Virus record (IMG/VR): IMGVR_UViG_2711768068_000019
DNA length: 33,324 nt
Origin: a virus
Taxonomy: Duplodnaviria; Heunggongvirae; Uroviricota; Caudoviricetes
Direction: 5' to 3' (one strand)
Shown here: one piece after another, positions 1 through 33,324 of the stretch
Position numbering within the stretch: position 1 is the stretch's first letter
Layout: each line of letters opens with the position of its first letter
Notes under the pieces: model-generated
Databases searched by the model: none
The model's input: the letters and a program-made list of their open reading frames with translations, nothing else
Told to the model about the DNA's origin: nothing
Made by a program: the position numbers and the translations under genes

Positions 1-1362
1 ATGTTTAAACCGGAACTCCTTTCCCCGGCGGGAACGCTGAAAAATATGCGTTACGCTTTCGCTTATGGCGCAGATGCTGTTTATGCGGGCCAGCCGCGTT
101 ATTCCCTGCGTGTGCGCAACAACGAATTCAACCACGAAAATCTTCAGCTCGGCATCAATGAAGCCCACGCGCTGGGGAAAAAGTTTTATGTCGTGGTCAA
201 CATTGCACCGCACAACGCCAAGCTGAAAACCTTTATCCGTGACCTGAAACCGGTGGTGGAAATGGGGCCGGATGCGCTGATTATGTCCGATCCAGGGCTG
301 ATTATGCTGGTGCGTGAGCACTTCCCTGAAATGCCGATCCACCTTTCGGTGCAGGCTAACGCCGTGAACTGGGCGACGGTGAAATTCTGGCAGCAAATGG
401 GCCTGACCCGCGTGATCCTCTCTCGCGAGCTGTCGCTGGAAGAGATTGAAGAGATCCGCAATCAGGTGCCGGATATGGAGATCGAGATCTTCGTTCACGG
501 CGCGCTGTGCATGGCCTACTCCGGTCGCTGCCTGCTCTCTGGCTATATCAACAAGCGCGACCCGAACCAGGGCACCTGCACCAACGCCTGCCGCTGGGAG
601 TACAACGTCCAGGAAGGGAAAGAAGATGATGTTGGCAACATCGTACACAAGTACGAGCCGATTCCGGTGCAAAATGTTGAGCCGACGCTGGGTATCGGCG
701 CACCAACCGACAAAGTGTTTATGATCGAAGAGGCCCAGCGTCCGGGCGAGTATATGACCGCGTTTGAAGATGAGCACGGCACTTACATCATGAACTCGAA
801 AGATCTGCGCGCCATCGCCCATGTAGAACGCCTGACCAAAATGGGCGTGCATTCGCTGAAAATCGAAGGTCGTACCAAATCTTTCTACTATTGTGCACGC
901 ACCGCACAGGTTTACCGCAAAGCTATCGATGACGCCGCTGCGGGAAAACCGTTCGATACCAGCCTGCTGGAAACTCTGGAAGGTCTGGCGCATCGTGGCT
1001 ATACCGAAGGTTTCCTGCGTCGTCATACTCACGACGATTATCAGAACTACGAATACGGTTATTCAGTTTCTGACCGCCAGCAGTTTGTTGGTGAGTTTAC
1101 CGGTGAGCGCAAGGGGGACCTCGCGGCGGTAGCGGTGAAAAATAAATTCTCCGTTGGCGACAGCCTTGAGCTGATGACGCCGCAAGGCAACATTAATTTT
1201 ACCCTTGAGCACATGGAAAACGCCAAAGGCGAAGCTATGCCGATAGCACCAGGCGATGGTTATACTGTGTGGCTCCCGGTCCCGCAGGATCTTGAGCTCA
1301 ATTACGCGCTGCTGATGCGTAATTTCTCCGGGGAAACCACGCGTAATCCCCACGGTAAGTGA
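1..1362 (+). CDS. yegQ: Peptidase U32-family protein YegQ (host chromosomal gene)
   Basis: Full-length 453-aa ORF starting at ATG position 1 (MFKPELLSPAGTLKNMRYAF...); I recognise the translation as enterobacterial YegQ. Host-like GC content, outside the att repeat. Confidence 0.9.
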   Translation: MFKPELLSPAGTLKNMRYAFAYGADAVYAGQPRYSLRVRNNEFNHENLQLGINEAHALGKKFYVVVNIAPHNAKLKTFIRDLKPVVEMGPDALIMSDPGLIMLVREHFPEMPIHLSVQANAVNWATVKFWQQMGLTRVILSRELSLEEIEEIRNQVPDMEIEIFVHGALCMAYSGRCLLSGYINKRDPNQGTCTNACRWEYNVQEGKEDDVGNIVHKYEPIPVQNVEPTLGIGAPTDKVFMIEEAQRPGEYMTAFEDEHGTYIMNSKDLRAIAHVERLTKMGVHSLKIEGRTKSFYYCARTAQVYRKAIDDAAAGKPFDTSLLETLEGLAHRGYTEGFLRRHTHDDYQNYEYGYSVSDRQQFVGEFTGERKGDLAAVAVKNKFSVGDSLELMTPQGNINFTLEHMENAKGEAMPIAPGDGYTVWLPVPQDLELNYALLMRNFSGETTRNPHGK

Positions 1363-1506
1363 TTAATTTCGATTATTTTTCCCGGATGGAAAATTCTTAG
1401 AAACCGATCACATACAGCTGCATTTATTAAGGTTATCATCCGTTTCGCTGAAAAACATAACCCATAAAATGCTAGCTGTACCAGGAACCACCTCCTTAGC
1501 CTGTGT

Positions 1507-1534
1507 AATCTCCCTTACACGGGCTTATTTTTTA
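1507..1534. repeat. Prophage attachment site core, ogr-proximal junction (attR in P2 convention)
   Basis: aatctcccttacacgggcttatttttta is repeated exactly at 32822..32849; its reverse complement contains the 27-bp P2 att core AAAAAATAAGCCCGTGTAAGGGAGATT as I recall it. Confidence 0.85.
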
Positions 1535-1595
1535 CGTACAACAAATTGAAATAAAAGGATTTATTTCTGGTCACGTCCACACATTGACCACATCG

Positions 1596-1630
1596 ACAAA
1601 AAAGCCCCTCAACTGAGGGGCTTTCTGTTT
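1596..1630 (-). terminator. Rho-independent terminator downstream of ogr (hairpin is bidirectional in form)
   Basis: GC stem gcccctc / gaggggc with a 4-nt loop, flanked by an A-run on one side and a T-run on the other; on the minus strand it reads stem-loop followed by TTTTTT, directly after the ogr stop. Confidence 0.7.
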
Positions 1631-1634
1631 GTAA

Positions 1635-1853
1635 TTACATCCACATAATTTGCTGCCCTGACGGCAACGGGTGCGGTCTTACGGCGTGGACTTCTCCCGG
1701 CTTCACGATGTATCGCTGTACCGACTCATAAGTGATGAACGTGGCGCTGCAATTCACGTTCTGACACTGGTGATAACGCTCTTTTGTCGTGTCAGTGATA
1801 TAGCGACTTGTACGCGCATGTGCGGCATGCTGGCATAAAGGACAATGAAACAT
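1635..1853 (-). CDS. ogr: Late gene transcriptional activator Ogr (C4 zinc-finger protein)
   Basis: 72-aa product MFHCPLCQHAAHARTSRYITDTTKERYHQCQNVNCSATF... with a CxxC...CxxxxC arrangement, recognised as P2 Ogr. The track ORF (to 1916) starts at a TTG; the ATG at 1851-1853 is preceded by a GAGGTG Shine-Dalgarno and gives the canonical length. Confidence 0.9.
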   Translation of the reverse strand: MFHCPLCQHAAHARTSRYITDTTKERYHQCQNVNCSATFITYESVQRYIVKPGEVHAVRPHPLPSGQQIMWM

Positions 1854-1887
1854 CGCGAGCACCTCTTCCGGTTTTGTTGATGGTGCC

Positions 1888-1916
1888 ATTTTAGTTAATT
1901 TATCCTTATAAAACAA
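1888..1916 (-). promoter_or_regulatory. Candidate sigma70 promoter for ogr
   Basis: Minus strand reads TTGTTT, a 17-nt spacer, then TAAAAT in the AT-rich D-ogr intergenic region. Hexamer match only. Confidence 0.3.
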
Positions 1917-1934
1917 ACAGATAAAATAAAAACA

Positions 1935-3098
1935 TCACTCATCATCTTCTGTTTCGTACTCCACATCAGAAAGCCTGACCTCAAGCTCCAAGGACGTCGT
2001 GAAGCCGCTATTATTCAGAAAATGTGTCACCTTAGTGATTGTCCAGTCCTGCTCGTCTATGACGCGCTTAAAGCCTGACACTTTAACCGGTGTTTCCGTG
2101 TAAATATCTGCCCGACCGGTAGCCAGGCTGATGGAGAACTCCGCCACACCCCGTTGCAGTTTATCCCACTTCGCCTGAGCGGCGCGCATGGCCTGTGCTT
2201 TCGTGGCATATACCGTGGTCAGTGCAAAAACGTTGTCAGCCTCACCGGCCATGTATTCACCTTCGCGCGCTTCCGGTACTTTTGGCGCTTTCTTCTGCGT
2301 GACTGGTTTCGCTTTCGGGTGCTCCAGTGCGCGCAGGTGTTTCTCTTTCTTTTTGCGTTTCAGTTTTACCTTCTGCTTTTGCGGCTTCGGGTCTTTGGTG
2401 TGTAACCACTTTGCCGTTACGCCGGTATAGGCTCCACGGTCAGCAATCGCAAAATGATGGCGGTCGCCGTCGCTGCGGGTTATGGTGACCTGCGGGACTT
2501 TTTTACCGCTGGCCGTCACCCCCTGCCCCGCTTTGAGAAACAACAGTTTTCCCATTTTTACCGACACCTCACCGCCGTTGCGTTCAGCAAGGCGGGTCAG
2601 GAATTTTGCATCAGACTCCTGCGACTGGTCGATGTGCGGGATTTTAATTCCGGCCAGTGATGGAACGACACTGGCTTCCAGCCTGTTACGGGAGGCTATC
2701 GCCTCAACAATCGCACCGAGCGTGGTGTCATGCCAGGAGCCTTCACGGCGGGAATTGAGCGTCCCGCGAAAATCTGCACTCCGGGCGCGGATGGTGACCA
2801 CATCCGGTGCGCCCCGGTGTTCAACCTCATCAACGGTAAATTTCCCTTTGCATACCAGGGCAAAACCTTTCCAGCCGATATACACCGTCAGGACAGCGCC
2901 ACGAACCGGCAGCCCGACCTGCCCGTCGGCATCGTTCAGTTCAATATCAAGCTGGTCAGCCTCAAAGCCCCGGTTATCCGTCAGGGTCATGCTCATCAGA
3001 CGGTCGCTGATATTGCCGGTAATATCCCTGCTGTCGAGCATCAGCATGTAATCCGGCGTCAGCGTACTGCCTGCATCAAATGTCAGCGCATCCAGCAT
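1935..3098 (-). CDS. D: Tail protein D (late control gene D product)
   Basis: 387-aa ORF, ATG start, recognised as P2 gpD; start overlaps the U stop. Confidence 0.9.
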   Translation of the reverse strand: MLDALTFDAGSTLTPDYMLMLDSRDITGNISDRLMSMTLTDNRGFEADQLDIELNDADGQVGLPVRGAVLTVYIGWKGFALVCKGKFTVDEVEHRGAPDVVTIRARSADFRGTLNSRREGSWHDTTLGAIVEAIASRNRLEASVVPSLAGIKIPHIDQSQESDAKFLTRLAERNGGEVSVKMGKLLFLKAGQGVTASGKKVPQVTITRSDGDRHHFAIADRGAYTGVTAKWLHTKDPKPQKQKVKLKRKKKEKHLRALEHPKAKPVTQKKAPKVPEAREGEYMAGEADNVFALTTVYATKAQAMRAAQAKWDKLQRGVAEFSISLATGRADIYTETPVKVSGFKRVIDEQDWTITKVTHFLNNSGFTTSLELEVRLSDVEYETEDDE

Positions 3099-3577
3099 TA
3101 TCCCGCCCCCGTCATACCCGTGAATTTAGTCGCCATACTGCCAGCCTTACCGATGAGCGATTCCGCCTGTTTACCGATATCGCCATAAAGCGCGGCCAGT
3201 GATTCATCAACGCGGGTGAGCGACAGCGTAAAATCAATTTTTCGGGGTGTGCCATCTGCAAAGAAAATACTCCCTGTTTCACTCACCTTGCTGATGACAT
3301 ACATGCCGTAAATCATGCCGGTGCCATCCAGCAACGGCCACGCCCGGCCTTCCTCTGCCATCAGCCTGAGCGTGGTCATCGTCAGCTTCCCGCCGGTCAG
3401 TTCGGGATAAAGCACGCCGGCAAGTGTGATGTTTTCCTCACCCACACCGAGAAACTGAAAGGCATCCCGTTTACCGATACGGGAATTTGACGGCCAGCGA
3501 TAATCTGATTCACGCTGCATGGTCTGGTGTGGCAGCGTCTGGCGCATAAAAACAAACATACCTAACGCGAGCATCAT
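3098..3577 (-). CDS. U: Tail protein U
   Basis: 159-aa ORF recognised as P2 gpU; synteny T-U-D. Confidence 0.9.
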   Translation of the reverse strand: MMLALGMFVFMRQTLPHQTMQRESDYRWPSNSRIGKRDAFQFLGVGEENITLAGVLYPELTGGKLTMTTLRLMAEEGRAWPLLDGTGMIYGMYVISKVSETGSIFFADGTPRKIDFTLSLTRVDESLAALYGDIGKQAESLIGKAGSMATKFTGMTGAG

Positions 3578-3591
3578 TTTTCGTCACCTCC

Positions 3592-6039
3592 TTAACCGTC
3601 ATGCATCATGCTGGCACGGGCGCGCGCACGTTTATCCCGCTCGTATTTTTCGAGCGCATCCTGTAACTGGCGGTCAAGCTGTGTCCCCGGCGCAGTACCA
3701 CCCGTCAGGCTGATGTGATATTCGTTTTTACTCTGGTCCACATAAGAGCGGCCAGCCGGTGCCGTAACCGGCTGATAAGCCTGATAACCTGCATAAGAGC
3801 TGGTCGCCGGAATATAACCACCGGTGCCATACGTGGCGGCATGAGTTCTGGCGGCGGTCTGGTCAAGTGTGTCTGACTCTTTGTTGATAACACCGAGTTT
3901 TTCCAGTACCCAGTCAATACCGCTGCGCAGTTTGTTGAACGCATTAAGCGGCAGCATCAGCGCGTCAGCCAGTGCCTGCCCGAACATGACCCCCGTGTCA
4001 CGGCAACGGTTCAGGGTGTCCTGTGTGGCTTTAACCGGGGCAATCAGGTTTTTAAACCACTGCCACGCGGCCTGTAACTTTTCACCCAGCCAGTCAAAAA
4101 CCGGTTTAAGTGGCGTGAACAGTTCCCCCACCGGCGCAAATGCCGCTTTCAGCCCTTCCACCACACCGCCAAAGAATGCGCTGACAGGCTCCCAGTATTT
4201 ACGGATAAGCAACGCCCCGGCGACAATGGCGGCCACCACGGCCACAACCGGCCAGCTAATCGCCCCGATGGCCGTCATAACAGCACTGCCAACCGTCGTG
4301 AAGATTGCCCCCATTGCGCCTGCTGCCGCGATGATGGCATTAATGCCGGTGATAACCGGCCAGGCTACAAGACCAATTGCACCGATGATGCCAATAAGCG
4401 CCAGTGCGCCACCGACAATAAGGCCGATGGTTGACGCCAGTGATTTGTTTTTCTGGATCCAGCCGTCGAGTTTTAACACATACTTTGTGGCCGTCTGCGT
4501 GAGATTACGCAGTGCGCCTTCCTGTTGGTCAAACAGGTCAGTCCCCACCGCCTCATAAGCAGACTGAAACTCCTTAAAGTCACCGCCCAGGTTGTCCTGC
4601 ATGATATTTACCAGCTCGGCGGTCTTCCCGTCTGAGGCTTTAAACGCAGCGGTCAGTTTGTCCAGCTTTCCGGTTGAGGCGGCAGTCATCAGCACGGCGG
4701 CGGCTGAGCTGGCCTCCTCCCCGAAAATAGTTTTCATGTATTCAGCCTGCTGGGCAGTACCGAGCCGGTTTTTCTCAAAACTGGCCTGCATTTCTTTCAG
4801 AATGGTAAATATTGGCCGGGTGTTTCCCTTGCTGTCTGAGGTTTTCACTCCAAGCTCTTTGAGTGCATCCCATGCTTTTCCCGTCGGTGCCTGCAGGCGG
4901 CTTAACACGGCACGGCTTCCCGTCCCCGCCATTGAGCCTGTGATTTTTGCATCATGCAGCGCCCCGACCATTGCGGCGGTTTCTTCAATGCTGACACCGG
5001 CATTTTTTGCCACAGGTGCGGCATAGGTCAGCGCATCGCTCATACCGTCAAAATCGGCGGCGGTTTTGTTCATCGTCATGGAGAGAACATCCCCGATATG
5101 AGCGACCTTATCGTTTGAAAGCTGAAAGGCGGATTTCATCCCCATCAGCAGGGCGGCGTTTTCTTCCATCGTGCGACGGTTCGCCAGCGCCATATTCAGC
5201 GTGACCGGCGTTGCCGCCTGAATGGCATCAACATCCCCACCGGCTTTCGCAATAATAATCTGCGCACCGGCTGCATCATCTGCCGAGGCGGCGGTATTGT
5301 CGCCAAGCTGACGCGCCTGTTTGCGGAGCGCGGCCATTTCGGCGGAGTCTTTTGCCACACCTAGCACGGCCTGCAATTCTGAGTTTTTCTGCGCAAACTC
5401 ATAACCGGGCATCAGCAGCTTAACACCGGCCATCGTTCCCGCCGCCGCAATCCCCACACCGGCAGCGCCCACTGAGGCCATATTTCCGGCCAGCTCCTTT
5501 CCGGCCTGATAACGCTGTTTTACTGCGTTAAGTTTTGCCTGTTGCGCACTGACACGCGCCAGCGCATCACGCTGACGGTTAAGCTGTGTGGTGGTTTCAC
5601 TGATACGGTTTTTCAGCCCTCGTTCATCATGCGCCAGATTACGGGTATTAATTCCCACAGCGGCCAGTTCCCGCTGCTGGCGCTTAACGGAATCCGTCAG
5701 ACGGTTATATTTCGCCTGTAAGTCCTCCGCCGCACGCTTTGCGGATTCCAGCACTTTCGCCTGAGCACGGGTCGGACGTTCGGTGTTTTTAAACTGTGTG
5801 GCAAGGGCTTCGGCTTCCTGCCGAGCCTTTTCAAGTGCATGACCAGTCACGGCGAGCTGCGCACTGGTCTTGCGAAATCCCTCAATACGGGACGCCTGAC
5901 CGTTCAGCTCGCGCAGTGATTTTTGTGTTTCCCGGATATCCCCCGACAGCGACTTGCTCGCTGTACGGATGGATTTAAACGGGCGGGATGCCTGGTCAAC
6001 AGCCCTGAGCAATACCTGTAATTTTACATTGTTACTCAT
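3592..6039 (-). CDS. T: Tail tape measure protein T
   Basis: 815-aa ORF with a coiled-coil N-terminal half and a Gly/Ala-rich hydrophobic central segment, typical of tape measure proteins; position and length match P2 gpT. Confidence 0.9.
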   Translation of the reverse strand: MSNNVKLQVLLRAVDQASRPFKSIRTASKSLSGDIRETQKSLRELNGQASRIEGFRKTSAQLAVTGHALEKARQEAEALATQFKNTERPTRAQAKVLESAKRAAEDLQAKYNRLTDSVKRQQRELAAVGINTRNLAHDERGLKNRISETTTQLNRQRDALARVSAQQAKLNAVKQRYQAGKELAGNMASVGAAGVGIAAAGTMAGVKLLMPGYEFAQKNSELQAVLGVAKDSAEMAALRKQARQLGDNTAASADDAAGAQIIIAKAGGDVDAIQAATPVTLNMALANRRTMEENAALLMGMKSAFQLSNDKVAHIGDVLSMTMNKTAADFDGMSDALTYAAPVAKNAGVSIEETAAMVGALHDAKITGSMAGTGSRAVLSRLQAPTGKAWDALKELGVKTSDSKGNTRPIFTILKEMQASFEKNRLGTAQQAEYMKTIFGEEASSAAAVLMTAASTGKLDKLTAAFKASDGKTAELVNIMQDNLGGDFKEFQSAYEAVGTDLFDQQEGALRNLTQTATKYVLKLDGWIQKNKSLASTIGLIVGGALALIGIIGAIGLVAWPVITGINAIIAAAGAMGAIFTTVGSAVMTAIGAISWPVVAVVAAIVAGALLIRKYWEPVSAFFGGVVEGLKAAFAPVGELFTPLKPVFDWLGEKLQAAWQWFKNLIAPVKATQDTLNRCRDTGVMFGQALADALMLPLNAFNKLRSGIDWVLEKLGVINKESDTLDQTAARTHAATYGTGGYIPATSSYAGYQAYQPVTAPAGRSYVDQSKNEYHISLTGGTAPGTQLDRQLQDALEKYERDKRARARASMMHDG

Positions 6040-6459
6040 TCGTGTTTCCGCTTCGCCGGAGCGCCTTTTCGCGCCATGTGATGAGTTCGGTCAGGCTCAT
6101 GGGATACAGTTCTGATGGCGGCCAGTGAAATATCACAGCCACATCTGCCATCAGGTCATCGACCGAGAGATTTTTCGGAAACGTCACTGCACCGAGTTCG
6201 GCGACAAAAAACCGACCACCTTACCGGCCAGCGCCACAAGGTCAGGCAGTTCCAGCGCGGCGACTTCCTGCTCGGTCAGCATCGGTGCCGTCATGCGCGG
6301 CAGCACCTTAATCAGTGCATCGACTTCAGAGTTCGCGACCGCAGCCAGACTGACACCGCGCAGCGTCCCGGCATTGGGTTTCATCAGCGTGACCTGTTCG
6401 ATAACCTGCTCACCACGCTTGACCGGATTGTCCAGGGTAATCACATTTTCTTTGTTCAT
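6032..6459 (-). CDS. E+E': Tail assembly chaperone E+E' (programmed -1 frameshift product, about 142 aa)
   Basis: Slippery heptamer G GTT TTT TG (minus strand, about 6205..6213) lies 7 codons before the E stop; a -1 shift opens a frame that runs to a TAA overlapping the T start codon (ATGAGTAA). Confidence 0.8.
6184..6459 (-). CDS. E: Tail assembly chaperone E (zero-frame product)
   Basis: 91-aa ORF, ATG start, ending ...GKVVGFLSPNSVQ; position between FII and T as in P2. Confidence 0.9.
   Translation of the reverse strand: MNKENVITLDNPVKRGEQVIEQVTLMKPNAGTLRGVSLAAVANSEVDALIKVLPRMTAPMLTEQEVAALELPDLVALAGKVVGFLSPNSVQ
6205..6213 (-). other. Programmed -1 ribosomal frameshift site (slippery sequence GGTTTTTTG)
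   Basis: Seen directly in the minus-strand sequence; encodes G-F-L in frame 0 and G-F-F after slippage. Confidence 0.75.
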
Positions 6460-6515
6460 GGTTTTCTCACTTATGAATCGGGGTTAACCGGTCAGCCAGG
6501 CTGACCGGATGAAAA

Positions 6516-7034
6516 TCACAGGCCGATATTGCGGCGGTGTTGCTCCAGCCGGTCGACGCCGTTCACCTTCTCAATCATGTTGATGGTGTCGATTTCGACC
6601 AGCTCCTTACCGTCCATCGTCAGCCGGAAATAGGTGCAGACCACGGAGATTTTCGACTCGGTGTCTTCTCCCTGTTTGCCCTCGCCGGTGTCGATTTCTT
6701 TCTGACGTCCACGCATGACCACCTCGACGGCCACCGTTTCGCCGGTATCGTCGCGCTGGTAAGAGCCTGCAAAACGAATCGGTACGGCATCCACACCGGT
6801 TGCGGCGTAAAGCTCCCAGATAACCGAATCCGGGAAGCCACCGAGCGACCACTCCATTGACAGCGCATCGTCATCAAGGCCGAGGTCTACCGGTGCGCTG
6901 CCGTTCATCCCCGCACCGCGATAGTTTTCGAGCTTACGGGTCAGTTTTGGCAGCGTGACGGACTTTGCGACGCCCTGATAGCTGTAGCCGTTCAGAAAGA
7001 CGTTCATTAACTTGAGTTTGCGCGGCATTGCCAT
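6516..7034 (-). CDS. FII: Tail tube protein FII
   Basis: 172-aa ORF, ATG start, recognised as P2 gpFII; synteny FI-FII-E. Confidence 0.9.
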   Translation of the reverse strand: MAMPRKLKLMNVFLNGYSYQGVAKSVTLPKLTRKLENYRGAGMNGSAPVDLGLDDDALSMEWSLGGFPDSVIWELYAATGVDAVPIRFAGSYQRDDTGETVAVEVVMRGRQKEIDTGEGKQGEDTESKISVVCTYFRLTMDGKELVEIDTINMIEKVNGVDRLEQHRRNIGL

Positions 7035-7046
7035 CGGTCAGGCTCC

Positions 7047-8237
7047 TTAATTGCTGTTAACCGAGGTGACCAGATTTGCCAGGTATTTATCGGTAATACG
7101 CTGGCGCAGGGTCAGATTTTCAAGAGGAGGCACCGGTGTATAGTCGTAGTCGATATACAGTTTTCCGGCCTTGAGGGTTTCCGCATCGTTGGATTCTTCG
7201 CTGAACCAGCAGGTCGCATCCACGATATAGCCGTTTGTTTTCAGCTCTCGGAATTTGGCATTGATGCCGTCAACGATGTCGCGAATCAGCGTTGCGGTGA
7301 TGGGCTTGTCCACCGCCCACATGTGCGCCTCAGCCATCGTATCGGCCAGCACCTGCGCGGTGCGGGTGTAGTTTTCAAAGAGGAACAGCGGGTCATCAGA
7401 GCAGGTACGGTTACCCCAGAAGCGGAAACCGTCGCGGCGAATCAGCGTTGTGACGCCTGACTCGTTAAGCAGGTCAGCATCAGTACCGGACTCCTGCAAA
7501 TCCCAGAATACAGAGGCGCTGATGCCGGTAACACCGTTCACCCCGACATTGGACAGCGTTTTATGCCAGCCCTGCTCCTGGTCGATTTTAGCGCGCAGCC
7601 CCAGCGCACGGGCGGTGGCATACGCGGTGGCGGTGGTACTGGTGACCGTATCCCATGCGAGGAAATCCGGCCAGATGACCATCAGCTCACGCTGGCTGAA
7701 ATTCTGACGGTAGGCTTTCACCTCGGAAATGGTTTTACAGCCCCATGCGCTGATATACCCGAAAGCGCGCAGCTTCTGACAGACGGATGCCAGTGCAACA
7801 GCCACCTCTTTGGTATCCAGTCCCGGCACACCGAGAATACGCGGTTTAACACCGGTTACCGACTCCGCCGCCAGCAGGGCTTTTAGTCCGGTGTACTGAC
7901 CGTTTTCGTCGGTGGTGCCGATGATATTGGAAACGGTCTGCGCGAGTTTCGTTTCCTCATTGTCGCCGGTGCCGTCTTCCACGCGCACGACAACGGTGAC
8001 CGGTTTTGACTGGTCAGCGATGGCCTGCAACGATGCCGCCAGCGTGCCTTTTTTACCGGCCTTTGCAATTGCGCTCTGCACATTGGTAATCAGCACCGGT
8101 TTATTGAGGGGGAAGGTTTCCGCATCTGCATCGCTGGCCGTGCAGACCATGCCGACAATGGCCGTGGATACGGTGGAAATGACGCGGGTGCCGTCGTTAA
8201 TCTCCAGCACCTGCACGCCGTGATGATAGTCACTCAT
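7047..8237 (-). CDS. FI: Contractile tail sheath protein FI
   Basis: 396-aa ORF, ATG start, recognised as P2 gpFI. Confidence 0.9.
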   Translation of the reverse strand: MSDYHHGVQVLEINDGTRVISTVSTAIVGMVCTASDADAETFPLNKPVLITNVQSAIAKAGKKGTLAASLQAIADQSKPVTVVVRVEDGTGDNEETKLAQTVSNIIGTTDENGQYTGLKALLAAESVTGVKPRILGVPGLDTKEVAVALASVCQKLRAFGYISAWGCKTISEVKAYRQNFSQRELMVIWPDFLAWDTVTSTTATAYATARALGLRAKIDQEQGWHKTLSNVGVNGVTGISASVFWDLQESGTDADLLNESGVTTLIRRDGFRFWGNRTCSDDPLFLFENYTRTAQVLADTMAEAHMWAVDKPITATLIRDIVDGINAKFRELKTNGYIVDATCWFSEESNDAETLKAGKLYIDYDYTPVPPLENLTLRQRITDKYLANLVTSVNSN

Positions 8238-8328
8238 CCGTTTAACTCCGTGGTTAATGGGTGCAACTATTTTCTGTTGTGCAGAGCATGAGACGCTATT
8301 TGACCTGGCTGGTCAGTGGATGAAACAA

Positions 8329-8359
8329 CAGATAAAGAAAATGCGGGCAATTCGCCCGC
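8329..8359 (-). terminator. Candidate rho-independent terminator downstream of the Z/fun-position gene
   Basis: Minus strand reads GCGGGC-GAATT-GCCCGC followed by ATTTTCTTTAT. It lies about 200 nt below the stop of the 8567..9160 gene and upstream of FI. Confidence 0.4.
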
Positions 8360-8566
8360 CTGTCCTGATTTGTACACACTCATTTTCCGACTGACAGTTT
8401 ACATAGCCCAAAAGTTATCAAATCTGACAGTCTGCTTTGAGCAAGAAGCGGACATTTGCCTGTCAGGGTATATGCCGCTCTGCGGTTATTATCCAGAATC
8501 AATAATTCATCTGAGCTGGATTACATATAAAACATAGTTACCCCATGAATAACCATTAGCAGATTA

Positions 8567-9160
8567 TCAATTATGTAAATCTTTTGTTTTATGTTCTTTA
8601 GCGTGTTGTGATAATAAATAGCTATAGCGTTTAAGCAAAATATTAGAAAGATTAAGCTCATTCATGAAGTGTTCTTCTAATAAGTAACCATCAATATCAA
8701 CTTTAATATCATTACCACTTTTCATCTTCTGTAACGTAGATTTTACACGCTCCAGCAGGATGCTTTGCTCATGGTAATAGTCCATAAGAAGAGTAACATC
8801 CTCTTTATCAAGCTTACTTAATTCGCCGAAGTAGGATTTAAACACTTTATCAGTCTGGTTTAATGCAATCTGTAAGCGAGGTCCCCCTAATGATTTGACA
8901 TTAATGGCAAAAGGCTCGCCAACAAAATGCTCCGAATTTTCGTCAAAGCCAATATGTCTCGTTTTATCAAGAAAAGTGAGAGCGCGATGGTTATTAGCGA
9001 TTTCATATGCAAACATTGTTCTGATACTGTCTCTCTCAGCCTCCATGTTTATATCATCACGATGATTTGTATAAAATATATTTCCAACAAAGAGAACCAT
9101 AGCAAGAATCACTGAACTTGCCTCCCAGTTAATATTTTTTAATCGTCGCTTAGTAAACAT
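8567..9160 (-). CDS. Hypothetical membrane-anchored protein, AT-rich moron at the P2 Z/fun position
   Basis: 197-aa ORF with ATG start and a strong Shine-Dalgarno (AAGGTG, 4-nt spacer). One N-terminal hydrophobic helix (SSVILAMVLFVGNIFYT) followed by a soluble domain. Markedly lower GC than the flanking G and FI genes. No family recognised. Confidence 0.65.
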   Translation of the reverse strand: MFTKRRLKNINWEASSVILAMVLFVGNIFYTNHRDDINMEAERDSIRTMFAYEIANNHRALTFLDKTRHIGFDENSEHFVGEPFAINVKSLGGPRLQIALNQTDKVFKSYFGELSKLDKEDVTLLMDYYHEQSILLERVKSTLQKMKSGNDIKVDIDGYLLEEHFMNELNLSNILLKRYSYLLSQHAKEHKTKDLHN

Positions 9161-9381
9161 ACCGCACCTTAATTATCAAAAATATTCCTTCAGTGTTATC
9201 TGGTTAGCCTAAACCAAGTCATTAAAGTCCGCAGGATATCATATACATAAAATGTATTGATTAGAATTTGCACTAATAAAATAATGCTTTACTAAAATCT
9301 ACTCCAGACACAGAGCGGCCTGTCAGATTAGGCTTTACTCTGTGCCATAGATATGTAATCTCACACCAGAGCTTATACAAC

Positions 9382-9909
9382 TTATTGCGGCATTTCCGGC
9401 CATTCAGGATTTGCAGGATCCACACGGCTGATCAGAACGCTGTAGCGTTCCCATGACTCCAGTCGTGCGCATTCCTCATCCGTCGCCATATTCAGCCTGA
9501 CAGCGCGTTCCAGTGGCTGAATAACGCTTTCCGCTTCGGAAAGTAACGCGGCCTTTTGTGATTCTGCCTGTTGTTGCTGTTCATCTGCCGTATAAATCCG
9601 TTTAACCACAGCACCATCCTTAAACATCCATTTACCTGAGTCGTCAGCACGTCGGTTGGAGGTAATATCAGGAACCTCAACAACGCTAAAACCTTCAGGA
9701 TTAAGCGTTGAAGCATCTCTGGTGATAGCGACAATAATATTATTTTCATCGTAAACAATCTTTATTGTGTCTGACTGAAAGTTCTTCACTTCCTCATACC
9801 AGTTTTTCCCGTCTTCAGTGTAAAGCCAGATGACTCCATGCTTCTTTGTTAACTCATACTGTTCCAGTGTTTTAGCGTTACCCGCTTTTATGTTCTTTAA
9901 GTGCATCAT
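9382..9909 (-). CDS. G: Tail fiber assembly protein G
   Basis: 175-aa ORF immediately downstream of the tail fiber gene H; recognised as a P2 gpG-type tail fiber assembly protein. Confidence 0.85.
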
Positions 9910-9910
9910 A

Positions 9911-12166
9911 TTAAACGCTCGCTACATTATACCATGTGCCATTTATATACTTTTGAACGGGTCTGTAATAAACACCCGCAATATTATCGGCGGAGTTGGA
10001 ACCTGTATCCTGAACATTTATACCAGACAATACATGACCTGAAGGGCACTGGAAGTTCCATGTTTGCCAGTTGTTCACACCATAATATTGCTGTGAGCCA
10101 AGCCGAACATCTTTCACATATCTGGAATCAATGTTACCCCAGCTGCTTGGTTGTATCTGACCGTTTACAGCAAATGTCACCGAGTTATCTGTATTTCGCT
10201 GACTATAGAAATGCCAGCCTGAATCATCACCAAGCTCTGCAACAGTTGGTCTTGACGAATTTCCCCACAAGTTAAATGATGCATTATGGGCAGCGGTATT
10301 TGCACTTGAAAGTGTGAATAACTTACTTTCCCCAGCTTGAATACCCTTTAATGATATTGCTGAGCCATTTCTAAAGCGGAATACATGCACACCATTAGCA
10401 TAAGCATCCAGCACCCCATCACCATTTTGTTTAAACCCAGTATCGTTATCTCCTAAAACTATTGAATTCCCCCCCAGGGCATTAGCCGTTCCAATCCCCA
10501 GATTTCCGCTAAAAATGGCATTAATACCGAATATTGAGTGAGAACAATAAAACCCTCGCCCATTGTTAAAATCCAGAATGGCTTGTGCTTTCGTGCTTTC
10601 TGTCGCGGGATTAGTTGCTCCCCACTTATATGTTGTTTGACCGACGGTATAATCCTGAGTTGGAACAATAACCGTTAGCCCTTCTTCGGCAAAAACTCGC
10701 ACAGGAAAAGCCCTGCCTTCAACGTAAAAAACGCTGCATACATCATCTTCTTTCAGGCTTGTTACAATGGAATGGATTGCGCGCTCATTAGTCTGATATG
10801 TCGAAAAATAACCTGCTGCATATGAACCACGATCAGTCCAACCTCCGGGCATTACCATTCCATTAAATTCGCAGTTATTCATTGCGTAATCACCACCGGC
10901 AGATGTGGTTGTAATAACCACTCTGGAAGCCAGTTCGCCAGTGCTACCAGTGGAACGCCGGAAAATAACTGGATACCACTTTCCACCAACAGCATTAGAC
11001 GGCGCGTTAAATACGTACTGCCGCATTCCTTTTTTCTTATCCACCTCGCCTTTGCTGTAAACATTAATGTTACTCAGGAAGCGATCTTTATCAGGAATAT
11101 CCGCGCCGTTCTGATTTTTCTGCAATGCGCCAGAAGCCTGATTTACCGTTTCCTGCAAACCGAGATATTCGATAACGGCGGCAACGGTCGATTTAGCCAG
11201 AATATCCCGCCCGACTTTTGTCAGGGTTGCCAGGCTGGCAACATCATTCCCCGTAAAATACGGAAACCTGTCTGCCGCAGTAGCAAGCCCCGCCAGCGCC
11301 GTCAGGGTAGCATCTTTCGGTTGCTTACCCGCAAGCGCGTTAGTCATGGTGGTCGCAAAATTCGGGTCGTTGCCCAGCGCCGCCGCCAGCTCGTTCAGCG
11401 TGTTCAGTGCGTCAGGTGACGAATCTACAAGTGCGGCAATCGCGGCCATAACGAAAGCCGTGCTTGCGATTTGGGTATTATTCGTTCCCTGTCGTGCAGT
11501 TGGTGTTGTTGGCGTTCCGGTCAGTGCCGGGCTGTTTAATGGCGCTTTCTTGTTCGTTTCATCCATTACCGTCTTAACGGCTTTTGGCGTTGCGGCCAGC
11601 ATTTCAGACGTGCTGTTGGTCGCACTGCTTAACTGAGTAAAACCTTTTGCGGTCAGCGAGGCGTCCGGGTGACGTCGTGACTGTTCGTGCTCTGCAATTT
11701 TGTCATCAACGTAATCCTGCGTCGCCATCACCGTTGTGGTGTCAATGGTCAGCTCCACTGAGGCCACACTGCTGACGATGATGACCATGCGGCAGGTCTG
11801 CGAACGCCCTGAACCTTCGGCAAGAGCTGGCTTATAACTTTCGGCCATGTTCGCCACGGCAATTAACGTTCCCGCATCATCGTACAGGCCAAGCTCACGC
11901 ATCCAGAAACCGCCCACCTCCGGCGGAATAACCAGCTCTGCGATAATATAATTACTGTTTCGTTTGTCCTGACTGATTTTGTTCAGCGCATGTCGCCAGA
12001 CTTCGTGGATAAGCCCGGTCTGTCCGGCATCCGGGACAGGCAATTTACCACCGCCATCCCCGACGGCCATCGTGGTAATGTTGACCTTCCGCCCTCCCGG
12101 TGCGGTTGCCGCTGCCAGCTTTGCTGCACCGGCAGTGGTGATAACGGTTTTGAATTTTGTGCTCAT
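9911..12166 (-). CDS. H: Tail fiber protein H (mosaic; C-terminal receptor-binding region differs in composition)
   Basis: 751-aa ORF; the N-terminal part is recognised as P2 gpH. The C-terminal roughly 40% (about 9911..10900) is lower in GC and rich in Gly/Asn/Ser/Trp/Tyr. It is longer than the roughly 669 aa I recall for P2 H. Confidence 0.85.
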
Positions 12167-12176
12167 TATTCCTCAC

Positions 12177-12707
12177 TTATCCGGGGTAAACCGTAATTAC
12201 ATCGCCGTCGTAAGCCACACCACCGGCGAACAGGTAGCCGGGAATGTCCCGGGTAATGTTCAGGCCAATAAGGTGGCGGCTTGCAGGTTTGGCATCAGCA
12301 ATCAGCCGTTCCATTTCCTGATACATTGCCTCTGTGATGCCGCTTTCCAGCACACCGATATCAAGGCGAAAGGTGCCGGGCGGGTCGTTTGTCTCCCACC
12401 ATTCCTTTACGTTAATGAGATAGCCGAGCGGCTCCACCACACGCCGGATTGCGCCTATAGTGCCTTTATGACAGTGGATGAAATAGGCATCGCGAATAAC
12501 GGCGCGTTTTGTCGCTTCCGGCCACTTTTCATCCCACCTGTCGACCGAAAACGCCCATGCCAGCCACGGCAGCAAATTTGCCGGGCAAGTGTCCGGGTTC
12601 CACAGCTCACGAATCCTGACCGGCGTTTTTTCAATTTCCGCACAGGCTTTTGCGGCAGCAACTTCAAGCGGTGATGAGCCGGTCGGCAGCAGTCGCGAAT
12701 CACTCAT
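12177..12707 (-). CDS. I: Baseplate assembly protein I
   Basis: 176-aa ORF, ATG start, recognised as P2 gpI; synteny J-I-H. Confidence 0.9.
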   Translation of the reverse strand: MSDSRLLPTGSSPLEVAAAKACAEIEKTPVRIRELWNPDTCPANLLPWLAWAFSVDRWDEKWPEATKRAVIRDAYFIHCHKGTIGAIRRVVEPLGYLINVKEWWETNDPPGTFRLDIGVLESGITEAMYQEMERLIADAKPASRHLIGLNITRDIPGYLFAGGVAYDGDVITVYPG

Positions 12708-13608
12708 CCGAGCCTCCGGTCACGACGCGGTATTCGGTGCAGAAAGACGCCTGCGTACTGTTGAGCACGATGTCGGCCAGTGGTGCGGCCAGTTCGACAC
12801 GCTGCACGCCTTCCACATGCAAAGCGGCATAAATGGCAGACAGACGGATGTCGCGCCCCAGCCGGTGCTGTGCCGTGATGTATGCTTCCAGTTTTTTCAC
12901 GGCGGCCGCGCGGATGGGTTCACTTTCGGGACCAGGGTAAAGGTAAAGCGTGGCGTTTATCTGGTATTCAACAATGGCGGCAGACTGCACGGTCACGCGG
13001 TCGGCCACCGGTCTGACGTCCTCGCCATTCAGGGCGTTACGCACCACCGCCAGCAGGTCTTCGGATGCGACACCGTTATTCTCACGTGACAGCACAGAGA
13101 TGGTGACGCAGGCCGGAGACGGACTGGTGACAGAGATATCCGCGACACGCCCGTCAGCACTGCGACCATGATACTGATAGGCACCCACCGACCCGGCGAC
13201 GCTTAAACCTTCAAACGCCTGCTGAATACGCAGACGATAATCGGTATCAGATTCCATCACTGCCGGTGTCGGCGGGATAGTCGAATCATCTGCCGGGGTG
13301 ATAGTCAGACGCGTGGTGTTGTAATTGGCACCAATCACATCAAGGTCATTACCCGCGGCACAGGCCAGCATCACCGCCCGTGCGGCCTCATTCACACGCT
13401 GACGCCAGATAAGCTCACGATAAGCATTTTCCTCCAGCAATTTGACGAGAGGCTCGGATTCCAGCGTCAGGGTACGGGCGACCGCCTCCTGCTGGTCTTC
13501 CGGGTAAAGGGAAATCAGTGTCGCCTTGCGTTCGGCGAGAATGGTTTCAAAGTCCAGCTCCTCAACCACATCCGGTGCGGGTAGCTGGTTCAGGTCGATA
13601 ATCGGCAT
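12700..13608 (-). CDS. J: Baseplate assembly protein J
   Basis: 302-aa ORF, ATG start, recognised as P2 gpJ. Confidence 0.9.
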   Translation of the reverse strand: MPIIDLNQLPAPDVVEELDFETILAERKATLISLYPEDQQEAVARTLTLESEPLVKLLEENAYRELIWRQRVNEAARAVMLACAAGNDLDVIGANYNTTRLTITPADDSTIPPTPAVMESDTDYRLRIQQAFEGLSVAGSVGAYQYHGRSADGRVADISVTSPSPACVTISVLSRENNGVASEDLLAVVRNALNGEDVRPVADRVTVQSAAIVEYQINATLYLYPGPESEPIRAAAVKKLEAYITAQHRLGRDIRLSAIYAALHVEGVQRVELAAPLADIVLNSTQASFCTEYRVVTGGSDE

Positions 13609-13612
13609 GGTT

Positions 13613-13960
13613 TCAACTCACAGGGATGGTTAACGAAAGTGGCTGGCCGGTGTCGTTGTGCTGACCGGTTAACGTGACCGTCATTCGCCCGTCAAAACTG
13701 CGCGCCGTGGTGACAGATGACAGGGTGACGCGGGGTTCCCATTTCAGCACTGCCATGTAACAGGCGACCTTAATCTGCAACTCAAGCGCCGGGGTCTGCG
13801 GCTGGTCAATCATTGACGCCAGCAACGAGCCGTAATCACGACGCATCACCCGTGAGCCGACGGGGGTACGCAGGATATCGCCGATACTCTGGCTGATATG
13901 CTCAAGGTCAGTGACAGTCAGGCCATCACTGCGATTCATTCCGAGATAACGCGCAGTCAT
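13613..13960 (-). CDS. W: Baseplate assembly protein W (gp25-like)
   Basis: 115-aa ORF recognised as P2 gpW. Confidence 0.9.
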   Translation of the reverse strand: MTARYLGMNRSDGLTVTDLEHISQSIGDILRTPVGSRVMRRDYGSLLASMIDQPQTPALELQIKVACYMAVLKWEPRVTLSSVTTARSFDGRMTVTLTGQHNDTGQPLSLTIPVS

Positions 13961-14592
13961 AGAGGTCCCCCGGTTGTGCCGCCGCTGTCGCCGGGGTGTT
14001 TATGGGTATGCAGTACCTTACCGTTTGATGAGAGCTCACCGCCGGTGTGTTCAATGTTGCCGCGCATCGTCCCGCCCTTCTGCACTTCCAGCGTGCCGGT
14101 AATCAGCCTGTTGGTGCAGACCACCTCCGGTGTGTCCAGGGTGATGCGGGTTGATGCTTTCACCATGACCACCGGCACCGTGGCAGTAACAGAATCAGAA
14201 GCCGTCACGCTGGCCGTTTTAATTCCGCTTACCGTGAGTGCACTGGTTTCGGGTTCATACTCAATCACCGCCCCGTCAGGGAAACGGATATGCAGGGCAT
14301 CCGCCGACGCAGACGGCGCGGGGTTATCGCCGGAATAAATCCCCGGCAGAACGAACGCCGTGTCGAGTTCACCGCCCACGGCCAGAATCAGCACCTGTTC
14401 CCCCACGGAAGGTGCCCACCATGTGCGCGAACGTCCGGCGCGATGGGTCAGCCACTGCAGCCAGTCGGTACACATGCCGCCGGTCTGCACACGGCAGCGA
14501 CCGGCGTTAAGGTCGGTTTCGACGATAATGCCGGTGCGGATCATGTTGCGCAGTGCGCGCGCGAGTTCCTGAATATTTGCGAGAGTGTTCAT
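13957..14592 (-). CDS. V: Baseplate spike protein V
   Basis: 211-aa ORF recognised as P2 gpV; overlaps the W start. Confidence 0.9.
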   Translation of the reverse strand: MNTLANIQELARALRNMIRTGIIVETDLNAGRCRVQTGGMCTDWLQWLTHRAGRSRTWWAPSVGEQVLILAVGGELDTAFVLPGIYSGDNPAPSASADALHIRFPDGAVIEYEPETSALTVSGIKTASVTASDSVTATVPVVMVKASTRITLDTPEVVCTNRLITGTLEVQKGGTMRGNIEHTGGELSSNGKVLHTHKHPGDSGGTTGGPL

Positions 14593-14658
14593 AACGGGAA
14601 GGATGCCGCCGGGTCATACCGGCGGCAATGTGACGATGAGGTGTCGGGAATGGCACAA

Positions 14659-15111
14659 CTAACGGTCGAGGTGAGCCAGGATAATCTCTTCAATCATCTG
14701 CACATCCTCACCGGTAAAGCCGAGCAGAGGACGCGCCGGATAATCAATTTTCTTACCGTCTTTCCGGGTTTCTTCCGACAGACCGAACTGATGCACACTG
14801 GCGATTTTCGGTGACTTTCCGCCGTAAAACTCCATTGATGCCTGTTCCGGGCTGGCGCGGATATGCAAAAAACGACTGGTGATAAGTTTCGCAAACATTT
14901 TTCGCTTAACGCGACCGGTCTTTTTTCTGGCGCTCTGCTGCTGGCGTGGTGCGTAGGGTGTGCCGTCCGGGGCTTTCTGTGCCATCACCCGGCGCTGCTG
15001 ACTCTGCCGCAGACGTTTCGCCAGTTCGGCGCTCAGTCGCCGACGCCCTGACGGTGACAGCGATTCAATCAGTCCGGCCAGCCGGTCTTCAAAACGCTTA
15101 AACTCATTCAT
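14659..15111 (-). CDS. S: Tail completion protein S
   Basis: 150-aa ORF recognised as P2 gpS; overlaps the R stop. Confidence 0.9.
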   Translation of the reverse strand: MNEFKRFEDRLAGLIESLSPSGRRRLSAELAKRLRQSQQRRVMAQKAPDGTPYAPRQQQSARKKTGRVKRKMFAKLITSRFLHIRASPEQASMEFYGGKSPKIASVHQFGLSEETRKDGKKIDYPARPLLGFTGEDVQMIEEIILAHLDR

Positions 15112-15571
15112 CCCACTGGCTCACCAGTTCGCCATTGATATAAAGCTCCACCGGGCGGGTGACCGGCTCCGGCGGCGGAGGTTCCGGGATATTCTTCACA
15201 TGCAGTGCGCCGTCCACCTCACTGACCAGCGTGCGCTCGGTCAGCATCAGGCTGATGCTGATATCAAAGCTGCTGTCATTGTTGATGTCCGCATAAAACG
15301 TGAAGCCCTTTTTCTGGCCTTCGTCGGTGGTCATGATGTCGGGCTGATTTTCCCGCAGCCACGCCAGCACCGGCACGATGAGCAGGTCAAAATCACCGGT
15401 AAAGTCGGTCACAATGACATTGAGCGTGTAACGCTTTTCAAATGACAGCGACGTCGCCAGTGTGGAGGCAATACTTCCGTTATCCACGAATATCCGCAGC
15501 ATCTCGGGACTGGTTTTCAGCACCGTGACGGCATCAGTCAGCGCCCTGCGCAGGCTGTCGGGTTTGAGCAT
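15104..15571 (-). CDS. R: Tail completion protein R
   Basis: 155-aa ORF recognised as P2 gpR. Confidence 0.9.
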   Translation of the reverse strand: MLKPDSLRRALTDAVTVLKTSPEMLRIFVDNGSIASTLATSLSFEKRYTLNVIVTDFTGDFDLLIVPVLAWLRENQPDIMTTDEGQKKGFTFYADINNDSSFDISISLMLTERTLVSEVDGALHVKNIPEPPPPEPVTRPVELYINGELVSQWDE

Positions 15572-15824
15572 CGTTTCCGTCCTGACAGTGTTTAATCATT
15601 TTTATCTGGCTGGCACAGTGTGCCAGCGCGTTCTCAAGCTGCCGGATATCGGCACTTAAATCACCGTTCGTCTCCGGGTCACTGCCCGGCATCGGGCAAA
15701 GGCTCACTTTCGGGCAGGCGTTGTGGACAATCACTGGCGTCAGTGCAGGCCGGGCGCTGGTGCAACCGGCGCACAGCATCAGGCAGGTTAGCGCCGTACC
15801 AGCGGCGAAAATCTTCGTTTTCAT
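15534..15824 (-). CDS. lysC: LysC, outer-membrane spanin (Rz1-like lipoprotein), embedded in an alternate frame
   Basis: 96-aa ORF, ATG start. N-terminal signal peptide MKTKIFAAGTALTCLMLCAGC with a lipobox-like Cys, and a Pro-rich mature region. It overlaps the 3' end of lysB in another frame and the 5' end of R. Confidence 0.8.
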   Translation of the reverse strand: MKTKIFAAGTALTCLMLCAGCTSARPALTPVIVHNACPKVSLCPMPGSDPETNGDLSADIRQLENALAHCASQIKMIKHCQDGNDAQTRQPAQGAD

Positions 15825-16104
15825 TCAGTAACCTCGTGATGGTTTTCTCGCGCTGTGCTTCACGCTTCGCGGCGTTCTCCAGCTCCTGACGCAGTGCCAC
15901 CTGCGCCAGCTCGTTTTTGTCTGCCCTGGTAAGGGCAACATGAAGCTGGTTTTTCAGCATGGTGATGGTCGTCTGCTGCCCGCTGGCGACATTGTTTGCC
16001 CTGTCCAGCGAGACGCGCAGGCTGGCGTTTTCATGCTTCACCAGAAACAGTCCCGCCACCGCCAGCGATAACAACACGACCAGCACAATCATCAGCTTTG
16101 ACAT
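15679..16104 (-). CDS. lysB: LysB, inner-membrane spanin (Rz-like)
   Basis: 141-aa ORF with an N-terminal transmembrane helix (IVLVVLLSLAVAGLFLV) and a coiled-coil periplasmic region. Confidence 0.85.
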   Translation of the reverse strand: MSKLMIVLVVLLSLAVAGLFLVKHENASLRVSLDRANNVASGQQTTITMLKNQLHVALTRADKNELAQVALRQELENAAKREAQREKTITRLLNENEDFRRWYGANLPDAVRRLHQRPACTDASDCPQRLPESEPLPDAGQ

Positions 16105-16517
16105 GGTTCCCGCCCCTCAAAACGCTGACGACAGGCCGTACGTATCAGCCGGAATAACAGCGCCGCCACGAGATAAATCAGCGCGGTAAAAATCCACCCG
16201 GCAGCGACCAGCGAGATAAACGTCGCCACCATCACCACCAGACCCATCGCCCGTCTGCACCACGGCACCGGCTGCAAATACAGCGACGTGACAATCTTCA
16301 CGGCCAGCGATTCCGGCGGAAGCTCCCGCCCGTAGCGTTCAAGTACATACTCAGTGGCATACACGCCGACACCACCGGCAACCACACAGATAACCATCGC
16401 CAGAATCGCCCAGGCGGCGACAAAACTGACGGCCACGCTCTGCGGGTAAATCAGGGACAGTGCCAGCATCAGCGCCAGCGACACGTTCAGCATCAGTGAA
16501 AGGGATAATTTCTTCAT
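16092..16517 (-). CDS. lysA: LysA, lysis timing regulator (multi-pass membrane protein)
   Basis: 141-aa ORF with several hydrophobic helices; position between K and lysB as in P2. Confidence 0.85.
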   Translation of the reverse strand: MKKLSLSLMLNVSLALMLALSLIYPQSVAVSFVAAWAILAMVICVVAGGVGVYATEYVLERYGRELPPESLAVKIVTSLYLQPVPWCRRAMGLVVMVATFISLVAAGWIFTALIYLVAALLFRLIRTACRQRFEGREPCQS

Positions 16518-16531
16518 GGTGTTTACTCCGT

Positions 16532-17029
16532 TTAAGCCGGTACGCCGCCAGCGGTACGCCAGACGGTGACCAGTTTTTCCAGTGAATGCTCACGCTGACC
16601 GTAACCGGCTCCCGGCAGGGACGCCCAGATATTGCGACAGCGTGAAATGGCGCGCTCAATGCGTCCCGCCCGGATGTCATCCAGTGCACCGCGTTCGCGG
16701 ATCAACTGAATGGCAAGTCTGTCCTGTGACAACGGACTGAAATCCGGCAGGGCAAGCTGTTTGCGGTAGTGCGGCCAGAACAGGTAAAGCTGCTGATAGC
16801 GACCGGAAGCCGTGGATTTTTCACCGCGACGGTTAAACACCTTCGCCGGTCGGCCATGCGCGAACGGGTGGTCACTGTAGTCGGTGAAGATTTCCGGCTT
16901 TCCGTCCAGTCCGGTGACTATCACGTCATAGCCCCGGTTTTTCGTCAGCGGGTGATTCGCCGTCCCTTCGGACACCGCCAGCATGTCGAGAAAGGCGGCG
17001 ATATTCTGATGCGTGTTAATTACCGGCAT
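16532..17029 (-). CDS. K: Endolysin K (lysozyme)
   Basis: 165-aa ORF, ATG start, recognised as P2 gpK. Confidence 0.9.
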   Translation of the reverse strand: MPVINTHQNIAAFLDMLAVSEGTANHPLTKNRGYDVIVTGLDGKPEIFTDYSDHPFAHGRPAKVFNRRGEKSTASGRYQQLYLFWPHYRKQLALPDFSPLSQDRLAIQLIRERGALDDIRAGRIERAISRCRNIWASLPGAGYGQREHSLEKLVTVWRTAGGVPA

Positions 17030-17310
17030 TACGGTTTCCCCCTGCCCTTAAAGCGGCGCTGAATGGCAATCTCAATCACCTGATAACCGGCGATACCCAG
17101 CATGGAGCCGATGCCGCACACCGCAGGCAGTGACAGGTCAGGAAACTGCACCAGAACAACACCGGCAACCATCGAAACAAAACCACCGAGCAACATGCGC
17201 CCGATAAACAGACGCGGGGTGATGGGTTCACCACCGGCAAGCACCTTGCCGACAACAATCAGCACCCCAATCATGAAAAGCGACAGGACGCTTTTTTCTT
17301 CTGCTGTCAT
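17029..17310 (-). CDS. Y: Holin Y
   Basis: 93-aa ORF with hydrophobic helices and a charged C-terminus, immediately upstream of K. Confidence 0.9.
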   Translation of the reverse strand: MTAEEKSVLSLFMIGVLIVVGKVLAGGEPITPRLFIGRMLLGGFVSMVAGVVLVQFPDLSLPAVCGIGSMLGIAGYQVIEIAIQRRFKGRGKP

Positions 17311-17313
17311 GCG

Positions 17314-17517
17314 TTACTCCCACAGATTGACAGTTTCAGCCACGGGCGCGGTCTGAACGTCGGGCAGTTCGACGGCGGTGCCGTGTGGCAGCACCGCACC
17401 CAGTTCAGCCAGTCCCGGATTTGCGGCGAGCACGGTCTCAACCACGCCCTCAGTGCGCCCGTAATACCGGACACAAATGGCGTCGAGCGTGTCGCCCTGT
17501 AGCGCAAAGGTCTTCAT
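17314..17517 (-). CDS. X: Tail protein X (LysM-like)
   Basis: 67-aa product MKTFALQGDTLDAICVRYYGRT... from the internal ATG. The longer track ORF begins at a GTG and overlaps L. Confidence 0.85.
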   Translation of the reverse strand: MKTFALQGDTLDAICVRYYGRTEGVVETVLAANPGLAELGAVLPHGTAVELPDVQTAPVAETVNLWE

Positions 17518-18026
17518 CAGATTTGACTCACGATGCAGCGCGGCTTGTCCTGGATACGCGCCACCGCCCAGCGCATATCCCGCCACAGTTCATCAATGGT
17601 GCTGTCAATGCTGTCAGCCTTCTTGTCGCCTTTCGCACTGGCATCCACGCCGCGATAACGCTCATAAAGCGACGCGGTCGCCATCGCGCACACGGCGCGC
17701 TCGTAGTAAAAAACTCTGATGCTTTCACCGTCGATGTCGTCCGCCGGGACGTCCGCCAGACGCGTAAAACCGGCGGCAATTTTCTGTTCGCGGTACTCGT
17801 ACAGCTCCGCATTCGTCTCCGCCATGCCTGACTTGATGGCCTCACGCAGACGGGCGGGGGCGACGGTCTGCTCAAGGCGCATACGTTCCCGGACGCGCTT
17901 CGGGTCGATATCGGGAAAAAAGAACGTGTTTTTAATCACCGGCTCGTCGCCTGCCGGTTGCGGGATGACCACCGTACCCTCACCGGACACGGGAGCCTCC
18001 TTTCGCGGAATAATCAGCGTCATCAT
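17517..18026 (-). CDS. L: Head completion/stabilisation protein L
   Basis: 169-aa product from the ATG at 18024-18026 (MMTLIIPRK...), matching the P2 gpL length; the upstream extension in the track is probably not translated. Confidence 0.85.
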   Translation of the reverse strand: MMTLIIPRKEAPVSGEGTVVIPQPAGDEPVIKNTFFFPDIDPKRVRERMRLEQTVAPARLREAIKSGMAETNAELYEYREQKIAAGFTRLADVPADDIDGESIRVFYYERAVCAMATASLYERYRGVDASAKGDKKADSIDSTIDELWRDMRWAVARIQDKPRCIVSQI

Positions 18027-18125
18027 GACTACCTCTGAAAAGTCGGGCGGTGGACGCCGGTACAGCGTCAGGTGATTCACCATCACTGACCGGCGTGCCG
18101 CCCTGGCGCGGGGCGCATTCGGTTG

Positions 18126-18869
18126 TTAACTGGCTTTCTTTTTCGGGCGTCCACGTTTTGCCGGTGTCACGCTCCGGGTCTTACGCGGGGTACGGGTGGC
18201 CGCTTTGGGCTGCGGCTCCGGCTTCGGTTTCAGCTCCCGCTCCAGTCGTTCAATCTCTTTTTTGACGCCTGCCTGACAGTCGAGCTGTGTCGCACGTTGC
18301 AGGTGAGCCAGCGCACCGGCGGCATCACCACCGTCACGCAGAAACAGACCGGTGATTTTGTGCAGCTTTGCGCGCACTTCATCAGGCATGTCAGCCGTGG
18401 CGGTCAGTTCAAGGGTCTCCGTCAGCAGGCGGGTATCCACGGATTCACCGGCAGCGTGAGCGCGCATGGCCGCAAGCGCCACCTCCTCGGTGAACATGTA
18501 CGGCGGGGTACGGCGGTGTTTACCCGGCATGGTCAGACCGTACTTCAGGGCATAACGGGCAATCTCCAGCGCACCGGCAATATCGCCGGTATCCAGACGC
18601 CACAGCATGACCGTCATCAGAATGTCATCCTGTGCGCCTTTGCCCTGCTCCAGCACGCCGTTCACCCACGGCAACCAGAACGGCAGCAGTTCGCGTTTTT
18701 TCGCGGCCTTCAGCTCTTTTGAATAAATCGCTTTCAGTGTGCGCTGGTCTGCGGCCAGCTTGACCAGCATCTGCTCATAGACAGTTGCATGTCGCAGCGG
18801 GGCGGCTTCCCGCTGCGCGGTCATCGCTGCCGAGACCCGCATCATGTGGCGCTGTGCGGGACTCGTCAT
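18126..18869 (-). CDS. M: Terminase endonuclease (small) subunit M
   Basis: 247-aa ORF with a basic Lys/Arg/Pro-rich C-terminus; synteny N-M-L. Confidence 0.9.
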   Translation of the reverse strand: MTSPAQRHMMRVSAAMTAQREAAPLRHATVYEQMLVKLAADQRTLKAIYSKELKAAKKRELLPFWLPWVNGVLEQGKGAQDDILMTVMLWRLDTGDIAGALEIARYALKYGLTMPGKHRRTPPYMFTEEVALAAMRAHAAGESVDTRLLTETLELTATADMPDEVRAKLHKITGLFLRDGGDAAGALAHLQRATQLDCQAGVKKEIERLERELKPKPEPQPKAATRTPRKTRSVTPAKRGRPKKKAS

Positions 18870-18872
18870 CGG

Positions 18873-19946
18873 TTACGCTCCCGGCTCTGCGGTCGCTTTA
18901 GCCGGTGTGGAGAAATCACCGACCTTAATTTTTTCCACCAGACAACCGGCGGCGTAGTCCTCCACCACGTAATCAATGTTCATTGACTCGTAGTTCTCCA
19001 CGCGGTCGAGTTTCGGGTTTTCCTCAATCACGCGGCGATGGCTGTCATCCATGTAGTAGATGGACAGGTTTTCCAGCTTCGTGATGAGCATCGCATCCGC
19101 CGGGAAGTACGGGACGCGTACCGCTGGCAGGTTGCCGATGCGTTTCTGACTGATGATGACGTCAGCGGCCAGCATCTCGCTGTTGTCCTGCTCCTTGTTA
19201 ACGATGGGGAAATACTTGTCCGCCAGTAGCTGACGTCCCACAATCACCACAAGGTCAGGGTCTTCCTGATACCACGGCTCAATCAGGTTGTTGGTCGCAT
19301 CCATCACCAGTGCATCAAGGCTGGCATAATCACCGCCCTTACCCACGCGGATAACCTCAGAGGTGGTGTGCCCTTCCTCGTCAGTGACCTTGCTCATCAC
19401 GCGCGCCGGGGCTTCATTGCGGTATTTCTGCAGCCAGCCGACCGCCACATCCTGCAGCATCGGATTACTGCTGCGGTCAGAGGTTTCGGCACGCTTCACG
19501 CCGTTAAAACCGGCCATGATGAAATCAAGGGACTGGCGTTTGATAATGGCGTTACGGATACGGAGCTGGAAATCCTGATAACGCGCCCACAGGTCCAGCG
19601 TTTTGTAGCGGATATAAAAATCGAAGTTAATCTGGTCGCATTCGTACTTGTTAGACGCCAGCTTCGAGAAGTCCTTCGGCTGACGCTCGGTGCCACCGGC
19701 GGTGTCGGTGGTGCTGGCGATGGAGCCGGTGACACCGATGCCAATTTTTTCCCCTTTCATTTCGCTGACCGGCACAATGTTGATGCGGGTCAGAAAGTCA
19801 GAGGACTCCTGCATGGTGTTCATCAGGGTCTGGGTGACCGACGGTTCAACGGTGAATTTTTTCGACACATCACCGGCGTCGATGCCGTTCAGTTCGGCAA
19901 CACGGGACAGGTAAGCATTAAATTTAAAGCGGGTTTCCTGGCGCAT
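18873..19946 (-). CDS. N: Major capsid protein N
   Basis: 357-aa ORF recognised as P2 gpN. Confidence 0.9.
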   Translation of the reverse strand: MRQETRFKFNAYLSRVAELNGIDAGDVSKKFTVEPSVTQTLMNTMQESSDFLTRINIVPVSEMKGEKIGIGVTGSIASTTDTAGGTERQPKDFSKLASNKYECDQINFDFYIRYKTLDLWARYQDFQLRIRNAIIKRQSLDFIMAGFNGVKRAETSDRSSNPMLQDVAVGWLQKYRNEAPARVMSKVTDEEGHTTSEVIRVGKGGDYASLDALVMDATNNLIEPWYQEDPDLVVIVGRQLLADKYFPIVNKEQDNSEMLAADVIISQKRIGNLPAVRVPYFPADAMLITKLENLSIYYMDDSHRRVIEENPKLDRVENYESMNIDYVVEDYAAGCLVEKIKVGDFSTPAKATAEPGA

Positions 19947-20004
19947 AGTTTTTCCTGAAATTAAGGGTTAATCGTGAAGGTTTTCCCGGACTGACTGACG
20001 CCGG

Positions 20005-20859
20005 TCAGCAGTTCGTCAGCAGGGCATCACCGCCACCGCCGGTGGCTTTGCTGCGGCGCTGCTGGGTCAGACTTTCGGTGTGGTCGAGACTGTTTTTCAG
20101 GCGGGTGAATGCCTGACTGGTTTCATCCGCCCTGTCAGTCACATCCTGCTTAAGTGCGGAAAAGGCGGTTTCCATCTCAGCAAGGCGCTGCTCAGTGGCG
20201 CTCAGTTTTTCCTGCACATGCTCAGCGACAGCGGTCACCGCTTCATGCACGTCATTCAGACGGGCGTCATCGCTGGCCTGTTTGCGGCCAAAAATGGATT
20301 TCACCTTTTCGGTCAGGGCGGTGAACACGGTTTCAGGCAGGTCTTCAAATTCCAGCTCAACAGGCGTTGCCACTGAAATCAGGTTTTCAGGGCTTAATTT
20401 GAAGCGGTTCAGAGGGTTGTGTTTTGCCGTGCGGCAGAATTCCAGGTATTCCGTGCCGAGGCTTGCCGGGTCATCGGTGACGGCCAGACCCACCAGATAA
20501 CATTTGCCGGTATTGGCAAAGTTCGGCTGAATTTCCATTGAGGTATAGACCTTCTGCGCGGCCTTGTTCATCGCGATAAGGTCATCGGTCGGGGTGATTT
20601 TCGCAAACAGCGCCCATTTGCCTTTCAGCGCCGAATCATCGTCAATCTTTTCGGCCTTCAGTTCGGCCACATCGCCATAACGCTTAAAAATACCGTCAGG
20701 CAGGATGCCGCGCAGATGTTCCAGGTTAATGCGGCAACCATAGACACGCGGGTCAAAGGTTTCGGCCATTTCCTGAATATCCTGCGCACTGATGACACGC
20801 CCGTCACAGGTATCACCCTCAACGCCGATACGAAAGAATTTTGAGACTTTTTTTGCCAT
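20005..20859 (-). CDS. O: Capsid scaffolding protein O
   Basis: 284-aa product from the ATG at 20857-20859 (MAKKVSKFFRIGVEG...), matching the P2 gpO length. Confidence 0.9.
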   Translation of the reverse strand: MAKKVSKFFRIGVEGDTCDGRVISAQDIQEMAETFDPRVYGCRINLEHLRGILPDGIFKRYGDVAELKAEKIDDDSALKGKWALFAKITPTDDLIAMNKAAQKVYTSMEIQPNFANTGKCYLVGLAVTDDPASLGTEYLEFCRTAKHNPLNRFKLSPENLISVATPVELEFEDLPETVFTALTEKVKSIFGRKQASDDARLNDVHEAVTAVAEHVQEKLSATEQRLAEMETAFSALKQDVTDRADETSQAFTRLKNSLDHTESLTQQRRSKATGGGGDALLTNC

Positions 20860-21032
20860 TGTCAGGAGTCCTGAATAGTGATTAGAGGAGTCACATGTCG
20901 GCATCAGTTTCCCGACGATGCGCATCCTCCGCCATCAGTCCCGGATGGCTTATCACTGACACAACAGCACCTTAGCGAATCGCGGGGCGCGACTCAGTAG
21001 CCTTGCCGTGTATTCATCACGGCGAGGTATTC
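20860..21032. promoter_or_regulatory. Divergent late promoter region between O and P
   Basis: Intergenic region between divergently transcribed O (-) and P (+). Only imperfect matches to the Ogr-site dyad TGT-N12-ACA were found (GTG-N12-ACA about 20878..20895; TGG-N12-ACA about 20946..20963). Placement is by synteny with P2. Confidence 0.35.
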
Positions 21033-22805
21033 ATGACCATCACCACAGACACCACTCTTTTACACGACCCGCGTCGTCAGGCGGCGCTGCTGTACTGGCA
21101 GGGGTTTTCCGTGCCGCAGATTGCCGCCATGTTGCAGATGAAACGCCCGACGGTGCAGAGCTGGAAACAGCGCGACGGCTGGGACAGCGTTGCCCCCATC
21201 AGCCGTGTCGAAATGAGTCTGGAAGCGCGGCTGACCCAGCTCATCATCAAACCGCAGAAAACCGGCGGTGACTTCAAGGAAATTGACCTTCTGGGACGCC
21301 AGATTGAACGACTGGCACGGGTAAACCGTTACAGTCAGACCGGCAACGAGGCAGACCTTAATCCGAACGTCGCTAACCGCAACAAAGGCGGGCGTCGCAA
21401 ACCGAAAAAGAATTTTTTCAGTGACGAGGCCATCGAAAAGCTGGAGCAGATTTTCTTTGAGCAGTCTTTCGACTATCAGTTGCACTGGTATCGCGCCGGG
21501 CTTGAGCACCGCATCCGCGATATCCTGAAATCCCGCCAGATTGGCGCGACGTTTTATTTTTCCCGCGAGGCGCTGCTGCGCGCCCTGAAAACCGGTCATA
21601 ACCAGATTTTTCTGTCGGCCAGTAAAACGCAGGCGTATGTGTTCCGCGAATACATCATCGCCTTTGCCCGGCTGGTTGACGTTGACCTGACCGGTGACCC
21701 GATTGTCCTGGGCAATAACGGCGCAAAACTGATTTTTCTCGGCACCAACTCCAACACCGCGCAGAGCCATAACGGCGACCTGTACGTCGACGAGATTTTC
21801 TGGATCCCGAATTTTCAGGTACTGCGTAAGGTGGCATCAGGTATGGCCTCACAGAGTCACCTGCGCTCGACCTATTTCTCCACCCCGTCCACGCTGGCGC
21901 ACGACGCCTACCCGTTCTGGTCGGGTGAACTGTTCAACCGGGGACGCGCCAGCGCCGCCGAACGCGTGGAAATCGATGTCAGTCATAACGCCCTTGCCGG
22001 TGGGCTTCTCTGTGCGGACGGCCAGTGGCGGCAGATTGTCACCATTGAGGACGCCCTGAAAGGTGGCTGCACGCTGTTCGACATTGAGCAGCTTAAACGC
22101 GAAAACAGCGCCGACGATTTTAAAAACCTGTTCATGTGTGAATTTGTTGACGACAAGGCGTCGGTGTTCCCGTTCGAGGAGCTGCAACGCTGCATGGTCG
22201 ACACGCTGGAAGAATGGGAAGACTATGCACCCTTTGCCGCAAATCCGTTCGGTTCCCGCCCGGTATGGATTGGTTACGACCCGTCACACCGTGGCGACAG
22301 CGCCGGATGCGTGGTGCTGGCACCGCCGGTGGTGGCCGGTGGCAAATTCAGAATACTTGAGCGTCACCAGTGGAAAGGCATGGACTTTGCCACTCAGGCT
22401 GAATCCATCCGCAAACTCACCGAAAAATATAACGTCGAATACATCGGTATTGATGCCACCGGCCTCGGTGTCGGCGTGTTCCAGCTCGTGCGCTCGTTCT
22501 ATCCCGCCGCGCGCGATATCCGCTACACGCCGGAAATGAAAACTGCAATGGTGCTCAAGGCAAAAGACGTTATCCGCCGTGGCTGTCTGGAATATGACGT
22601 CAGCGCCACCGATATCACCAGCTCGTTCATGGCTATCCGCAAGACCATGACCAGCAGCGGACGCAGCGCCACCTATGAGGCCAGCCGCAGCGAGGAAGCC
22701 AGCCACGCCGACCTCGCCTGGGCGACCATGCACGCCCTGTTAAATGAGCCACTCACCGCCGGTATCAGCACTCCGCTGACATCCACCATTCTGGAGTTTT
22801 ACTGA
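21033..22805 (+). CDS. P: Terminase ATPase (large) subunit P
   Basis: 590-aa product from the ATG at 21033 (MTITTDTTLLHDPRRQAALLYWQGF...), preceded by an AGG Shine-Dalgarno-like motif; the track ORF begins 10 codons upstream at a TTG. Confidence 0.9.
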   Translation: MTITTDTTLLHDPRRQAALLYWQGFSVPQIAAMLQMKRPTVQSWKQRDGWDSVAPISRVEMSLEARLTQLIIKPQKTGGDFKEIDLLGRQIERLARVNRYSQTGNEADLNPNVANRNKGGRRKPKKNFFSDEAIEKLEQIFFEQSFDYQLHWYRAGLEHRIRDILKSRQIGATFYFSREALLRALKTGHNQIFLSASKTQAYVFREYIIAFARLVDVDLTGDPIVLGNNGAKLIFLGTNSNTAQSHNGDLYVDEIFWIPNFQVLRKVASGMASQSHLRSTYFSTPSTLAHDAYPFWSGELFNRGRASAAERVEIDVSHNALAGGLLCADGQWRQIVTIEDALKGGCTLFDIEQLKRENSADDFKNLFMCEFVDDKASVFPFEELQRCMVDTLEEWEDYAPFAANPFGSRPVWIGYDPSHRGDSAGCVVLAPPVVAGGKFRILERHQWKGMDFATQAESIRKLTEKYNVEYIGIDATGLGVGVFQLVRSFYPAARDIRYTPEMKTAMVLKAKDVIRRGCLEYDVSATDITSSFMAIRKTMTSSGRSATYEASRSEEASHADLAWATMHALLNEPLTAGISTPLTSTILEFY

Positions 22806-23839
22806 TGAGCAAGAAAAAAGGGAAAACACCGCAACCTGCGGCAAAAAAAATGACTGCCAGCGCCCCGAAAATGGAGGCATTCACCTTTGGTGAGCCGGTG
22901 CCGGTGCTCGACCGCCGTGACATTCTGGATTACGTCGAATGCATCAGTAACGGCAGATGGTATGAGCCGCCGGTCAGCTTTACCGGTCTGGCAAAAAGCC
23001 TGCGTGCTGCCGTGCATCACAGCTCACCGATTTACGTCAAACGTAATATTCTGGCCTCGACATTTATCCCGCATCCATGGCTTTCCCAGCAGGATTTCAG
23101 CCGCTTTGTGCTGGATTTTCTGGTATTTGGTAATGCATTTCTGGAAAAGCGTTACAGCACCACCGGTAAGGTCATCAGACTGGAAACCTCACCGGCAAAA
23201 TATACCCGCCGTGGTGTGGAAGAGGATATTTACTGGTGGGTGCCGTCCTTCAACGAGCCGACAGCCTTCGCGCCCGGCTCCGTGTTTCACCTGCTGGAGC
23301 CGGATATTAATCAGGAGCTGTACGGCCTGCCGGAATATCTCAGCGCCCTTAACTCTGCCTGGCTGAATGAGTCGGCCACGCTGTTCCGCCGCAAGTATTA
23401 CGAAAATGGCGCACATGCCGGATACATCATGTACGTCACCGATGCCGTGCAGGATCGCAACGATATCGAAATGCTCCGCGAAAACATGGTTAAGTCGAAA
23501 GGCCGCAACAACTTTAAAAATCTGTTTCTCTATGCCCCACAGGGGAAAGCCGACGGCATTAAAATTATCCCCCTCAGTGAAGTGGCGACGAAGGACGATT
23601 TTTTTAATATCAAAAAAGCCAGCGCCGCTGACCTGCTGGACGCGCACCGCATCCCCTTTCAGTTGATGGGCGGCAAGCCGGAGAACGTCGGGTCGCTGGG
23701 TGATATAGAGAAAGTGGCAAAGGTCTTTGTCCGCAATGAGCTTATCCCGTTACAGGACAGGATCCGCGAGATAAACGGCTGGCTCGGTCAGGAGGTCATC
23801 CGCTTTAAAAACTACTCACTGGACACTGACAACGGCTGA
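22805..23839 (+). CDS. Q: Portal protein Q
   Basis: 344-aa ORF whose ATG overlaps the P stop (ATGA); recognised as P2 gpQ. Confidence 0.9.
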   Translation: MSKKKGKTPQPAAKKMTASAPKMEAFTFGEPVPVLDRRDILDYVECISNGRWYEPPVSFTGLAKSLRAAVHHSSPIYVKRNILASTFIPHPWLSQQDFSRFVLDFLVFGNAFLEKRYSTTGKVIRLETSPAKYTRRGVEEDIYWWVPSFNEPTAFAPGSVFHLLEPDINQELYGLPEYLSALNSAWLNESATLFRRKYYENGAHAGYIMYVTDAVQDRNDIEMLRENMVKSKGRNNFKNLFLYAPQGKADGIKIIPLSEVATKDDFFNIKKASAADLLDAHRIPFQLMGGKPENVGSLGDIEKVAKVFVRNELIPLQDRIREINGWLGQEVIRFKNYSLDTDNG

Positions 23840-23844
23840 ACATC

Positions 23845-23866
23845 GCCGCCTGCGGGCGGCTTTTTT
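23845..23866 (+). terminator. Rho-independent terminator downstream of Q
   Basis: GCCGCC-TGCG-GGCGGC hairpin followed by TTTTTT, starting 6 nt after the Q stop. Confidence 0.75.
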
Positions 23867-24008
23867 ACACCCCGCCATCACGCCCTCACACGCTCACCAC
23901 CGCACAAAACAGCCCGCATACACACCAACGCCCCGGCGAACAATCTAAACGCCATCACAACGCGCTCAGACGCTGAAAAAATAAAATCAGCACCACCGCC
24001 AGCGCGCA

Positions 24009-24027
24009 GTGCTTTCCCCGCCTCGCC
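24009..24027. other. cos cohesive-end sequence (19-mer)
   Basis: gtgctttccccgcctcgcc is the reverse complement of GGCGAGGCGGGGAAAGCAC, which I recall as the P2 cohesive end; it lies where cos is expected, between Q and the accessory genes. Confidence 0.6.
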
Positions 24028-24168
24028 CGCCCGCTTCATGGGTCGGTTTTAATGCAGTTGCATGACCACTCTAGGTTTCCGCCAGGTCTGCTTACTCTTA
24101 GCTATAACAAGGAAACCTAGTGCATGCAAAATCATGCATTAACTTGACGCATGATTTTAGTGATGGAA

Positions 24169-24708
24169 TCAATCATCATGATGAGAGAACCTAGCATTTA
24201 CTATTCTTGAGTGAAGATTGTTTGCAAATGATAAGTTGCTTAAAATAACACTAAACACACACTTTATTTGTAACCAGCACATAAAATAAACAAAGGTGAT
24301 TCCAATCATTCTAATAAGATCAGAATACACCACTGAACTCGATAGCACAGAGCCTATTGATTTAAACAGATAAACAAACAAAATCGAAAGCATTACTACT
24401 GCTGAAGTAATTACAACGTAAATTAGCTTTTCAATTCGAGGTGCATCTTTCGTATTCTTTATGTAATCAACATCATCATTGACAATGCTTGCAATTGCAT
24501 TCGGATATAAAAAACCAATCCATAATCCAACTATGGTAAAAATTGCAGCAGATATGTTTTGCAAAACACCCAGTATATCTTTTATATCACTATAGTTAAC
24601 ATAAGCTTTCAGCCAATAGGAGGCCACAGCAATTAGAAATAGAATTAACAAATTCCATTTCCATTGTATTATCAATGCCTTTAAATCCTTACTTGTTTGA
24701 GGTGACAT
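24169..24708 (-). CDS. Hypothetical small integral membrane protein (4 predicted transmembrane helices), second gene of an AT-rich cargo operon
   Basis: 179-aa ORF. Its ATG directly follows the upstream TAA (TAAATG) and is preceded by GGAGG within the upstream gene's 3' end. Four hydrophobic stretches of about 17-23 residues. About 30% GC by eye. Confidence 0.7.
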   Translation of the reverse strand: MSPQTSKDLKALIIQWKWNLLILFLIAVASYWLKAYVNYSDIKDILGVLQNISAAIFTIVGLWIGFLYPNAIASIVNDDVDYIKNTKDAPRIEKLIYVVITSAVVMLSILFVYLFKSIGSVLSSSVVYSDLIRMIGITFVYFMCWLQIKCVFSVILSNLSFANNLHSRIVNARFSHHDD

Positions 24709-25836
24709 TTATGCCTCCGCCGTTTTTAAAGATTTTTCTTCCACCTCTTCATTATAAAGGATTGTTTGGAGTAAATCATCACGAACAGCCTTTATTTCAT
24801 GAAGGAGTTTTTCTGGAGAGAAATGCTCATCTCCGGTAGAATCGCTGACAATTAATGCAGTTCTCGCCATATATTTTTTTAACCATAATGGGCGAGATGA
24901 ATCTTTAAGAACAAAGCCAACATCAACCCAGTCAACATCATCTACATTTCTATCCAATAGTTGTTTTATCTCCTCTTCCGAAGGAGCACCATCTACTCGA
25001 ACCTCAATTTTTTTAGGTTTTGTAAACTTGGTTTGTTCTGTTCCCAAGAAATCCGATAGTACATTACTCACCAGACGTAATAACGGTTGCCGGGTATCCT
25101 CAACTTTTGCGACCGTAGTATCACGAATAATTGTCTGAACAATTTTATCTCGTACATCAAGAATATTCGTCCCTGGTTTATTAACCTTCGTCACTTCAGC
25201 CTTAAATTTAAAAACGCAATTACACTTGCGTCCATTTTCATCTACATGCTTGAAAATTGTTTTAGAAATAAGAATGTCATCTTCCGAACATGAAGAACGA
25301 GCTCTAGTAAATGAGGTAGTATCCTTTTCCCTACCAAAATCACCGTGATTTACTACAAAATTAAAAATATAATTGCTTAACCTCGGTGTATCTGCACCTG
25401 AATGAGGAAATATAATGGATGCAATCTTGTTATATTCAGGAATTATCCAATAATAACATGGCTCAACCCAAATATAGTCTTTTCCATTCGTTTCTGTCTT
25501 TACTGTATCATTTTCTGTAGCACCAACAGGTGCGTTTTTTTTAACAGCGTGCAAACGTCCCTTCGCGGAACCTAATGCGCGATACATTACCATCACCCGA
25601 TCTTTTGTATCGGGATCGACAGCCACTCCTCGTGAGTAAGTTCTGGCTCTTAGCGGATGAGTTCCCGTATCCCACGGAATTGACTCCTCAACGCTTTTGT
25701 CATCAAGCCAAGCCTGCAACGCGTCAAAGATCTCATCAAGTGTTCCGAATTTATGCTCTAATTCTTCTGCGTTTTTCTTCAGTCTGTAAAAACCACAAGC
25801 CTTGATATCAAAGAACGTAACGATTCCAGTTTCCAT
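24709..25836 (-). CDS. Hypothetical protein (375 aa), first gene of an AT-rich cargo operon at the P2 tin/old position
   Basis: ORF with the ATG at 25834-25836 (METGIVTFFDIKACGFYRLKK...); the track ORF begins 21 codons upstream at a TTG. No transmembrane segment and no Walker A motif. Low GC. No family recognised. Confidence 0.7.
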   Translation of the reverse strand: METGIVTFFDIKACGFYRLKKNAEELEHKFGTLDEIFDALQAWLDDKSVEESIPWDTGTHPLRARTYSRGVAVDPDTKDRVMVMYRALGSAKGRLHAVKKNAPVGATENDTVKTETNGKDYIWVEPCYYWIIPEYNKIASIIFPHSGADTPRLSNYIFNFVVNHGDFGREKDTTSFTRARSSCSEDDILISKTIFKHVDENGRKCNCVFKFKAEVTKVNKPGTNILDVRDKIVQTIIRDTTVAKVEDTRQPLLRLVSNVLSDFLGTEQTKFTKPKKIEVRVDGAPSEEEIKQLLDRNVDDVDWVDVGFVLKDSSRPLWLKKYMARTALIVSDSTGDEHFSPEKLLHEIKAVRDDLLQTILYNEEVEEKSLKTAEA

Positions 25837-25993
25837 CACTTTCCCTACGAAGCGGTAAAAAATCCCCAGAACAATAAGGGATCTATGCAAAAGGTTCAAT
25901 GCTCAAGATTATCACCTAGTATGCTAACGCCTCCGCAGATGAGTTGTTCACCCCGCCAACCCTGAAAACAAGTTTCACGACTGGCGGCGCTCT

Positions 25994-26200
25994 CTATCGT
26001 CTGCGTGGTGGTGGCGCAACTCTGGACTGACCGATATAGTTAAACCGCCCGTAATTATCCCGGACTATTTCGGCACACCCGACTAGCTCATCGGGCGTCA
26101 GATTTTCGTTGACCATAATCTGCTGTAGACGGTGAACAATGGCCATCAGCTTGATATTTTTAGTTTTATGGTGCGGTATCTCGCCTGGTATTCTGTGCAT
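25994..26200 (-). CDS. Hypothetical small protein (about 68 aa)
   Basis: ATG at 26198-26200 overlaps the stop of the upstream gene by one base (TAATG), suggesting translational coupling; the track ORF begins at a GTG 4 codons upstream. No homolog recognised. Confidence 0.35.
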   Translation of the reverse strand: MHRIPGEIPHHKTKNIKLMAIVHRLQQIMVNENLTPDELVGCAEIVRDNYGRFNYIGQSRVAPPPRRR

Positions 26201-26655
26201 TATCCAAGCCACCCATTTTGCTTTGCACGCTCCACCTGTTCATCTGAATAGTTCCATGCTCCATCCGTGGCAACCATTGCCCCGCCAGACATCCCCGTCT
26301 CTGGTTCATACATAACAGCAAGGCCGAGCTGATGCATAATTTCATGATTAATTCTGAATACCAGACCACGCTCACTAAGTTCTTTCCAGTTCACAATCTC
26401 ATATGCGCCTGTATTAAGCAGCTCAATACTTAGCAAGACATAATCTACCAGCCAGTCTGACAGGTCAGTAACATCTGTTATCCGGGCTTCAACCTTTCGC
26501 CCCGTGTACACACCCTGCACCCATTCATGCAAAATCAACGTGTCCCCGCGCTCATAATTACGGTCATTTTTCCGAAACTCTGCGCGTTTCTTTCCTTCCA
26601 GCACAAGGTCGAAATATTTTGCGTGCAGCTTTACCTCGTGAATTTTTGCCATCAT
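26200..26655 (-). CDS. ASCH/PUA-like (DUF3850-like) domain protein with a C-terminal extension containing an HExxH motif
   Basis: 151-aa product from the ATG overlapping the A stop (ATGA), preceded by GGAG. The N-terminus (MAKIHEVKLHAKYFDLVLEGKKRAEFRKNDRNYERGDTLILHEW...) resembles ASCH/DUF3850 proteins as I recall them. The C-terminal region contains HEIMH. Confidence 0.7.
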   Translation of the reverse strand: MMAKIHEVKLHAKYFDLVLEGKKRAEFRKNDRNYERGDTLILHEWVQGVYTGRKVEARITDVTDLSDWLVDYVLLSIELLNTGAYEIVNWKELSERGLVFRINHEIMHQLGLAVMYEPETGMSGGAMVATDGAWNYSDEQVERAKQNGWLG

Positions 26656-28937
26656 GTCCACTCCATTACTGTTGAGAATCCCGGCCACTCATCAGCGACC
26701 GGATACGTGAACTTTTTCCCGTCATAATTTACGGTTGCCCCACGCGCCAGCGCCTCAAGCTCCCATCGCTGCGGCCTGATACCGTTCTGAGCAAGGTCAA
26801 CGCGGATACGGGTAATTTGCATTCGTTCCGACCGGGTCATTCTGGCCGATGGCGCTATTTCATGCGGTTTTAACGGGCTTCCGTTTCTTTGCTGACGACT
26901 TGGCGTTCTCCGACCGTGTTTTAATGCACCTCTGAGCGCCCTCACGACCTCCGGGTCACTCCATTCGATAACACCGTCATCAACCAGATTAAGCACTGCT
27001 GCGGCGTGCTCAGAAGGTGTGGGAGCCGGTAACGAAGTATCACCGCCGGTAAGCTTTCCACAGTTATTGACAGGACTCCGAGGCGCGGCGATGCCGCTTT
27101 TTAAAGTCAAAGGCTCAACGACCGGAACTTTCGGCACAATGCGCCAGTCCGTGGTTCTGGTGATATGAATATGACGCGCGCCGAGATGCGGTGCGTAAAT
27201 GCCGACCACTCTCTCGACTTCTTCCTCGTACTCGTTAACGTCATCCGACGGGCTACGGGCGACTCTGACAGTCTGACAATCGCGCGGAACATTTGCCCCA
27301 CCCTGCGCGCTGATATACAACGCAAAATCACCACTGTCTGCGGCGGCGCGTGCAGCCTCGACGCGCTCGTCAAACTCATCAGCAATGCTGACGCCGCGAG
27401 GCAATTTGCGTAATTCACGGTAAGCCCCCATTGTCGGCAGACCAACCGTTTTAAATTGCGGAATGCGCCACGTTGACGCCCATGCGGTAACAGCCGCTGC
27501 AGTGTCTTTCAGCGGCCTGCCGGTGTCGTTATCGAGCTGACCATCCAGTGCATAGCCGTCGATGTTTTTTGAAATGTATTTCGCGATATATCCCGCAGCA
27601 CCGCCCCGGTTAAGGTGTTTTGCCTGAAAACGGTTTCGCGCGGCTCCTCTTTCGTCACCATCCTCTTTGAGCGCATAGCGACGCATGATTTCGATAATCT
27701 GGTTACGCTGGCGTGGATTACAAAAAAGCATCATATGCCAGTGCGGCGTTCCGTCGTGGTGTGGCTCGACGACTCGCAAACCGTAGACCTGTAAATCATT
27801 ATCCTTGAATGCCGTGCGCATCAGGCTCCAGATACGGCAGAGATAACGCTGCGCATCCTTTGGATTAAATGCCTCATCGTTCCAGCCGTGATTAAGCTGC
27901 ACGGTTTTACTTTCGCCTTTTCCGACCTGACGTGTCGGGTGATACTTTGACGGCGCGGTCAGCGTGATAAACATCCCCACATCACCCTCTGCAGCGGCGT
28001 AACGCTCAATACCGGCAATGGTGTTCATCAGCTCCATCCGGCGAATTTCAGGATTAGAAATACTGCCCATCACCTTACTGATAAGGTCGATGCGCTCGCC
28101 GGTTTCCCTGTTTTCGAGGTCACACGATTTAAGAAATTCCAGATTTGCCTGGCGGCGCGCACGCACATCACGAATGGCGTGTTTACTGGCATAAGGAGAA
28201 CGGTCTTTATTGACCTCCCCGACAGCTATCAGTAACGCCTCATGCCAGCGCATACGCTGTCCTTTAAGCTGATGAGTCCACCACTCATCGTTAAACAGGC
28301 GGGCAATGGCAGAATATGCCTGCCTCGTGGTCATCTGTCCTTTACGGTATTTTTTCCAGTAGAGAGGGGAAATATTGAAAGCACGTGCAGCGCCAGCAAC
28401 ATGACCATAGAGGTGAGCCTGCGCCTTATCCGTAAACAGCGATTCTTTTTCGCCATGCGCATCCACCCAGGCATCGCAGAGTTCCTCATACATCATGAAA
28501 AGCTGCGATGAGATACGGGCGGCAAACTTTTTCAGCTCCTTGTCATTCATTCCAGGCAGGCGCGCATAGTGGTCACGCTCTGCCAGAAACAGCAACGACG
28601 CGTCGGTGTTCATTTCATGGCGCTGATTCACACGCTCAATACGCGGCCATAAACGACGCTGAAAAGTGGATGTGAGGAAATAAAACCCGTGTACCGGACT
28701 TTTATTGCGCCGGATGTAGTCATAGCGTGAAGTAAACAGCGAGCGCAAAAAGTAAGGCAGGCGGTTAATCGTGGATAAAACACCTTGCACCTGACGCATC
28801 TCGTCACGTGTAAGAGGTCTTTCTCGCCCAACGGCCTCGCGTGGCGCGTTCCATGCATAAGCACCGGTAAACGTCTCACCGGTGCCTGCGGCAAATGCTG
28901 ACGGAGGGACAAAACGCCCGGAGGCTTTAACGGCCAT
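26652..28937 (-). CDS. A: Replication initiation protein A (rolling-circle HUH endonuclease)
   Basis: 761-aa product from the ATG at 28935-28937 (MAVKASGRFVPPSAF...); the track ORF begins at a TTG 14 codons upstream. Contains a HUH-type motif (PHWHMMLF) and a candidate catalytic Tyr region (YIAKYISKN). Confidence 0.9.
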   Translation of the reverse strand: MAVKASGRFVPPSAFAAGTGETFTGAYAWNAPREAVGRERPLTRDEMRQVQGVLSTINRLPYFLRSLFTSRYDYIRRNKSPVHGFYFLTSTFQRRLWPRIERVNQRHEMNTDASLLFLAERDHYARLPGMNDKELKKFAARISSQLFMMYEELCDAWVDAHGEKESLFTDKAQAHLYGHVAGAARAFNISPLYWKKYRKGQMTTRQAYSAIARLFNDEWWTHQLKGQRMRWHEALLIAVGEVNKDRSPYASKHAIRDVRARRQANLEFLKSCDLENRETGERIDLISKVMGSISNPEIRRMELMNTIAGIERYAAAEGDVGMFITLTAPSKYHPTRQVGKGESKTVQLNHGWNDEAFNPKDAQRYLCRIWSLMRTAFKDNDLQVYGLRVVEPHHDGTPHWHMMLFCNPRQRNQIIEIMRRYALKEDGDERGAARNRFQAKHLNRGGAAGYIAKYISKNIDGYALDGQLDNDTGRPLKDTAAAVTAWASTWRIPQFKTVGLPTMGAYRELRKLPRGVSIADEFDERVEAARAAADSGDFALYISAQGGANVPRDCQTVRVARSPSDDVNEYEEEVERVVGIYAPHLGARHIHITRTTDWRIVPKVPVVEPLTLKSGIAAPRSPVNNCGKLTGGDTSLPAPTPSEHAAAVLNLVDDGVIEWSDPEVVRALRGALKHGRRTPSRQQRNGSPLKPHEIAPSARMTRSERMQITRIRVDLAQNGIRPQRWELEALARGATVNYDGKKFTYPVADEWPGFSTVMEWT

Positions 28938-29202
28938 ATGAGCCAAAAGCCTCTGAACAACGCTTGCTGAGTTGCTCAACCTGCGCGTTTAAATCAGCAA
29001 AAGACTTTGCGCTTCCGGTCAGAATATCGTGATGCATCAGGCCGGAAACGAGCTGGCTTAATTTCGGGTAATAACCAACCACCGCCAGCCATTCCTGACC
29101 GGCGTTTTTACCGCTTTCCGCTCTCTTTTTCTCGTGGAGAATAAACTGAAAGCTGTCACTGGTAACGACATAACGTTCGCCAATTTCAATACGAATACTC
29201 AT
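28927..29202 (-). CDS. Hypothetical protein in the early operon (91 aa)
   Basis: ATG-start ORF overlapping the A start by 11 nt; lies between the zinc-finger ORF and A. No family recognised. Confidence 0.55.
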   Translation of the reverse strand: MSIRIEIGERYVVTSDSFQFILHEKKRAESGKNAGQEWLAVVGYYPKLSQLVSGLMHHDILTGSAKSFADLNAQVEQLSKRCSEAFGSYGR

Positions 29203-29423
29203 GCCGTTCTCCGGTAATGTTTGTTTTTTGCTTCAAAGACTGACTGACAGGAAACACAACGCGTGGCTGACGGGTAAGCCGCACGACGGGCAGCAGGTAT
29301 TGGCGCGTCACACTCTTCGCAAACCAGCGCAGAAGCACCGCAATGTTTTACTCTTGCCGCGTTAATCTGGCGCTCCAGTAATTCAGCCTGTTGTTCCTGA
29401 ATAAAATCCACGTTGTCCGGCAT
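29199..29423 (-). CDS. TraR/DksA-type C4 zinc-finger protein (P2 orf83-like)
   Basis: 74-aa ORF with CxxC...CxxC (CEECDAPIP...CVSCQ) near the C-terminus; its position upstream of A matches P2 orf83. Confidence 0.7.
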   Translation of the reverse strand: MPDNVDFIQEQQAELLERQINAARVKHCGASALVCEECDAPIPAARRAAYPSATRCVSCQSVFEAKNKHYRRTA

Positions 29424-29713
29424 TACCAGCTCCTTTTGTCGTTCAGTTTCTTAAATTCATCAGCGCAATAGCTGGCGATTTCTGTCGTTAATTTTGTCAG
29501 TTCATCCACGGATGAAATTTGCTTATGAAATACAGCGCGTTTAACAAGTAAATTAACCACATCAGACAGGAGATTTAATTTATCCGCATAAATGGCTATA
29601 GTTGATTCCACCATATCCCCAGTGTTTTTATCGCGTTTAATATCAGCTAGCGACAAATCACCATTTTTCATGACTGAAATCTTCAGCCAGTTATTAAGCA
29701 ATATATTTTTCAT
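29423..29713 (-). CDS. Hypothetical protein (P2 orf82 position), AT-rich
   Basis: 96-aa ATG-start ORF, tightly packed with its neighbours; lower GC than the flanking ORFs. Confidence 0.55.
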   Translation of the reverse strand: MKNILLNNWLKISVMKNGDLSLADIKRDKNTGDMVESTIAIYADKLNLLSDVVNLLVKRAVFHKQISSVDELTKLTTEIASYCADEFKKLNDKRSW

Positions 29714-29955
29714 TCGCTATATGCCCTCTCCGCAGAATCAATCATTTCCCGGCCATTATCGGTAATACAGAAACCTTCTCTTGATTTGGTCACAAGCCCC
29801 CATTTCCCCATTGCTATAAATGCTTTTTCCACACGACTAGGACAGGAGCGGAAGACATCGCTTGAAGGATGTAGTGGAGTCTTGTCATCTAATTTTTTAA
29901 GTAATGAAAGTTGATAATCTGTTAAGCGTTTCCTGAACCATTTTGTATTTGTCAT
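29710..29955 (-). CDS. Hypothetical protein (P2 orf81 position)
   Basis: 81-aa product from the ATG at 29953-29955; the track ORF begins at a TTG two codons upstream. Confidence 0.55.
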   Translation of the reverse strand: MTNTKWFRKRLTDYQLSLLKKLDDKTPLHPSSDVFRSCPSRVEKAFIAMGKWGLVTKSREGFCITDNGREMIDSAERAYSE

Positions 29956-29969
29956 CTCCAACTTTCCTG

Positions 29970-30182
29970 TTATTTATTGAGTCCTAGATTATGGAATTTG
30001 GCAGACTCCTGACTGAGCAACTCGACTATCTCCACGCGGGATAACTCCGCCTTTGTGATGTGGCGAATCATGGCATCAAGATGAGACGAAAAGCGCGTTG
30101 CTACATCGGCCTGTGCTTCGGTTCTGGCCTGTTGCAGCATTAATGCGTATTTACCGCACTGATTTTCAGAAACTGTATGCAT
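29970..30182 (-). CDS. Hypothetical protein (P2 orf80 position)
   Basis: 70-aa product from the ATG at 30180-30182, preceded by GGAG with a 7-nt spacer; the track ORF begins at a TTG 11 codons upstream. Confidence 0.55.
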
Positions 30183-30245
30183 GACTTTCTCCAGGCAAAA
30201 AGAAGCCCCGCACAATTAAGTGCGTTAAAAACTTTGGTTAATTAC

Positions 30246-30746
30246 TTAATGCAGATATTGCTCTGGTTTTACCGACGTCAGAATTGTCGGTGCATATTCA
30301 AACAGACTGAATAATTCACGTAATGCACGGAATAAAGCATCACGCCAGTAACATGACTCTTCATTAATTCGCCAGTATGGCTGGTTAAATTCTTTTTCTG
30401 TCAGTCGTGCGTGCATAAATAAAGTACGGCGCTGACTGACAGTTAAAAAGCTAATATATGCATACTCACTTGCACCGACCTGACGGCGTTTTGAGAATGC
30501 CCCACGCAATTCATCAATTGCACAAACCAGCCGTTCACGTTCGACGTCGTTCATTTCTTCAAAACGCATCGTTGCATGACGCTGTTTTAACTGCGCATGG
30601 AAGCAAACCGTTAGCCGTTCGCGCTCCATCATCTGATTATAATAATCACATGTCTCCTGCCAGCGAGGGACGGCAAGATGCTTACCAATTATCCGGCGCA
30701 TAGTTGCTGGTTGTTTTTCAACGAGATTGAGCGTCATCACTGTCAT
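30246..30746 (-). CDS. B: Replication protein B (helicase-loader-like)
   Basis: 166-aa product from the ATG at 30744-30746 (MTVMTLNLVEKQP...), recognised as P2 gpB. Confidence 0.9.
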   Translation of the reverse strand: MTVMTLNLVEKQPATMRRIIGKHLAVPRWQETCDYYNQMMERERLTVCFHAQLKQRHATMRFEEMNDVERERLVCAIDELRGAFSKRRQVGASEYAYISFLTVSQRRTLFMHARLTEKEFNQPYWRINEESCYWRDALFRALRELFSLFEYAPTILTSVKPEQYLH

Positions 30747-30913
30747 TTCCATACCCTCCGGCTTTTCAGAAAGGTCAGAGCCTTTTTTAACGGACTCTGT
30801 TTTTTGGTGCGGATAATGATTCCCTTACGCCCCTTACCGTGGGTGATGGTGAAGTCAATCGCCCTGGGGCTTTCGTTACGCAGTAACTGAGCAATACAAC
30901 GAGGCTCATTCAT
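30743..30913 (-). CDS. Small basic hypothetical protein (P2 orf78 position)
   Basis: 56-aa product from the ATG at 30911-30913 with a strong Shine-Dalgarno (AAGGAG, 6-nt spacer); the track ORF begins at a GTG 8 codons upstream. Sits between cox and B. Confidence 0.55.
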   Translation of the reverse strand: MNEPRCIAQLLRNESPRAIDFTITHGKGRKGIIIRTKKQSPLKKALTFLKSRRVWK

Positions 30914-30923
30914 ACGGTTCTCC

Positions 30924-31199
30924 TTAACGTGGTTCACCGAGACCTAACCACATCAACCAGCCGTCACGAATCTCTTTAGGGCGGCTTTCATAAGCCAGTT
31001 TTAGTCCGTTATTCCATGCCGGAAGGTATACCCAATATTCACCTGCACGACCTGAAGCTGATTGTGGATCGGTCATATCAATTACAGGCAGCTTTCCTTT
31101 ATCGATCATCCGACGAACCGCTCCTGTCGATTTTCCTATTAGTTTTGCGAACTCCTGATAAGGAATCGCATCAGTCATGAGTGTTACTTGCTTGCTCAT
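30924..31199 (-). CDS. cox: Cox (excisionase / repressor of Pc)
   Basis: 91-aa ORF, ATG start, first gene of the early operon and divergent from C; recognised as P2 Cox. Confidence 0.9.
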   Translation of the reverse strand: MSKQVTLMTDAIPYQEFAKLIGKSTGAVRRMIDKGKLPVIDMTDPQSASGRAGEYWVYLPAWNNGLKLAYESRPKEIRDGWLMWLGLGEPR

Positions 31200-31236
31200 G
31201 TCGTCCTCTAGCCCTCATGAATTGCGTTTAATGTCT

Positions 31237-31242
31237 TATAAT
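31237..31242 (+). promoter_or_regulatory. Candidate -10 element of the repressor promoter Pc
   Basis: Perfect TATAAT about 72 nt upstream of the C start; no good -35 match at 17 nt, as expected for a weak promoter. Would be face-to-face with the proposed Pe. Confidence 0.35.
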
Positions 31243-31280
31243 GCCTTTTAGTGCCCACATCCAAGCACTAAACAATCTAC

Positions 31281-31310
31281 ATCTAAACTAAATACTATTG
31301 AGATCTAAAC
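31281..31310. promoter_or_regulatory. Candidate C repressor operators O1/O2 (8-bp direct repeats, 22-bp periodicity)
   Basis: ATCTAAAC occurs at about 31281..31288 and 31303..31310, flanking the proposed Pe -10. This matches the P2 arrangement of two 8-bp direct repeats around the Pe -10, as I recall it. Confidence 0.5.
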
Positions 31311-31320
31311 ACCATGTCAA
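31292..31320 (-). promoter_or_regulatory. Candidate early promoter Pe (drives cox-B-A)
   Basis: Minus strand reads TTGACA (overlapping the C start codon), a 17-nt spacer, then TAGTAT. Confidence 0.5.
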
Positions 31321-31613
31321 ACACGATAAGCGAGAAGATAGTCTTAATGCGAAAATCAGAGTATTTGAGCAGACAACAACTTGCTGATTTAACAGGGGTT
31401 CCGTATGGCACGCTGAGTTACTATGAAAGTGGTCGTTCAACACCTCCAACAGATGTCATGATGAACATCCTGCAGACCCCACAATTCACCAAATACACTT
31501 TATGGTTCATGACCAATCAGATCGCTCCTGAGTCCGGGCAAATTGCGCCCGCTCTCGCACACTTTGGGCAAAACGAAACAACGTCGCCCCACTCCGGTCA
31601 AAAGACTGGTTAA
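31314..31613 (+). CDS. C: Immunity repressor C
   Basis: 99-aa ORF, ATG start (MSNTISEKIVLMRKSEYLSRQQLADLTGVPYGTLSYYESG...), with a helix-turn-helix region; length and position match P2 C. Confidence 0.9.
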   Translation: MSNTISEKIVLMRKSEYLSRQQLADLTGVPYGTLSYYESGRSTPPTDVMMNILQTPQFTKYTLWFMTNQIAPESGQIAPALAHFGQNETTSPHSGQKTG

Positions 31614-31728
31614 CAATTCATCGTGAATATATTCATCACAAGTGCCTACTATTGGTGGCTAAATTTCAGCCACCACGAAAAAAGCGATTAGTAGTCGCAA
31701 AAAAACACACCACTCGGAGGGTTTTCTG

Positions 31729-32742
31729 ATGGCAATCAAAAAACTCGATGATGGTCGATATGAAGTGGACATCCGCCCTACTGGACGTAATGGAAAACGC
31801 ATCCGTAGGAAGTTTGATAAGAAAAGCGAAGCTGTCGCTTTCGAGAAATACACGTTGTACAACCACCACAATAAAGAATGGCTATCAAAACCAACAGACA
31901 AGCGACGTCTGTCGGAGCTGACACAGATCTGGTGGGATTTAAAGGGTAAACACGAAGAGCATGGGAAATCTAATCTTGGAAAAATTGAAATCTTCACAAA
32001 AATAACGAATGACCCATGCGCATTTCAAATTACGAAATCGCTTATCAGCCAGTACTGCGCCACCCGAAGAAGTCAGGGTATTAAACCTTCGAGTATCAAT
32101 CGTGATTTAACATGTATTAGCGGCATGTTTACAGCCCTGATTGAAGCGGAGTTATTCTTTGGTGAGCACCCTATCAGAGGGACAAAAAGGCTTAAGGAGG
32201 AAAAACCAGACACAGGCTATCTCACGCAGGAAGAAATTGCCTTACTGCTTGCTGCTCTTGACGGCGACAACAAAAAGATTGCGATTCTTTGCCTGAGTAC
32301 TGGAGCACGTTGGGGAGAAGCAGCTCGTTTGAAAGCAGAAAATATCATCCATAACCGCGTCACGTTTGTTAAAACGAAAACAAACAAACCACGCACCGTC
32401 CCGATCTCAGAGGCTGTTGCCAAAATGATCGCGGATAACAAACGAGGTTTTTTATTCCCTGATGCTGATTACCCTCGCTTCAGACGAACAATGAAAGCAA
32501 TAAAACCGGATTTGCCAATGGGGCAAGCTACACATGCACTAAGGCACAGCTTTGCCACTCATTTCATGATTAATGGAGGAAGTATTATCACGCTACAACG
32601 GATACTAGGTCACACGCGGATTGAGCAAACTATGGTTTACGCTCATTTTGCGCCAGAGTACCTTCAGGACGCCATTTCTCTTAATCCGCTAAGAGGTGGT
32701 ACTGAGGTCGAGAGTGTCCACACAGTGTCCACAGTAGAGTAA
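31729..32742 (+). CDS. int: Tyrosine integrase
   Basis: 337-aa ORF preceded by GGAGG; the C-terminal region has the conserved R...HxxR...Y catalytic residues (ARWGEAARL, HALRHSFAT, VYAHF). Adjacent to the att core. Confidence 0.9.
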   Translation: MAIKKLDDGRYEVDIRPTGRNGKRIRRKFDKKSEAVAFEKYTLYNHHNKEWLSKPTDKRRLSELTQIWWDLKGKHEEHGKSNLGKIEIFTKITNDPCAFQITKSLISQYCATRRSQGIKPSSINRDLTCISGMFTALIEAELFFGEHPIRGTKRLKEEKPDTGYLTQEEIALLLAALDGDNKKIAILCLSTGARWGEAARLKAENIIHNRVTFVKTKTNKPRTVPISEAVAKMIADNKRGFLFPDADYPRFRRTMKAIKPDLPMGQATHALRHSFATHFMINGGSIITLQRILGHTRIEQTMVYAHFAPEYLQDAISLNPLRGGTEVESVHTVSTVE

Positions 32743-32821
32743 CGTTTAAGGGCTTTCAGTGGTAATTTATGCCGCTCAAACCCGCATTGTACCGTTGAAA
32801 GCCCCTACTGTTGACACCCTA

Positions 32822-32849
32822 AATCTCCCTTACACGGGCTTATTTTTTA
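32822..32849. repeat. Prophage attachment site core, int-proximal junction (attL in P2 convention)
   Basis: Exact 28-bp copy of the repeat at 1507..1534, about 80 nt downstream of the int stop. Confidence 0.85.
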
Positions 32850-33006
32850 TGCATAAGCCCTATCCCTGGTCACCGTCTTCCATTGACCACATCGATAGAA
32901 TCTCCCTTCATAGCACGATGCCTTTCACGTAACGGCATCGTGCTCGCACAGGTTCCGGCTAAGCACAACCAGAACGCGCATGTTTGATGCTTACCAAAAA
33001 ATATTC

Positions 33007-33324
33007 TCACTCTCCACATTTGAATGTCAGACGAGCGACGCCATGTAATCCTGCACCTTCTGTCTTCAGGTCAACTATCTGCATTTTTTTGCCCTGAGTA
33101 ACACAGAAATGGGCTGCATCATTTTTTACTATATTTTCTGCACCAGATATTCTGCCCCTGGCTAAAGAAGCTTCGGCTTCGGTGTAGTATTGGTTATCGA
33201 GTTTACGCTGAATATTACTTTTATATGCAAGACCAAATTTACCGATACTTGTCTCATCATTATGCACAGCACAACCAGACACAATAAAAATACTAATTAA
33301 TGATATAGCAGCTATCTTTTTCAT
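33007..33324 (-). CDS. yegR: Lipoprotein YegR (host chromosomal gene)
   Basis: 105-aa ORF whose ATG is the last three bases of the window. Signal peptide with a lipobox (IFIVSG-C); I recognise the sequence as E. coli YegR, the neighbour of yegQ. Confidence 0.8.
   Translation of the reverse strand: MKKIAAISLISIFIVSGCAVHNDETSIGKFGLAYKSNIQRKLDNQYYTEAEASLARGRISGAENIVKNDAAHFCVTQGKKMQIVDLKTEGAGLHGVARLTFKCGE

Follow-up and report, generated by a model that had tools for sequence, protein, structure and literature searches.

Phage P2 (NC_001895) has been reported to be insensitive to SOS and not inducible by mitomycin C, because its repressor has no peptidase motif (PMC2669165), and SOS-inducible P2-like phages rely on a LexA-controlled tum (PMC11195241), which the annotation of 186 likewise carries. 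P2 is the helper of satellite P4, whose epsilon protein derepresses it and activates its lytic replication (PMC9942202). E. coli C served as the isolation host of a related phage, P2_AC1 (PMC9122126). Sequenced relatives of the element described below range from 31.1 to 33.6 kb. In ICTV practice, a genus gathers phages with at least about 70% nucleotide similarity over the genome, and a species those with at least 95% whole-genome identity.

The 33,324-nt stretch of DNA analysed here (the window) holds a prophage of 31.3 kb, with a unit genome of 31,315 bp, placed between yegQ/cyaR and yegR. We consider it highly probable, from its sequence, that this element is a genetically complete temperate P2-type phage (Peduoviridae, Peduovirus), with a mosaic backbone and no response to SOS. 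A P2-like prophage at yegQ-yegR was the original prediction, and it was confirmed: 38 of the 42 P2 proteins, all used as tblastn queries, were recovered in the P2 order, and both flanks were identified. The two att cores were also found at the positions predicted, as an exact 28-bp direct repeat, AATCTCCCTTACACGGGCTTATTTTTTA, which is the P2 attP core. The boundaries are as follows.

1..1362, + strand: yegQ/trhP, chromosomal flank, 100% identity with E. coli genomes that carry the annotation trhP/yegQ
1445..1530, + strand: cyaR (CyaR/RyeE sRNA), Rfam RF00112, 100.7 bits for a gathering score of 47
1507..1534, no strand: attR core (P-O-B' junction, ogr side), 28-bp exact direct repeat
32822..32849, - strand: attL core, 0 mismatches to P2
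33007..33324, - strand: yegR, chromosomal flank, so named in matching genomes; its ORF stops at the final base of the window

The att core is the 3' terminator hairpin of cyaR, and the reconstructed attP matches that of P2 at 228 of 232 nt, with 4 differences. The element was inserted by its tyrosine integrase at the cyaR 3' end, in the yegQ-yegR interval, and it shows that the CyaR terminator is restored from phage DNA upon integration. No tRNA gene was found in the window, and a tRNA-type attachment site was therefore ruled out. The duplicated att core, the 3' end of cyaR and the locus of the K-12 remnant all designate the P2 site, which we take to be 'locH' (name: Barreiro and Haggard-Ljungquist 1992), where K-12 holds its remnant. 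That K-12 keeps a degraded remnant here had been rightly noted: it consists only of ogrK and 213 nt of D (yegZ), about 640 bp. K-12 is collinear with positions 1..2149 of the window at 98.9% identity, and collinearity starts again at 32831, within the attL core. Its remnant corresponds to such a prophage with 30.7 kb deleted internally.

We then compared the genes with those of P2. Thirty-three of them are exactly as long as in P2 and begin with ATG, each carrying 0-17 amino-acid changes. The full-length P2 core set is present in canonical order (Q-P, O-S, V-G, FI-D, ogr, int, C, cox, B, A). The structural, lysis, replication and integration genes had been predicted to be canonical and unbroken, and this was borne out by exact translation, which revealed no hidden inactivating mutation and no indel in core genes: P2 length, an ATG and no internal stop were found for Q, P, O, N, M, L, X, Y, K, lysA, lysB, lysC, R, S, V, W, J, I, G, FI, FII, E, T, U, D, ogr, int, C, cox, orf78, B, orf82, orf83 and A. 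C, Cox, Ogr, P, K, X, W and FII are identical to their P2 counterparts.

1635..1853, - strand: ogr, late-transcription activator, 72 aa, 100% identical to P2 Ogr
1935..8237, - strand: F operon, P2 lengths, 0-13 substitutions per gene
F operon, - strand: D 1935..3098, U 3098..3577, T 3592..6039
F operon, - strand: E 6184..6459, FII 6516..7034, FI 7047..8237
6032..6459, - strand: E+E' -1 frameshift product, 142 aa, intact, 1 substitution, slippery site inside 6179..6219
9382..14592, - strand: V operon, V, W, J, I and G at P2 length, H longer
V operon, - strand: G 9382..9909, H 9911..12166, I 12177..12707
V operon, - strand: J 12700..13608, W 13613..13960, V 13957..14592
14659..20859, - strand: O operon, every gene with P2 length and ATG, 0-13 substitutions
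O operon, - strand: S 14659..15111, R 15104..15571, lysC 15534..15824, lysB 15679..16104
O operon, - strand: lysA 16092..16517, K 16532..17029, Y 17029..17310, X 17314..17517
O operon, - strand: L 17517..18026, M 18126..18869, N 18873..19946, O 20005..20859
21033..22805, + strand: P, terminase ATPase subunit, 590 aa, 100% P2
22805..23839, + strand: Q, portal, 344 aa, 4 substitutions
26652..31199, - strand: early operon, A, B, cox, orf78, orf82 and orf83 at P2 length
Early operon, - strand: A 26652..28937, orf83 28927..29202, orf82 29199..29423, orf81 29423..29713
Early operon, - strand: orf80 29970..30182, B 30246..30746, orf78 30743..30913, cox 30924..31199
31314..31613, + strand: C repressor, 99 aa, 100% P2
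31729..32742, + strand: int, 337 aa, 2 substitutions, 99.4% P2

Among the 42 P2 proteins searched by tblastn, the sole missing ones are orf30, fun(Z), tin and old, each marked as non-essential in the annotation of the P2 record. P2 further differs by the C-terminal half of H, by its orf80 and orf81, of which the element carries diverged alleles, by a shorter orf91 and by the absence of an 81-aa gene. The P2 alignment covers 86% of the prophage length, with large backbone blocks at 95.7-98.2% identity, and identity drops below this backbone level solely in the H-G tail-fibre region. Judged from these alignments, the resemblance to P2 is far above chance.

Cis-acting sites were examined likewise. 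The cos-like site predicted earlier proved to be a true cos, its 19-nt cohesive end GGCGAGGCGGGGAAAGCAC matching P2 at all 19 positions, and the flanks (~105 nt) are 97-98% identical to D8 and PhiR44_1. Other sites identical to P2 are ori, Pe/O1/O2, Pc, the Int P arm, the Cox boxes, the activator site of pO/pP, the E/E' site, tQ and the terminator after B. A single base separates the element from P2 at the IHF site, the P' arm, the ogr promoter, the ogr/F terminator and the O-operon attenuator; the ogr promoter variant is also found in D8, P2_AC1 and P22H1.

1532..1565, - strand: IHF site, 0-1 mismatch to the annotated P2 site
1569..1596, - strand: Int P-arm sites, identical to P2
1601..1624, - strand: ogr/F-operon terminator, one base different from P2
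8238..8460, - strand: pF late-promoter region, including an upstream terminator at 8343..8359
14593..14658, - strand: S-V spacer with the pV region, without orf30, 66 bp
20939..20969, - strand: Ogr activator site common to pO and pP, 31/31 as in P2
23845..23866, + strand: tQ terminator, identical to P2
24009..24027, - strand: cos, 19-nt cohesive end, 19/19 with P2 cosL/cosR, near Q
27059..27099, - strand: ori nick region, within A, 41/41 as in P2
31217..31242, - strand: Pc, 26/26 as in P2
31281..31320, - strand: Pe and operators O1/O2, 40/40 as in P2
32708..32734, - strand: Int P' arm, 1 mismatch to P2
32732..32805, - strand: Cox boxes, 0 mismatches to P2

Four P2 sites lying beside orf30 or Z/fun had no match, namely the terminators of the O and V operons and the activator sites of pV and pF. 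The activator site of pF is unlike that of P2, yet TGT-N12-CCA is retained, and the pF region is 97.5% identical to phages D8, PhiR44_1 and P22H1. Similarly, a 91-bp segment enclosing the S-V spacer (14580..14670) is 100% identical to Wphi, PhiR44_1 and P22H1. The pV and pF regions depart from P2, being of the Wphi/D8 type, but agree with plaque-forming relatives. Altogether, all core genes and tested cis sites are present and unbroken, and no lesion is detectable in silico.

Similarity to P2, counted as identical bases per prophage length, is 0.83, and it is at most 0.83 with any phage of the panel, which places the element in the genus Peduovirus and outside the species Peduovirus P2. P2 and P22H1 (NC_049386) are the closest overall within the panel, at ~83% each. 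P22H1 shares P2-type int, C and cox (99.7-100%), the 66-bp S-V spacer and a 197-aa gene at the Z/fun locus (97.5%), but differs in the content of the A-Q hotspot, the H tip and G (70% identity). Wphi, D8, PhiR44_1 and P2_AC1 have structural, lysis and replication proteins 90-100% identical to those of the element, H and G excepted, but differ in their integrase, C and Cox types (~35-53% identity), hotspot cargo and tail-fibre tips. Orf30 is missing in Wphi, D8 and PhiR44_1 too, and the 197-aa gene is present in D8, PhiR44_1 and P2_AC1 (94-98%). Phage 186 (Eganvirus) and the E. coli HS P2-like phage share the family-level architecture and late-gene control (B/Ogr). The backbone is a mosaic of modules circulating among E. 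coli P2-like phages.

The tail fibre H is 751 aa long, versus 669 in P2, and its C-terminal half is different. Over the N-terminal half, identity to P2SIAC10 is 97.7%, and the C-terminal 412 aa have no close relative among sequenced phages (best 58%). The allele formed by the H tip and G recurs at 99.7-99.9% identity in 9 complete E. coli genomes; an exact record of the H protein is limited to 2 contigs. E. coli C, given as host in the GenBank record of PhiR44_1, may be unsuitable as an indicator strain because the tail-fibre tip is unlike that of P2, and its sensitivity should not be assumed.

The prophage had also been described as the vehicle of two cargo loci. It is indeed a mobile carrier, of three inserted accessory loci plus a variant orf91. 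At known hotspots, a gene for a membrane protein of 197 aa and the two genes of a PDC-M18 cassette take the place of orf30, fun(Z), tin and old.

8567..9160, - strand: accessory gene 1 (197 aa), Z/fun hotspot, GC ~37%
24169..25836, - strand: accessory locus 2, old/tin hotspot, PDC-M18A and PDC-M18B
24169..24708, - strand: PDC-M18B, 179 aa, 4 predicted TM segments
24709..25836, - strand: PDC-M18A, 375 aa, start on record the ATG at 25836
25994..26212, - strand: orf92-like small ORF, phrog match (phrog_11386 and phrog_1812 for the orf92-like/orf91 pair)
26200..26655, - strand: orf91 variant, 151 aa, DUF3850/ASCH and DUF7415 (Pfam), longer than P2 orf91
29710..29955, - strand: accessory insert 3 (81 aa), early operon between orf80 and orf81, phrog_11056

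The 197-aa protein is a full-length match to phrog_3829 (449 bits), is 97.5-98% identical to the same-locus gene of D8, PhiR44_1 and P22H1, and has relatives labelled 'lysogenic conversion protein' at NCBI. It had no match in Pfam, PADLOC or NCBIfam, nor by PDB sequence search; its model, a TM helix with a helical bundle, has a pLDDT of 64.6, too uncertain for a fold search. The 81-aa ORF is a ~230-bp insertion relative to P2; the exact protein is recorded in 5826 blocks of the sequence collection, and lies in a P2-like prophage early operon in 6 of 6 loci among those listed. The orf92-like/orf91 region is 96% identical to P2SIAC10. Consensus promoter scans near the cargo gave nothing above chance. 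These low-GC foreign genes at three variable positions likely encode phage-exclusion functions expressed in the lysogen.

The exact M18A protein is recorded in 248 blocks of the collection, although no match to the cassette was found at megablast level among 5,426 complete E. coli genomes. Neither M18 protein had a hit in Pfam, in NCBIfam or by PDB sequence search. Sequence homology to RexA/RexB was not detected, profile-level tests being negative (no hmmsearch hit at E<=10, hhalign probability 0.2) and BLASTP finding nothing; lambda RexAB and P. putida RexABpp have no detectable sequence similarity to M18, and M18A is ~100 aa longer. The soluble M18 component has a RexA-like DNA-binding fold, and the adjacent small membrane protein has four TM segments with RexB-like spacing (hydropathy). 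We tentatively propose, while rating it somewhat below an even chance, that the cassette is a RexAB-type abortive-infection system beyond sequence recognition, made of a RexA/RdgC-fold DNA sensor and a four-helix membrane effector.

Immunity and integration are of the P2 type: C and Cox are 100% identical to P2, Int 99.4%, with operators at 40/40 and attP at 228/232. The prophage had been thought likely inducible, with mitomycin C as the test, and this part of the original prediction did not hold. Phage 186 and the E. coli HS P2-like phage have a CI-type repressor and a LexA-controlled tum, and are thereby SOS-inducible (PMC11195241), so that derepression by mitomycin C might be imagined here as well; one P2-like prophage of O157 Sakai even responded to mitomycin C despite a repressor devoid of peptidase motif (PMC2669165). 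The window has neither 186-type element: tblastn found no Tum, CI or Orf97 (best Tum match 25 aa, E=0.02), and the LexA box CTGT-N8-ACAG is absent throughout. SOS inducibility was therefore rejected, the more so as the 99-aa C is identical to the non-cleavable P2 C and profile and family searches detected no antirepressor signature in the accessory genes. Induction by SOS is thus very improbable, and the prophage should not answer SOS or mitomycin C. The helper-dependent induction also suggested reverses the roles, since P2 is the helper and the P4 epsilon protein derepresses it (PMC9942202).

From P2 biology, the life cycle would proceed as follows. In the lysogen, Pe would be repressed by C, and expression limited to C, int and the accessory genes. 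Upon inactivation of C, for which the known routes are rare spontaneous switching and the epsilon antirepressor of a P4 satellite, Cox, B and A would be produced. Int, Cox and IHF would excise the 31,315-bp circle, and A would nick the origin for rolling-circle replication. Ogr would activate the four late promoters, and the terminase (M+P) would cleave cos and load the capsid. Phage recovery would call for expression of P4 epsilon or Cox, or for spontaneous release, mitomycin C not being expected to be effective.

Could the prophage be cryptic despite its open frames, a missense, an H tip ill-matched to the G chaperone or altered regulation blocking excision, assembly or adsorption, so that it merely supplies its host with accessory genes? 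A missense or a regulatory base could still inactivate it, the evidence being in silico. Relative to a panel of seven phages, 37 residues are private to the prophage, including LysA R87C, G R147C and 3 in A, and the C-terminal half of H is unlike that of any sequenced phage. P2-like elements do decay at this locus, as illustrated by the K-12 remnant and by isolateD, whose element has an M-to-FII deletion. However, the private changes are mostly conservative, and none is found in P, N, M, K, Y, X, V, W, J, I, FII, E, U, Ogr, C or Cox, while the H-tip and G allele is kept in several unrelated genomes. Over 7,682 codons, differences from P2 are mostly synonymous (479 versus 115 non-synonymous, ~4:1), so that the element was under selection and not decaying; no core gene has an indel. 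We thus find a defective prophage unlikely. A chimeric short-read assembly, with two P2-like prophages of one genome collapsed into a single contig, is hardly credible. The orf80-81 block, the H tip and the M18 cassette are indeed closest to different prophage lineages, and the combination is absent from complete genomes, but all junctions fall at gene-module boundaries with frames kept, each module is found in the same context in other assemblies, and modular swapping is a documented behaviour of P2-like phages (PMC13586616).

The complete P2-type phage proposed here is an ordinary element, a fresh mosaic within a well-known phage type. No copy of the whole prophage was found in 5,426 complete RefSeq E. 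coli genomes (best coverage 86%). It carries little general weight for phage biology, because few prophages are as common in E. coli as the P2-like ones, the site is classical and the same integrase-side junction is found in ~15% of complete E. coli genomes. It shows, clean and complete, the ancestor-like form of the K-12 ogrK/yegZ remnant. If the RexAB-type reading of the PDC-M18 cassette is true, the latter would be a lambda-Rex-like exclusion module, widespread in Enterobacterales, that serves phages of the P2 family as well as P4 satellites (Rousset 'system 4').

All 42 annotated P2 proteins (NC_001895) were searched against the window, followed by exact translation. We found 38 of them, in the P2 order. 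The following 33 genes have exactly the P2 length, an ATG start, no internal stop and between 0 and 17 amino acid substitutions each: Q, P, O, N, M, L, X, Y, K, lysA, lysB, R, S, V, W, J, I, G, FI, FII, E, T, U, D, ogr, int, C, cox, orf78, B, orf82, orf83 and A. The overlapping gene lysC has the P2 length too. No residue differs from P2 in P, K, X, W, FII, Ogr, C, Cox, orf78 or orf82. The programmed -1 frameshift of E+E' is kept: the 41 nt around the slippery site are identical to P2, with a single residue changed in the 142-aa product. The proteins that the search did not find in the window, orf30, fun(Z), tin and old, are all four marked as non-essential in the P2 record. With 38 proteins in order and 33 unbroken genes, the element is genetically complete, as the original prediction had it. 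Overall similarity to P2 is approximately 83%, which places the prophage, as judged by sequence, at the same genus level as P2 and in a different species.

Over the 7,682 codons of the 33 equal-length genes, 479 synonymous and 115 non-synonymous codon differences separate the window from P2, the pattern expected of divergence under purifying selection, and not of a decaying remnant. Leaving out H, G, orf80 and orf81, the structural, lysis and replication proteins have 93.6-100% full-length identity to at least one member of a seven-phage panel of sequenced P2-like relatives, which includes P2_AC1, isolated on E. coli C (PMC9122126). Only 37 residues, mostly conservative, are private to the window relative to this panel.

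Cis-acting sites are similarly well kept, among them two that are identical to P2:

24009..24027, cos, 19 nt
27059..27099, replication nick region, 41 nt

No difference from P2 was seen either in Pe with operators O1/O2, in Pc, in the Int P arm, in the Cox boxes, in the Ogr site that pO and pP share, or in the two terminators tQ and the one following B. A single base is mismatched in each of five further sites, namely the IHF site, the P' arm, the promoter of ogr, the ogr/F terminator (within its loop) and the O-operon attenuator, and the attP recreated by excision would differ from that of P2 at 4 of 232 positions. Two late-promoter regions, pV and pF, have no match to P2, because both adjoin replaced accessory loci. 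Wphi, PhiR44_1 and P22H1 match at 100% identity the stretch holding the 66-bp S-V spacer, in which pV lies; for the pF region, D8, PhiR44_1 and P22H1 reach 97.5% identity, with TGT-N12-CCA half-sites kept. Such promoter layouts therefore occur in sequenced phages.

The prophage had also been called likely inducible, and this did not hold. The repressor C, Cox and the operators are those of P2, a phage whose repressor has no peptidase motif and which is reported to be, for that reason, insensitive to SOS and not inducible by mitomycin C (PMC2669165). In contrast, inducibility of the P2-like phage of E. coli HS relies on a LexA-controlled antirepressor, tum (PMC11195241), and the annotation of phage 186 gives the same basis; neither a Tum homologue nor a CTGT-N8-ACAG (LexA) box was found in the window. 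Lytic growth would be expected by rare spontaneous switching, or by derepression by P4 epsilon, which derepresses P2 (PMC9942202).

The boundaries of the element are defined by the following features:

1..1362, yegQ (now trhP), left end of the window, 99-100% match to E. coli chromosomes
1445..1530, CyaR/RyeE sRNA gene (Rfam, 100.7 bits)
1507..1534 and 32822..32849, att core, an exact 28-bp direct repeat, AATCTCCCTTACACGGGCTTATTTTTTA, equal to the P2 attP core
33007..33324, yegR, right end of the window, 99-100% match to E. coli chromosomes

Both the yegQ-yegR site and the att coordinates are exactly those originally proposed. One core copy plus the DNA between both copies makes a unit of 31,315 bp, inside the 31.1-33.6 kb range of its relatives. 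In the region 1445..1534, cyaR ends in the core, which is the CyaR terminator hairpin, so that integration swaps the last 24 nt of cyaR for identical phage sequence and thereby rebuilds the cyaR 3' end from phage DNA. The integrase-side junction (int end, core and yegR flank) is present in 812 of 5,426 complete E. coli genomes (15%). In this set, a 24.9-kb stretch of the prophage is covered to at least 80% in 108 genomes, and none of those searched has the whole combination.

Just beyond the attL core, the chromosomal flank (32850..32920) resembles a decayed P2 P arm. It has CTGGTCAC and the exact 15-mer CATTGACCACATCGA in common with the real P arm (1575..1596), when even a shared 12-mer arose in just 2 of 2000 shuffles, and a partial core, AATCTCCCTT, comes after the P-arm-like stretch. 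Since this flank is kept in most E. coli genomes, the 'empty' attachment site, too, may be the scar left by an old P2-type element.

Decay is visible in relatives at this locus. K-12 MG1655 is collinear with positions 1..2149 (98.9% identity), retaining yegQ, cyaR, the core, the P arm, ogrK and the last 213 nt of D, and collinearity picks up again at 32831, inside the other att core. The K-12 remnant is thus what a similar prophage would leave after losing 30.7 kb from its interior; the window has the whole element, a contrast already drawn in the original prediction. A sister prophage at the same site in isolateD (L001, NZ_CP135488.1) has a different internal deletion, M to FII, by which gpM and the tail-tube gene have become fused (28030..28750 of that record). 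In its decay it stands between a complete prophage and what is left in K-12.

The weakest point is the tail fibre H, an open 751-aa frame whose N-terminal half is 97.7% identical to that of a P2 relative. Its C-terminal 412 aa (9911..11149, minus strand) have no close counterpart in sequenced phages, the best full-length match being 58%, and form a mosaic tip with patches like lambdoid side-tail fibres, P1 S and Yersinia phage fibres. Only two contigs on record encode exactly this H, but nine complete E. coli genomes have the allele of H tip and chaperone gene G at 99.7-99.9% identity. P2 fibres engineered by fusion at residue 370 function when given a matching chaperone (PMC9942202), so that natural mosaicism at that position would be expected. 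With such a tip, host range probably differs from that of P2, and E. coli C should not be taken for granted as an indicator strain.

The element's proposed role as a vehicle is supported by its accessory genes, such as the M18 cassette (PDC-M18A and PDC-M18B) and the first of the following:

8567..9160, minus strand, 197-aa low-GC protein in the Z/fun hotspot, replacing fun(Z); phrog_3829
26200..26655, minus strand, orf91 variant of 151 aa (109 aa in P2), DUF3850/ASCH joined to a C-terminal DUF7415
29710..29955, minus strand, 81-aa ORF on about 230 bp of inserted DNA, with divergent alleles of orf80 and orf81 on either side; phrog_11056

The 197-aa gene is also present in D8, PhiR44_1 and P22H1. 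Its family was found in Enterobacterales only, relatives being named 'lysogenic conversion protein' at NCBI; a domain search gave no match, and a low-confidence model (pLDDT 64.6) suggests a hydrophobic helix at the N-terminus, with a body that is also helical. The copy of the orf91 variant in isolateD is annotated as frameshifted. The 81-aa insertion, a locus beyond the two cargo loci first proposed, occurs neither in P2 nor in any of the seven panel phages. Its protein, winged-helix-like by weak winged-helix/MotA-like matches, is recorded unchanged in 5,826 blocks of the collection. At each of the six loci listed, the gene sits within a P2-like prophage's early operon, and all six prophages have a different integrase from the one here.

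The prophage is a new mosaic combination of the very well-known P2 type and a candidate for a working phage, and the possible Rex-like nature of its M18 cassette is the loose end of most interest.

What the first reader, a model, noticed from the sequence alone, without database searches (positions are those of the whole stretch)
6032..6459. Programmed -1 ribosomal frameshift producing E+E'
The slippery heptamer GGTTTTTTG sits 7 codons before the E stop. Shifting -1 there opens a frame that continues for about 58 more codons and ends at a TAA overlapping the tape-measure gene start (ATGAGTAA). This is the same recoding arrangement as the two tail assembly chaperones upstream of the tape measure gene in P2 and lambda (G/GT). 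It is established biology, listed here because automated annotation routinely misses it.
Basis: partly seen in the sequence, partly recalled or inferred. Interest (0 to 1): 0.4.

Follow-up and report, generated by a model that had tools for sequence, protein, structure and literature searches.

The report
P2 tail chaperone E/E+E' frameshift
This is the well-known programmed -1 ribosomal frameshift that lets a P2-type prophage make two tail-assembly chaperones (E and E+E') from one start codon; it is real but ordinary, and gene-calling pipelines usually split it into two genes.

Summary
Gene E is 6459..6184 (91 aa). It contains the in-frame slippery heptamer T_TTT_TTG at 6211..6205, with the TTG seven codons before the E stop. 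A -1 shift there opens 57 more sense codons. These end at TAA 6034..6032, inside ATGAGTAA, the start of the tape-measure gene T (6039..3592).

The conceptual fusion is 142 aa and differs from phage P2 gpE+E' by one residue (S29N). The DNA is 419/428 identical to the P2 reference, where the -1 frameshift is annotated at the same nucleotide. The fusion matches Pfam Phage_TAC_7 (E part) and Phage_P2_GpE (E' part).

In 12 divergent Peduoviridae and 80 viral contigs, the E' homologue is always in the -1 frame. An X_XXY_YYZ heptamer always lies in the overlap, and it is TTTTTTG in 86 of 92. Its synonymous sites are frozen while neighbouring ones vary.

A downstream hairpin that looked promising has no covariation support.

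Geometry alone is not significant; the case rests on homology and conservation.

Verdict: already known biology (Christie 2002; Xu 2004), correctly interpreted. PGAP and most GenBank records do annotate E' as a separate small ORF or omit it.

The parts
6184..6459 (-). Gene E (tail assembly chaperone, 91 aa), the zero-frame product
   Evidence: ORF list and translation. Pfam PF10109 Phage_TAC_7, residues 7-85, 47 bits against a cutoff of 25. One substitution (S29N) relative to P2 gpE.
6205..6211 (-). Slippery heptamer T_TTT_TTG (P-site codon TTT, A-site codon TTG in the E frame)
   Evidence: Same position as the annotated P2 frameshift site. TTTTTTG in 8 of 12 divergent relatives and 78 of 80 viral loci. 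The codons GGT, TTT and TTG/TTA never vary synonymously in the 83 related loci tabulated, while neighbouring codons do.
6032..6205 (-). E' extension in the -1 frame: 57 sense codons (VAELGAVTFPKNL...RSGNTNE) plus TAA
   Evidence: Pfam PF06528 Phage_P2_GpE, fusion residues 104-139, 76 bits against a cutoff of 23. Both nucleotide differences from P2 in this stretch are third-position and synonymous in the E' frame. Substitutions against relatives L003 and L004 are biased to the third position.
6032..6459 (-). Whole E+E' recoded gene (142-aa fusion, made by re-reading G6205)
   Evidence: tblastn of the fusion finds 418 phage records, and 401 of them cover at least 80% of it in one place; every listed full-length row shows two pieces.
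6221..6223 (-). TAA in the -1 frame. It closes that frame upstream and confines any productive shift to the 37 nt from 6220 to 6184.
   Evidence: The 37-nt overlap is shared by P2, L004, L005 and 55 of 80 viral loci.
3592..6039 (-). Tape-measure gene T (815 aa). Its ATG (6039..6037) overlaps the E' stop in ATGAGTAA.
   Evidence: Pfam PF10145 PhageMin_Tail, E = 2e-45. TGAGTRR (the ATGAGTRR overlap) is present in 78 of 80 related loci.
6516..7034 (-). Tail tube gene FII, immediately upstream of E
   Evidence: Pfam PF04985 Phage_tube, E = 2e-60.

Best explanation
The window carries a P2-type (Peduovirus) prophage. In its FI-FII-E-T-U-D tail operon (minus strand), ribosomes translating gene E mostly stop at TGA 6186..6184 and release the 91-aa chaperone gpE.

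A minority slip back one nucleotide on T_TTT_TTG (6211..6205). In this slip, P-site tRNA-Phe moves from UUU to UUU, and A-site tRNA-Leu moves from UUG to UUU and keeps its first two base pairs. The next codon read is then GTC, starting at G6205. Translation continues for 57 codons to TAA 6034..6032 and yields the 142-aa gpE+E'.

By analogy with lambda gpG/gpGT, the shared E domain is expected to coat the tape-measure protein T. The rarer E' domain is expected to recruit the tail tube protein, so the fixed slip frequency would set the E:E+E' ratio needed for tail assembly.

Shown here: the sequence anatomy, near-identity to P2, domain homology of both frames, family-wide conservation of the -1 relationship and of the heptamer, and purifying selection on the E' frame.

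Inferred from literature or memory: that the fusion is actually made (about 10% in P2), that it is essential, and the chaperone roles.

No stimulatory RNA element is supported, so the heptamer appears to act alone.
For: - Anatomy: an in-frame heptamer, a 37-nt permissive window holding one X_XXY_YYZ site, and 57 open -1 codons ending in ATGAGTAA.
- Match to P2: 419/428 nt and 141/142 aa identical to P2 E+E'. The P2 reference annotates the join and the frameshift site one base after the heptamer's G.
- Domains: PF10109 on residues 7-85 and PF06528 on residues 104-139, both above gathering score, with Phage_tube upstream and a tape measure downstream.
- Spread in phages: 401 of 418 phage records cover at least 80% of the fusion in one place; every listed full-length row shows two pieces.
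- Divergent relatives: in 12 of 12 Peduoviridae (E identity 32-76%) E' is in the -1 frame. A canonical heptamer lies in the overlap in all: TTTTTTG in 8, and TTTTTTT, AAATTTT, GGGAAAG and GGGTTTT/TTTTTTC in one each.
- Viral contigs: 80 of 80 loci have an in-frame heptamer (78 TTTTTTG), and 78 of 80 keep the ATGAGTRR stop/start overlap.
- Synonymous constraint: GGT-TTT-TTG/A is frozen in all 83 related loci tabulated, while the nearby Gly and Val/Ile codons vary freely.
- Protein conservation: the -1 frame is conserved from the first residues after the slip (FL-VAE.G) and has invariant residues A105, D106, F111, E125, W129, A133 and R136.
- Substitution pattern: changes in E' fall mainly at third positions.
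- Literature: PMC3091744 reports TTTTTTG, 91 aa and 142 aa, and no hairpin in P2. PMC5009743 gives P2 frameshift efficiency as 2-3 fold that of lambda.
Against: - The prophage could be defective elsewhere.
- Geometry alone is not statistically unusual.
- Sequence analysis cannot separate tandem ribosomal slippage (junction ..GFLVAE..) from P-site-only slippage or addition of one U by RNA polymerase (both give ..GFFVAE..).
- The primary P2 paper (Christie et al. 2002) could not be read here. The roughly 10% efficiency and the essentiality of E' rest on my memory of it and on secondary citations.
Confidence: 0.96

Rival explanations
1. E' is an independent small gene that starts at GTG 6187..6185 and gives a free 51-aa protein, as PGAP and many GenBank records annotate it. 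No recoding is involved.
For: A GTG-started 51-aa ORF, 6187..6032, exists. RefSeq annotates it as a separate 'GpE family phage tail protein', and PHROGs has stand-alone families for it.
Against: - The GTG is not conserved. The equivalent codon is TTA, ATA and GTA in the three nearest divergent relatives (sequences, translations).
- Conservation of the -1 frame begins directly after the heptamer, upstream of that GTG.
- Synonymous sites of the heptamer are frozen, which an independent start would not require.
- The -1 relationship and an overlap heptamer are kept in 92 of 92 relatives.
- The P2 reference and the literature describe a fusion.
Confidence: 0.02
2. The same E+E' fusion is made, but by transcriptional slippage. 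RNA polymerase would add one U on the T6 run, rather than the ribosome slipping.
For: A run of six T is present (6211..6206), and most relatives keep a T6-T7 run. Sequence alone cannot exclude a small contribution.
Against: - Homologues with the same architecture use G_GGA_AAG (Mannheimia PHL101) and A_AAT_TTT (E. coli phage 503458). These have no long homopolymer yet fit the ribosomal X_XXY_YYZ rule.
- The final G (or A) of the heptamer and its reading-frame register are conserved. That matters for tRNA re-pairing, not for polymerase stuttering.
- From established knowledge, six residues is short for efficient bacterial RNA polymerase slippage.
- The literature treats the P2 event as a translational frameshift.
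Confidence: 0.03

Closest known systems
Bacteriophage P2 genes E and E+E' (NC_001895 P2p26/P2p25; Christie et al. 2002, J Bacteriol 184:6522)
   Same: The coordinates have the same structure: 276-nt E, 428-nt E+E' span and 2448-nt T. The heptamer TTTTTTG sits at the same position and the stop/start overlap ATGAGTAA is the same. Identity is 419/428 nt and 141/142 aa.
   Different: One conservative substitution (S29N) and eight silent changes. The copy here is a prophage in a bacterial chromosome, next to a U32 peptidase gene, not the laboratory P2 genome.
Phage lambda G/GT tail assembly chaperones (Levin 1993; Xu, Hendrix, Duda 2004, 2013, 2014)
   Same: Two overlapping ORFs lie between the major tail (tube) gene and the tape-measure gene, joined by a -1 shift near the end of the first ORF. 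The short product is abundant and the long product is rare.
   Different: Lambda uses a different heptamer, G_GGA_AAG. By my recollection of the literature, the proteins share no detectable sequence similarity; this was not tested here. P2 is a contractile-tail phage. P2 efficiency is reported as 2-3 fold higher than lambda.
E. coli dnaX tau/gamma -1 frameshift
   Same: A bacterial -1 tandem slip on an X_XXY_YYZ heptamer gives two products that share an N-terminus.
   Different: From established knowledge, dnaX relies on an upstream Shine-Dalgarno-like element about 10 nt away and a downstream hairpin about 6 nt away. Here the only notable hairpin lies 51-93 nt downstream and has no covariation support. 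The SD-like AAGGTGG sits only 4 nt upstream and was not tested.

Membership tests
P2-type gpE / gpE+E' tail assembly chaperone pair | The zero-frame product belongs to the E-type tail assembly chaperone family (Pfam PF10109 Phage_TAC_7). | tested here: met
   residues 7-85, E = 2.6e-12, 47 bits against a gathering score of 25. PHROG 103, E = 4e-43.
P2-type gpE / gpE+E' tail assembly chaperone pair | The -1 frame extension carries the GpE domain (Pfam PF06528 Phage_P2_GpE). | tested here: met
   fusion residues 104-139, E = 1.2e-21, 76 bits against a gathering score of 23.
P2-type gpE / gpE+E' tail assembly chaperone pair | The slippery heptamer T_TTT_TTG is in register with the E frame, inside the E/E' overlap. 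| tested here: met
   heptamer at 6211..6205, the only X_XXY_YYZ site in the 37-nt overlap. Its position is identical to the annotated P2 site.
P2-type gpE / gpE+E' tail assembly chaperone pair | The pair lies between the tail tube gene (FII) and the tape-measure gene (T), with the E' stop overlapping the T start. | tested here: met
   FII 7034..6516, E/E' 6459..6032, T 6039..3592, with ATGAGTAA at the junction.
P2-type gpE / gpE+E' tail assembly chaperone pair | E' has no conserved initiation codon of its own and is conserved as an extension of E. | tested here: met
   the GTG at 6187 is replaced by TTA, ATA and GTA in near relatives, and protein conservation starts right after the heptamer.
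P2-type gpE / gpE+E' tail assembly chaperone pair | The fusion protein is actually produced (about 10% of E translation in P2) and is essential for tail assembly. | not testable with these tools
   This requires a protein or reporter experiment. It is known for P2 from Christie 2002, which I could not read here and know only through citations.
Lambda G/GT-class conserved tail-chaperone frameshift (Xu, Hendrix, Duda 2004) | [quoted passage not shown] | tested here: met
Lambda G/GT-class conserved tail-chaperone frameshift (Xu, Hendrix, Duda 2004) | Sequence or structural homology to lambda gpG/gpT. | not tested
   No comparison with lambda proteins was run, and no solved structure matches the fusion. 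The class is defined by synteny and recoding rather than by sequence.

The most novel reading that the evidence does not exclude
The most novel reading not fully excluded is that frameshift efficiency in P2-type phages is tuned by local mRNA features that have not been described.

- Downstream hairpin: a thermodynamically strong hairpin (CUGAUGGCRG...CCGCCAUCAG, window 6154..6112) lies 51-93 nt downstream of the slip site. It folds better than synonymous-codon resamples in several lineages.
- Upstream SD-like element: AAGGUGG (6222..6216) lies 4 nt upstream of the heptamer, and its Val codon GTG never varies in the 83 related loci tabulated.

Against this reading, the hairpin shows zero compensatory changes and less covariation than shuffled controls. 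Its arms encode the invariant LMAD and WPPSE motifs. The literature reports no stimulatory structure in P2.
Probability: 0.05. Interest if true: 0.3.

Novelty: already known. Interest (0 to 1): 0.07.

Why it matters
The finding has practical value only. It is a correct manual annotation of a recoded gene that pipelines split. PGAP labels the E' half as a separate 51-aa 'GpE family phage tail protein'. The segment, or a 95-100% identical copy, is present in 1583 of 5426 complete E. coli genomes, so the mis-annotation is very widespread. Joining E and E' gives the true 142-aa essential tail-assembly protein. That matters for judging whether a P2-type prophage is intact and for proteomics databases. 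It adds no new biology.

Tried and rejected
1. Downstream stimulatory RNA.
- The 60 nt after the heptamer fold no better than shuffles (z = -0.3).
- The first 100 nt give z = -3.2 because of a 10-bp-stem hairpin at +51..+93.
- That hairpin is nearly invariant in 5 relatives and more stable than synonymous-codon resamples in some lineages, but not all.
- Distant homologues do not keep the same structure.
- On 55 distinct sequences there are no compensatory changes in the stem, and the covariation score is below the shuffled mean, with 485 of 500 shuffles at least as high.
- I rejected it as a supported element. Its arms are explained by the conserved LMAD and WPPSE codons.

2. A tiny hairpin starting 1-2 nt after the heptamer (CGCCG/CGGYG) has broken pairs and no covariation. 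It is also too close to the slip site to act as a stimulator.

3. Statistical significance from geometry alone was rejected. There are 16 TTTTTTG sites against about 10 expected, and five other look-alike geometries in ORFs that overlap longer ORFs.

4. NCBIfam has no model hit for E, E' or the fusion, and the PDB has no sequence relative.

5. The primary paper, Christie et al. 2002 (PMID 12426340, PMC135442), is not held in the library.

6. My first automated frame picker failed on GC-rich relatives. I replaced it with tblastn-anchored frames.
Full report
**What is in the sequence.**
- The finding's coordinates (6032..6459) are given as plus-strand numbers, but every feature is on the minus strand.
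- Reading the reverse complement, an ATG at 6459 opens a 91-codon ORF that ends at TGA 6186..6184.
- Near its end the E-frame codons are GGT TTT TTG TCG CCG AAC TCG GTG CAG TGA. The canonical X_XXY_YYZ heptamer is therefore T_TTT_TTG at 6211..6205.
- Re-reading G6205 in the -1 frame gives GTC GCC GAA and onward: 57 sense codons (VAELGAVTFPKNLSVDDLMADVAVIFHWPPSELYPMSLTELITWREKALRRSGNTNE), then TAA 6034..6032.
- That TAA sits inside ATGAGTAA. Its ATG (6039..6037) starts an 815-aa ORF, 6039..3592.
- The -1 frame is closed upstream by TAA 6223..6221. A productive shift can therefore happen only within 37 nt (6220..6184), and those 37 nt contain exactly one X_XXY_YYZ site.

**Is it more than chance?** Not by geometry alone.
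- TTTTTTG occurs 16 times in the window against 9.8 ± 3.1 expected.
- A scan of all stop-to-stop ORFs of at least 90 codons found five other cases of a heptamer near an ORF end followed by a long -1 frame. Each lies in an ORF that overlaps a longer ORF.
- Homology and conservation are what make this site real.

**Identity.**
- The 701-nt region is 98.6-98.9% identical to dozens of Peduovirus (P2-like) genomes. Most of the window aligns to P2-like phages from about position 1547 onward. A host U32 peptidase gene lies at 1..1362, so this is a P2-type prophage.
- The P2 reference NC_001895 annotates E (19430..19705), a two-piece CDS E+E' (19430..19857, 'shares amino terminus with gpE; -1 frameshift; essential tail protein'), a frameshift site at 19685 and T (19850..22297).
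- These spans equal those in the window. The two 428-nt segments differ at 9 positions. The conceptual fusion proteins differ at one residue (S29N). The two differences within the E' extension are third-position and silent in the E' frame.
- Pfam places Phage_TAC_7 (PF10109) on fusion residues 7-85 and Phage_P2_GpE (PF06528) on residues 104-139, both above gathering score. The upstream gene is Phage_tube (FII) and the downstream gene is a PhageMin_Tail tape measure.
- The literature agrees. In P2 the -1 shift occurs at TTTTTTG and yields 91-aa E and 142-aa E+E' (PMC3091744). Lambda G/GT is the paradigm, and P2 frameshifting is 2-3 fold more efficient (PMC5009743).

**Independent comparative test.**
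- tblastn of the fusion against 50,697 phage records found 418 records. In 401 of them one place covers at least 80% of the fusion; every listed full-length row shows two pieces.
- I fetched 12 divergent examples: Klebsiella, Salmonella, Yersinia, Burkholderia, Ralstonia, Pseudomonas phiCTX, Serratia, Mannheimia, Aeromonas, an E. coli Xuanwuvirus and a 'Microcystis' phage. E identity ranged from 32 to 76%.
- I anchored frames with tblastn. In 12 of 12 the E' homologue is -1 relative to E, and a canonical heptamer lies in the overlap in E-frame register. Eight have TTTTTTG. The others have T_TTT_TTT, A_AAT_TTT, G_GGA_AAG and G_GGT_TTT/T_TTT_TTC.
- Heptamers without a long homopolymer argue for ribosomal rather than transcriptional slippage.
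- An alignment of the 13 conceptual fusions has invariant residues on both sides of the junction. Conservation of the -1 frame begins immediately after the heptamer (FL-VAE.G).
- In 80 further loci from viral contigs (69-100% identity), 80 of 80 have an in-frame heptamer (78 TTTTTTG, 2 GGGTTTT/TTTTTTA). TGAGTRR, the T-start/E'-stop overlap, is kept in 78 of 80.
- Synonymous sites of GGT-TTT-TTG/A never vary in the 83 related loci tabulated, while the nearby Gly codon (GGT/GGC/GGG/GGA) and Val/Ile codon (GTC/GTT/GTG/GTA, ATC/ATT) vary freely. That is direct evidence of selection on the nucleotide sequence of the slip site.
- Substitutions against the 70-80% relatives are biased to the third position in the E' frame.

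**Rival readings.**
- Independent initiation at GTG 6187 is what PGAP annotates. It is contradicted because the GTG is replaced by TTA, ATA and GTA in the nearest divergent relatives, and by the conservation upstream of it.
- Transcriptional slippage cannot be excluded by sequence alone. It is disfavoured by the non-homopolymeric heptamers in homologues and by the conserved register. A junction peptide would settle it: GFLV for tandem ribosomal slippage, GFFV for the alternatives.

**Stimulatory elements.**
- The first 60 nt downstream are unremarkable (z = -0.3). The first 100 nt give z = -3.2 because of a hairpin at +51..+93, window 6154..6112.
- That hairpin is nearly invariant in close relatives. 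It is more stable than synonymous resamples in several lineages, but not all.
- Across 55 distinct sequences its stem has no compensatory change. Third-position variation breaks pairs freely. The covariation score is below the shuffled mean. Distant homologues lack the same fold.
- Its arms encode the conserved LMAD and WPPSE motifs, which explains the conservation. This agrees with the literature statement that P2 has no stimulatory structure.
- An SD-like AAGGTGG lies 4 nt upstream and has an invariant GTG codon. I noted it but did not test it.

**Annotation claim.**
- PGAP gives separate 'phage tail assembly protein' and 51-aa 'GpE family phage tail protein' CDSs.
- LR595870 labels the E ORF 'GpE+E'' and calls E' hypothetical.
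- None of the 12 divergent records joins the frames.
- PHROGs keeps separate families for the halves.
- The segment occurs in 1583 of 5426 complete E. coli genomes.

**Verdict.** This is the textbook P2 E/E+E' programmed -1 frameshift in a near-identical prophage copy. It is already known and of low interest beyond correct annotation.

Noticed in passing
window 24169..25899 (-): Two adjacent low-GC ORFs (179 aa at 24169..24708 and 396 aa at 24709..25899) sit in a region of 0.37-0.40 GC, against about 0.56 for the prophage. They match the PADLOC candidate anti-phage system PDC-M18: subunit B at E = 3e-16 and subunit A at E = 4e-38. They have no Pfam domain above threshold. They lie just below the large ORF 26652..28979; from my memory of the P2 map this is the old/tin cargo slot, but I assigned no P2 gene names in this part of the window.
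   Followed up: partly
window 8567..9160 (-): A 197-aa ORF lies in a low-GC stretch (about 0.42) between the large ORF 7047..8237 and the 175-aa ORF 9382..9909. Those should be the tail sheath gene FI and the tail fibre assembly gene G by P2 gene order, so this would be the slot that holds Z/fun in P2. It has no Pfam or PADLOC hit and is probably an uncharacterised moron.
   Followed up: partly
window 6112..6154 (-): A 10-bp-stem hairpin (CUGAUGGCAG...CCGCCAUCAG) lies inside the E' coding region, 51-93 nt 3' of the slip site. It is thermodynamically strong (z = -3.2 for the 100-nt context). It has no compensatory changes in 55 distinct relatives, and its arms encode the conserved LMAD and WPPSE motifs.
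   Followed up: yes
window 6216..6222 (-): A Shine-Dalgarno-like AAGGTGG lies 4 nt upstream of the slippery heptamer. Its Val codon GTG (6219..6217) is invariant in all 83 related loci tabulated, although adjacent synonymous sites vary. This spacing is much shorter than the roughly 10 nt of the dnaX stimulator. Its significance is unknown.
   Followed up: no
window 1..1547 (+): The left end of the window is host chromosome. A U32-family peptidase gene lies at 1..1362 (Pfam PF01136 and PF16325). Homology to P2-like phages begins at about 1547, so the prophage junction (attL or attR) lies at roughly 1400-1550. The integrase-like ORF is at 31729..32742.
   Followed up: no
L011 (PP438421.1, 'Microcystis phage Mae-JY29') 30100..31300: A phage deposited as infecting the cyanobacterium Microcystis carries a P2-type E/E' pair. 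Identity is 43% for E and 51% for E', and the slip site is T_TTT_TTT. The surrounding sequence is GC-rich and resembles a proteobacterial genome, so the host assignment looks odd.
   Followed up: no

Follow-up and report, generated by a model that had tools for sequence, protein, structure and literature searches.

A gene for a 197-aa protein, lying between the tail fibre assembly gene G and the sheath gene FI of a P2-like (Peduovirus) prophage, belongs to an uncharacterised cargo family in the known Z/fun hotspot of P2-like phages. The gene is part of a single-gene cassette that appears to be exchanged at short palindromic border elements, and its product, a predicted periplasm-facing membrane protein, is a tentative candidate for protection of the cell at the envelope. 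Earlier work has already described this locus, with its inverted-repeat borders, as a hotspot for cargo and defence genes; judged by its neighbours and flanking alignments, this is the G-FI (Z/fun) cargo-swap hotspot of P2-like phages, and the first-pass annotation of this DNA had correctly placed the gene where P2 has fun(Z). The DNA that we analysed, hereafter the window, is a stretch of 33,324 nucleotides (IMG/VR record IMGVR_UViG_2711768068_000019). Its late genes are on the minus strand according to the list of open reading frames (ORFs), and RefSeq annotates identical DNA in the same way. The features discussed below are collected in Table 1.

Table 1. Features of the G-FI locus in window coordinates, with the basis of each call or a remark on it.
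Feature	Position	Strand	Basis or remark
Tube gene FII	6516..7034	-	ORF list and RefSeq
Sheath gene FI	7047..8237	-	Downstream neighbour of the 197-aa gene, same strand; ORF list and RefSeq
Conserved P2 backbone between cargo and FI	8238..8457	-	Holds the terminator, pF activator site and pF start
24-nt palindrome GTCCGCT-N10-AGCAGAC, FI-side border	8430..8453	.	Overlaps inverted-repeat arm 8421-8439 and the 'right inverted repeat' of AJ512683
Cargo-specific segment, 851 bp, GC 0.34	8458..9308	.	BLAST against Wphi, P2_2H4, P2-EC58 and P2
CDS of the 197-aa cargo protein	8567..9160	-	ORF list, ATG start, PHROG 3829, RefSeq WP_042964150.1
Codons of the predicted single TM helix, about residues 12-30	9071..9127	-	Motif NWEAxSV(I/V)LAM; hydropathy, flank charges, alignments, AF2
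Shine-Dalgarno AAGGTG	9165..9170	-	4 nt before the ATG of the 197-aa gene; sequence
Sigma-70-like site ATAACA-16 nt-GATAAT	9172..9199	-	Only upstream match; doubtful
Strong hairpin just past the G stop	9304..9350	-	RNA fold -22.6 kcal/mol, z = -3.8; no adjacent U-tract
Tail fibre assembly gene G	9382..9909	-	Upstream neighbour of the 197-aa gene, same strand; ORF list and RefSeq on identical DNA
Tail fibre gene H	9911..12166	-	ORF list and RefSeq

The gap between G and FI is 1144 bp long (8238-9381) and contains one convincing ORF, which is annotated identically in E. coli RM11911 (RefSeq). Full-length homologues of its product are found at 53-93% identity, none of them truncated, and dN/dS for the gene is 0.08-0.36 over relatives at 34-98% identity. 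The ORF is therefore a real gene and not a chance reading frame, and it is under strong purifying selection. Both the call of a single convincing gene and the ribosome-binding site reported for it agree with our results. The block TTTTGATAATTAAGGnG at the Shine-Dalgarno sequence is kept in three other loci (L005, L011 and L052) in the upstream alignment.

GC content is 0.28-0.40 over positions 8400-9400, compared with 0.53-0.61 on the FI side. By segment it is 0.342 for the cargo, 0.343 for the 197-aa ORF, 0.563 for FI and 0.451 for G, and the N-terminal part of G and the C-terminus of H are themselves at 0.40-0.45. The first-pass annotation described a sharp compositional contrast with the flanking genes, which holds toward FI but is milder toward G. 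It also described an AT-rich island of roughly 1.1 kb; the length of the gap and its low GC bear this out, but only 851 bp of the gap is specific to this cargo.

That segment (8458-9308) is missing from P2-like phages with other cargo, namely Wphi, P2_2H4, P2-EC58 and P2. The backbone between the cargo and FI is 92-94% identical to Wphi, P2_2H4 and EC58 and 85% identical to P2. The flank on the G side (9309-9381) is also conserved backbone, and for the flanks together the identities are 92-94% to Wphi, P2_2H4 and EC58 and 85-93% to P2. In the alignment to P2, the breakpoints at 8452/8453 and 9308/9309 of the window equal P2 positions 17433 and 15346, respectively, and P2 DNA matched the G-FI gap of the window in the flanks only. 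The homology breakpoints coincide in all four compared phages, which are P2 with fun(Z), Wphi with orf44, P2_2H4 and P2-EC58. As is typical of a moron by composition and position, the DNA between G and FI is deviant (GC 0.34 vs 0.56) and differently filled in relatives, a comparison made among relatives that all carry other cargo.

An inverted repeat (8421-8439 / 9311-9329) is located at the inner ends of both flanks, and its arms correspond to the left and right inverted repeats annotated in the P2-EC58 record AJ512683. The FI-side border also has a palindrome of the general form GTCYGYT-N10-AGCRGAC, which has one copy in the window (8430-8453) and is confined to cassette borders in 542 kb of related loci. 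In a Pantoea island (L005) and an Enterobacter IncFII plasmid (L011), the DNA in common with the window runs from 22 nt upstream of the ATG to position 8424 and takes in the stop codon and the palindrome. The Pantoea island also matches the upstream block 9201-9268 of the window, and a CP4-like island (L053) retains the downstream palindrome too. From the other direction, in the P2-like phages with other cargo, the homology that extends from FI reaches the opposite edge of the same palindrome. As the sole sequence common to P2-like phages with other cargo and to copies of the gene outside P2, this palindrome is the apparent crossover site for cargo exchange. One position of its stem covaries, being C-G in the Pantoea and CP4-like islands and T-A in the IncFII plasmid.

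On the G side there is a second, related palindrome (9297-9320), and backbone homology stops in its loop. The strong hairpin just past the G stop includes the inverted-repeat arm 9311-9329 and the 5' half (9311-9320) of this upstream palindrome, and homology to P2 stops at 9309. These border elements fit the title of Nilsson et al. 2004, a study reported to describe the inverted repeats.

Genes of this family occur in at least eight kinds of mobile element and, in the loci that we examined, they are always solitary cargo. In P4-like satellites (L010, L041) the homologue directly follows the primase gene, while in a distant P2-like virus (L042) it is found in the old/tin hotspot, adjoining the portal gene and a KAP NTPase gene. 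A Salmonella lambdoid prophage has the homologue at its end, beside a pair of genes for a DNA methylase and a DUF4928 protein, and in a Dickeya island it adjoins SIR2 with DUF87/HerA and ArdC. In a Pectobacterium siphoprophage it is located on the opposite strand between the gene for Dit and a gene that, from its position, putatively encodes the tape measure protein (726 aa; Pfam gave no match). Homologues are also carried by the tra and leading regions of ICEs and plasmids, where the tra-region copy is on the opposite strand near an IS110 element, by the IncFII plasmid, by the CP4-like island, where the homologue comes after CbtA/CbeA, and by AlpA-type islands. An IS110-family transposase gene adjoins a family gene in three contexts, and one homologue lies about 4 kb from an Rhs toxin-immunity locus.

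The same cassette adjoins G/H alleles that are only 73-74% identical, and the nearest G/H alleles are without the cassette. Given this independence of tail-fibre type, the cassette is not a structural accessory, and we could rule out a link to tail-fibre specificity such as an Llp/Cor-like block of the self receptor. Together with the homologues in unrelated mobile elements, the association with divergent G/H alleles gives good support to the view that 8458-9308 is foreign, horizontally acquired DNA, as the first-pass annotation had proposed from composition. The earlier description of a single-gene module is likewise appropriate, as the gene stands alone at G-FI and in the other elements.

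The cassette is present in 203 of 5426 complete E. coli genomes (about 1 in 27), always on the chromosome, and 201 of these copies cover at least 80% of it, with identities of 96.6-100%. Conserved G-FI flanks were found in 1017 genomes, about a fifth of which carry this cassette. Among sequenced Peduovirus genomes there are 13 with the cassette, including P2_AC1. The carriers of the gene are human-, animal- and plant-associated Enterobacterales.

The only family match of the 197-aa protein is PHROG 3829, which aligns over the full length (E = 2.8e-135) and has no annotated function. In RefSeq, WP_042964150.1 is named 'hypothetical protein', and close relatives are named 'lysogenic conversion protein' without stated evidence. 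Searches of Pfam, NCBIfam and PADLOC at E <= 1 gave no match for the protein, a sequence-profile search of the PDB returned nothing, and Pfam and PADLOC searches with 22 family members returned singleton noise only. The soluble domain, which the first-pass annotation could not assign, thus has no relative in any of these four collections. The literature that we searched has no mention of WP_042964150, WP_088550475, phrog_3829 or FIG00644420. A word-indexed search of 5.8 billion proteins detected 38 relatives, all from Enterobacterales, and an exhaustive HMM search of 1.84 billion representative proteins detected only 27, with the same architecture throughout.

A hydropathy scan of the 197-aa protein showed a single hydrophobic segment (about residues 12-31), in line with the one N-terminal anchor described earlier. 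The N-terminal flank of this segment is net positive (K+R 1-8) in 21 of 22 aligned members, the exception (P0062) being N-terminally truncated, and the C-terminal flank is neutral or acidic in the family. The protein lacks Cys, and hence a lipobox, and no cleavage site of the AXA type is present. In some distant members a CxxxxC pair occurs close to the C-terminus. The flank charges, the single TM helix and the lack of a lipobox and of an AXA motif predict an uncleaved signal anchor with N-in/C-out orientation. Based on the positive-inside rule, the product is probably a bitopic inner-membrane protein, N-in/C-out, that faces the periplasm. Directly after the TM helix, the motif N-I-R-T-M-F-A-Y-E-I-x-x-N holds conserved residues. 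Across the family R47, N57 and L117 are invariant, and A51, E53, I54 and Y129 are nearly so. The HEPN-type Rx4-6H motif is absent from the conserved columns of the family alignments.

The predicted fold is a generic periplasmic helical bundle of compact up-down type. In the AF2 model (pLDDT 78.6) a helix spans residues 12-66, so that the TM helix is continuous with the first bundle helix. Foldseek found no significant structural match to this model (E >= 0.2), and the best natural structural neighbours were periplasmic four-helix chemoreceptor sensor domains, with generic scores at that level. We rejected assignment to the 4HB_MCP/TarH sensor domains, as Pfam gave no match and the Foldseek scores (E >= 0.2) were no better than those of designed bundles. 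Compared with the sensor proteins Tar, Tsr and MCP2201, the 197-aa protein is without a second TM helix, a HAMP domain and a signalling domain.

The gene is co-directional with G, FI and the other late genes, whereas fun(Z) of P2 is on the opposite strand. From the stop codon of G to the ATG of the 197-aa gene, a terminator scan detected no intrinsic terminator of canonical form, and the only structure in this interval is the strong hairpin at 9304-9350, which has no adjacent U-tract. Given the shared direction and this result, transcription of the gene by late read-through from the V operon is plausible. Downstream, there is a terminator-like hairpin GCGGGCGAATTGCCCGC with a T-run at 8359..8343 on the minus strand (T-run to about 8334; RNA fold z = -3.2), 208 nt beyond the stop of the gene and in conserved backbone. 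In the alignment to annotated P2, the pF activator site is at about 8305-8331 and the pF transcription start at about 8261-8263. By its position in this alignment, the terminator is a feature of the phage backbone just upstream of the pF promoter and is not cassette-specific. The hairpin noted in the first-pass annotation is thus real, but it is conserved in P2-like phages and is not the moron's own.

The sigma-70-like site upstream of the gene is doubtful because its -10 element abuts the Shine-Dalgarno sequence, which would make the transcript nearly leaderless, and because the -35 element is not conserved in relatives. The promoter scan found 3 sites compared with 3.8 expected from shuffles. 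Neither the scan nor the upstream alignment revealed a conserved sigma-70 promoter upstream of the gene, and only a T-rich/GATAAT/Shine-Dalgarno block is kept. In other elements, homologues on the opposite strand inside other operons imply a promoter of their own, so that, judged by placement, family genes in general likely have one. An Rfam search of 8000-9600 gave chance-level matches only.

Vassallo 2022 identified the same locus as the second defence-enriched hotspot of P2, with three validated defence systems (PMC9519451), and the iLund4u preprint likewise treats it as a defence-enriched P2 hotspot (10.1101/2024.10.15.618418). Cargo other than defence also occurs there, as the NeaT acyltransferase, which affects fitness in vivo, occupies the locus in CFT073 (PMC3573123). 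Other P2-like phages carry unrelated cargo at G-FI in either orientation. Wphi orf44, the 'putative lysogenic protein' of P2-EC58, the ORF of P2_2H4, NeaT and the PD systems have the same hotspot, flanks, inverted-repeat and palindrome borders and low GC in common with our cassette and likewise consist of one or a few genes, but their proteins differ from the 197-aa protein. The validated PD systems of Vassallo 2022 are in PADLOC, and the 197-aa protein matches none of them. Across the 5027 models of PADLOC-DB 2.0.0 there were 0 families at E <= 1 for this protein; as a positive control, the other hotspot of the same window matches PDC-M18A/B. The new P4/P2 systems of a 2026 preprint are proteins other than this one, and the Sie, immunity and Abi families of Pfam (Imm_superinfect, SieB etc.) gave no match to it.

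Among known cargo at this site, P2 Fun(Z) (NP_046777.1) is comparable as AT-rich, non-essential single-gene cargo at the same G-FI position with identical breakpoints, and it is annotated as T5-blocking in the P2 record. However, it has 528 aa, its gene is on the other strand, and its sequence shows no relationship. Homology between the two proteins was rejected by hhalign (probability 0.1%, E = 0.58), and for this reason the phenotypes of Fun(Z), which are T5 blocking and FUdR sensitivity, are not transferable to the 197-aa protein.

Membrane-bound superinfection-exclusion proteins include Imm and Sp of T4 and lactococcal Sie2009. P22 SieA and HK97 gp15 are Sie proteins of this kind, small inner-membrane products of prophage morons that block DNA entry from the membrane or the periplasmic side, and the likeness of the 197-aa protein to them is one of architecture and setting only. 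The gene for HK97 gp15 is a moron within a tail-gene module, as are the family genes in P2-like phages and in the Pectobacterium prophage, but gp15 has 62 aa, compared with a 197-aa protein that has a large predicted periplasmic bundle, and hhalign rejected homology (probability 0.4%). The architecture of P22 SieA, with a cytoplasmic motif and three TM helices (PMC10883804), sets it apart from the protein described here, which has one TM helix.

Based on context and architecture, we consider the 197-aa protein a candidate defence or exclusion protein that may protect the carrier cell at the envelope, a reading to which we would give somewhat less than an even chance. The yields of the hotspot (Fun and three defence systems), the recurrence of the family beside defence genes and the prediction that almost all of the protein is periplasmic point to this reading. 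Copies of the family gene are present in satellites and at both P2 hotspots, and some adjoin genes for restriction-modification, SIR2-HerA or anti-restriction. In the mechanism that we propose, the single-gene cargo cassette at 8458-9308 is exchanged at short palindromic border elements, and its product would have a short basic N-terminus in the cytoplasm, a signal-anchor helix and a periplasmic up-down helical bundle of ~165 residues. On the outer side of the inner membrane, the domain in the periplasm would hinder an incoming phage in delivering its genome, or would hinder some other attack that crosses the envelope. Such a superinfection-exclusion-type defence would benefit whichever mobile element carries the gene.

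One published experiment bears on this. Phage P2_AC1 carries a 94% identical copy of the 197-aa gene, and the P2_AC1 lysogen was protected against lambda and LF82_P8 only, with both protections reproduced by a cloned TIR system (PMC9122126). In the eight-phage panel used, the lysogen had no detectable protection against T4, P1, T7, 186, CLB_P2 and AL505_P2 (PMC9122126). As the TIR system explains the protection of the lysogen, the 94% identical copy provided no detectable extra protection. We also note, against envelope protection, that the protein has no PADLOC or Pfam match and a generic fold, that no conserved promoter was found for the gene, that it runs in the direction of the late operon with no canonical terminator in between, which makes its expression in the lysogen only putative, and that the non-defence NeaT occupies the same locus.

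The protein could instead be a membrane effector of abortive infection that senses infection, oligomerises in or otherwise perturbs the inner membrane, and kills or arrests the cell before phage release. We consider this improbable: about 11 residues are predicted to be cytoplasmic, which leaves no obvious sensor for intracellular phage cues, and the one TM helix is of moderate hydrophobicity, with no likeness to the TM effectors in PADLOC.

Somewhat less probable still is immunity or exclusion directed against an envelope attack that does not come from phage, for example by a bacteriocin that acts in the periplasm, by a contact-dependent toxin or by DNA entering through conjugation. The colicin M immunity protein is N-terminally anchored and binds the incoming effector, and type II topology with a domain in the periplasm, as predicted here, would fit immunity proteins of this kind. 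The copies in the transfer and leading regions of ICEs and plasmids, and the one near the Rhs toxin-immunity locus, are consistent with the idea. However, the 197-aa gene travels alone, with no consistently adjacent cognate toxin gene, and it matches no immunity or entry-exclusion family of Pfam. The tra-region copy, being on the opposite strand near IS110, looks like cargo and not like the exclusion gene of the element.

To the same low degree we would entertain lysogenic conversion that alters the physiology or virulence of the host, for instance through a chemoreceptor-like periplasmic sensor domain that has no signalling module and titrates a ligand or partner protein. The nearest natural folds, the ligand-binding domains of Tsr, Tar and MCP2201, have the same geometry of a TM1 continuous with helix 1, but this likeness is non-specific, since de novo four-helix bundles score as high or higher and Pfam detects no 4HB_MCP/TarH domain. 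NeaT is a precedent for non-defence cargo at the locus (PMC3573123), and the breadth of human-, animal- and plant-associated hosts would also be compatible with conversion; the enrichment beside defence and anti-defence genes, on the other hand, favours a role in conflict.

A role in the lytic cycle, in which read-through of the late V operon would yield a periplasmic protein resembling an i-spanin or an antiholin, or else an exclusion factor made late to protect the infected cell or the progeny, is very unlikely. The i-spanins and T4 RI have type II topology, and the likeness to i-spanins of the Rz/LysB type lies in this topology and in a periplasmic helical domain, both only predicted for the 197-aa protein. 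The gene is on the same strand as H, G and FI, and the first good terminator downstream is that at 8343-8359. However, homologues occur in satellites, plasmids, ICEs and islands without lysis or tail genes, the homologue in the siphoprophage tail module is on the opposite strand, and other P2-like phages carry unrelated G-FI cargo in either orientation. There is no companion lipoprotein ORF and no Cys in the protein, and AF2 models it as a compact bundle, not as an extended coiled coil. Identity as a spanin was separately rejected, as there is no o-spanin lipobox ORF in or beside the gene (the embedded same-strand ORF at 8887..9012 has no Cys), the locus is between tail genes, and Pfam gave no Rz-type match.

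Least likely of all is a neutral or selfish passenger kept only by recombination at the border sites, as the palindromic borders recurring in unrelated elements and the adjacent IS110-family transposase in three contexts might suggest, given the strong purifying selection across 34-98% identity, the family-wide invariance of R47, N57 and L117, and the near-complete preservation of the cassette in E. coli (at least 80% of it in 201/203 copies).

Returning to envelope protection, its broadest form would make the 197-aa protein the founder of a new family, comprising entry-exclusion or defence proteins that are encoded by single genes, face the periplasm and are found so far only in mobile elements of Enterobacterales. 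The family would move in a palindrome-bounded cassette between P2-like phages, P4-like satellites, other prophages, ICEs, plasmids and islands, possibly aided by a site-specific recombinase or an IS110-type enzyme that acts on the border hairpins. We regard this full statement as doubtful.

The 197-aa protein is an orphan without a domain or structural relative, yet it is present in about 1 of every 27 complete E. coli genomes. If it were without a phage phenotype, its gene would be an ordinary uncharacterised moron. Single-gene anti-phage systems have been demonstrated at the G-FI locus before, and the predicted periplasmic orientation of this product points to a mechanism at the level of the envelope. 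The borders of the cassette offer a clean natural example of cargo swapping at the Z/fun hotspot. Envelope exclusion proteins are far less explored than cytoplasmic defence, and they are relevant to host range in phage therapy.

At the cassette borders of P2-like phages, and of unrelated islands and plasmids that carry the family of the 197-aa gene (window 8567..9160, minus strand), we found a 24-nt palindrome, GTCYGYT-N10-AGCRGAC. Judging from how degenerate the pattern is, we estimate that approximately 0.2 chance matches would be expected in the scanned DNA; this figure is our own calculation and not the output of a tool. The stem has one covarying pair, and the loops are of two types, TGTGCCA upstream and CGCTCAA downstream. 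An IS110-family transposase (DEDD_Tnp_IS110/Transposase_20) is located near a gene of the 197-aa family in three contexts: two of them, very divergent, have it directly upstream of the gene, and in the third it lies 1.5 kb downstream. Hairpin-like sites are frequent targets of IS110/IS1111 elements, and a link between the transposases and the border palindromes is conceivable.

Coordinates of the border palindrome and of the neighboring IS110-family transposases
Feature	Locus	Coordinates
Border palindrome	window	8430-8453 and 9297-9320
Border palindrome	L003	223-246 and 1874-1897
Border palindrome	L005 (Pantoea island)	5785-5808
Border palindrome	L011 (Enterobacter IncFII plasmid)	6606-6629
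Border palindrome	L053 (CP4-like island)	7689-7712
Border palindrome	L050	12400-12423
IS110-family transposase	L050	5640-6662
IS110-family transposase	L052	6101-6724
IS110-family transposase	L049	9117-10355

A -10-like GATAAT (window 9172-9177, minus strand) abuts the Shine-Dalgarno sequence of the 197-aa gene and is conserved in the window, the Pantoea island, the Enterobacter plasmid and L052, a further locus with a relative of the gene; transcription directed by this candidate -10 would yield an mRNA with almost no leader. The phage record PhiR44_1 lists a 45-aa ORF on the FI side of the cassette (8257-8394, plus strand) as "FIG00643520 hypothetical protein". This ORF falls within the conserved backbone that contains the pF promoter and the terminator, and it is probably not a real gene. 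On the other side, the region 9600-11100, comprising the N-terminus of G and the C-terminus of H, is mosaic with a GC content of 0.40-0.45; at the DNA level, it most closely matches a P2-like isolate (93%), P2 (92%), Shigella phage SfMu (90%) and, at 86-89%, the tail-fiber regions of D108 and P1. This is the already known tail-fiber swapping module, which adjoins the hotspot.

The window has a second AT-rich island (24169-25899, minus strand, GC 0.37-0.39), which by its position next to the portal gene Q (22805..23839) is the P2 old/tin hotspot. It contains two co-directional ORFs of 396 aa and 179 aa, in which no Pfam domains were found; in PADLOC, both hit the candidate system PDC-M18, with E = 4e-38 for A and E = 3e-16 for B. 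Beside the hotspot is a 162-aa ORF (26200-26688, minus strand) with DUF3850/ASCH and DUF7415 domains. A third low-GC stretch (29400-30000, GC 0.38) lies close to the regulatory end of the prophage.

The old/tin hotspot is also where a relative of the 197-aa protein is found in L042, a distant P2-like virus: at 6172-8585, a 593-aa KAP-family P-loop NTPase is followed directly by a homologue with 32% identity. A single-gene KAP NTPase system, "Reve", has been reported to be antiviral (2026 preprint). In L042, the NTPase and the homologue could be a two-gene arrangement, seen in this single instance (n = 1).

What the first reader, a model, noticed from the sequence alone, without database searches (positions are those of the whole stretch)
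9911..10900. Tail fiber H has a compositionally distinct C-terminal receptor-binding module
The 5' roughly 60% of H is GC-rich like the rest of the tail genes. The 3' roughly 1 kb, together with the adjacent G gene, is visibly lower in GC. The product is 751 aa, longer than the P2 H I recall. This fits modular exchange of the receptor-binding domain plus its chaperone, which would give this prophage a host range different from canonical P2.
Basis: partly seen in the sequence, partly recalled or inferred. Interest (0 to 1): 0.4.

Follow-up and report, generated by a model that had tools for sequence, protein, structure and literature searches.

The report
Mosaic P2 tail fibre, swapped tip
The tail-fibre gene of this P2-like E. 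coli prophage is a patchwork whose low-GC outer half is a host-recognition cassette shared with Mu-like phages and joined at a relic invertase site, which is the ordinary, long-known way these phages trade host range.

Summary
H (9911-12166, minus strand, 751 aa) has an abrupt GC step, 0.556 to 0.435 (GC3 0.585 to 0.363), and G is also low (0.451). The step lies at 11176, not about 10900.

It does not distinguish this prophage from P2. Canonical P2 H has the same step at the homologous codon, as did 40 of 40 P2-type H genes surveyed.

The step coincides with a 26-bp sequence (11175-11150) matching the Mu G-segment crossover site gix at 22 of 26 positions. Upstream, H is P2 (about 97% aa, minus one 44-aa repeat). 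Downstream, H aa 332-751 is 97.4% identical to the variable part of the S fibre in a Mu-like E. coli prophage's invertible segment.

Relative to P2, the replaced block is the variable half of H plus only the first 22-44 codons of G. The rest of G is P2's own (97-100% nt).

The window has one site, no invertase and no alternative cassette, so this is a fixed cassette, not a switch.

The variable part carries an extra ~180-aa beta-sandwich domain with no Pfam family or solved homologue. A tip patch shares 3 of 30 residues with P2.

A changed host range is plausible but untested. This is a known kind of feature, of low interest.

The parts
9911..12166 (-). Gene H, tail fibre, 751 aa, intact ORF
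   Evidence: ORF list. Pfam PF12571 at aa 1-151 (2.6e-58) and PF03406 at aa 170-210 (2.7e-20). It lies between P2-type I (12177..12707, PF09684) and G.
11176..12166 (-). Constant part of H (aa 1-330): baseplate-attachment collar, one Phage_fiber_2 repeat and shaft. P2 lineage, GC 0.556.
   Evidence: 95-96% nt identity to P2. The alignment to P2 H 1-382 is near-identical except that one 44-aa repeat unit is missing. GC.
11150..11175 (-). Relic Din-invertase crossover site (gix-like), TTATCGAATATC TC GGTTTGCAGGAA, encoding ..IEYLGLQE... It coincides with the GC step and with the end of P2 homology.
   Evidence: 22 of 26 positions match TTATCCAAAACCTCGGTTTACAGGAA, read at both annotated G-segment boundaries of Mu NC_000929. 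It is the only such site in the window, and there is no Gin homologue.
11072..11149 (-). Linker of the variable part (aa 340-365, [28 protein letters not shown]), of the type that follows gix on the Mu S' (G-minus) side
   Evidence: Read from the DNA next to Mu gixR and next to both sites of the Mu-like prophage L007. PDB 8ju3 (Mu S/S' chimera) matches aa 331-368. Aa 329-367 are 74% identical to Mu S'.
10526..11071 (-). Extra internal domain (aa 366-547), predicted beta-sandwich, absent from P2 H. It is an uncharacterised module shared by fibres of many phage families.
10127..10525 (-). Distal shaft (aa 548-680): a segment shared with T-even gp37 (aa ~553-611) and a gp34-like segment (aa ~621-676). 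Homologous to P2 H 473-600.
   Evidence: tblastn to gp37 of ime09 and SV76 gives 63-64% identity. PF21446 is sub-threshold, and PDB 4uxe and 5nxf match aa 621-675. Block identities to P2 range from 14/30 to 26/30.
9914..10126 (-). Fibre tip (aa 681-751), homologous to the C-terminal domain of Mu S. It contains a hypervariable patch (aa ~689-733, window 9968-10102) and the conserved end [17 protein letters not shown].
   Evidence: PDB 5yvq (Mu S) aligns to aa 590-750, and 9cuy (phiTE short tail fibre) to aa 681-748. Aa 691-720 share 3 of 30 residues with P2, while the flanks share 17-26 of 30. The last 82 aa are 91.5% identical to the unexpressed cassette gp52 of Shigella phage SfMu.
9382..9909 (-). 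Gene G, tail fibre assembly protein (Tfa, U type), 175 aa. It is internally mosaic: nt 1-66 (9844-9909) follow the Mu-like cassette, nt 67-132 (9778-9843) diverge from all sequences sampled, and nt 133-528 (9382-9777) are of P2 lineage.
   Evidence: PF02413 at 1.9e-36. 92% aa identity to P2 G, 91% to the Mu-like U, 88% to Mu U, 56% to U'. Block identities. dS is 0.16 to P2 G and 0.56 to the Mu-like U.

Best explanation
H is a two-part tail-fibre gene.

The 5' 44% (aa 1-330) is the P2-lineage constant part that anchors the fibre to the baseplate. The 3' 56% (aa ~332-751) is a variable host-recognition cassette. The two parts meet at a 26-bp relic of the crossover site used by Gin/Cin/Pin-type invertases.

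The cassette belongs to a low-GC pool (about 0.44-0.45) that circulates among P2-like, Mu-like, lambdoid and P1-like phages. It keeps that composition whatever backbone carries it, which produces the GC step.

Compared with canonical P2, this prophage carries a different cassette. The replaced block runs from the gix-like site to about codon 22-44 of G. Its nearest relative found here is the expressed Sv cassette of a Mu-like E. coli prophage.

The most economical route is a double crossover by homologous recombination. One crossover lay in the roughly 40-bp conserved junction and the other inside the conserved G gene.

The cassette is fixed. There is one site, no invertase and no alternative cassette, so there is no phase variation.

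Functionally (inferred): the trimeric fibre folds from its C-terminus with the help of G. By analogy with Mu Tfa, G docks on the distal tip and may stay there. The hypervariable tip patch, and possibly the extra beta-sandwich domain, would determine which surface structure is bound.

What is shown: the composition, the junction, the homologies, the mosaic boundaries and purifying selection. What is inferred: the recombination route, chaperone docking, and a receptor specificity different from P2.
For: GC step at 11176, LLR 16.1 against a maximum of 7.6 in shuffles.

The site matches Mu gix at 22 of 26 positions, at the annotated G-segment boundaries.

P2 homology ends at 11142, and Mu-like cassette homology starts at 11182 and runs to the G stop at 9382 (1802 nt, 93.6%). 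H aa 332-751 are 97.4% identical to S aa 167-586 of a Mu-like prophage that carries opposed Tfa genes, gin, com and mom.

The same GC pattern appears in other backbones. Mu-like backbone 0.556, Sv 0.437, U 0.445. P2 H steps from 0.560 to 0.429. In 40 of 40 P2-type H genes and 12 of 12 lambdoid Stf genes, GC is higher upstream than downstream of the site. In that sample, one shared upstream sequence type (P2 H and lambdoid Stf together) is joined to at least 11 downstream sequence clusters.

The 3' breakpoint lies inside G.

dN/dS of the variable part against the Mu-like cassette is 0.078. The full H+G allele occurs at 97.9% identity or more in 13 complete E. coli genomes.

The tip is homologous to the Mu S C-terminal domain, PDB 5yvq. 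On Tfa biology, PMC9608196, summarising the Mu work, states that the N-terminal domain binds the distal fibre, the C-terminal domain trimerises, and the protein is retained on the virion.
Against: No experiment on this allele was available, and no phage with a known receptor was found to express this tip. The closest characterised phage, SfMu, carries it only in its unexpressed cassette.

The Mu-like cassette differs from the window at dS 0.146, so it is a relative of the donor pool, not the donor. The direction of transfer is unknown.

A monomer AF2 model of the whole variable part failed (pLDDT 45), so the tip geometry and the G docking surface are taken from Mu by homology only.

G nt 67-132 match none of the sampled sequences well (74-80%), so the 3' breakpoint is only bracketed.
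Confidence: 0.85

Rival explanations
1. The low-GC 3' part of H plus G is a recent foreign acquisition peculiar to this prophage, and the GC difference is the footprint of that event.
For: The GC step is real. The variable part differs from that of P2.
Against: Canonical P2 has the same step at the same codon, as do 40 of 40 P2-type H genes sampled. Three quarters of G is low in GC yet of P2 lineage at 97-100% nt. So low GC marks the cassette pool, not this particular event.
Confidence: 0.08
2. The locus is an active invertible host-range switch of the Mu G / P1 C / e14 P type.
For: There is a gix-like site at the constant/variable junction. Some P2-family phages do have H, site, Tfa, opposed Tfa', inverted site and a Gin homologue in that order (L056 and L103).
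Against: The window has only one site within 8 mismatches, no Gin homologue (best tblastn E 0.06), one Tfa gene and no inverted alternative cassette. The left half-site has 3 mismatches to gix.
Confidence: 0.02
3. The GC step reflects the amino-acid composition of, or selection on, fibre tips rather than a separate evolutionary history.
For: Fibre tips are rich in Asn, Ser, Thr, Gly and Tyr. The low GC persists in every backbone examined.
Against: The drop is larger at third codon positions (0.585 to 0.363) than overall. G, a chaperone of different composition, shares it. The step is abrupt and coincides with a recombination junction and with the homology breakpoints.
Confidence: 0.07
4. H is a non-functional chimera in a decaying prophage.
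For: It is mosaic and lacks one 44-aa repeat unit present in P2.
Against: The ORF is an intact 751 aa. dN/dS is 0.078. The allele is conserved at 97.9% or more in at least 13 complete genomes. The window holds a complete P2-type gene set from D to integrase.
Confidence: 0.03

Closest known systems
Bacteriophage P2 gpH / gpG (Peduovirus P2, NC_001895)
   Same: Same locus (I-H-G-[Z/fun slot]-FI). Same constant part, about 97% aa identical. Same gix-like junction sequence, 23 of 26 to gix in P2. Same GC step, 0.560 to 0.429. Same U-type Tfa, 92% aa identical. The conserved C-terminal end is [12 protein letters not shown].
   Different: One Phage_fiber_2 repeat unit fewer (-44 aa). The variable part is 413 aa against 287 aa. 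It starts with the S'-type linker where P2 has the Mu S-type. It carries an extra ~180-aa beta-sandwich domain. Its tip patch shares 3 of 30 residues with P2. The first 22-44 codons of G are not P2-like.
Mu S/U and S'/U' in the invertible G segment, and Mu-like E. coli prophages (locus L007, GCA_011241335)
   Same: The variable part plus the start of G is the same cassette as the expressed Sv-U of the Mu-like prophage (93.6% nt, 97.4% aa), starting at the crossover site. The tip is homologous to the Mu S C-terminal domain, PDB 5yvq. G is 88% identical to Mu U.
   Different: The constant part and baseplate genes are P2-type, not Mu-type. There is no second site, no gin and no alternative cassette. 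Mu's own Sv is only distantly similar (46% over the last 92 aa) and lacks the middle domain.
Mosaic tail-fibre genes shared across phage families (lambda Stf/Tfa, P1 S, T-even gp37/gp38), as described by Haggard-Ljungquist et al. 1992 and Sandmeier 1994. These two references are recalled from memory and were not retrievable here.
   Same: Short conserved segments alternate with unrelated ones. Pieces of this H match lambdoid Stf, P1-like S, T-even gp37, gp34-like and phi92-like fibres. The fibre travels with a Tfa-type chaperone.
   Different: Nothing in principle. This is another allele. The particular combination (S'-type linker, uncharacterised beta-sandwich domain, SfMu-gp52-type tip) has not been characterised experimentally as far as I could find.

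Membership tests
P2-type tail fibre gpH (Peduoviridae) | N-terminal tail-collar fibre domain (PF12571) that attaches to the baseplate | tested here: met
   PF12571 at aa 1-151, E 2.6e-58. Near-identity to P2 H in the alignment.
P2-type tail fibre gpH (Peduoviridae) | Position in the late operon between baseplate gene I and assembly gene G | tested here: met
   I at 12177..12707 (PF09684), H at 9911..12166, G at 9382..9909 (PF02413), all on the minus strand. Collinear with P2.
P2-type tail fibre gpH (Peduoviridae) | C-terminal tip of the Mu S / P2 H type that needs a Tfa chaperone | tested here: met
   phmmer to PDB 5yvq (Mu S), E 7e-21, aa 590-750. 62% identity to P2 H 473-669. The dependence on the chaperone itself was not testable.
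P2-type tail fibre gpH (Peduoviridae) | Forms a homotrimeric fibre that binds the host surface (LPS for P2) | not testable with these tools
   The monomer AF2 model of aa 331-751 had pLDDT 45. No multimer prediction or binding assay was available.
Tail fibre assembly protein, Caudo_TAP / Mu U type | PF02413 domain, about 175 aa, encoded immediately downstream of the fibre gene | tested here: met
   PF02413 at 1.9e-36. The H stop is at 9911-9913 and the G start at 9909. 88-92% identity to Mu U and P2 G, 56% to U'.
Din-invertase invertible tail-fibre segment (Mu G, P1 C, e14 P, p15B Min) | Crossover site at the constant/variable junction of the fibre gene | tested here: met
   22 of 26 positions match Mu gix at 11175-11150.
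Din-invertase invertible tail-fibre segment (Mu G, P1 C, e14 P, p15B Min) | A second crossover site in inverted orientation | tested here: not met
   No other match with up to 3 mismatches or up to 8 mismatches on either strand of the window.
Din-invertase invertible tail-fibre segment (Mu G, P1 C, e14 P, p15B Min) | Adjacent serine invertase gene (Gin/Cin/Pin/Hin) | tested here: not met
   tblastn of Mu Gin against the window gives a best E of 0.06 over 35 aa.
Din-invertase invertible tail-fibre segment (Mu G, P1 C, e14 P, p15B Min) | Alternative variable cassette and Tfa in the opposite orientation | tested here: not met
   There is a single Tfa ORF. Downstream of G lie orf197 and FI.

The most novel reading that the evidence does not exclude
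The lone gix-like site in H is not an inert relic. It could be a docking point through which invertases supplied in trans by co-resident Mu-like, P1-like or e14-type elements capture or exchange fibre cassettes between unrelated prophages in one cell. That would make the Din invertases a cross-family host-range shuffling system, not only an in-cis switch.
Probability: 0.06. Interest if true: 0.5.

Novelty: new member of a known kind. Interest (0 to 1): 0.2.

Why it matters
The practical value is small. The work gives the exact joints at which nature swaps the host-recognition part of P2-type fibres: the gix-like junction at 11150-11175 and a point inside the first ~130 nt of G. These are natural fusion points for retargeting P2, P4 or tailocin particles.

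It also shows that a GC step in H cannot be used to call a prophage-specific acquisition, because every P2-type H sampled has it.

The extra beta-sandwich domain has no Pfam family and no solved structure, and it recurs inside fibres of many phage families. It is a modest target for structural and glycan-binding work.

Tried and rejected
AF2 on the whole variable part (aa 331-751, 18-sequence alignment) gave pLDDT 45 and was not used for fold searches.

A profile search of the middle domain against PDB sequences gave only chance nanobody hits (E at or above 0.015). Pfam gave nothing above threshold.

The search for homologous proteins with the domain profile returned mostly short fragments and added little diversity.

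My first classification of IMG/VR sites used the 300 nt upstream of each site. It wrongly pooled lambdoid Stf genes with P2 H; L062 proved lambdoid. I redid it using the N-terminal domain of the owner gene.

The active-switch reading was rejected: one site, no invertase. The reading that G was exchanged as a whole was rejected.

The classic P2 H/G paper could not be retrieved, so what I attribute to it is from memory.

The SfMu paper gave no receptor for this tip type, because SfMu expresses its other cassette.

Full report
**Context**

The window holds a complete P2-like prophage of E. coli. A host peptidase U32 gene lies at 1-1362. P2-type D, tape measure, FI/FII, baseplate, head and replication (gpA) genes follow, and an integrase lies at 31729-32742. 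The nearest database matches to H+G are E. coli chromosomes at 99.4%.

The feature is gene H at 9911..12166 on the minus strand, 751 aa. It is flanked by P2-type I (12177..12707) and the tail-fibre assembly gene G (9382..9909).

**Checking the observation**

The compositional break is real and abrupt.

- A single change-point fit places it at nt 990 of H (aa 330, window 11176).
- GC is 0.556 upstream and 0.435 downstream. At third codon positions it is 0.585 and 0.363.
- The likelihood gain is 16.1, against at most 7.6 in 200 codon shuffles.
- G has GC 0.451. The surrounding late genes have 0.55-0.61.
- The protein is 751 aa, against 669 aa for P2 H.

The GC-rich part is 44% of the gene, not 60%. 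The low-GC part runs to 11176, not 10900.

**The step is not special to this prophage**

Canonical P2 H has the same step at the homologous codon: aa 392, GC 0.560 to 0.429.

I scanned IMG/VR for the junction sequence and assigned each site to its owner gene by the N-terminal domain found upstream. This gave 48 sites inside P2-type H genes. In all 40 with enough flank, GC was higher in the 300 nt upstream (mean 0.570) than in the 900 nt downstream (mean 0.446). The same held in 12 of 12 lambdoid Stf genes.

In an earlier pass over the same sample I grouped sites by the 300 nt upstream, which pools P2 H with lambdoid Stf. One upstream sequence type was joined at this same point to at least 11 different downstream sequence clusters.

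**What sits at the step**

The 26 bp at 11175-11150 (minus strand) read TTATCGAATATC TC GGTTTGCAGGAA. I read the two annotated G-segment boundaries of phage Mu (NC_000929). Both are TTATCCAAAACC TC GGTTTACAGGAA, so the window matches at 22 of 26 positions and P2 at 23 of 26.

Upstream of the site the window is identical to P2. Downstream it departs from P2 and follows the sequence found next to gix on the Mu S' side and in Mu-like prophages. P2 homology ends at 11142.

**Origin of the variable part**

A protein search showed that the C-terminal 411 aa occur at 95-100% identity attached to different N-termini. These include 586-aa proteins that lack the P2 collar domain.

The 586-aa proteins are the S fibre of Mu-like prophages in E. 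coli and Salmonella. They are followed by two opposed Tfa genes, a serine invertase, com and mom.

Window 11182..9382 aligns to that prophage's Sv-U cassette over 1802 nt at 93.6%. The alignment starts at the crossover site and ends at the G stop. H aa 332-751 are 97.4% identical to S aa 167-586.

In that Mu-like prophage the backbone GC is 0.556, while Sv is 0.437 and U is 0.445. So the cassette keeps its own composition in either backbone.

dN/dS between the two copies of the variable part is 0.078 (dS 0.146). That indicates functional proteins and an exchange that is not very recent.

**What was exchanged relative to P2**

The constant part is P2's at about 97% aa identity. It lacks one of the two 44-aa Phage_fiber_2 repeat units.

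G was not exchanged as a unit.

- Its first 66 nt follow the Mu-like cassette (95%, against 74% to P2).
- Nt 67-132 match nothing sampled well (74-80%).
- Nt 133-528 are 97-100% identical to P2 G, against 83-95% to the Mu-like U.
- Synonymous divergence agrees: dS is 0.16 to P2 G and 0.56 to the Mu-like U.
- Eleven of the 14 amino-acid differences from P2 G lie in aa 2-46.

The replaced block is therefore about 11149 to 9780-9843: the variable half of H plus the first 22-44 codons of G.

The 3' joint has no recombination site and lies in conserved coding sequence. The 5' joint lies in about 40 bp that are near-identical in all three phages. A double homologous crossover is therefore the simplest route. 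This step is inferred.

**Not a switch**

The window has no second gix-like site within 8 mismatches, no Gin homologue, one Tfa gene and no inverted alternative cassette.

Live versions do exist in the wider P2 family. Loci L056 and L103 show gpI, H, the site, two opposed Tfa genes, an inverted site and a Gin homologue 85% identical to Mu Gin. The window, like P2 itself, is the fixed state.

**Anatomy of the variable part**

- aa 340-365: S'-type linker.
- aa 366-547: a domain absent from P2 H.
- aa 548-680: shaft segments shared with T-even gp37 (63-64%) and resembling gp34.
- aa 681-751: the tip, homologous to the C-terminal domain of Mu S (PDB 5yvq) and to the phiTE short fibre (9cuy).

Against P2 H the last 210 aa are 62% identical overall, but unevenly. 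Blocks of 24-26 matches in 30 flank aa 691-720, which share 3 of 30. The final [15 protein letters not shown] is conserved. That pattern is what one expects of receptor-contact loops held in a conserved scaffold; this is an inference.

The last 82 aa are 91.5% identical to gp52 of Shigella phage SfMu. That is SfMu's unexpressed cassette, so its published O-antigen receptor cannot be transferred to this tip.

**The extra domain**

It occurs as a single internal copy in long fibres of:

- Queuovirinae (JenK1, 64%)
- lambdoid phages (61%)
- a P1-like plasmid-phage (65%)
- T5-like phages (38%)
- Aeromonas T4-like phages (38%)
- Vequintavirus (about 32-40%)

It was found in 317 of 5426 complete E. 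coli genomes and in 134 of 1.84 billion cluster representatives.

It has no Pfam family and no sequence match in the PDB.

Its role is open. It could be a spacer knob or a second binding site.

**Chaperone**

G is a U-type Tfa. According to PMC9608196, which summarises the Mu structure work, the N-terminal domain of Mu Tfa binds the distal fibre, the conserved C-terminal domain trimerises, and the protein stays on the virion.

Co-transfer of the 5' end of G with the tip fits a need to keep that interface matched. This is inference only.

**Comparison with what is known**

The modular, cross-family nature of P2 H/G and its relation to Mu S/U has been textbook knowledge since the early 1990s. 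I recall Haggard-Ljungquist et al. 1992 and Sandmeier 1994 but could not retrieve them.

Engineered swaps of the C-terminal part of P2 H do retarget the phage (PMC9594776).

The present case is another allele of that kind. It is uncharacterised experimentally, and the full allele occurs in 13 complete E. coli genomes at 97.9% identity or more.

**Verdict**

Novelty: a new member of a known kind. Interest is low.

Noticed in passing
window 24169-25899 (minus strand): Two ORFs (179 aa and 396 aa) lie in a GC 0.35-0.39 island between the portal gene and the replication region. They have no Pfam family but match PADLOC candidate defence system PDC-M18 (M18B at 3e-16, M18A at 4e-38). This is probably anti-phage cargo in the P2 old/tin hotspot.
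   Followed up: partly
window 8567-9160 (minus strand): A 197-aa ORF, GC 0.34, occupies the slot between G and FI where P2 carries fun(Z). It belongs to phrog_3829 (unknown function), has no Pfam or PADLOC hit, and has a hydrophobic N-terminal stretch. It is 98% identical in Peduovirus P24E6b and 94% in P2_AC1.
   Followed up: partly
window about 11573-11648 (H aa ~173-198): The constant part of H has one Phage_fiber_2 repeat unit where P2 has two. This is a clean 44-aa deletion between direct repeats.
   Followed up: yes
window 9778-9843 (G nt 67-132): A 66-nt patch of G is only 74-80% identical to P2 G, Mu U and the Mu-like U, while both flanks match one or the other at 95-100%. A third, unsampled parent or local diversification is possible.
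   Followed up: no
loci L056 and L103 (IMG/VR contigs): Divergent P2-family phages carry a complete invertible fibre segment: gpI, H, crossover site, two opposed Tfa genes, inverted site and a Gin homologue 85% identical to Mu Gin. Switchable and fixed versions therefore coexist in the family.
   Followed up: partly
locus L005 1-3140; proteins P0041, P0049, P0052: The same variable module also occurs as N-terminally incomplete 371-422-aa ORFs. One cluster has 314 members. For P0049 the context was read: a Mu-like invertible segment cut by the contig end. The others may be unexpressed cassettes or contig-end fragments; their context was not examined.
   Followed up: partly
window 26200-26688 (minus strand): A 162-aa ORF with ASCH/DUF3850 and DUF7415 domains lies just downstream of the replication gene A homologue, on the same strand. 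It is an accessory gene of unknown role.
   Followed up: no
locus L062 (IMG/VR, lambdoid prophage): A lambdoid side tail fibre (phage_tail_N plus Phage_fiber_2, 991 aa) carries the same junction site, two opposed Tfa genes and an inverted second site. This appears to be an invertible Stf segment in a lambda-like phage.
   Followed up: partly

Follow-up and report, generated by a model that had tools for sequence, protein, structure and literature searches.

Organization of the locus

Immediately downstream of the rolling-circle replication initiator gene A, in a 33,324-nt stretch of viral DNA (IMG/VR record IMGVR_UViG_2711768068_000019; referred to here as the window), lie orf91 and a small gene, and the whole block, including the end of A, is encoded on the minus strand (Table 1). 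The A start given in the table was chosen to match the 761-aa length of the P2 protein; the longest ORF extends to 28979. The first-pass annotation, made from the sequence alone, had described an ATG overlapping the A stop codon and a TAATG overlap coupling a 68-aa ORF to orf91, and the coordinates confirm both. The A stop codon TGA occupies 26652–26654 and the orf91 ATG 26655–26653, forming an ATGA overlap, with GGAG placed 5 nt upstream of the ATG, within the 3′ end of A. At the other end of the gene, the TAA stop (26200–26202) overlaps the ATG of the small ORF (26200–26198), for which a GTG at 26212 is a possible alternative start giving 72 aa. A consensus scan for an intrinsic terminator immediately 3′ of the small ORF returned no convincing candidate.

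Table 1 Features of the window, in order of position
Feature	Coordinates	Strand	Basis or description
CyaR/RyeE sRNA	1445–1530	+	Rfam, 100.7 bits
Portal gene Q	22805–23839		
Cohesive end (cos)	24009–24027	−	Exact 19-nt P2 cohesive end
Two-gene cassette	24169–25899	−	Candidate anti-phage system
orf92-like small gene, 68 aa	25994–26200	−	PHROG 11386, E 9e-41
orf91, full-length 151-aa ASCH–DUF7415	26200–26655	−	PHROG 1812 end-to-end, E 1e-81; AF2 model
DUF7415 domain, aa 87–146	26218–26397	−	Helix–helix–β-hairpin–helix; Pfam E 1.9e-14; pLDDT 94–98
HEIMH pentapeptide, aa 104–108	26332–26346	−	On predicted helix 98–110
ASCH/DUF3850 domain, aa 5–77	26425–26643	−	PUA-like β-barrel; GxKxxExR (G21, K23, E26, R28)
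Gene A, rolling-circle replication initiator	26652–28937	−	Pfam Phage_GPA, E 5e-124; near-identical to Wphi/P2 A
P2 orf83 (DUF5405)	28927–29202	−	Gene just upstream of A

Identity with P2 orf91 and Wphi gp91/gp92

Sequence comparison identifies the gene after A as the full-length form of the already known P2 orf91, so that the layout, which had been described as not recognisable from P2, is in fact present there. P2 Orf91 (NP_046796) occupies the same locus, has the same 4-nt overlap with A and carries the same ASCH domain, with 95% identity to window residues 1–79 in the alignment and a match that runs through residue 75. Beyond that residue, P2 Orf91 departs from the window protein and ends in an unrelated 34-aa tail, where the tin/old cassette begins; it lacks DUF7415, and P2 lacks orf92. 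The DNA of Wphi is 95.5% identical to the window over the whole block, but frameshifts split the gene into two annotated ORFs, whereas the window form is intact. At the nucleotide level, P2 orf91 and Wphi gp91/gp92 match the window with 95–97% identity.

Against phage genomes, megablast with the block matched 46 records, including P2, Wphi, L-413C and many Yersinia and Escherichia peduoviruses, and in 23 of them at least 80% of the block is covered. Similarity breaks off at positions that vary by phage (about 25921, 26030, 26162 and 26432 in the window), which indicates that cargo exchange erodes the block to different depths. As a DUF3850 protein the gene is already annotated in hundreds of genomes, and the finding as first stated is thus ordinary; the comparison does call for two database corrections, with Wphi gp91 and gp92 being fragments of one gene and P2 Orf91 a truncated allele. 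The Wphi fragments, gp91 (93 aa) and gp92 (64 aa), correspond to frameshifted pieces of a single ASCH–DUF7415 gene at 3662–4210 (−) of that genome (L001), and the small ORF of the window has an unannotated counterpart in the Wphi records.

Position at the edge of the A–Q hotspot

The region between A and Q is a known defence hotspot of P2-like phages (PMC9122126). In the window the cohesive end (GGCGAGGCGGGGAAAGCAC), a perfect match to cosR as annotated in P2, lies between Q and the cargo cassette, and its position fixes the gene order as Q, cos, cargo, orf92, orf91, A. Between cos and orf92 is a low-GC (32–40%) cassette of two genes, the first encoding a product of about 375–396 aa that matches PADLOC model PDC-M18A (E 4e-38) and the second a 179-aa predicted membrane protein that matches PDC-M18B (E 3e-16). 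It shares the orientation of the early operon and is a candidate anti-phage system.

The orf91–orf92 pair sits at the A-proximal edge of the same hotspot, between A and the portal gene (PMC9122126), and its GC content of 45–51% is intermediate, as might be expected if the pair belonged to the variable defence genes of the hotspot, here the PDC-M18 cassette, perhaps as its regulator. We consider this very improbable. Unrelated cargos accompany the pair elsewhere, namely the methylase, gp96 and gp98 in Wphi, different genes in two further loci (L006 and L009) and tin/old in P2, and its occurrence with many different cargos argues that it is not part of the cassette. Both genes are read in the early-operon direction with the start coupled to A, and searches of the two products against PADLOC and NCBIfam gave no match and no named anti-defence family. 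Neither ASCH nor DUF3850 is named in a 2026 survey of P2 hotspots.

The N-terminal ASCH domain

The N-terminal region of about 80 residues, which had been likened to ASCH/DUF3850 domains, is a genuine member of this group, with both Pfam models scoring above their curated cut-offs: DUF3850 at residues 5–77 (E 2.7e-17, 63.1 bits against 22.9) and ASCH (E 3.4e-10, 41 bits against 21.2). Its predicted structure is the β-barrel fold of PUA-like domains. Present in the domain is the octapeptide GxKxxExR (G21-K22-K23-R24-A25-E26-F27-R28), aligned with AGRKTITIR of YqfB; GxKxxExR was reportedly described by Iyer et al. in 2006 as the conserved octapeptide of ASCH domains. A 'conservative octapeptide' of ASCH is also mentioned in a study in which the catalytic residues of YqfB are given as Lys21, Thr24, Arg26 and Glu74 (PMC9599836).

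This catalytic set is not reproduced in orf91. In a MAFFT alignment whose 19% identity gives it moderate certainty, K23 and R28 align with the catalytic Lys and Arg of Escherichia coli YqfB, E26 takes the place of Thr24 and the segment carrying Glu74 has no counterpart; in homologue P0180, E26 is itself replaced by Leu. These differences lead us to read the domain as a binding module and not as a YqfB-type hydrolase. Were the protein an ASCH-class enzyme, either an N4-acetylcytidine amidohydrolase of the YqfB/EOLA1 type or a ribonuclease of the ZmASCH type, its substrates in the infected cell would be nucleosides or RNA, and DUF7415 would be a tail with a regulatory function. We regard such an activity as unlikely: the amidohydrolase nucleophile Thr24 is Glu in orf91, the region bearing the acid Glu74 is absent from the 77-aa minimal domain and, given the Leu in P0180, no catalytic residue set is conserved.

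ASCH domains have been predicted to be readers of modified bases and show recurrent operon links to N6A methyltransferases (PMC4738411, PMC7641849). We infer that the orf91 domain likewise has a binding and not a catalytic role, its ligand being nucleic acid or a modified base. A structurally characterized DUF3850/ASCH protein, EF of Enterococcus faecalis (PDB 3IUW, 'activating signal cointegrator'), differs from orf91 in being stand-alone, with neither DUF7415 nor a phage replication context. Mentions of DUF3850 in the literature are passing ones only, for example in ParB-CTPase fusions.

DUF7415, a mobile module of phage proteins

The C-terminal part of orf91 is formed by DUF7415 (PF24187), matched by Pfam at residues 87–129 with 54 bits against a cut-off of 27. 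A word-indexed homologue search returned just close relatives and fragments, and an exhaustive HMMER search with residues 79–151 as query was needed to reveal the family, yielding 194 representatives among 1.84 billion proteins. Alignment of the family gives the consensus IDWNELSxxGLxxRINREILHPLGLAxxRDPETGxSxGALVxxDGxWEY. Orf91 shares its near-invariant core, G-L...I-N..E..H-x-x-G-L-A, and has the near-invariant residues G97, L98, I102, N103, H108, G111, L112, G121 and S123. Among the 142 members that share under 70% identity with the query, to which the conservation figures given here refer, N103 and G111 are invariant, and H108 (96%), P109 (94%) and E105 (83%) are highly conserved. Orf91 departs from the family at position 109 (Gln in place of the Pro found in 94%), position 104 (His, mostly Arg, Lys or Thr elsewhere) and position 116 (Tyr, with Arg in 72%).

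An AlphaFold (AF2) model of orf91 built on an alignment of 148 sequences has a mean pLDDT of 87.7, with the highly confident DUF7415 part as given in Table 1; the alignment was required, a single-sequence prediction having reached a pLDDT of just 34. Comparison of the DUF7415 profile with the sequences in the PDB gave nothing meaningful. Searches of three fold libraries with the whole of orf91 returned no fold match for DUF7415, which is weak evidence, as matches to ASCH dominate all three. No paper mentioning DUF7415 was found in the literature. A winged helix–turn–helix was considered for the domain on account of its helix–Gly–helix and hairpin, but the classical helix–turn–helix positions fit poorly.

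DUF7415 is a module of about 55 aa that phages encode both by itself and in fusions with dozens of unrelated partners. Of 145 representative proteins, 51 are stand-alone and 94 are fusions, the extensions of which fall into 79 sequence clusters. Recognisable among the partners are a dATP/dGTP pyrophosphohydrolase, thymidylate kinase, an Rv2179c-like exonuclease, DUF5405 (P2 orf83) and the restriction-alleviation protein Lar. This pattern, in which phage proteins combine one small domain with 79 or more different sequence partners, is where the value of the comparison lies. DUF7415 would be a docking or binding module common to many early phage proteins.

Two further observations concern the regions flanking DUF7415. 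A MazG-like N-terminus, noticed by eye in the L083 protein, found no support in Pfam at E ≤ 0.01. A motif of the form E(I/V)xDFFAG(L/I)GxPGxP...EEMQ recurs on either side of DUF7415 within the protein, or is encoded by a small gene of its own immediately preceding A (P0021, P0037, P0061 and P0067; L091 6378–6695; L061 3371–4261); it has no Pfam match.

The HExxH pentapeptide

The HEIMH sequence reported in the C-terminal extension is indeed present, falling within DUF7415. It had been presented as the minimal signature of zinc metallopeptidases, with the caveat that it might be coincidental, and it is the caveat that proved right. The motif is not conserved across the DUF7415 family: among the 142 distant members, position 104 is Arg in 39%, Lys in 17%, Thr in 13%, Asn in 8% and His in 8% (12 of 142). 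HExxH occurs in 27 of 164 retrieved proteins, most of the 27 being near-identical to the query. HExxH alone carries little weight: the number of occurrences expected by chance in a protein the size of orf91 is 0.005–0.016, and a second example, HELEH, lies in a non-coding frame of the same window. Family comparison thus indicates that the pentapeptide arose by coincidence in a single sub-lineage, where His stands in for the more common Arg, Lys or Thr.

Where His is found at position 104, it tends to be paired with Tyr116 (8 of 12 members, against 24 of 130 with other residues; Fisher p 8e-4, uncorrected for phylogeny), an association that suggests a packing contact. The question of whether the two His residues could form a metal site was answered in part by structure prediction, which places H104 and H108 one turn apart on a confident helix but in no zincin fold. 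As candidates for a third ligand, E117 (Glu in 10%) and E119 (Glu in 46%) are variable, and D131 is 89% conserved. On geometry alone, a lineage-specific metal site formed by H104, H108 and D131 may be conceivable.

The least probable of the explanations we considered is that the C-terminal extension is a minimal zincin (H104, E105, H108), targeted by the ASCH domain and cleaving, for example, a host or defence protein. Such an enzyme would account for the HEIMH sequence with its closely spaced His residues, for the retention of HEI[LM]H in the sub-lineage found in P2-like prophages and for the conservation of E105 and H108 across the family, but just 8% of the distant members have the first His. 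Likeness to zincin metallopeptidases extends to the pentapeptide on a helix and to nothing else: sequence and structure searches with orf91 detected neither a zincin fold nor similarity to any peptidase family.

Distribution among P2-like prophages

The 662-bp block is found at 80% coverage or more in 345 of 5,426 complete Escherichia coli genomes, and among the matches listed at this coverage all adjoin a gene annotated as 'replication endonuclease'. The adjacent 745 bp of A reaches at least 80% coverage in 1,415 genomes and is detected at any coverage in 1,682. Orf91 is present in about a quarter of E. coli P2-like prophages and missing from the others, which marks it, on comparative grounds, as a non-essential accessory gene. 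In prophages such as L010 and L011, and in phage P2_AC1, A passes directly to other genes, with no orf91 between. Whether the gene is universal among P2-like prophages or variable had been raised at the outset; it lies beside A in the matches listed, but it is not universal. P2 orf91 has been called 'an essential protein' in a 2025 preprint that used it as a qPCR target and gave no evidence for the statement (PMC12407873), which is contradicted by P2_AC1 and the P2-like prophages lacking the gene.

More distant relatives retain the arrangement. P2-like prophages of Enterobacter and from metagenomes, with proteins 52–60% identical, have the order A, ASCH–DUF7415, coupled small ORF, variable cargo and portal, and the small-ORF homologues in the same coupled position are 61–66% identical; the orf91–orf92 block is therefore old. 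In both genes, third codon positions hold an excess of the differences, the pattern expected of coding sequence under purifying selection. Of the two domains DUF7415 is the better conserved, at 70% identity against 44% for ASCH.

Recurrent linkage of ASCH, DUF7415 and the small ORF

Elsewhere in the P2/186 group the same modules recur in other arrangements. A protein encoded directly after gpA in a 186-like prophage (P0099) has the order swapped, with DUF7415 followed by DUF3850. A second 186-like prophage encodes the two domains in separate genes that overlap by 4 nt, one for a DUF7415 protein of 257 aa and the next for an ASCH protein of 98 aa; a Dam methyltransferase and then A come after them. 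In P0026, encoded after a Toprim/DUF5906 primase-helicase, DUF7415 is combined with a ClpX-type zinc finger and with a segment resembling orf92 (34% identity over 50 residues, E 6e-8). The occurrence of both fusion orders, of adjacent split genes and of a fusion including the orf92-like segment indicates that ASCH, DUF7415 and the small ORF are evolutionarily linked. Their recurrence, in most cases next to the replication gene and frequently accompanied by Dam-type methyltransferases or a Lar domain, suggests an early module acting on DNA or on DNA modification.

The surroundings of DUF7415 were tallied in 80 IMG/VR loci; this set is biased towards relatives of the query, so that the counts speak for P2-like phages rather than for the family at large. 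A gpA or primase gene lies no more than 2.4 kb from DUF7415 in 54 loci, and in 7 the next gene downstream encodes a D12 N6-adenine methyltransferase. In 15 loci, from the late region of P2-like phages of high GC content, a stand-alone copy of 70 aa separates gpL from gpX; 11 loci match none of the seed sequences. The late copies (for example at L068 5986–6198, with 14 similar loci) lie between the head-completion gene L and the tail gene X; with them, a purely replication-linked role does not fit, and the link to replication is not universal. T4-like Klebsiella phages and T5-like phages carry DUF7415 among their early genes, where it lies near NudE, upstream of the primase or, by tblastn, next to nrdD or overlapping it.

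Several further arrangements were observed around A. A fusion of DUF7415 with the Lar restriction-alleviation domain lies upstream of A at L091 5992–6417. A Toprim primase-helicase takes the place of gpA in P2-like phages L039 and L050, yet downstream of it a DUF7415 gene and a Dam methyltransferase are again found. In the window A is immediately preceded by P2 orf83 (DUF5405), and a DUF5405–DUF7415 fusion occupies the position directly upstream of A in other P2-like phages (L052 5432–5905), so that DUF7415 can flank A on either side.

Such proximity could also mean that orf91 is a dedicated partner of gpA, made in proportion to it and helping the cis-acting initiator at the origin or handling the displaced strand; the gene would then be a replication factor and not a conflict gene. 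The ATGA overlap with a Shine–Dalgarno sequence inside the end of A, the retention in several lineages of a position immediately after or before gpA, and the DUF5405–DUF7415 fusion are all in keeping with such a partner. However, many P2-like prophages and P2_AC1 manage without the gene, P2 itself lacks the DUF7415 half and orf92, and the same module follows an unrelated primase-helicase and is present in T4-like and T5-like phages. We regard this closest rival as rather unlikely.

Proposed role of orf91

Taken as a whole, the evidence is probably best explained by orf91 being an intact, accessory gene of the P2 early operon, co-translated with the initiator A, whose two-domain product is not a protease. 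Its minimal, PUA-like ASCH domain at the N terminus and DUF7415 at the C terminus would be independent, the former binding nucleic acid or a modified base and the latter serving as a small mobile phage module for shared docking or binding. ASCH, DUF7415 and the coupled 68-aa orf92-like protein would work as one functional unit in the early phase of the lytic cycle. The target would most likely be the DNA of phage or host, or the modification state of that DNA, and the effect an aid to replication or to counter-restriction. Several observations weigh against this explanation: DUF7415 is without structural or functional precedent; the dNTP pyrophosphohydrolase, thymidylate kinase and exonuclease partners fit nucleotide metabolism as well as DNA modification; the late-region copies and the T4-like and T5-like phages present other contexts; and in the window prophage no methyltransferase adjoins the gene.

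A more far-reaching proposal, which we advance tentatively, is that ASCH, DUF7415 and the orf92-like peptide might constitute an unrecognised three-part early module of P2/186-family phages, repeatedly fused, split and reordered beside the replication initiator together with Dam-type methyltransferases, Lar-like domains and nucleotide enzymes. The module would read a modified base or the state of the DNA through ASCH and dock through DUF7415, forming a new counter-restriction or replication-protection device, which would make DUF7415 an adaptor domain widespread in phages and sharing one target. In P2/186-like phages DUF7415 is tied to ASCH, a small conserved peptide and a replication gene; its target, if found, could account for a number of unassigned early genes of P2-like, T4-like and T5-like phages and would clarify the edge of the well-studied P2 defence hotspot.

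At the far end of the window, the presence of the CyaR/RyeE sRNA (Table 1) indicates that host chromosome adjoining the prophage is included. The cyaR locus is a known integration neighbourhood of P2-like prophages.

Follow-up and report, generated by a model that had tools for sequence, protein, structure and literature searches.

The transcriptional switch of bacteriophage P2 is the closest described system to the locus studied here. In P2, the early promoter Pe and the promoter Pc of the lysogenic operon are convergent and their transcripts overlap by approximately 35 nt (PMC1904263, PMC1904268, PMC2995052). The immunity repressor C acts on two 8-bp half-sites, O1 and O2, which flank the -10 hexamer of Pe, and point mutations in both half-sites relieve repression (PMC1904268). 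The O1 half-site, GTTTAGAT, is the reverse complement of ATCTAAAC, and the centre-to-centre distance of 22 nt between O1 and O2 equals two helical turns (PMC1904263). P2 C is unable to bind a single half-site, and changing O1 from GTTTAGAT to ATCCGAGT leads to loss of repression in vivo and of C binding in vitro (PMC1904263). C also bends the DNA, and its footprint covers O1, O2 and the spacer between them as well as around 12 nt past O2, reaching to about +16 of Pe (PMC1904263). The structure of P2 C was determined at 1.8 Å and led to a model in which two symmetric C dimers bind cooperatively, with one recognition helix on the repeat and the other on flanking DNA, and bend the DNA by a total of approximately 90° (PMC2995052); the stoichiometry and geometry of C on O1 and O2 are still a model in the literature (PMC2995052). 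Primer extension has placed the start of Pe about 7 nt downstream of its -10 hexamer, whilst a Pc primer located 155 nt from the cox start codon yielded a cDNA of about 105 nt (PMC1904263). The second regulator, Cox, recognises at least six cox-boxes, 10-11 bases apart, which overlap the -10 and -35 of Pc, and it has been proposed that a Cox filament nucleates on the boxes over the Pc -10/-35 and spreads towards Pe at high concentration (PMC3936717). Crystal and NMR structures are available for C (2XCJ, 2L49) and a structure for Cox (4LHF).

The locus described here lies near one end of a stretch of 33,324 nucleotides from a virus of the Caudoviricetes (IMG/VR record IMGVR_UViG_2711768068_000019), referred to as the window throughout. 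A sequence-only reading of this DNA had recognised a P2-type switch with face-to-face Pe and Pc and 8-bp operators, and the comparison with phage records bears this out in the strictest sense. A megablast search with positions 30900-31730 against 50,697 phage records returned a match to P2 (AF063097.1 / NC_001895.1) that is 100% identical over 831 bp; Peduovirus P22H1 is likewise 100% identical over the same 831 bp and several other peduoviruses are 99.9% identical. In an ungapped comparison with AF063097.1, zero mismatches were found from 30712 to 32210, a block of 1,499 bp that runs from the end of B through orf78, cox, the cox-C spacer and C and 482 bp into int. Outside this block the two sequences diverge, with 41 mismatches in 730 bp (5.6%) on its left and 10 mismatches in 639 bp (1.6%) on its right. 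The elements annotated in the P2 GenBank record between nt 25884 and 25987, i.e. Pc -35 and -10, O2, Pe -10, O1 and Pe -35, map one-to-one onto elements of the window. We are, on the strength of this identity, almost certain that the region represents P2's own transcriptional switch, with the immunity type of that phage. The same region is also common in E. coli: of 5,426 complete genomes, 404 contain at least 80% of a 511-bp query (31150-31660), for the most part at an identity of 99% or higher. The switch is already fully characterised, with published work on its mechanism, on the sites of binding and of transcription start and on the structures of its proteins, and the locus offers no new biology in this respect. 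The binding, reporter and start-site experiments that the sequence-only reading had proposed exist in the literature for this exact sequence: binding of C to O1 and O2 by EMSA, SPR and footprinting has been reported, as have operator mutants, reporter fusions and primer-extension starts, and the mapped sites agree with the hexamers. Its proposed alignment with P2 and WPhi, which likewise is in print, shows an identical switch in P2 and, in WPhi, a switch that can be aligned just around the Pe -35 and the C start. The comparison of operators by which it hoped to predict heteroimmunity gives a trivial answer, P2 immunity.

The spacer between cox and C (31200-31313) is 114 bp long, as had been read from the sequence, and has a GC content of 38%. 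On the minus strand, the -35 hexamer of Pe, TTGACA, occupies 31315-31320 (P2 annotation 25884-25889 in AF063097.1) and its -10 hexamer, TAGTAT, occupies 31292-31297 (P2 annotation 25907-25912). The two hexamers are 17 nt apart and score 10/12 against the sigma-70 consensus; the same consensus scan of 30900-31750 detected no promoter-like site besides Pe. The -35 hexamer overlaps the start codon of C by 2 nt (the TG of the ATG at 31314-31316), an arrangement that is likewise kept in WPhi, L-413C and pro483, where TTGACA overlaps the ATG of C. The O1 half-site lies at 31303-31310 (minus strand; P2 annotation 25894-25901) and the O2 half-site at 31281-31288 (minus strand; 'O2 repressor binding site' in the P2 annotation, 25916-25923), both reading GTTTAGAT in the direction of Pe. 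On the strand as given, this amounts to ATCTAAAC twice in direct orientation at 31281-31288 and 31303-31310, 22 bp from start to start and bracketing the Pe -10; one further exact copy of ATCTAAAC occurs in the whole window, at 23943. The leftward promoter at 31320-31292 with its -35 over the C start codon, the pair of repeats 22 bp apart flanking the -10 and the rightward TATAAT (31237-31242) had all been named in the earlier reading and are all present. Arithmetic from the published primer extension would place the start of Pe at about 31285, within O2.

The opposing promoter, Pc, is the promoter of the lysogenic operon C-int. On the plus strand, its -10 hexamer TATAAT lies at 31237-31242 (P2 annotation 25962-25967) and its deposited -35 hexamer ATGAAT at 31217-31222 (P2 annotation 25982-25987 of AF063097.1). 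This -35 matches the consensus poorly, and its distance of just 14 nt to the -10 is unusual for sigma-70; a scan for a better -35 at the canonical spacing of 16-18 nt found sequences with 2/6 matches at best (TCATGA, CTCATG). The exact position of the Pc -35 is uncertain, and Pc might in effect work without a -35 element. The weak -35 match fits the description of Pc as the weaker promoter (PMC1904263). Arithmetic from the published primer extension puts the likely start of Pc at about 31250, 7-8 nt past TATAAT, and the overlap between transcripts calculated from the two starts so derived is approximately 36 nt, roughly 31250-31285, in agreement with the published overlap. A scan with the published cox-box consensus TTAAA(G/C)NC(A/C) (PMC3936717) identified a cluster of three boxes on the minus strand over Pc (31223-31250), spaced 9-10 bp: TTAAACGCA at 31231-31223 with 9/9 matches, TATAAGACA at 31240-31232 with 7/9 and TAAAAGGCA at 31250-31242 with 8/9. 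These boxes span the Pc -10 and the stretch directly upstream of it, and abut the annotated -35 (31217-31222). Weaker boxes beyond these three were indistinguishable from background in the scan.

The genes around the spacer are those of P2. The cox ORF (30924-31199, minus strand, 91 aa in the ORF list) encodes the Pc repressor and excision directionality factor, and stands first in the early (Pe) operon; its DNA is 100% identical to P2 cox, its product belongs to the Pfam family Phage_Cox (E=5.5e-48) and aligns with PDB 4LHF over residues 1-91, the full length of the protein. The C ORF (31314-31613, plus strand, 99 aa in the ORF list) encodes the P2 immunity repressor, an HTH dimer that binds direct repeats; its DNA is 100% identical to P2 C, its product belongs to Pfam HTH_3 and matches PDB 2XCJ and 2L49 over residues 1-99, again the full length. 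Divergently transcribed, cox and C stand on either side of the spacer. The second gene of the Pc operon according to the P2 annotation, int (31729-32742, plus strand, 337 aa), encodes a protein with the Pfam domains Phage_integrase and Int_N. The gene order, B-orf78-cox / C-int-att, is the same as in P2, and C is served by a single promoter with int downstream of it, as in P2. The ORF list of the window holds no cII-like ORF; cox is followed by orf78 and B instead.

We describe the operation of the switch by joining two kinds of evidence: the elements and their identity with P2 come from the present comparison, and binding, repression and transcription starts were established in earlier publications that used the identical sequence. 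The activity of the present prophage is something that we infer. Two convergent promoters face each other across the cox-C spacer, of which Pe, on the minus strand, would be the strong one and drive cox-orf78-B and the remaining early lytic operon, and Pc, on the plus strand, would be the weak one and drive C-int. In the lysogen, dimers of the HTH repressor C would bind O1 and O2 cooperatively, bracketing the Pe -10, bend the DNA and switch Pe off, and the shut-off of Pe would also relieve its interference with Pc. During lytic growth, Cox multimers would nucleate on the cox-boxes over the Pc -10/-35 and wrap the DNA, which would stop the synthesis of C and Int; at high concentration, Cox would dampen Pe too.

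The spacer also holds features that are not part of the P2 annotation of the switch. A perfect 8-nt inverted repeat, TTTAGTGC/GCACTAAA, with a loop of 10 nt (31247-31254 / 31265-31272) falls in the zone where the transcripts of Pe and Pc overlap. Folded as RNA, it forms a hairpin in both orientations, at -7.6 kcal/mol (z = -6.3) for the plus strand and at -13 kcal/mol (z = -3.4) for the Pe leader, and an inverted repeat of this kind arose in 1.9% of shuffled sequences. At the start of the WPhi Pe leader stands a comparable inverted repeat of 9 nt. In the right arm, 15 bp downstream of O2, lies a degenerate operator-like copy, CACTAAAC (31266-31273), with 6/8 matches to ATCTAAAC, and its position matches that of the additional C protection reported past O2 (PMC1904263). 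It is conceivable, though we consider it rather unlikely, that the switch holds elements beyond O1/O2, Pe and Pc, either CACTAAAC as a functional 'O3' or a hairpin in the 5' leader. If the former were true, 'O3' would explain the C footprint downstream of O2 and the autoregulation of Pc by C; if the latter, the leader hairpin would modulate the stability of the Pe and Pc transcripts or the interference between them.

Beyond the switch, alignment of the window with P2 yields blocks of 92-98% identity, and these take in the structural, replication and regulatory genes. The exception is a stretch within the tail-fibre gene H (about 10098-11142), approximately 72% identical or unaligned. H itself extends over 9911-12166 on the minus strand and it is its C-terminal part that diverges from P2; this divergent tip suggests a receptor specificity other than that of P2. 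A 28-bp direct repeat, AATCTCCCTTACACGGGCTTATTTTTTA, which holds the exact 27-bp P2 attP core, is present at 1507-1534 and 32822-32849 as attL/attR and delimits a prophage of 31,343 bp. Apparently, this is a complete P2-like prophage of 31.3 kb between yegQ and yegR. On one side stands a 453-aa ORF (1-1362) that, from its position, we take to be yegQ; on the other, a 105-aa ORF (33007-33324, minus strand) is yegR according to the E. coli genome annotation. The yegQ-yegR locus is presumably also the site of the cryptic P2 remnant (ogrK/yegZ) in E. coli K-12 and thereby the P2 site locH. P2 old/tin, fun(Z) and orf30 are absent from the prophage. The comparison argues that the last common ancestor with P2 is more recent for the immunity module than for the remaining prophage, which is a recombinational mosaic, because the module has 0 mismatches in 1,499 bp and the rest of the prophage diverges by 2-8%. 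A cassette without a single difference (orf78-cox-C and the 5' half of int), with neighbours that differ by 1.6-5.6%, illustrates how P2-like phages exchange immunity regions as modules.

Several observations concern other parts of the window or other genomes. A two-gene cassette at 24169-25899 (minus strand) replaces P2 old/tin next to cos and encodes a 179-aa predicted membrane protein and a protein of approximately 375-396 aa. PADLOC matched these proteins to the candidate defence system PDC-M18B/PDC-M18A (E=3e-16 and 4e-38), whilst Pfam returned nothing significant for the cassette, with DUF6161 sub-threshold (E=0.008). Megablast found no match to the cassette in the 5,426 complete E. coli genomes or the 50,697 phage records, and tblastn found just 26-28% identical phage relatives, in a Providencia phage and a Vibrio phage. 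Defence hotspots in P2 are known and include the old/tin position (PMC9122126). We regard the cassette as a rare PDC-M18-like candidate defence pair, and as the most interesting item in the window, outside the switch. At the position of P2 fun(Z), the second variable hotspot, stands an ORF of 197 aa (8567-9160, minus strand) whose product has a hydrophobic N-terminal segment and no Pfam or PADLOC match. In E. coli CM2 (NZ_CP114891.1, 578534-578589), an isolated 56-bp segment is identical to 31276-31331 of the window, i.e. Pe with O1/O2. It is located upstream of a fusion of 708 aa from the Dam methyltransferase family, and remnants of lambda origin are close by. This segment is probably an engineered construct that uses the P2 Pe/C part; as it looks like a construct, we rejected the reading of it as a natural second copy.

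The practical value of these results is one of annotation: the prophage carries the immunity module of P2 itself. The repressor and O1/O2 are identical to those of P2 and, because of this identity, we predict that the prophage has P2 immunity and should be homoimmune with P2, and heteroimmunity is expected towards WPhi, P2 Hy dis, L-413C-type phages and 186. Carrying this module, it should therefore exclude P2-immune phages. P2 is not known to be SOS-inducible or to have a repressor that undergoes RecA cleavage. Judging by the biology of P2 and P4 and by the cox annotation of the P2 record, the Cox protein should also be able to activate P4-type satellites.

It is fair to ask whether the elements of the switch could match the consensus by chance, the spacer being rich in AT, or belong to a decayed remnant with a nonfunctional switch. 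The stretch 31200-31330 was shuffled 20,000 times with its dinucleotide composition preserved; an exact 8-mer direct repeat with a spacing of 8-40 bp arose in 5.5% of the shuffles, a promoter of at least 10/12 in 9.3%, and the repeat and the promoter jointly in 0.6%. The motifs by themselves are thus just moderately improbable: each arises singly in 5-9% of shuffles, the spacer has the low GC content given above, and the pattern is statistically suggestive, not compelling. As to decay, a cryptic P2 remnant presumably sits at this same locus in E. coli K-12. Against both stands the exact identity to experimentally validated sites (PMC1904263), along with intact ORFs for C, cox and int (C and cox identical to those of P2, int identical over its first 482 bp), two intact att cores and a prophage that aligns with all essential P2 gene blocks. 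We accept the motifs as real because they are exactly identical to the experimentally characterised P2 switch; chance occurrence was rejected solely for this identity, and a chance pattern or a dead remnant is very improbable. The mosaic nature of the prophage raises a separate question. With the rest of the prophage just 92-98% identical to P2, and with P2-like phages known to swap immunity modules and to fall into several immunity classes (PMC3448106, PMC2995052), the switch could have belonged to another class, resembling that of WPhi, P2 Hy dis or L-413C, with an operator specificity of its own and heteroimmunity to P2. The nucleotide identity of C, O1, O2, Pe, Pc and cox with P2 makes this even less probable than a chance pattern, and it was rejected on that identity and on the lack of ATCTAAAC in the relatives compared. 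The general architecture, i.e. convergent promoters and an excisionase that doubles as a repressor of the lysogenic promoter, is common with phage 186 (PMC7498355), which allows one to consider a 186-type switch with CI, Apl and CII, where the CI operators at pR are inverted repeats and establishment has its own promoter, pE. In the window, however, the operators are direct and not inverted repeats, no cII follows cox, where orf78 and B stand as in P2, and the 99-aa repressor has no detectable similarity to the unrelated 192-aa CI of 186 (E=32); a 186-type switch was rejected on this gene content and lack of similarity to CI, and its probability is negligible. The identification of the locus as the switch of P2 itself is the reading that we retain.

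This identification is sharpened by how the locus stands among described relatives. A tblastn search with C hit 140 phage records, of which 10 were at least 99% identical and the rest were below 80%. The switches of WPhi, L-413C, pro483 and Klebsiella phage 3LV2017 have each their own repeats or none detectable. WPhi (AJ245959.1 / AY135739.1) resembles the present locus in having divergent C and cox, convergent Pe and Pc, and direct-repeat half-sites that flank the Pe -10 (PMC1904263). It differs in its C protein, which is 46% identical to the present one, in its spacer of 152 bp, which aligns just around the Pe -35 and the C start, and in its operators, which as published are 10-bp GTCACCAATA half-sites 34 bp apart, with ATCTAAAC absent; conversely, the motif GTCACCAATA of the WPhi class is absent from the switch of the window. 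WPhi C can bind a single half-site, unlike P2 C (PMC1904263), and the two phages are heteroimmune. The C protein of L-413C is 43% identical and its switch has CCTATATAG repeats 34 bp apart, that of pro483 is 50.5% identical and that of 3LV2017 is 61% identical, and ATCTAAAC is lacking in all three switches. P2 Hy dis, according to its published description, is alike in that its C is small, with 63% identity to P2 C, and its half-sites are 8-bp direct repeats, but these lie 26 bp from each other, on either side of the Pe -35 instead of the -10 (PMC1904268). Phage 186 (U32222.1) also has face-to-face lytic and lysogenic promoters, pR and pL; its Apl protein, like Cox, combines the roles of excisionase and repressor and recognises direct repeats spaced by one helical turn (PMC7498355). 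This phage differs in having three CI sites at pR as well as the flanking sites FL and FR, and a CII and pE establishment pathway that is missing in P2 (PMC1904263), and ATCTAAAC does not occur in its pR-pL region. The switch of P2 stands apart from all of these, as its promoters, half-sites, cox-boxes and proteins are all identical to those of the present locus and the surrounding prophage alone differs.

Follow-up and report, generated by a model that had tools for sequence, protein, structure and literature searches.

A degraded P2-type integrase arm site next to the cyaR attachment core of Escherichia coli and its probable origin in an ancient prophage

The P2-like prophage at cyaR and the arm-like copy beside it

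The DNA analysed here, a stretch of 33 324 nucleotides from IMG/VR record IMGVR_UViG_2711768068_000019 that we call the window, carries in order yegQ, the small RNA gene cyaR, a 28-bp core, a P2-like prophage running from ogr to int, a second copy of the core, an arm-like copy and yegR. The prophage between the two core copies is 31.3 kb long. The features are listed below.

1–1362: yegQ
1445–1530, plus strand: sRNA gene cyaR (RyeE), full length (Rfam RF00112, 100.7 bits, E = 3e-19)
1507–1534: att core of the ogr-proximal junction (attR in the P2 convention), AATCTCCCTTACACGGGCTTATTTTTTA, identical to 32822–32849 and matching the annotated P2 attP core
1532–1565: IHF site in the P arm of the resident prophage (protein_bind features of AF063097 mapped; 98.5% identity over 134 nt)
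1569–1596: arm-type Int-binding site of the P arm, with two G(T/A)CCAC repeats at 1575 and 1586, 11 nt apart (P2 annotation and motif scan)
1601–1624, minus strand: ogr/F-operon terminator (P2 annotation)
1635–1853 or 1635–1916, minus strand: ogr (Pfam Ogr_Delta, E = 2e-21; P2 annotation)
1935–3098, minus strand: D (gpD)
31314–31613, plus strand: repressor C
31729–32742, plus strand: int, tyrosine integrase (Pfam Int_N and Phage_integrase)
32708–32734: arm-type Int site of the P′ arm, repeats at 32716 and 32727 (mapped P2 annotation and motif scan)
32732–32805: Cox-binding region of the P′ arm (mapped P2 annotation)
32822–32849: att core of the int-proximal junction (attL in the P2 convention), identical to 1507–1534
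32850–32898: arm-like copy, very probably a fossil P arm; 32866–32895 are homologous to the P-arm Int site, and most of the IHF box has gone
32899–32908: partial core copy AATCTCCCTT, the first 10 nt of the core, equivalent to the CyaR terminator loop
32912–32944: perfect 11-bp hairpin, AGCACGATGCC and GGCATCGTGCT, with an 11-nt loop and no T-run
33007–33324, minus strand: yegR, a 105-aa lipoprotein-like accessory gene (RefSeq annotation of identical DNA; 38.7% GC)

The 28-bp att core consists of the terminator hairpin and U-tract of CyaR; ryeE/cyaR is a known target of phages (PMC3603311). Positions 1507–1640 are 98.5% identical to phage P2, whose core is annotated in AF063097 as 27 bp and maps to 1507–1533. 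Because int lies at the right end of the prophage and ogr and D at the left, the phage sequence that follows the left-hand core is the ogr-proximal P arm. Two minus-strand ORFs (396 and 179 aa; 24169–25899) in the variable region that separates the portal gene from gene A match A and B of the PADLOC candidate defence system PDC-M18 (E = 4e-38 and 3e-16, respectively); neither has a Pfam match.

The original prediction was that similarity continues beyond the 28-bp core to the right of both cores, which at the int-proximal junction is the yegR side. Local alignment of 1535–1660 with 32850–32975 bore this out: 1567–1596 and 32866–32895 are identical in 27 of 31 columns, with two 1-nt indels (CTGGTCA-CGTCCACACATTGACCACATCGA aligned with CTGGTCACCGTCTTC-CATTGACCACATCGA). 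The alignment score of 38 lies beyond all of 2000 shuffles (mean 14.7, maximum 30), ruling out chance similarity. An independent repeat search found the same pair (family D6), and 1567–1596 is the best match to 32850–32910 elsewhere in the window, on either strand.

Since the P2 annotation of the Int site maps to 1569–1596, the matching sequence is the arm-type Int-binding site of the P arm. The copy lies on the correct side of the core, in the correct orientation and on the same strand as in attR, and its similarity to the phage arm stops where the ogr terminator would start. The conserved N-terminal domain of Int recognizes the repeat of P2-type arms, for which the consensus is tgTGGaCa (PMC3448106). 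A motif scan for G(T/A)CCAC found pairs 11 nt apart in both phage arms (1575/1586 and 32716/32727) and a single motif in the right-hand copy. Of the tandem g(t/a)ccaca motifs that had been attributed to the extra similarity, one is intact in the copy (GACCAC at 32885) and the first is degraded (GTCCACA to CGTCTTC), so that the two direct tgTGGaCa repeats, 11 nt apart, required of a functional P2-type arm site are lacking. An IHF site at phage-like spacing is also absent, the spacer between the right-hand core and the block being 16 nt long, as compared with 32 nt on the left, and unlike the IHF box. The surviving repeat lies 36 nt from the core, as compared with 52 nt for its homologue in the phage arm.

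Beyond the arm-like copy, the exact 10-nt run of core sequence at 32899–32908 was reached in 15 of 5000 shuffles, and some alleles read AATCCTCCTT at this position. The partial core may mark a nested, older junction; a simple history of integration followed by deletion does not predict such a copy. The hairpin at 32912–32944 was considered as an intrinsic terminator, but this is not supported, since it has no T-run and was not called as a terminator. It lies ∼65–95 nt downstream of the yegR stop codon, and alleles differ in the loop and at one position of the stem.

Occurrence of the copy in E. coli and its relation to the K-12 remnant

A composite empty site was built from the 300 nt ending at the left core and the 300 nt starting past the right core. 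Of 5426 complete E. coli genomes, 4563 contain this site as one contiguous stretch without a full prophage, some of them at 100% identity. The 111 nt to the right of the right core occur once each in 5361 of the 5426 genomes (98.8%), and the arm-like copy is present at empty sites from different lineages (L004, L005 and L006; also L289 and L290). The presence of the copy in almost every E. coli, at occupied and empty sites alike, indicates an old integration scar that lies outside today's crossover site. As the original prediction had proposed, prophage-free sites and K-12 were compared with both junctions, and the extended similarity proved to be present in attB.

These data bear on one of the explanations offered at the outset, that crossover, or identity, in fact extends past the 28-bp core to include the arm-like block. 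The core repeat does extend weakly for ∼7 nt (35 nt at 91%). Nevertheless, the segments between core and block, 32 nt on the left and 16 nt on the right, are not significantly alike, the P2 core is annotated as 27 bp, and the block was already in attB before integration. We give a longer crossover region almost no probability.

The int-side junction of a P2-type prophage was found in 763 of the 5426 genomes. All 763 have the full core, and no secondary-site junctions with which to map the crossover point were gained from them; the single junction inspected was again at the yegR site. Among the int-side junctions from IMG/VR (L127–L189), three have AAACGCCCTTACACGGG instead of AATCTCCCTTACACGGG as the left part of the core. 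Relatives of the phage with variant cores thus use the cyaR site, with strand exchange to the right of approximately core position 5.

A second IMG/VR scan revealed a rarer allele in which the spacer between core and block is 28 nt long (e.g. ATGCATAAGCTGTAAATACGGATTGATCCCTGG), as compared with 16 nt in the window and 32 nt in P2. The flanks of this allele are 97.5–99% identical to the window, indicating that its hosts are E. coli, and it occurs in ∼150 of the 5426 E. coli genomes, including the empty sites of PCN033 and C1. In the long allele the degraded arm is close to collinear with the phage arm: GGATTGATCCC(T/A)GG aligns with phage GGATTTATTTCTGG, and alignment over the whole arm gave 43 identical columns of 67 and a score of 33.5 (shuffle maximum 21). 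When the spacer alone was compared with the phage spacer, p was 0.64 for the short allele, and 0.05 and 0.11 for long alleles. The spacer alone is thus not significantly like that of the phage, and collinear homology of the E. coli copy across the IHF box is only suggestive.

Barreiro and Haggard-Ljungquist are said to have described, in 1992, a cryptic P2 remnant (ogrK and a gpD fragment) at the preferred P2 site locI of K-12. The original prediction had placed K-12 remnants, ogrK and yegZ, at the yegQ–yegR site, and the K-12 sequence agrees, the gpD fragment being yegZ. In MG1655 the order is cyaR, core, an intact P2-type P arm, ogrK, the gpD (D′) fragment, a partial core TACACGGGCTTATTTTTTT and the arm-like copy. 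The block might then be regarded as part of this remnant, with which it shares locus and phage family. However, K-12 has the remnant's own intact P arm in addition to the degraded copy past the partial core, which makes the copy independent of, and older than, the remnant; moreover, most strains have the copy without ogrK, and the right flank of the window contains neither ogr nor the gpD fragment. An origin of the block in a K-12-type remnant is scarcely credible.

The remnant and the copy nevertheless have in common that each is left over from the ogr side (attR end) of a P2-family prophage at the cyaR core. With its intact P arm, ogr and D fragment, the K-12 remnant measures ∼630 bp; it separates cyaR from the copy and is restricted to K-12-like strains. 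The copy, in contrast, is ∼50 bp long, far more degraded and nearly universal. The same kind of segment appears to have entered the databases as a phage: GenBank entry AY639599, ‘Phage TP’, consists of yegQ (annotated as a protease), the cyaR core, a P arm, ogr, ∼300 bp, the degraded arm and the start of yegR. It is a chromosomal segment with a K-12-like remnant and not a piece of a phage genome.

Other variation was seen at the site. In a lysogen, E. coli 1218KP, an IS3-family element directly follows the degraded arm, before yegR. In E. coli CU42ET-1, the interval from the yegR stop codon to the hairpin region contains, immediately downstream of the gene, an additional AT-rich segment of ∼170 bp, which occurs in a subset of strains (matches H16, H18–H20, H22 and H27 of the composite-site search).

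The cyaR–yegS region in other Enterobacterales

Species-representative genomes were scanned with a cyaR pattern, which gave at least 120 loci; Escherichia is represented among those listed by Escherichia sp. E1V33 and one E. coli. In 97 of the 120 loci listed, cyaR has yegS downstream of it in the same orientation, and in ∼50 Enterobacterales loci among the 120 the start of yegS is ∼125–200 nt from cyaR. In ∼50 Enterobacterales species among the loci listed, cyaR is followed directly by yegS, without the arm block. E1V33 (L066) has this arrangement: yegQ, with 93% nucleotide identity to that of the window, is followed by cyaR and yegS, with neither yegR nor an arm copy. Since this is the one non-coli Escherichia genome among the loci listed, the age of the event that distinguishes E. 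coli is poorly bounded.

Homology between E. coli and the unoccupied E1V33 site resumes at CGACTTTCATCCTGTTCTGAC, in the upstream region of yegS. Immediately before this sequence stands a degenerate core, AATCCTCCATACTTGAACTGACTTTTT, with 18 of 27 positions identical to the core (p ∼0.02 for such a match anywhere in 823 bp). It lies at 4567–4593 of locus L190 (E. coli AMSHJX01), ∼300 bp past the right end of the window, and is in exact 33-nt register with the E1V33 cyaR terminator. The ∼770 bp from the live core to the decayed core comprise the degraded arm, the partial core, the hairpin, yegR and AT-rich DNA; this insert has 40% GC, as compared with 50–54% in yegQ and yegS. Inspection by eye of the sequence beside the distal degenerate core revealed no convincing match to a P′-arm stub.

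The cyaR terminator also differs between the two. Its 3′ half reads ACACGGGC in E. coli, which is the P2-core type, and ACGCAGGC in E1V33; the E. coli version (window 1517–1524) forms a U–G wobble with the left stem GCCTGTGT. At a live junction from IMG/VR, L218, a host-type left stem, GCCTGCGT, is joined to phage-type ACACGGGC. This hybrid terminator indicates that P2 integration replaces the 3′ half of the sRNA's terminator.

yegR lies inside the ∼770-bp insert together with the degraded arm and is absent from E1V33. Its position in an insert bounded by a degenerate core makes it look like cargo of an ancient insertion at cyaR. No phage homologue of YegR was found by tblastn, and hardly any of its protein homologues come from outside E. 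coli and Shigella. YegR-like proteins of 47–83% identity in other taxa (nine loci) have unrelated contexts, with neighbours such as nitroreductase and ivy, bestrophin-like and MerR genes, or IS transposases in Enterobacter sp. BIDMC 29, and DNA homology to these divergent copies is limited to the coding sequence. The lack of a phage homologue, together with divergent copies in unrelated chromosomal or IS-flanked contexts, gives no support to a phage origin of yegR, which may have come with the ancient phage or with a separate element. The varied contexts of the YegR-like proteins suggest a mobile small lipoprotein gene. A search for syntenic loci in other Escherichia by means of divergent YegR gave only noisy E. 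coli-like assemblies (L194 and L204) or non-syntenic loci.

The similarity between phage arm and E. coli copy could in principle have arisen in either direction. In the reverse case, the E. coli copy would be the source: imprecise excision would have carried off host DNA that lies downstream of cyaR, and this would have become the P arm of the phage. At both junctions the similarity is found on the side downstream of cyaR, just as if attP had been copied from the host. A MAFFT alignment showed that P2, the K-12 remnant, Wphi, fiAA91-ss, Yersinia phage YpM46 and Enterobacter phage ENT4 have a conserved IHF box, TGAAATAAAAGGATTTATTTC, and two conserved Int repeats in common with cyaR-integrated elements of Citrobacter, Enterobacter and Buttiauxella. 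P2, Wphi, fiAA91-ss, YpM46 and ENT4 share this P arm but have unrelated cores. The conservation of the arm despite unrelated cores indicates that it is a property of the phage. The E. coli copy aligns along the whole arm, with a 16-nt gap in the IHF box. Transfer from host to phage is at odds with the occurrence of the same arm in P2-like phages that have unrelated cores and integration sites, with the presence of its repeat motif in the P′ arm as well, with the absence of the block from unoccupied cyaR–yegS sites in E1V33 and ∼50 other species among the loci listed, and with the fact that the degraded copy is the one in the host. We regard it as very improbable.

We also looked for phages that carry the scar-type spacer as part of a genuine P arm. 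None was found in the phage collection, where the two matching records both have host flank, or in IMG/VR, where all 63 matches are P′–core–scar followed by host flank near contig ends. A phage with the exact arm variant of the scar was likewise not found among phage records and IMG/VR.

Remnants from the P-arm side next to cyaR recur in Enterobacteriaceae. In Citrobacter youngae (L117), Citrobacter sp. Awk 4 (L041) and a Buttiauxella MAG (L090), a P2-type P arm follows the cyaR core, with few or no phage genes before yegS: the first has a cargo ORF and fragments of ogr and gpD, the other two only unrelated ORFs. The arms of these three are intact (0–3 mismatches in 22 nt) and their inserts measure 1.9–2.8 kb or more, indicating that they are younger than the E. 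coli copy and lineage-specific.

Origin of the copy and its consequences

The arm-like block shares homology with the P-arm Int site, it is present in E. coli irrespective of whether the site is occupied, it is absent from the unoccupied sites of relatives, and a degenerate core lies distal to it. We therefore consider it very probable that the block is the fixed, fossil attR of an ancient P2-like prophage that occupied cyaR in an ancestor of E. coli. The suggestion that the site was once occupied and retains the scar of an older P2-like element is upheld by these observations, while the suggestion of a longer crossover region has to be given up, because the similarity precedes integration. 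The block resembles the P2 attP P arm (AF063097) in its side, its orientation, the 27 of 31 identical columns, one intact repeat, and the flanking CTGGTCAC and ATCGA. It differs in having lost one repeat and most of the IHF box and in lying 16 nt closer to the core; furthermore, it is followed by a partial core and yegR rather than by the ogr terminator, and it is chromosomal in nearly all E. coli.

We infer the following order of events. A P2-family phage would have integrated into the cyaR terminator of the E. coli ancestor and supplied the 3′ half of that terminator. The prophage would then have been lost except for a stub of its P arm next to the core; selection on cyaR termination would favour keeping the stub. 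The distal core of the ancient prophage would have decayed, and the stub would have lost one Int repeat and subsequently, in most lineages, 12 more nucleotides of the IHF region. Stub, yegR and AT-rich DNA would have become fixed as the normal sequence between cyaR and yegS. The K-12 remnant was inserted later, when the copy was already in place at the site. Present-day P2-like phages would recombine solely within the 27–28-bp core, and with recombination confined to the live core the int end of each new prophage abuts the old stub.

The fossil arm most likely has no present role. The alternative is that it acts as a functional accessory site, the surviving repeat in attB still being bound by the N-terminal domain of P2 Int and thereby helping to account for the strong site preference or altering excision from the int-proximal junction. 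The surviving repeat (TGTGGTCA on the other strand) fits the consensus, and P2-type prophages occupy this site in the 763 genomes noted above. In 16 alleles, a small sample consisting entirely of lysogens, the 26-nt block over the repeat, GTCTTCCATTGACCACATCGATAGAA, is invariant while flanking positions vary, and this invariance could hint at constraint. On the other hand, neither the second repeat nor the IHF box survives, the remaining repeat stands at a different distance from the core than in the phage (36 and 52 nt, respectively), this distance is itself polymorphic, with spacers of 16 or 28 nt, and related phages integrate at cyaR in species without the block. An accessory function is unlikely. 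If it is true that Int binds the stub, the preferred P2 site of E. coli would be an attB partly equipped with an arm, which would bear on site preference, and the int-proximal junction of a lysogen would be a truncated attP (P′–core–P stub), so that integration preference, the efficiency of excision or the capacity for tandem lysogeny would be changed.

The interpretation of the block as a fossil attR places it in ordinary biology: it is of the same kind as the ogrK remnant of K-12 and the scars at RNA-gene hot spots. With the serial scars at tRNA, tmRNA and sRNA genes it shares the use of an RNA-gene 3′ end as the core, a decaying distal core and AT-rich accessory DNA. Unlike in those cases, the leftover here is a recognizable recombinase arm-binding site that abuts a live core, and the int-proximal junction of each new lysogen consequently resembles a truncated attP. 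Prophage boundary tools that rely on repeats could for this reason set the int-side boundary of P2-like prophages at this site too far out.

The apparent breach of the rule that integration duplicates only the core is thus explained without any new mechanism. On the fossil reading, the 3′ half of the cyaR terminator, the arm stub and the orphan yegR all lie in or beside an ancient insert, and the classical P2 attachment site of E. coli would itself be the leftover attR of an older phage of the P2 family.
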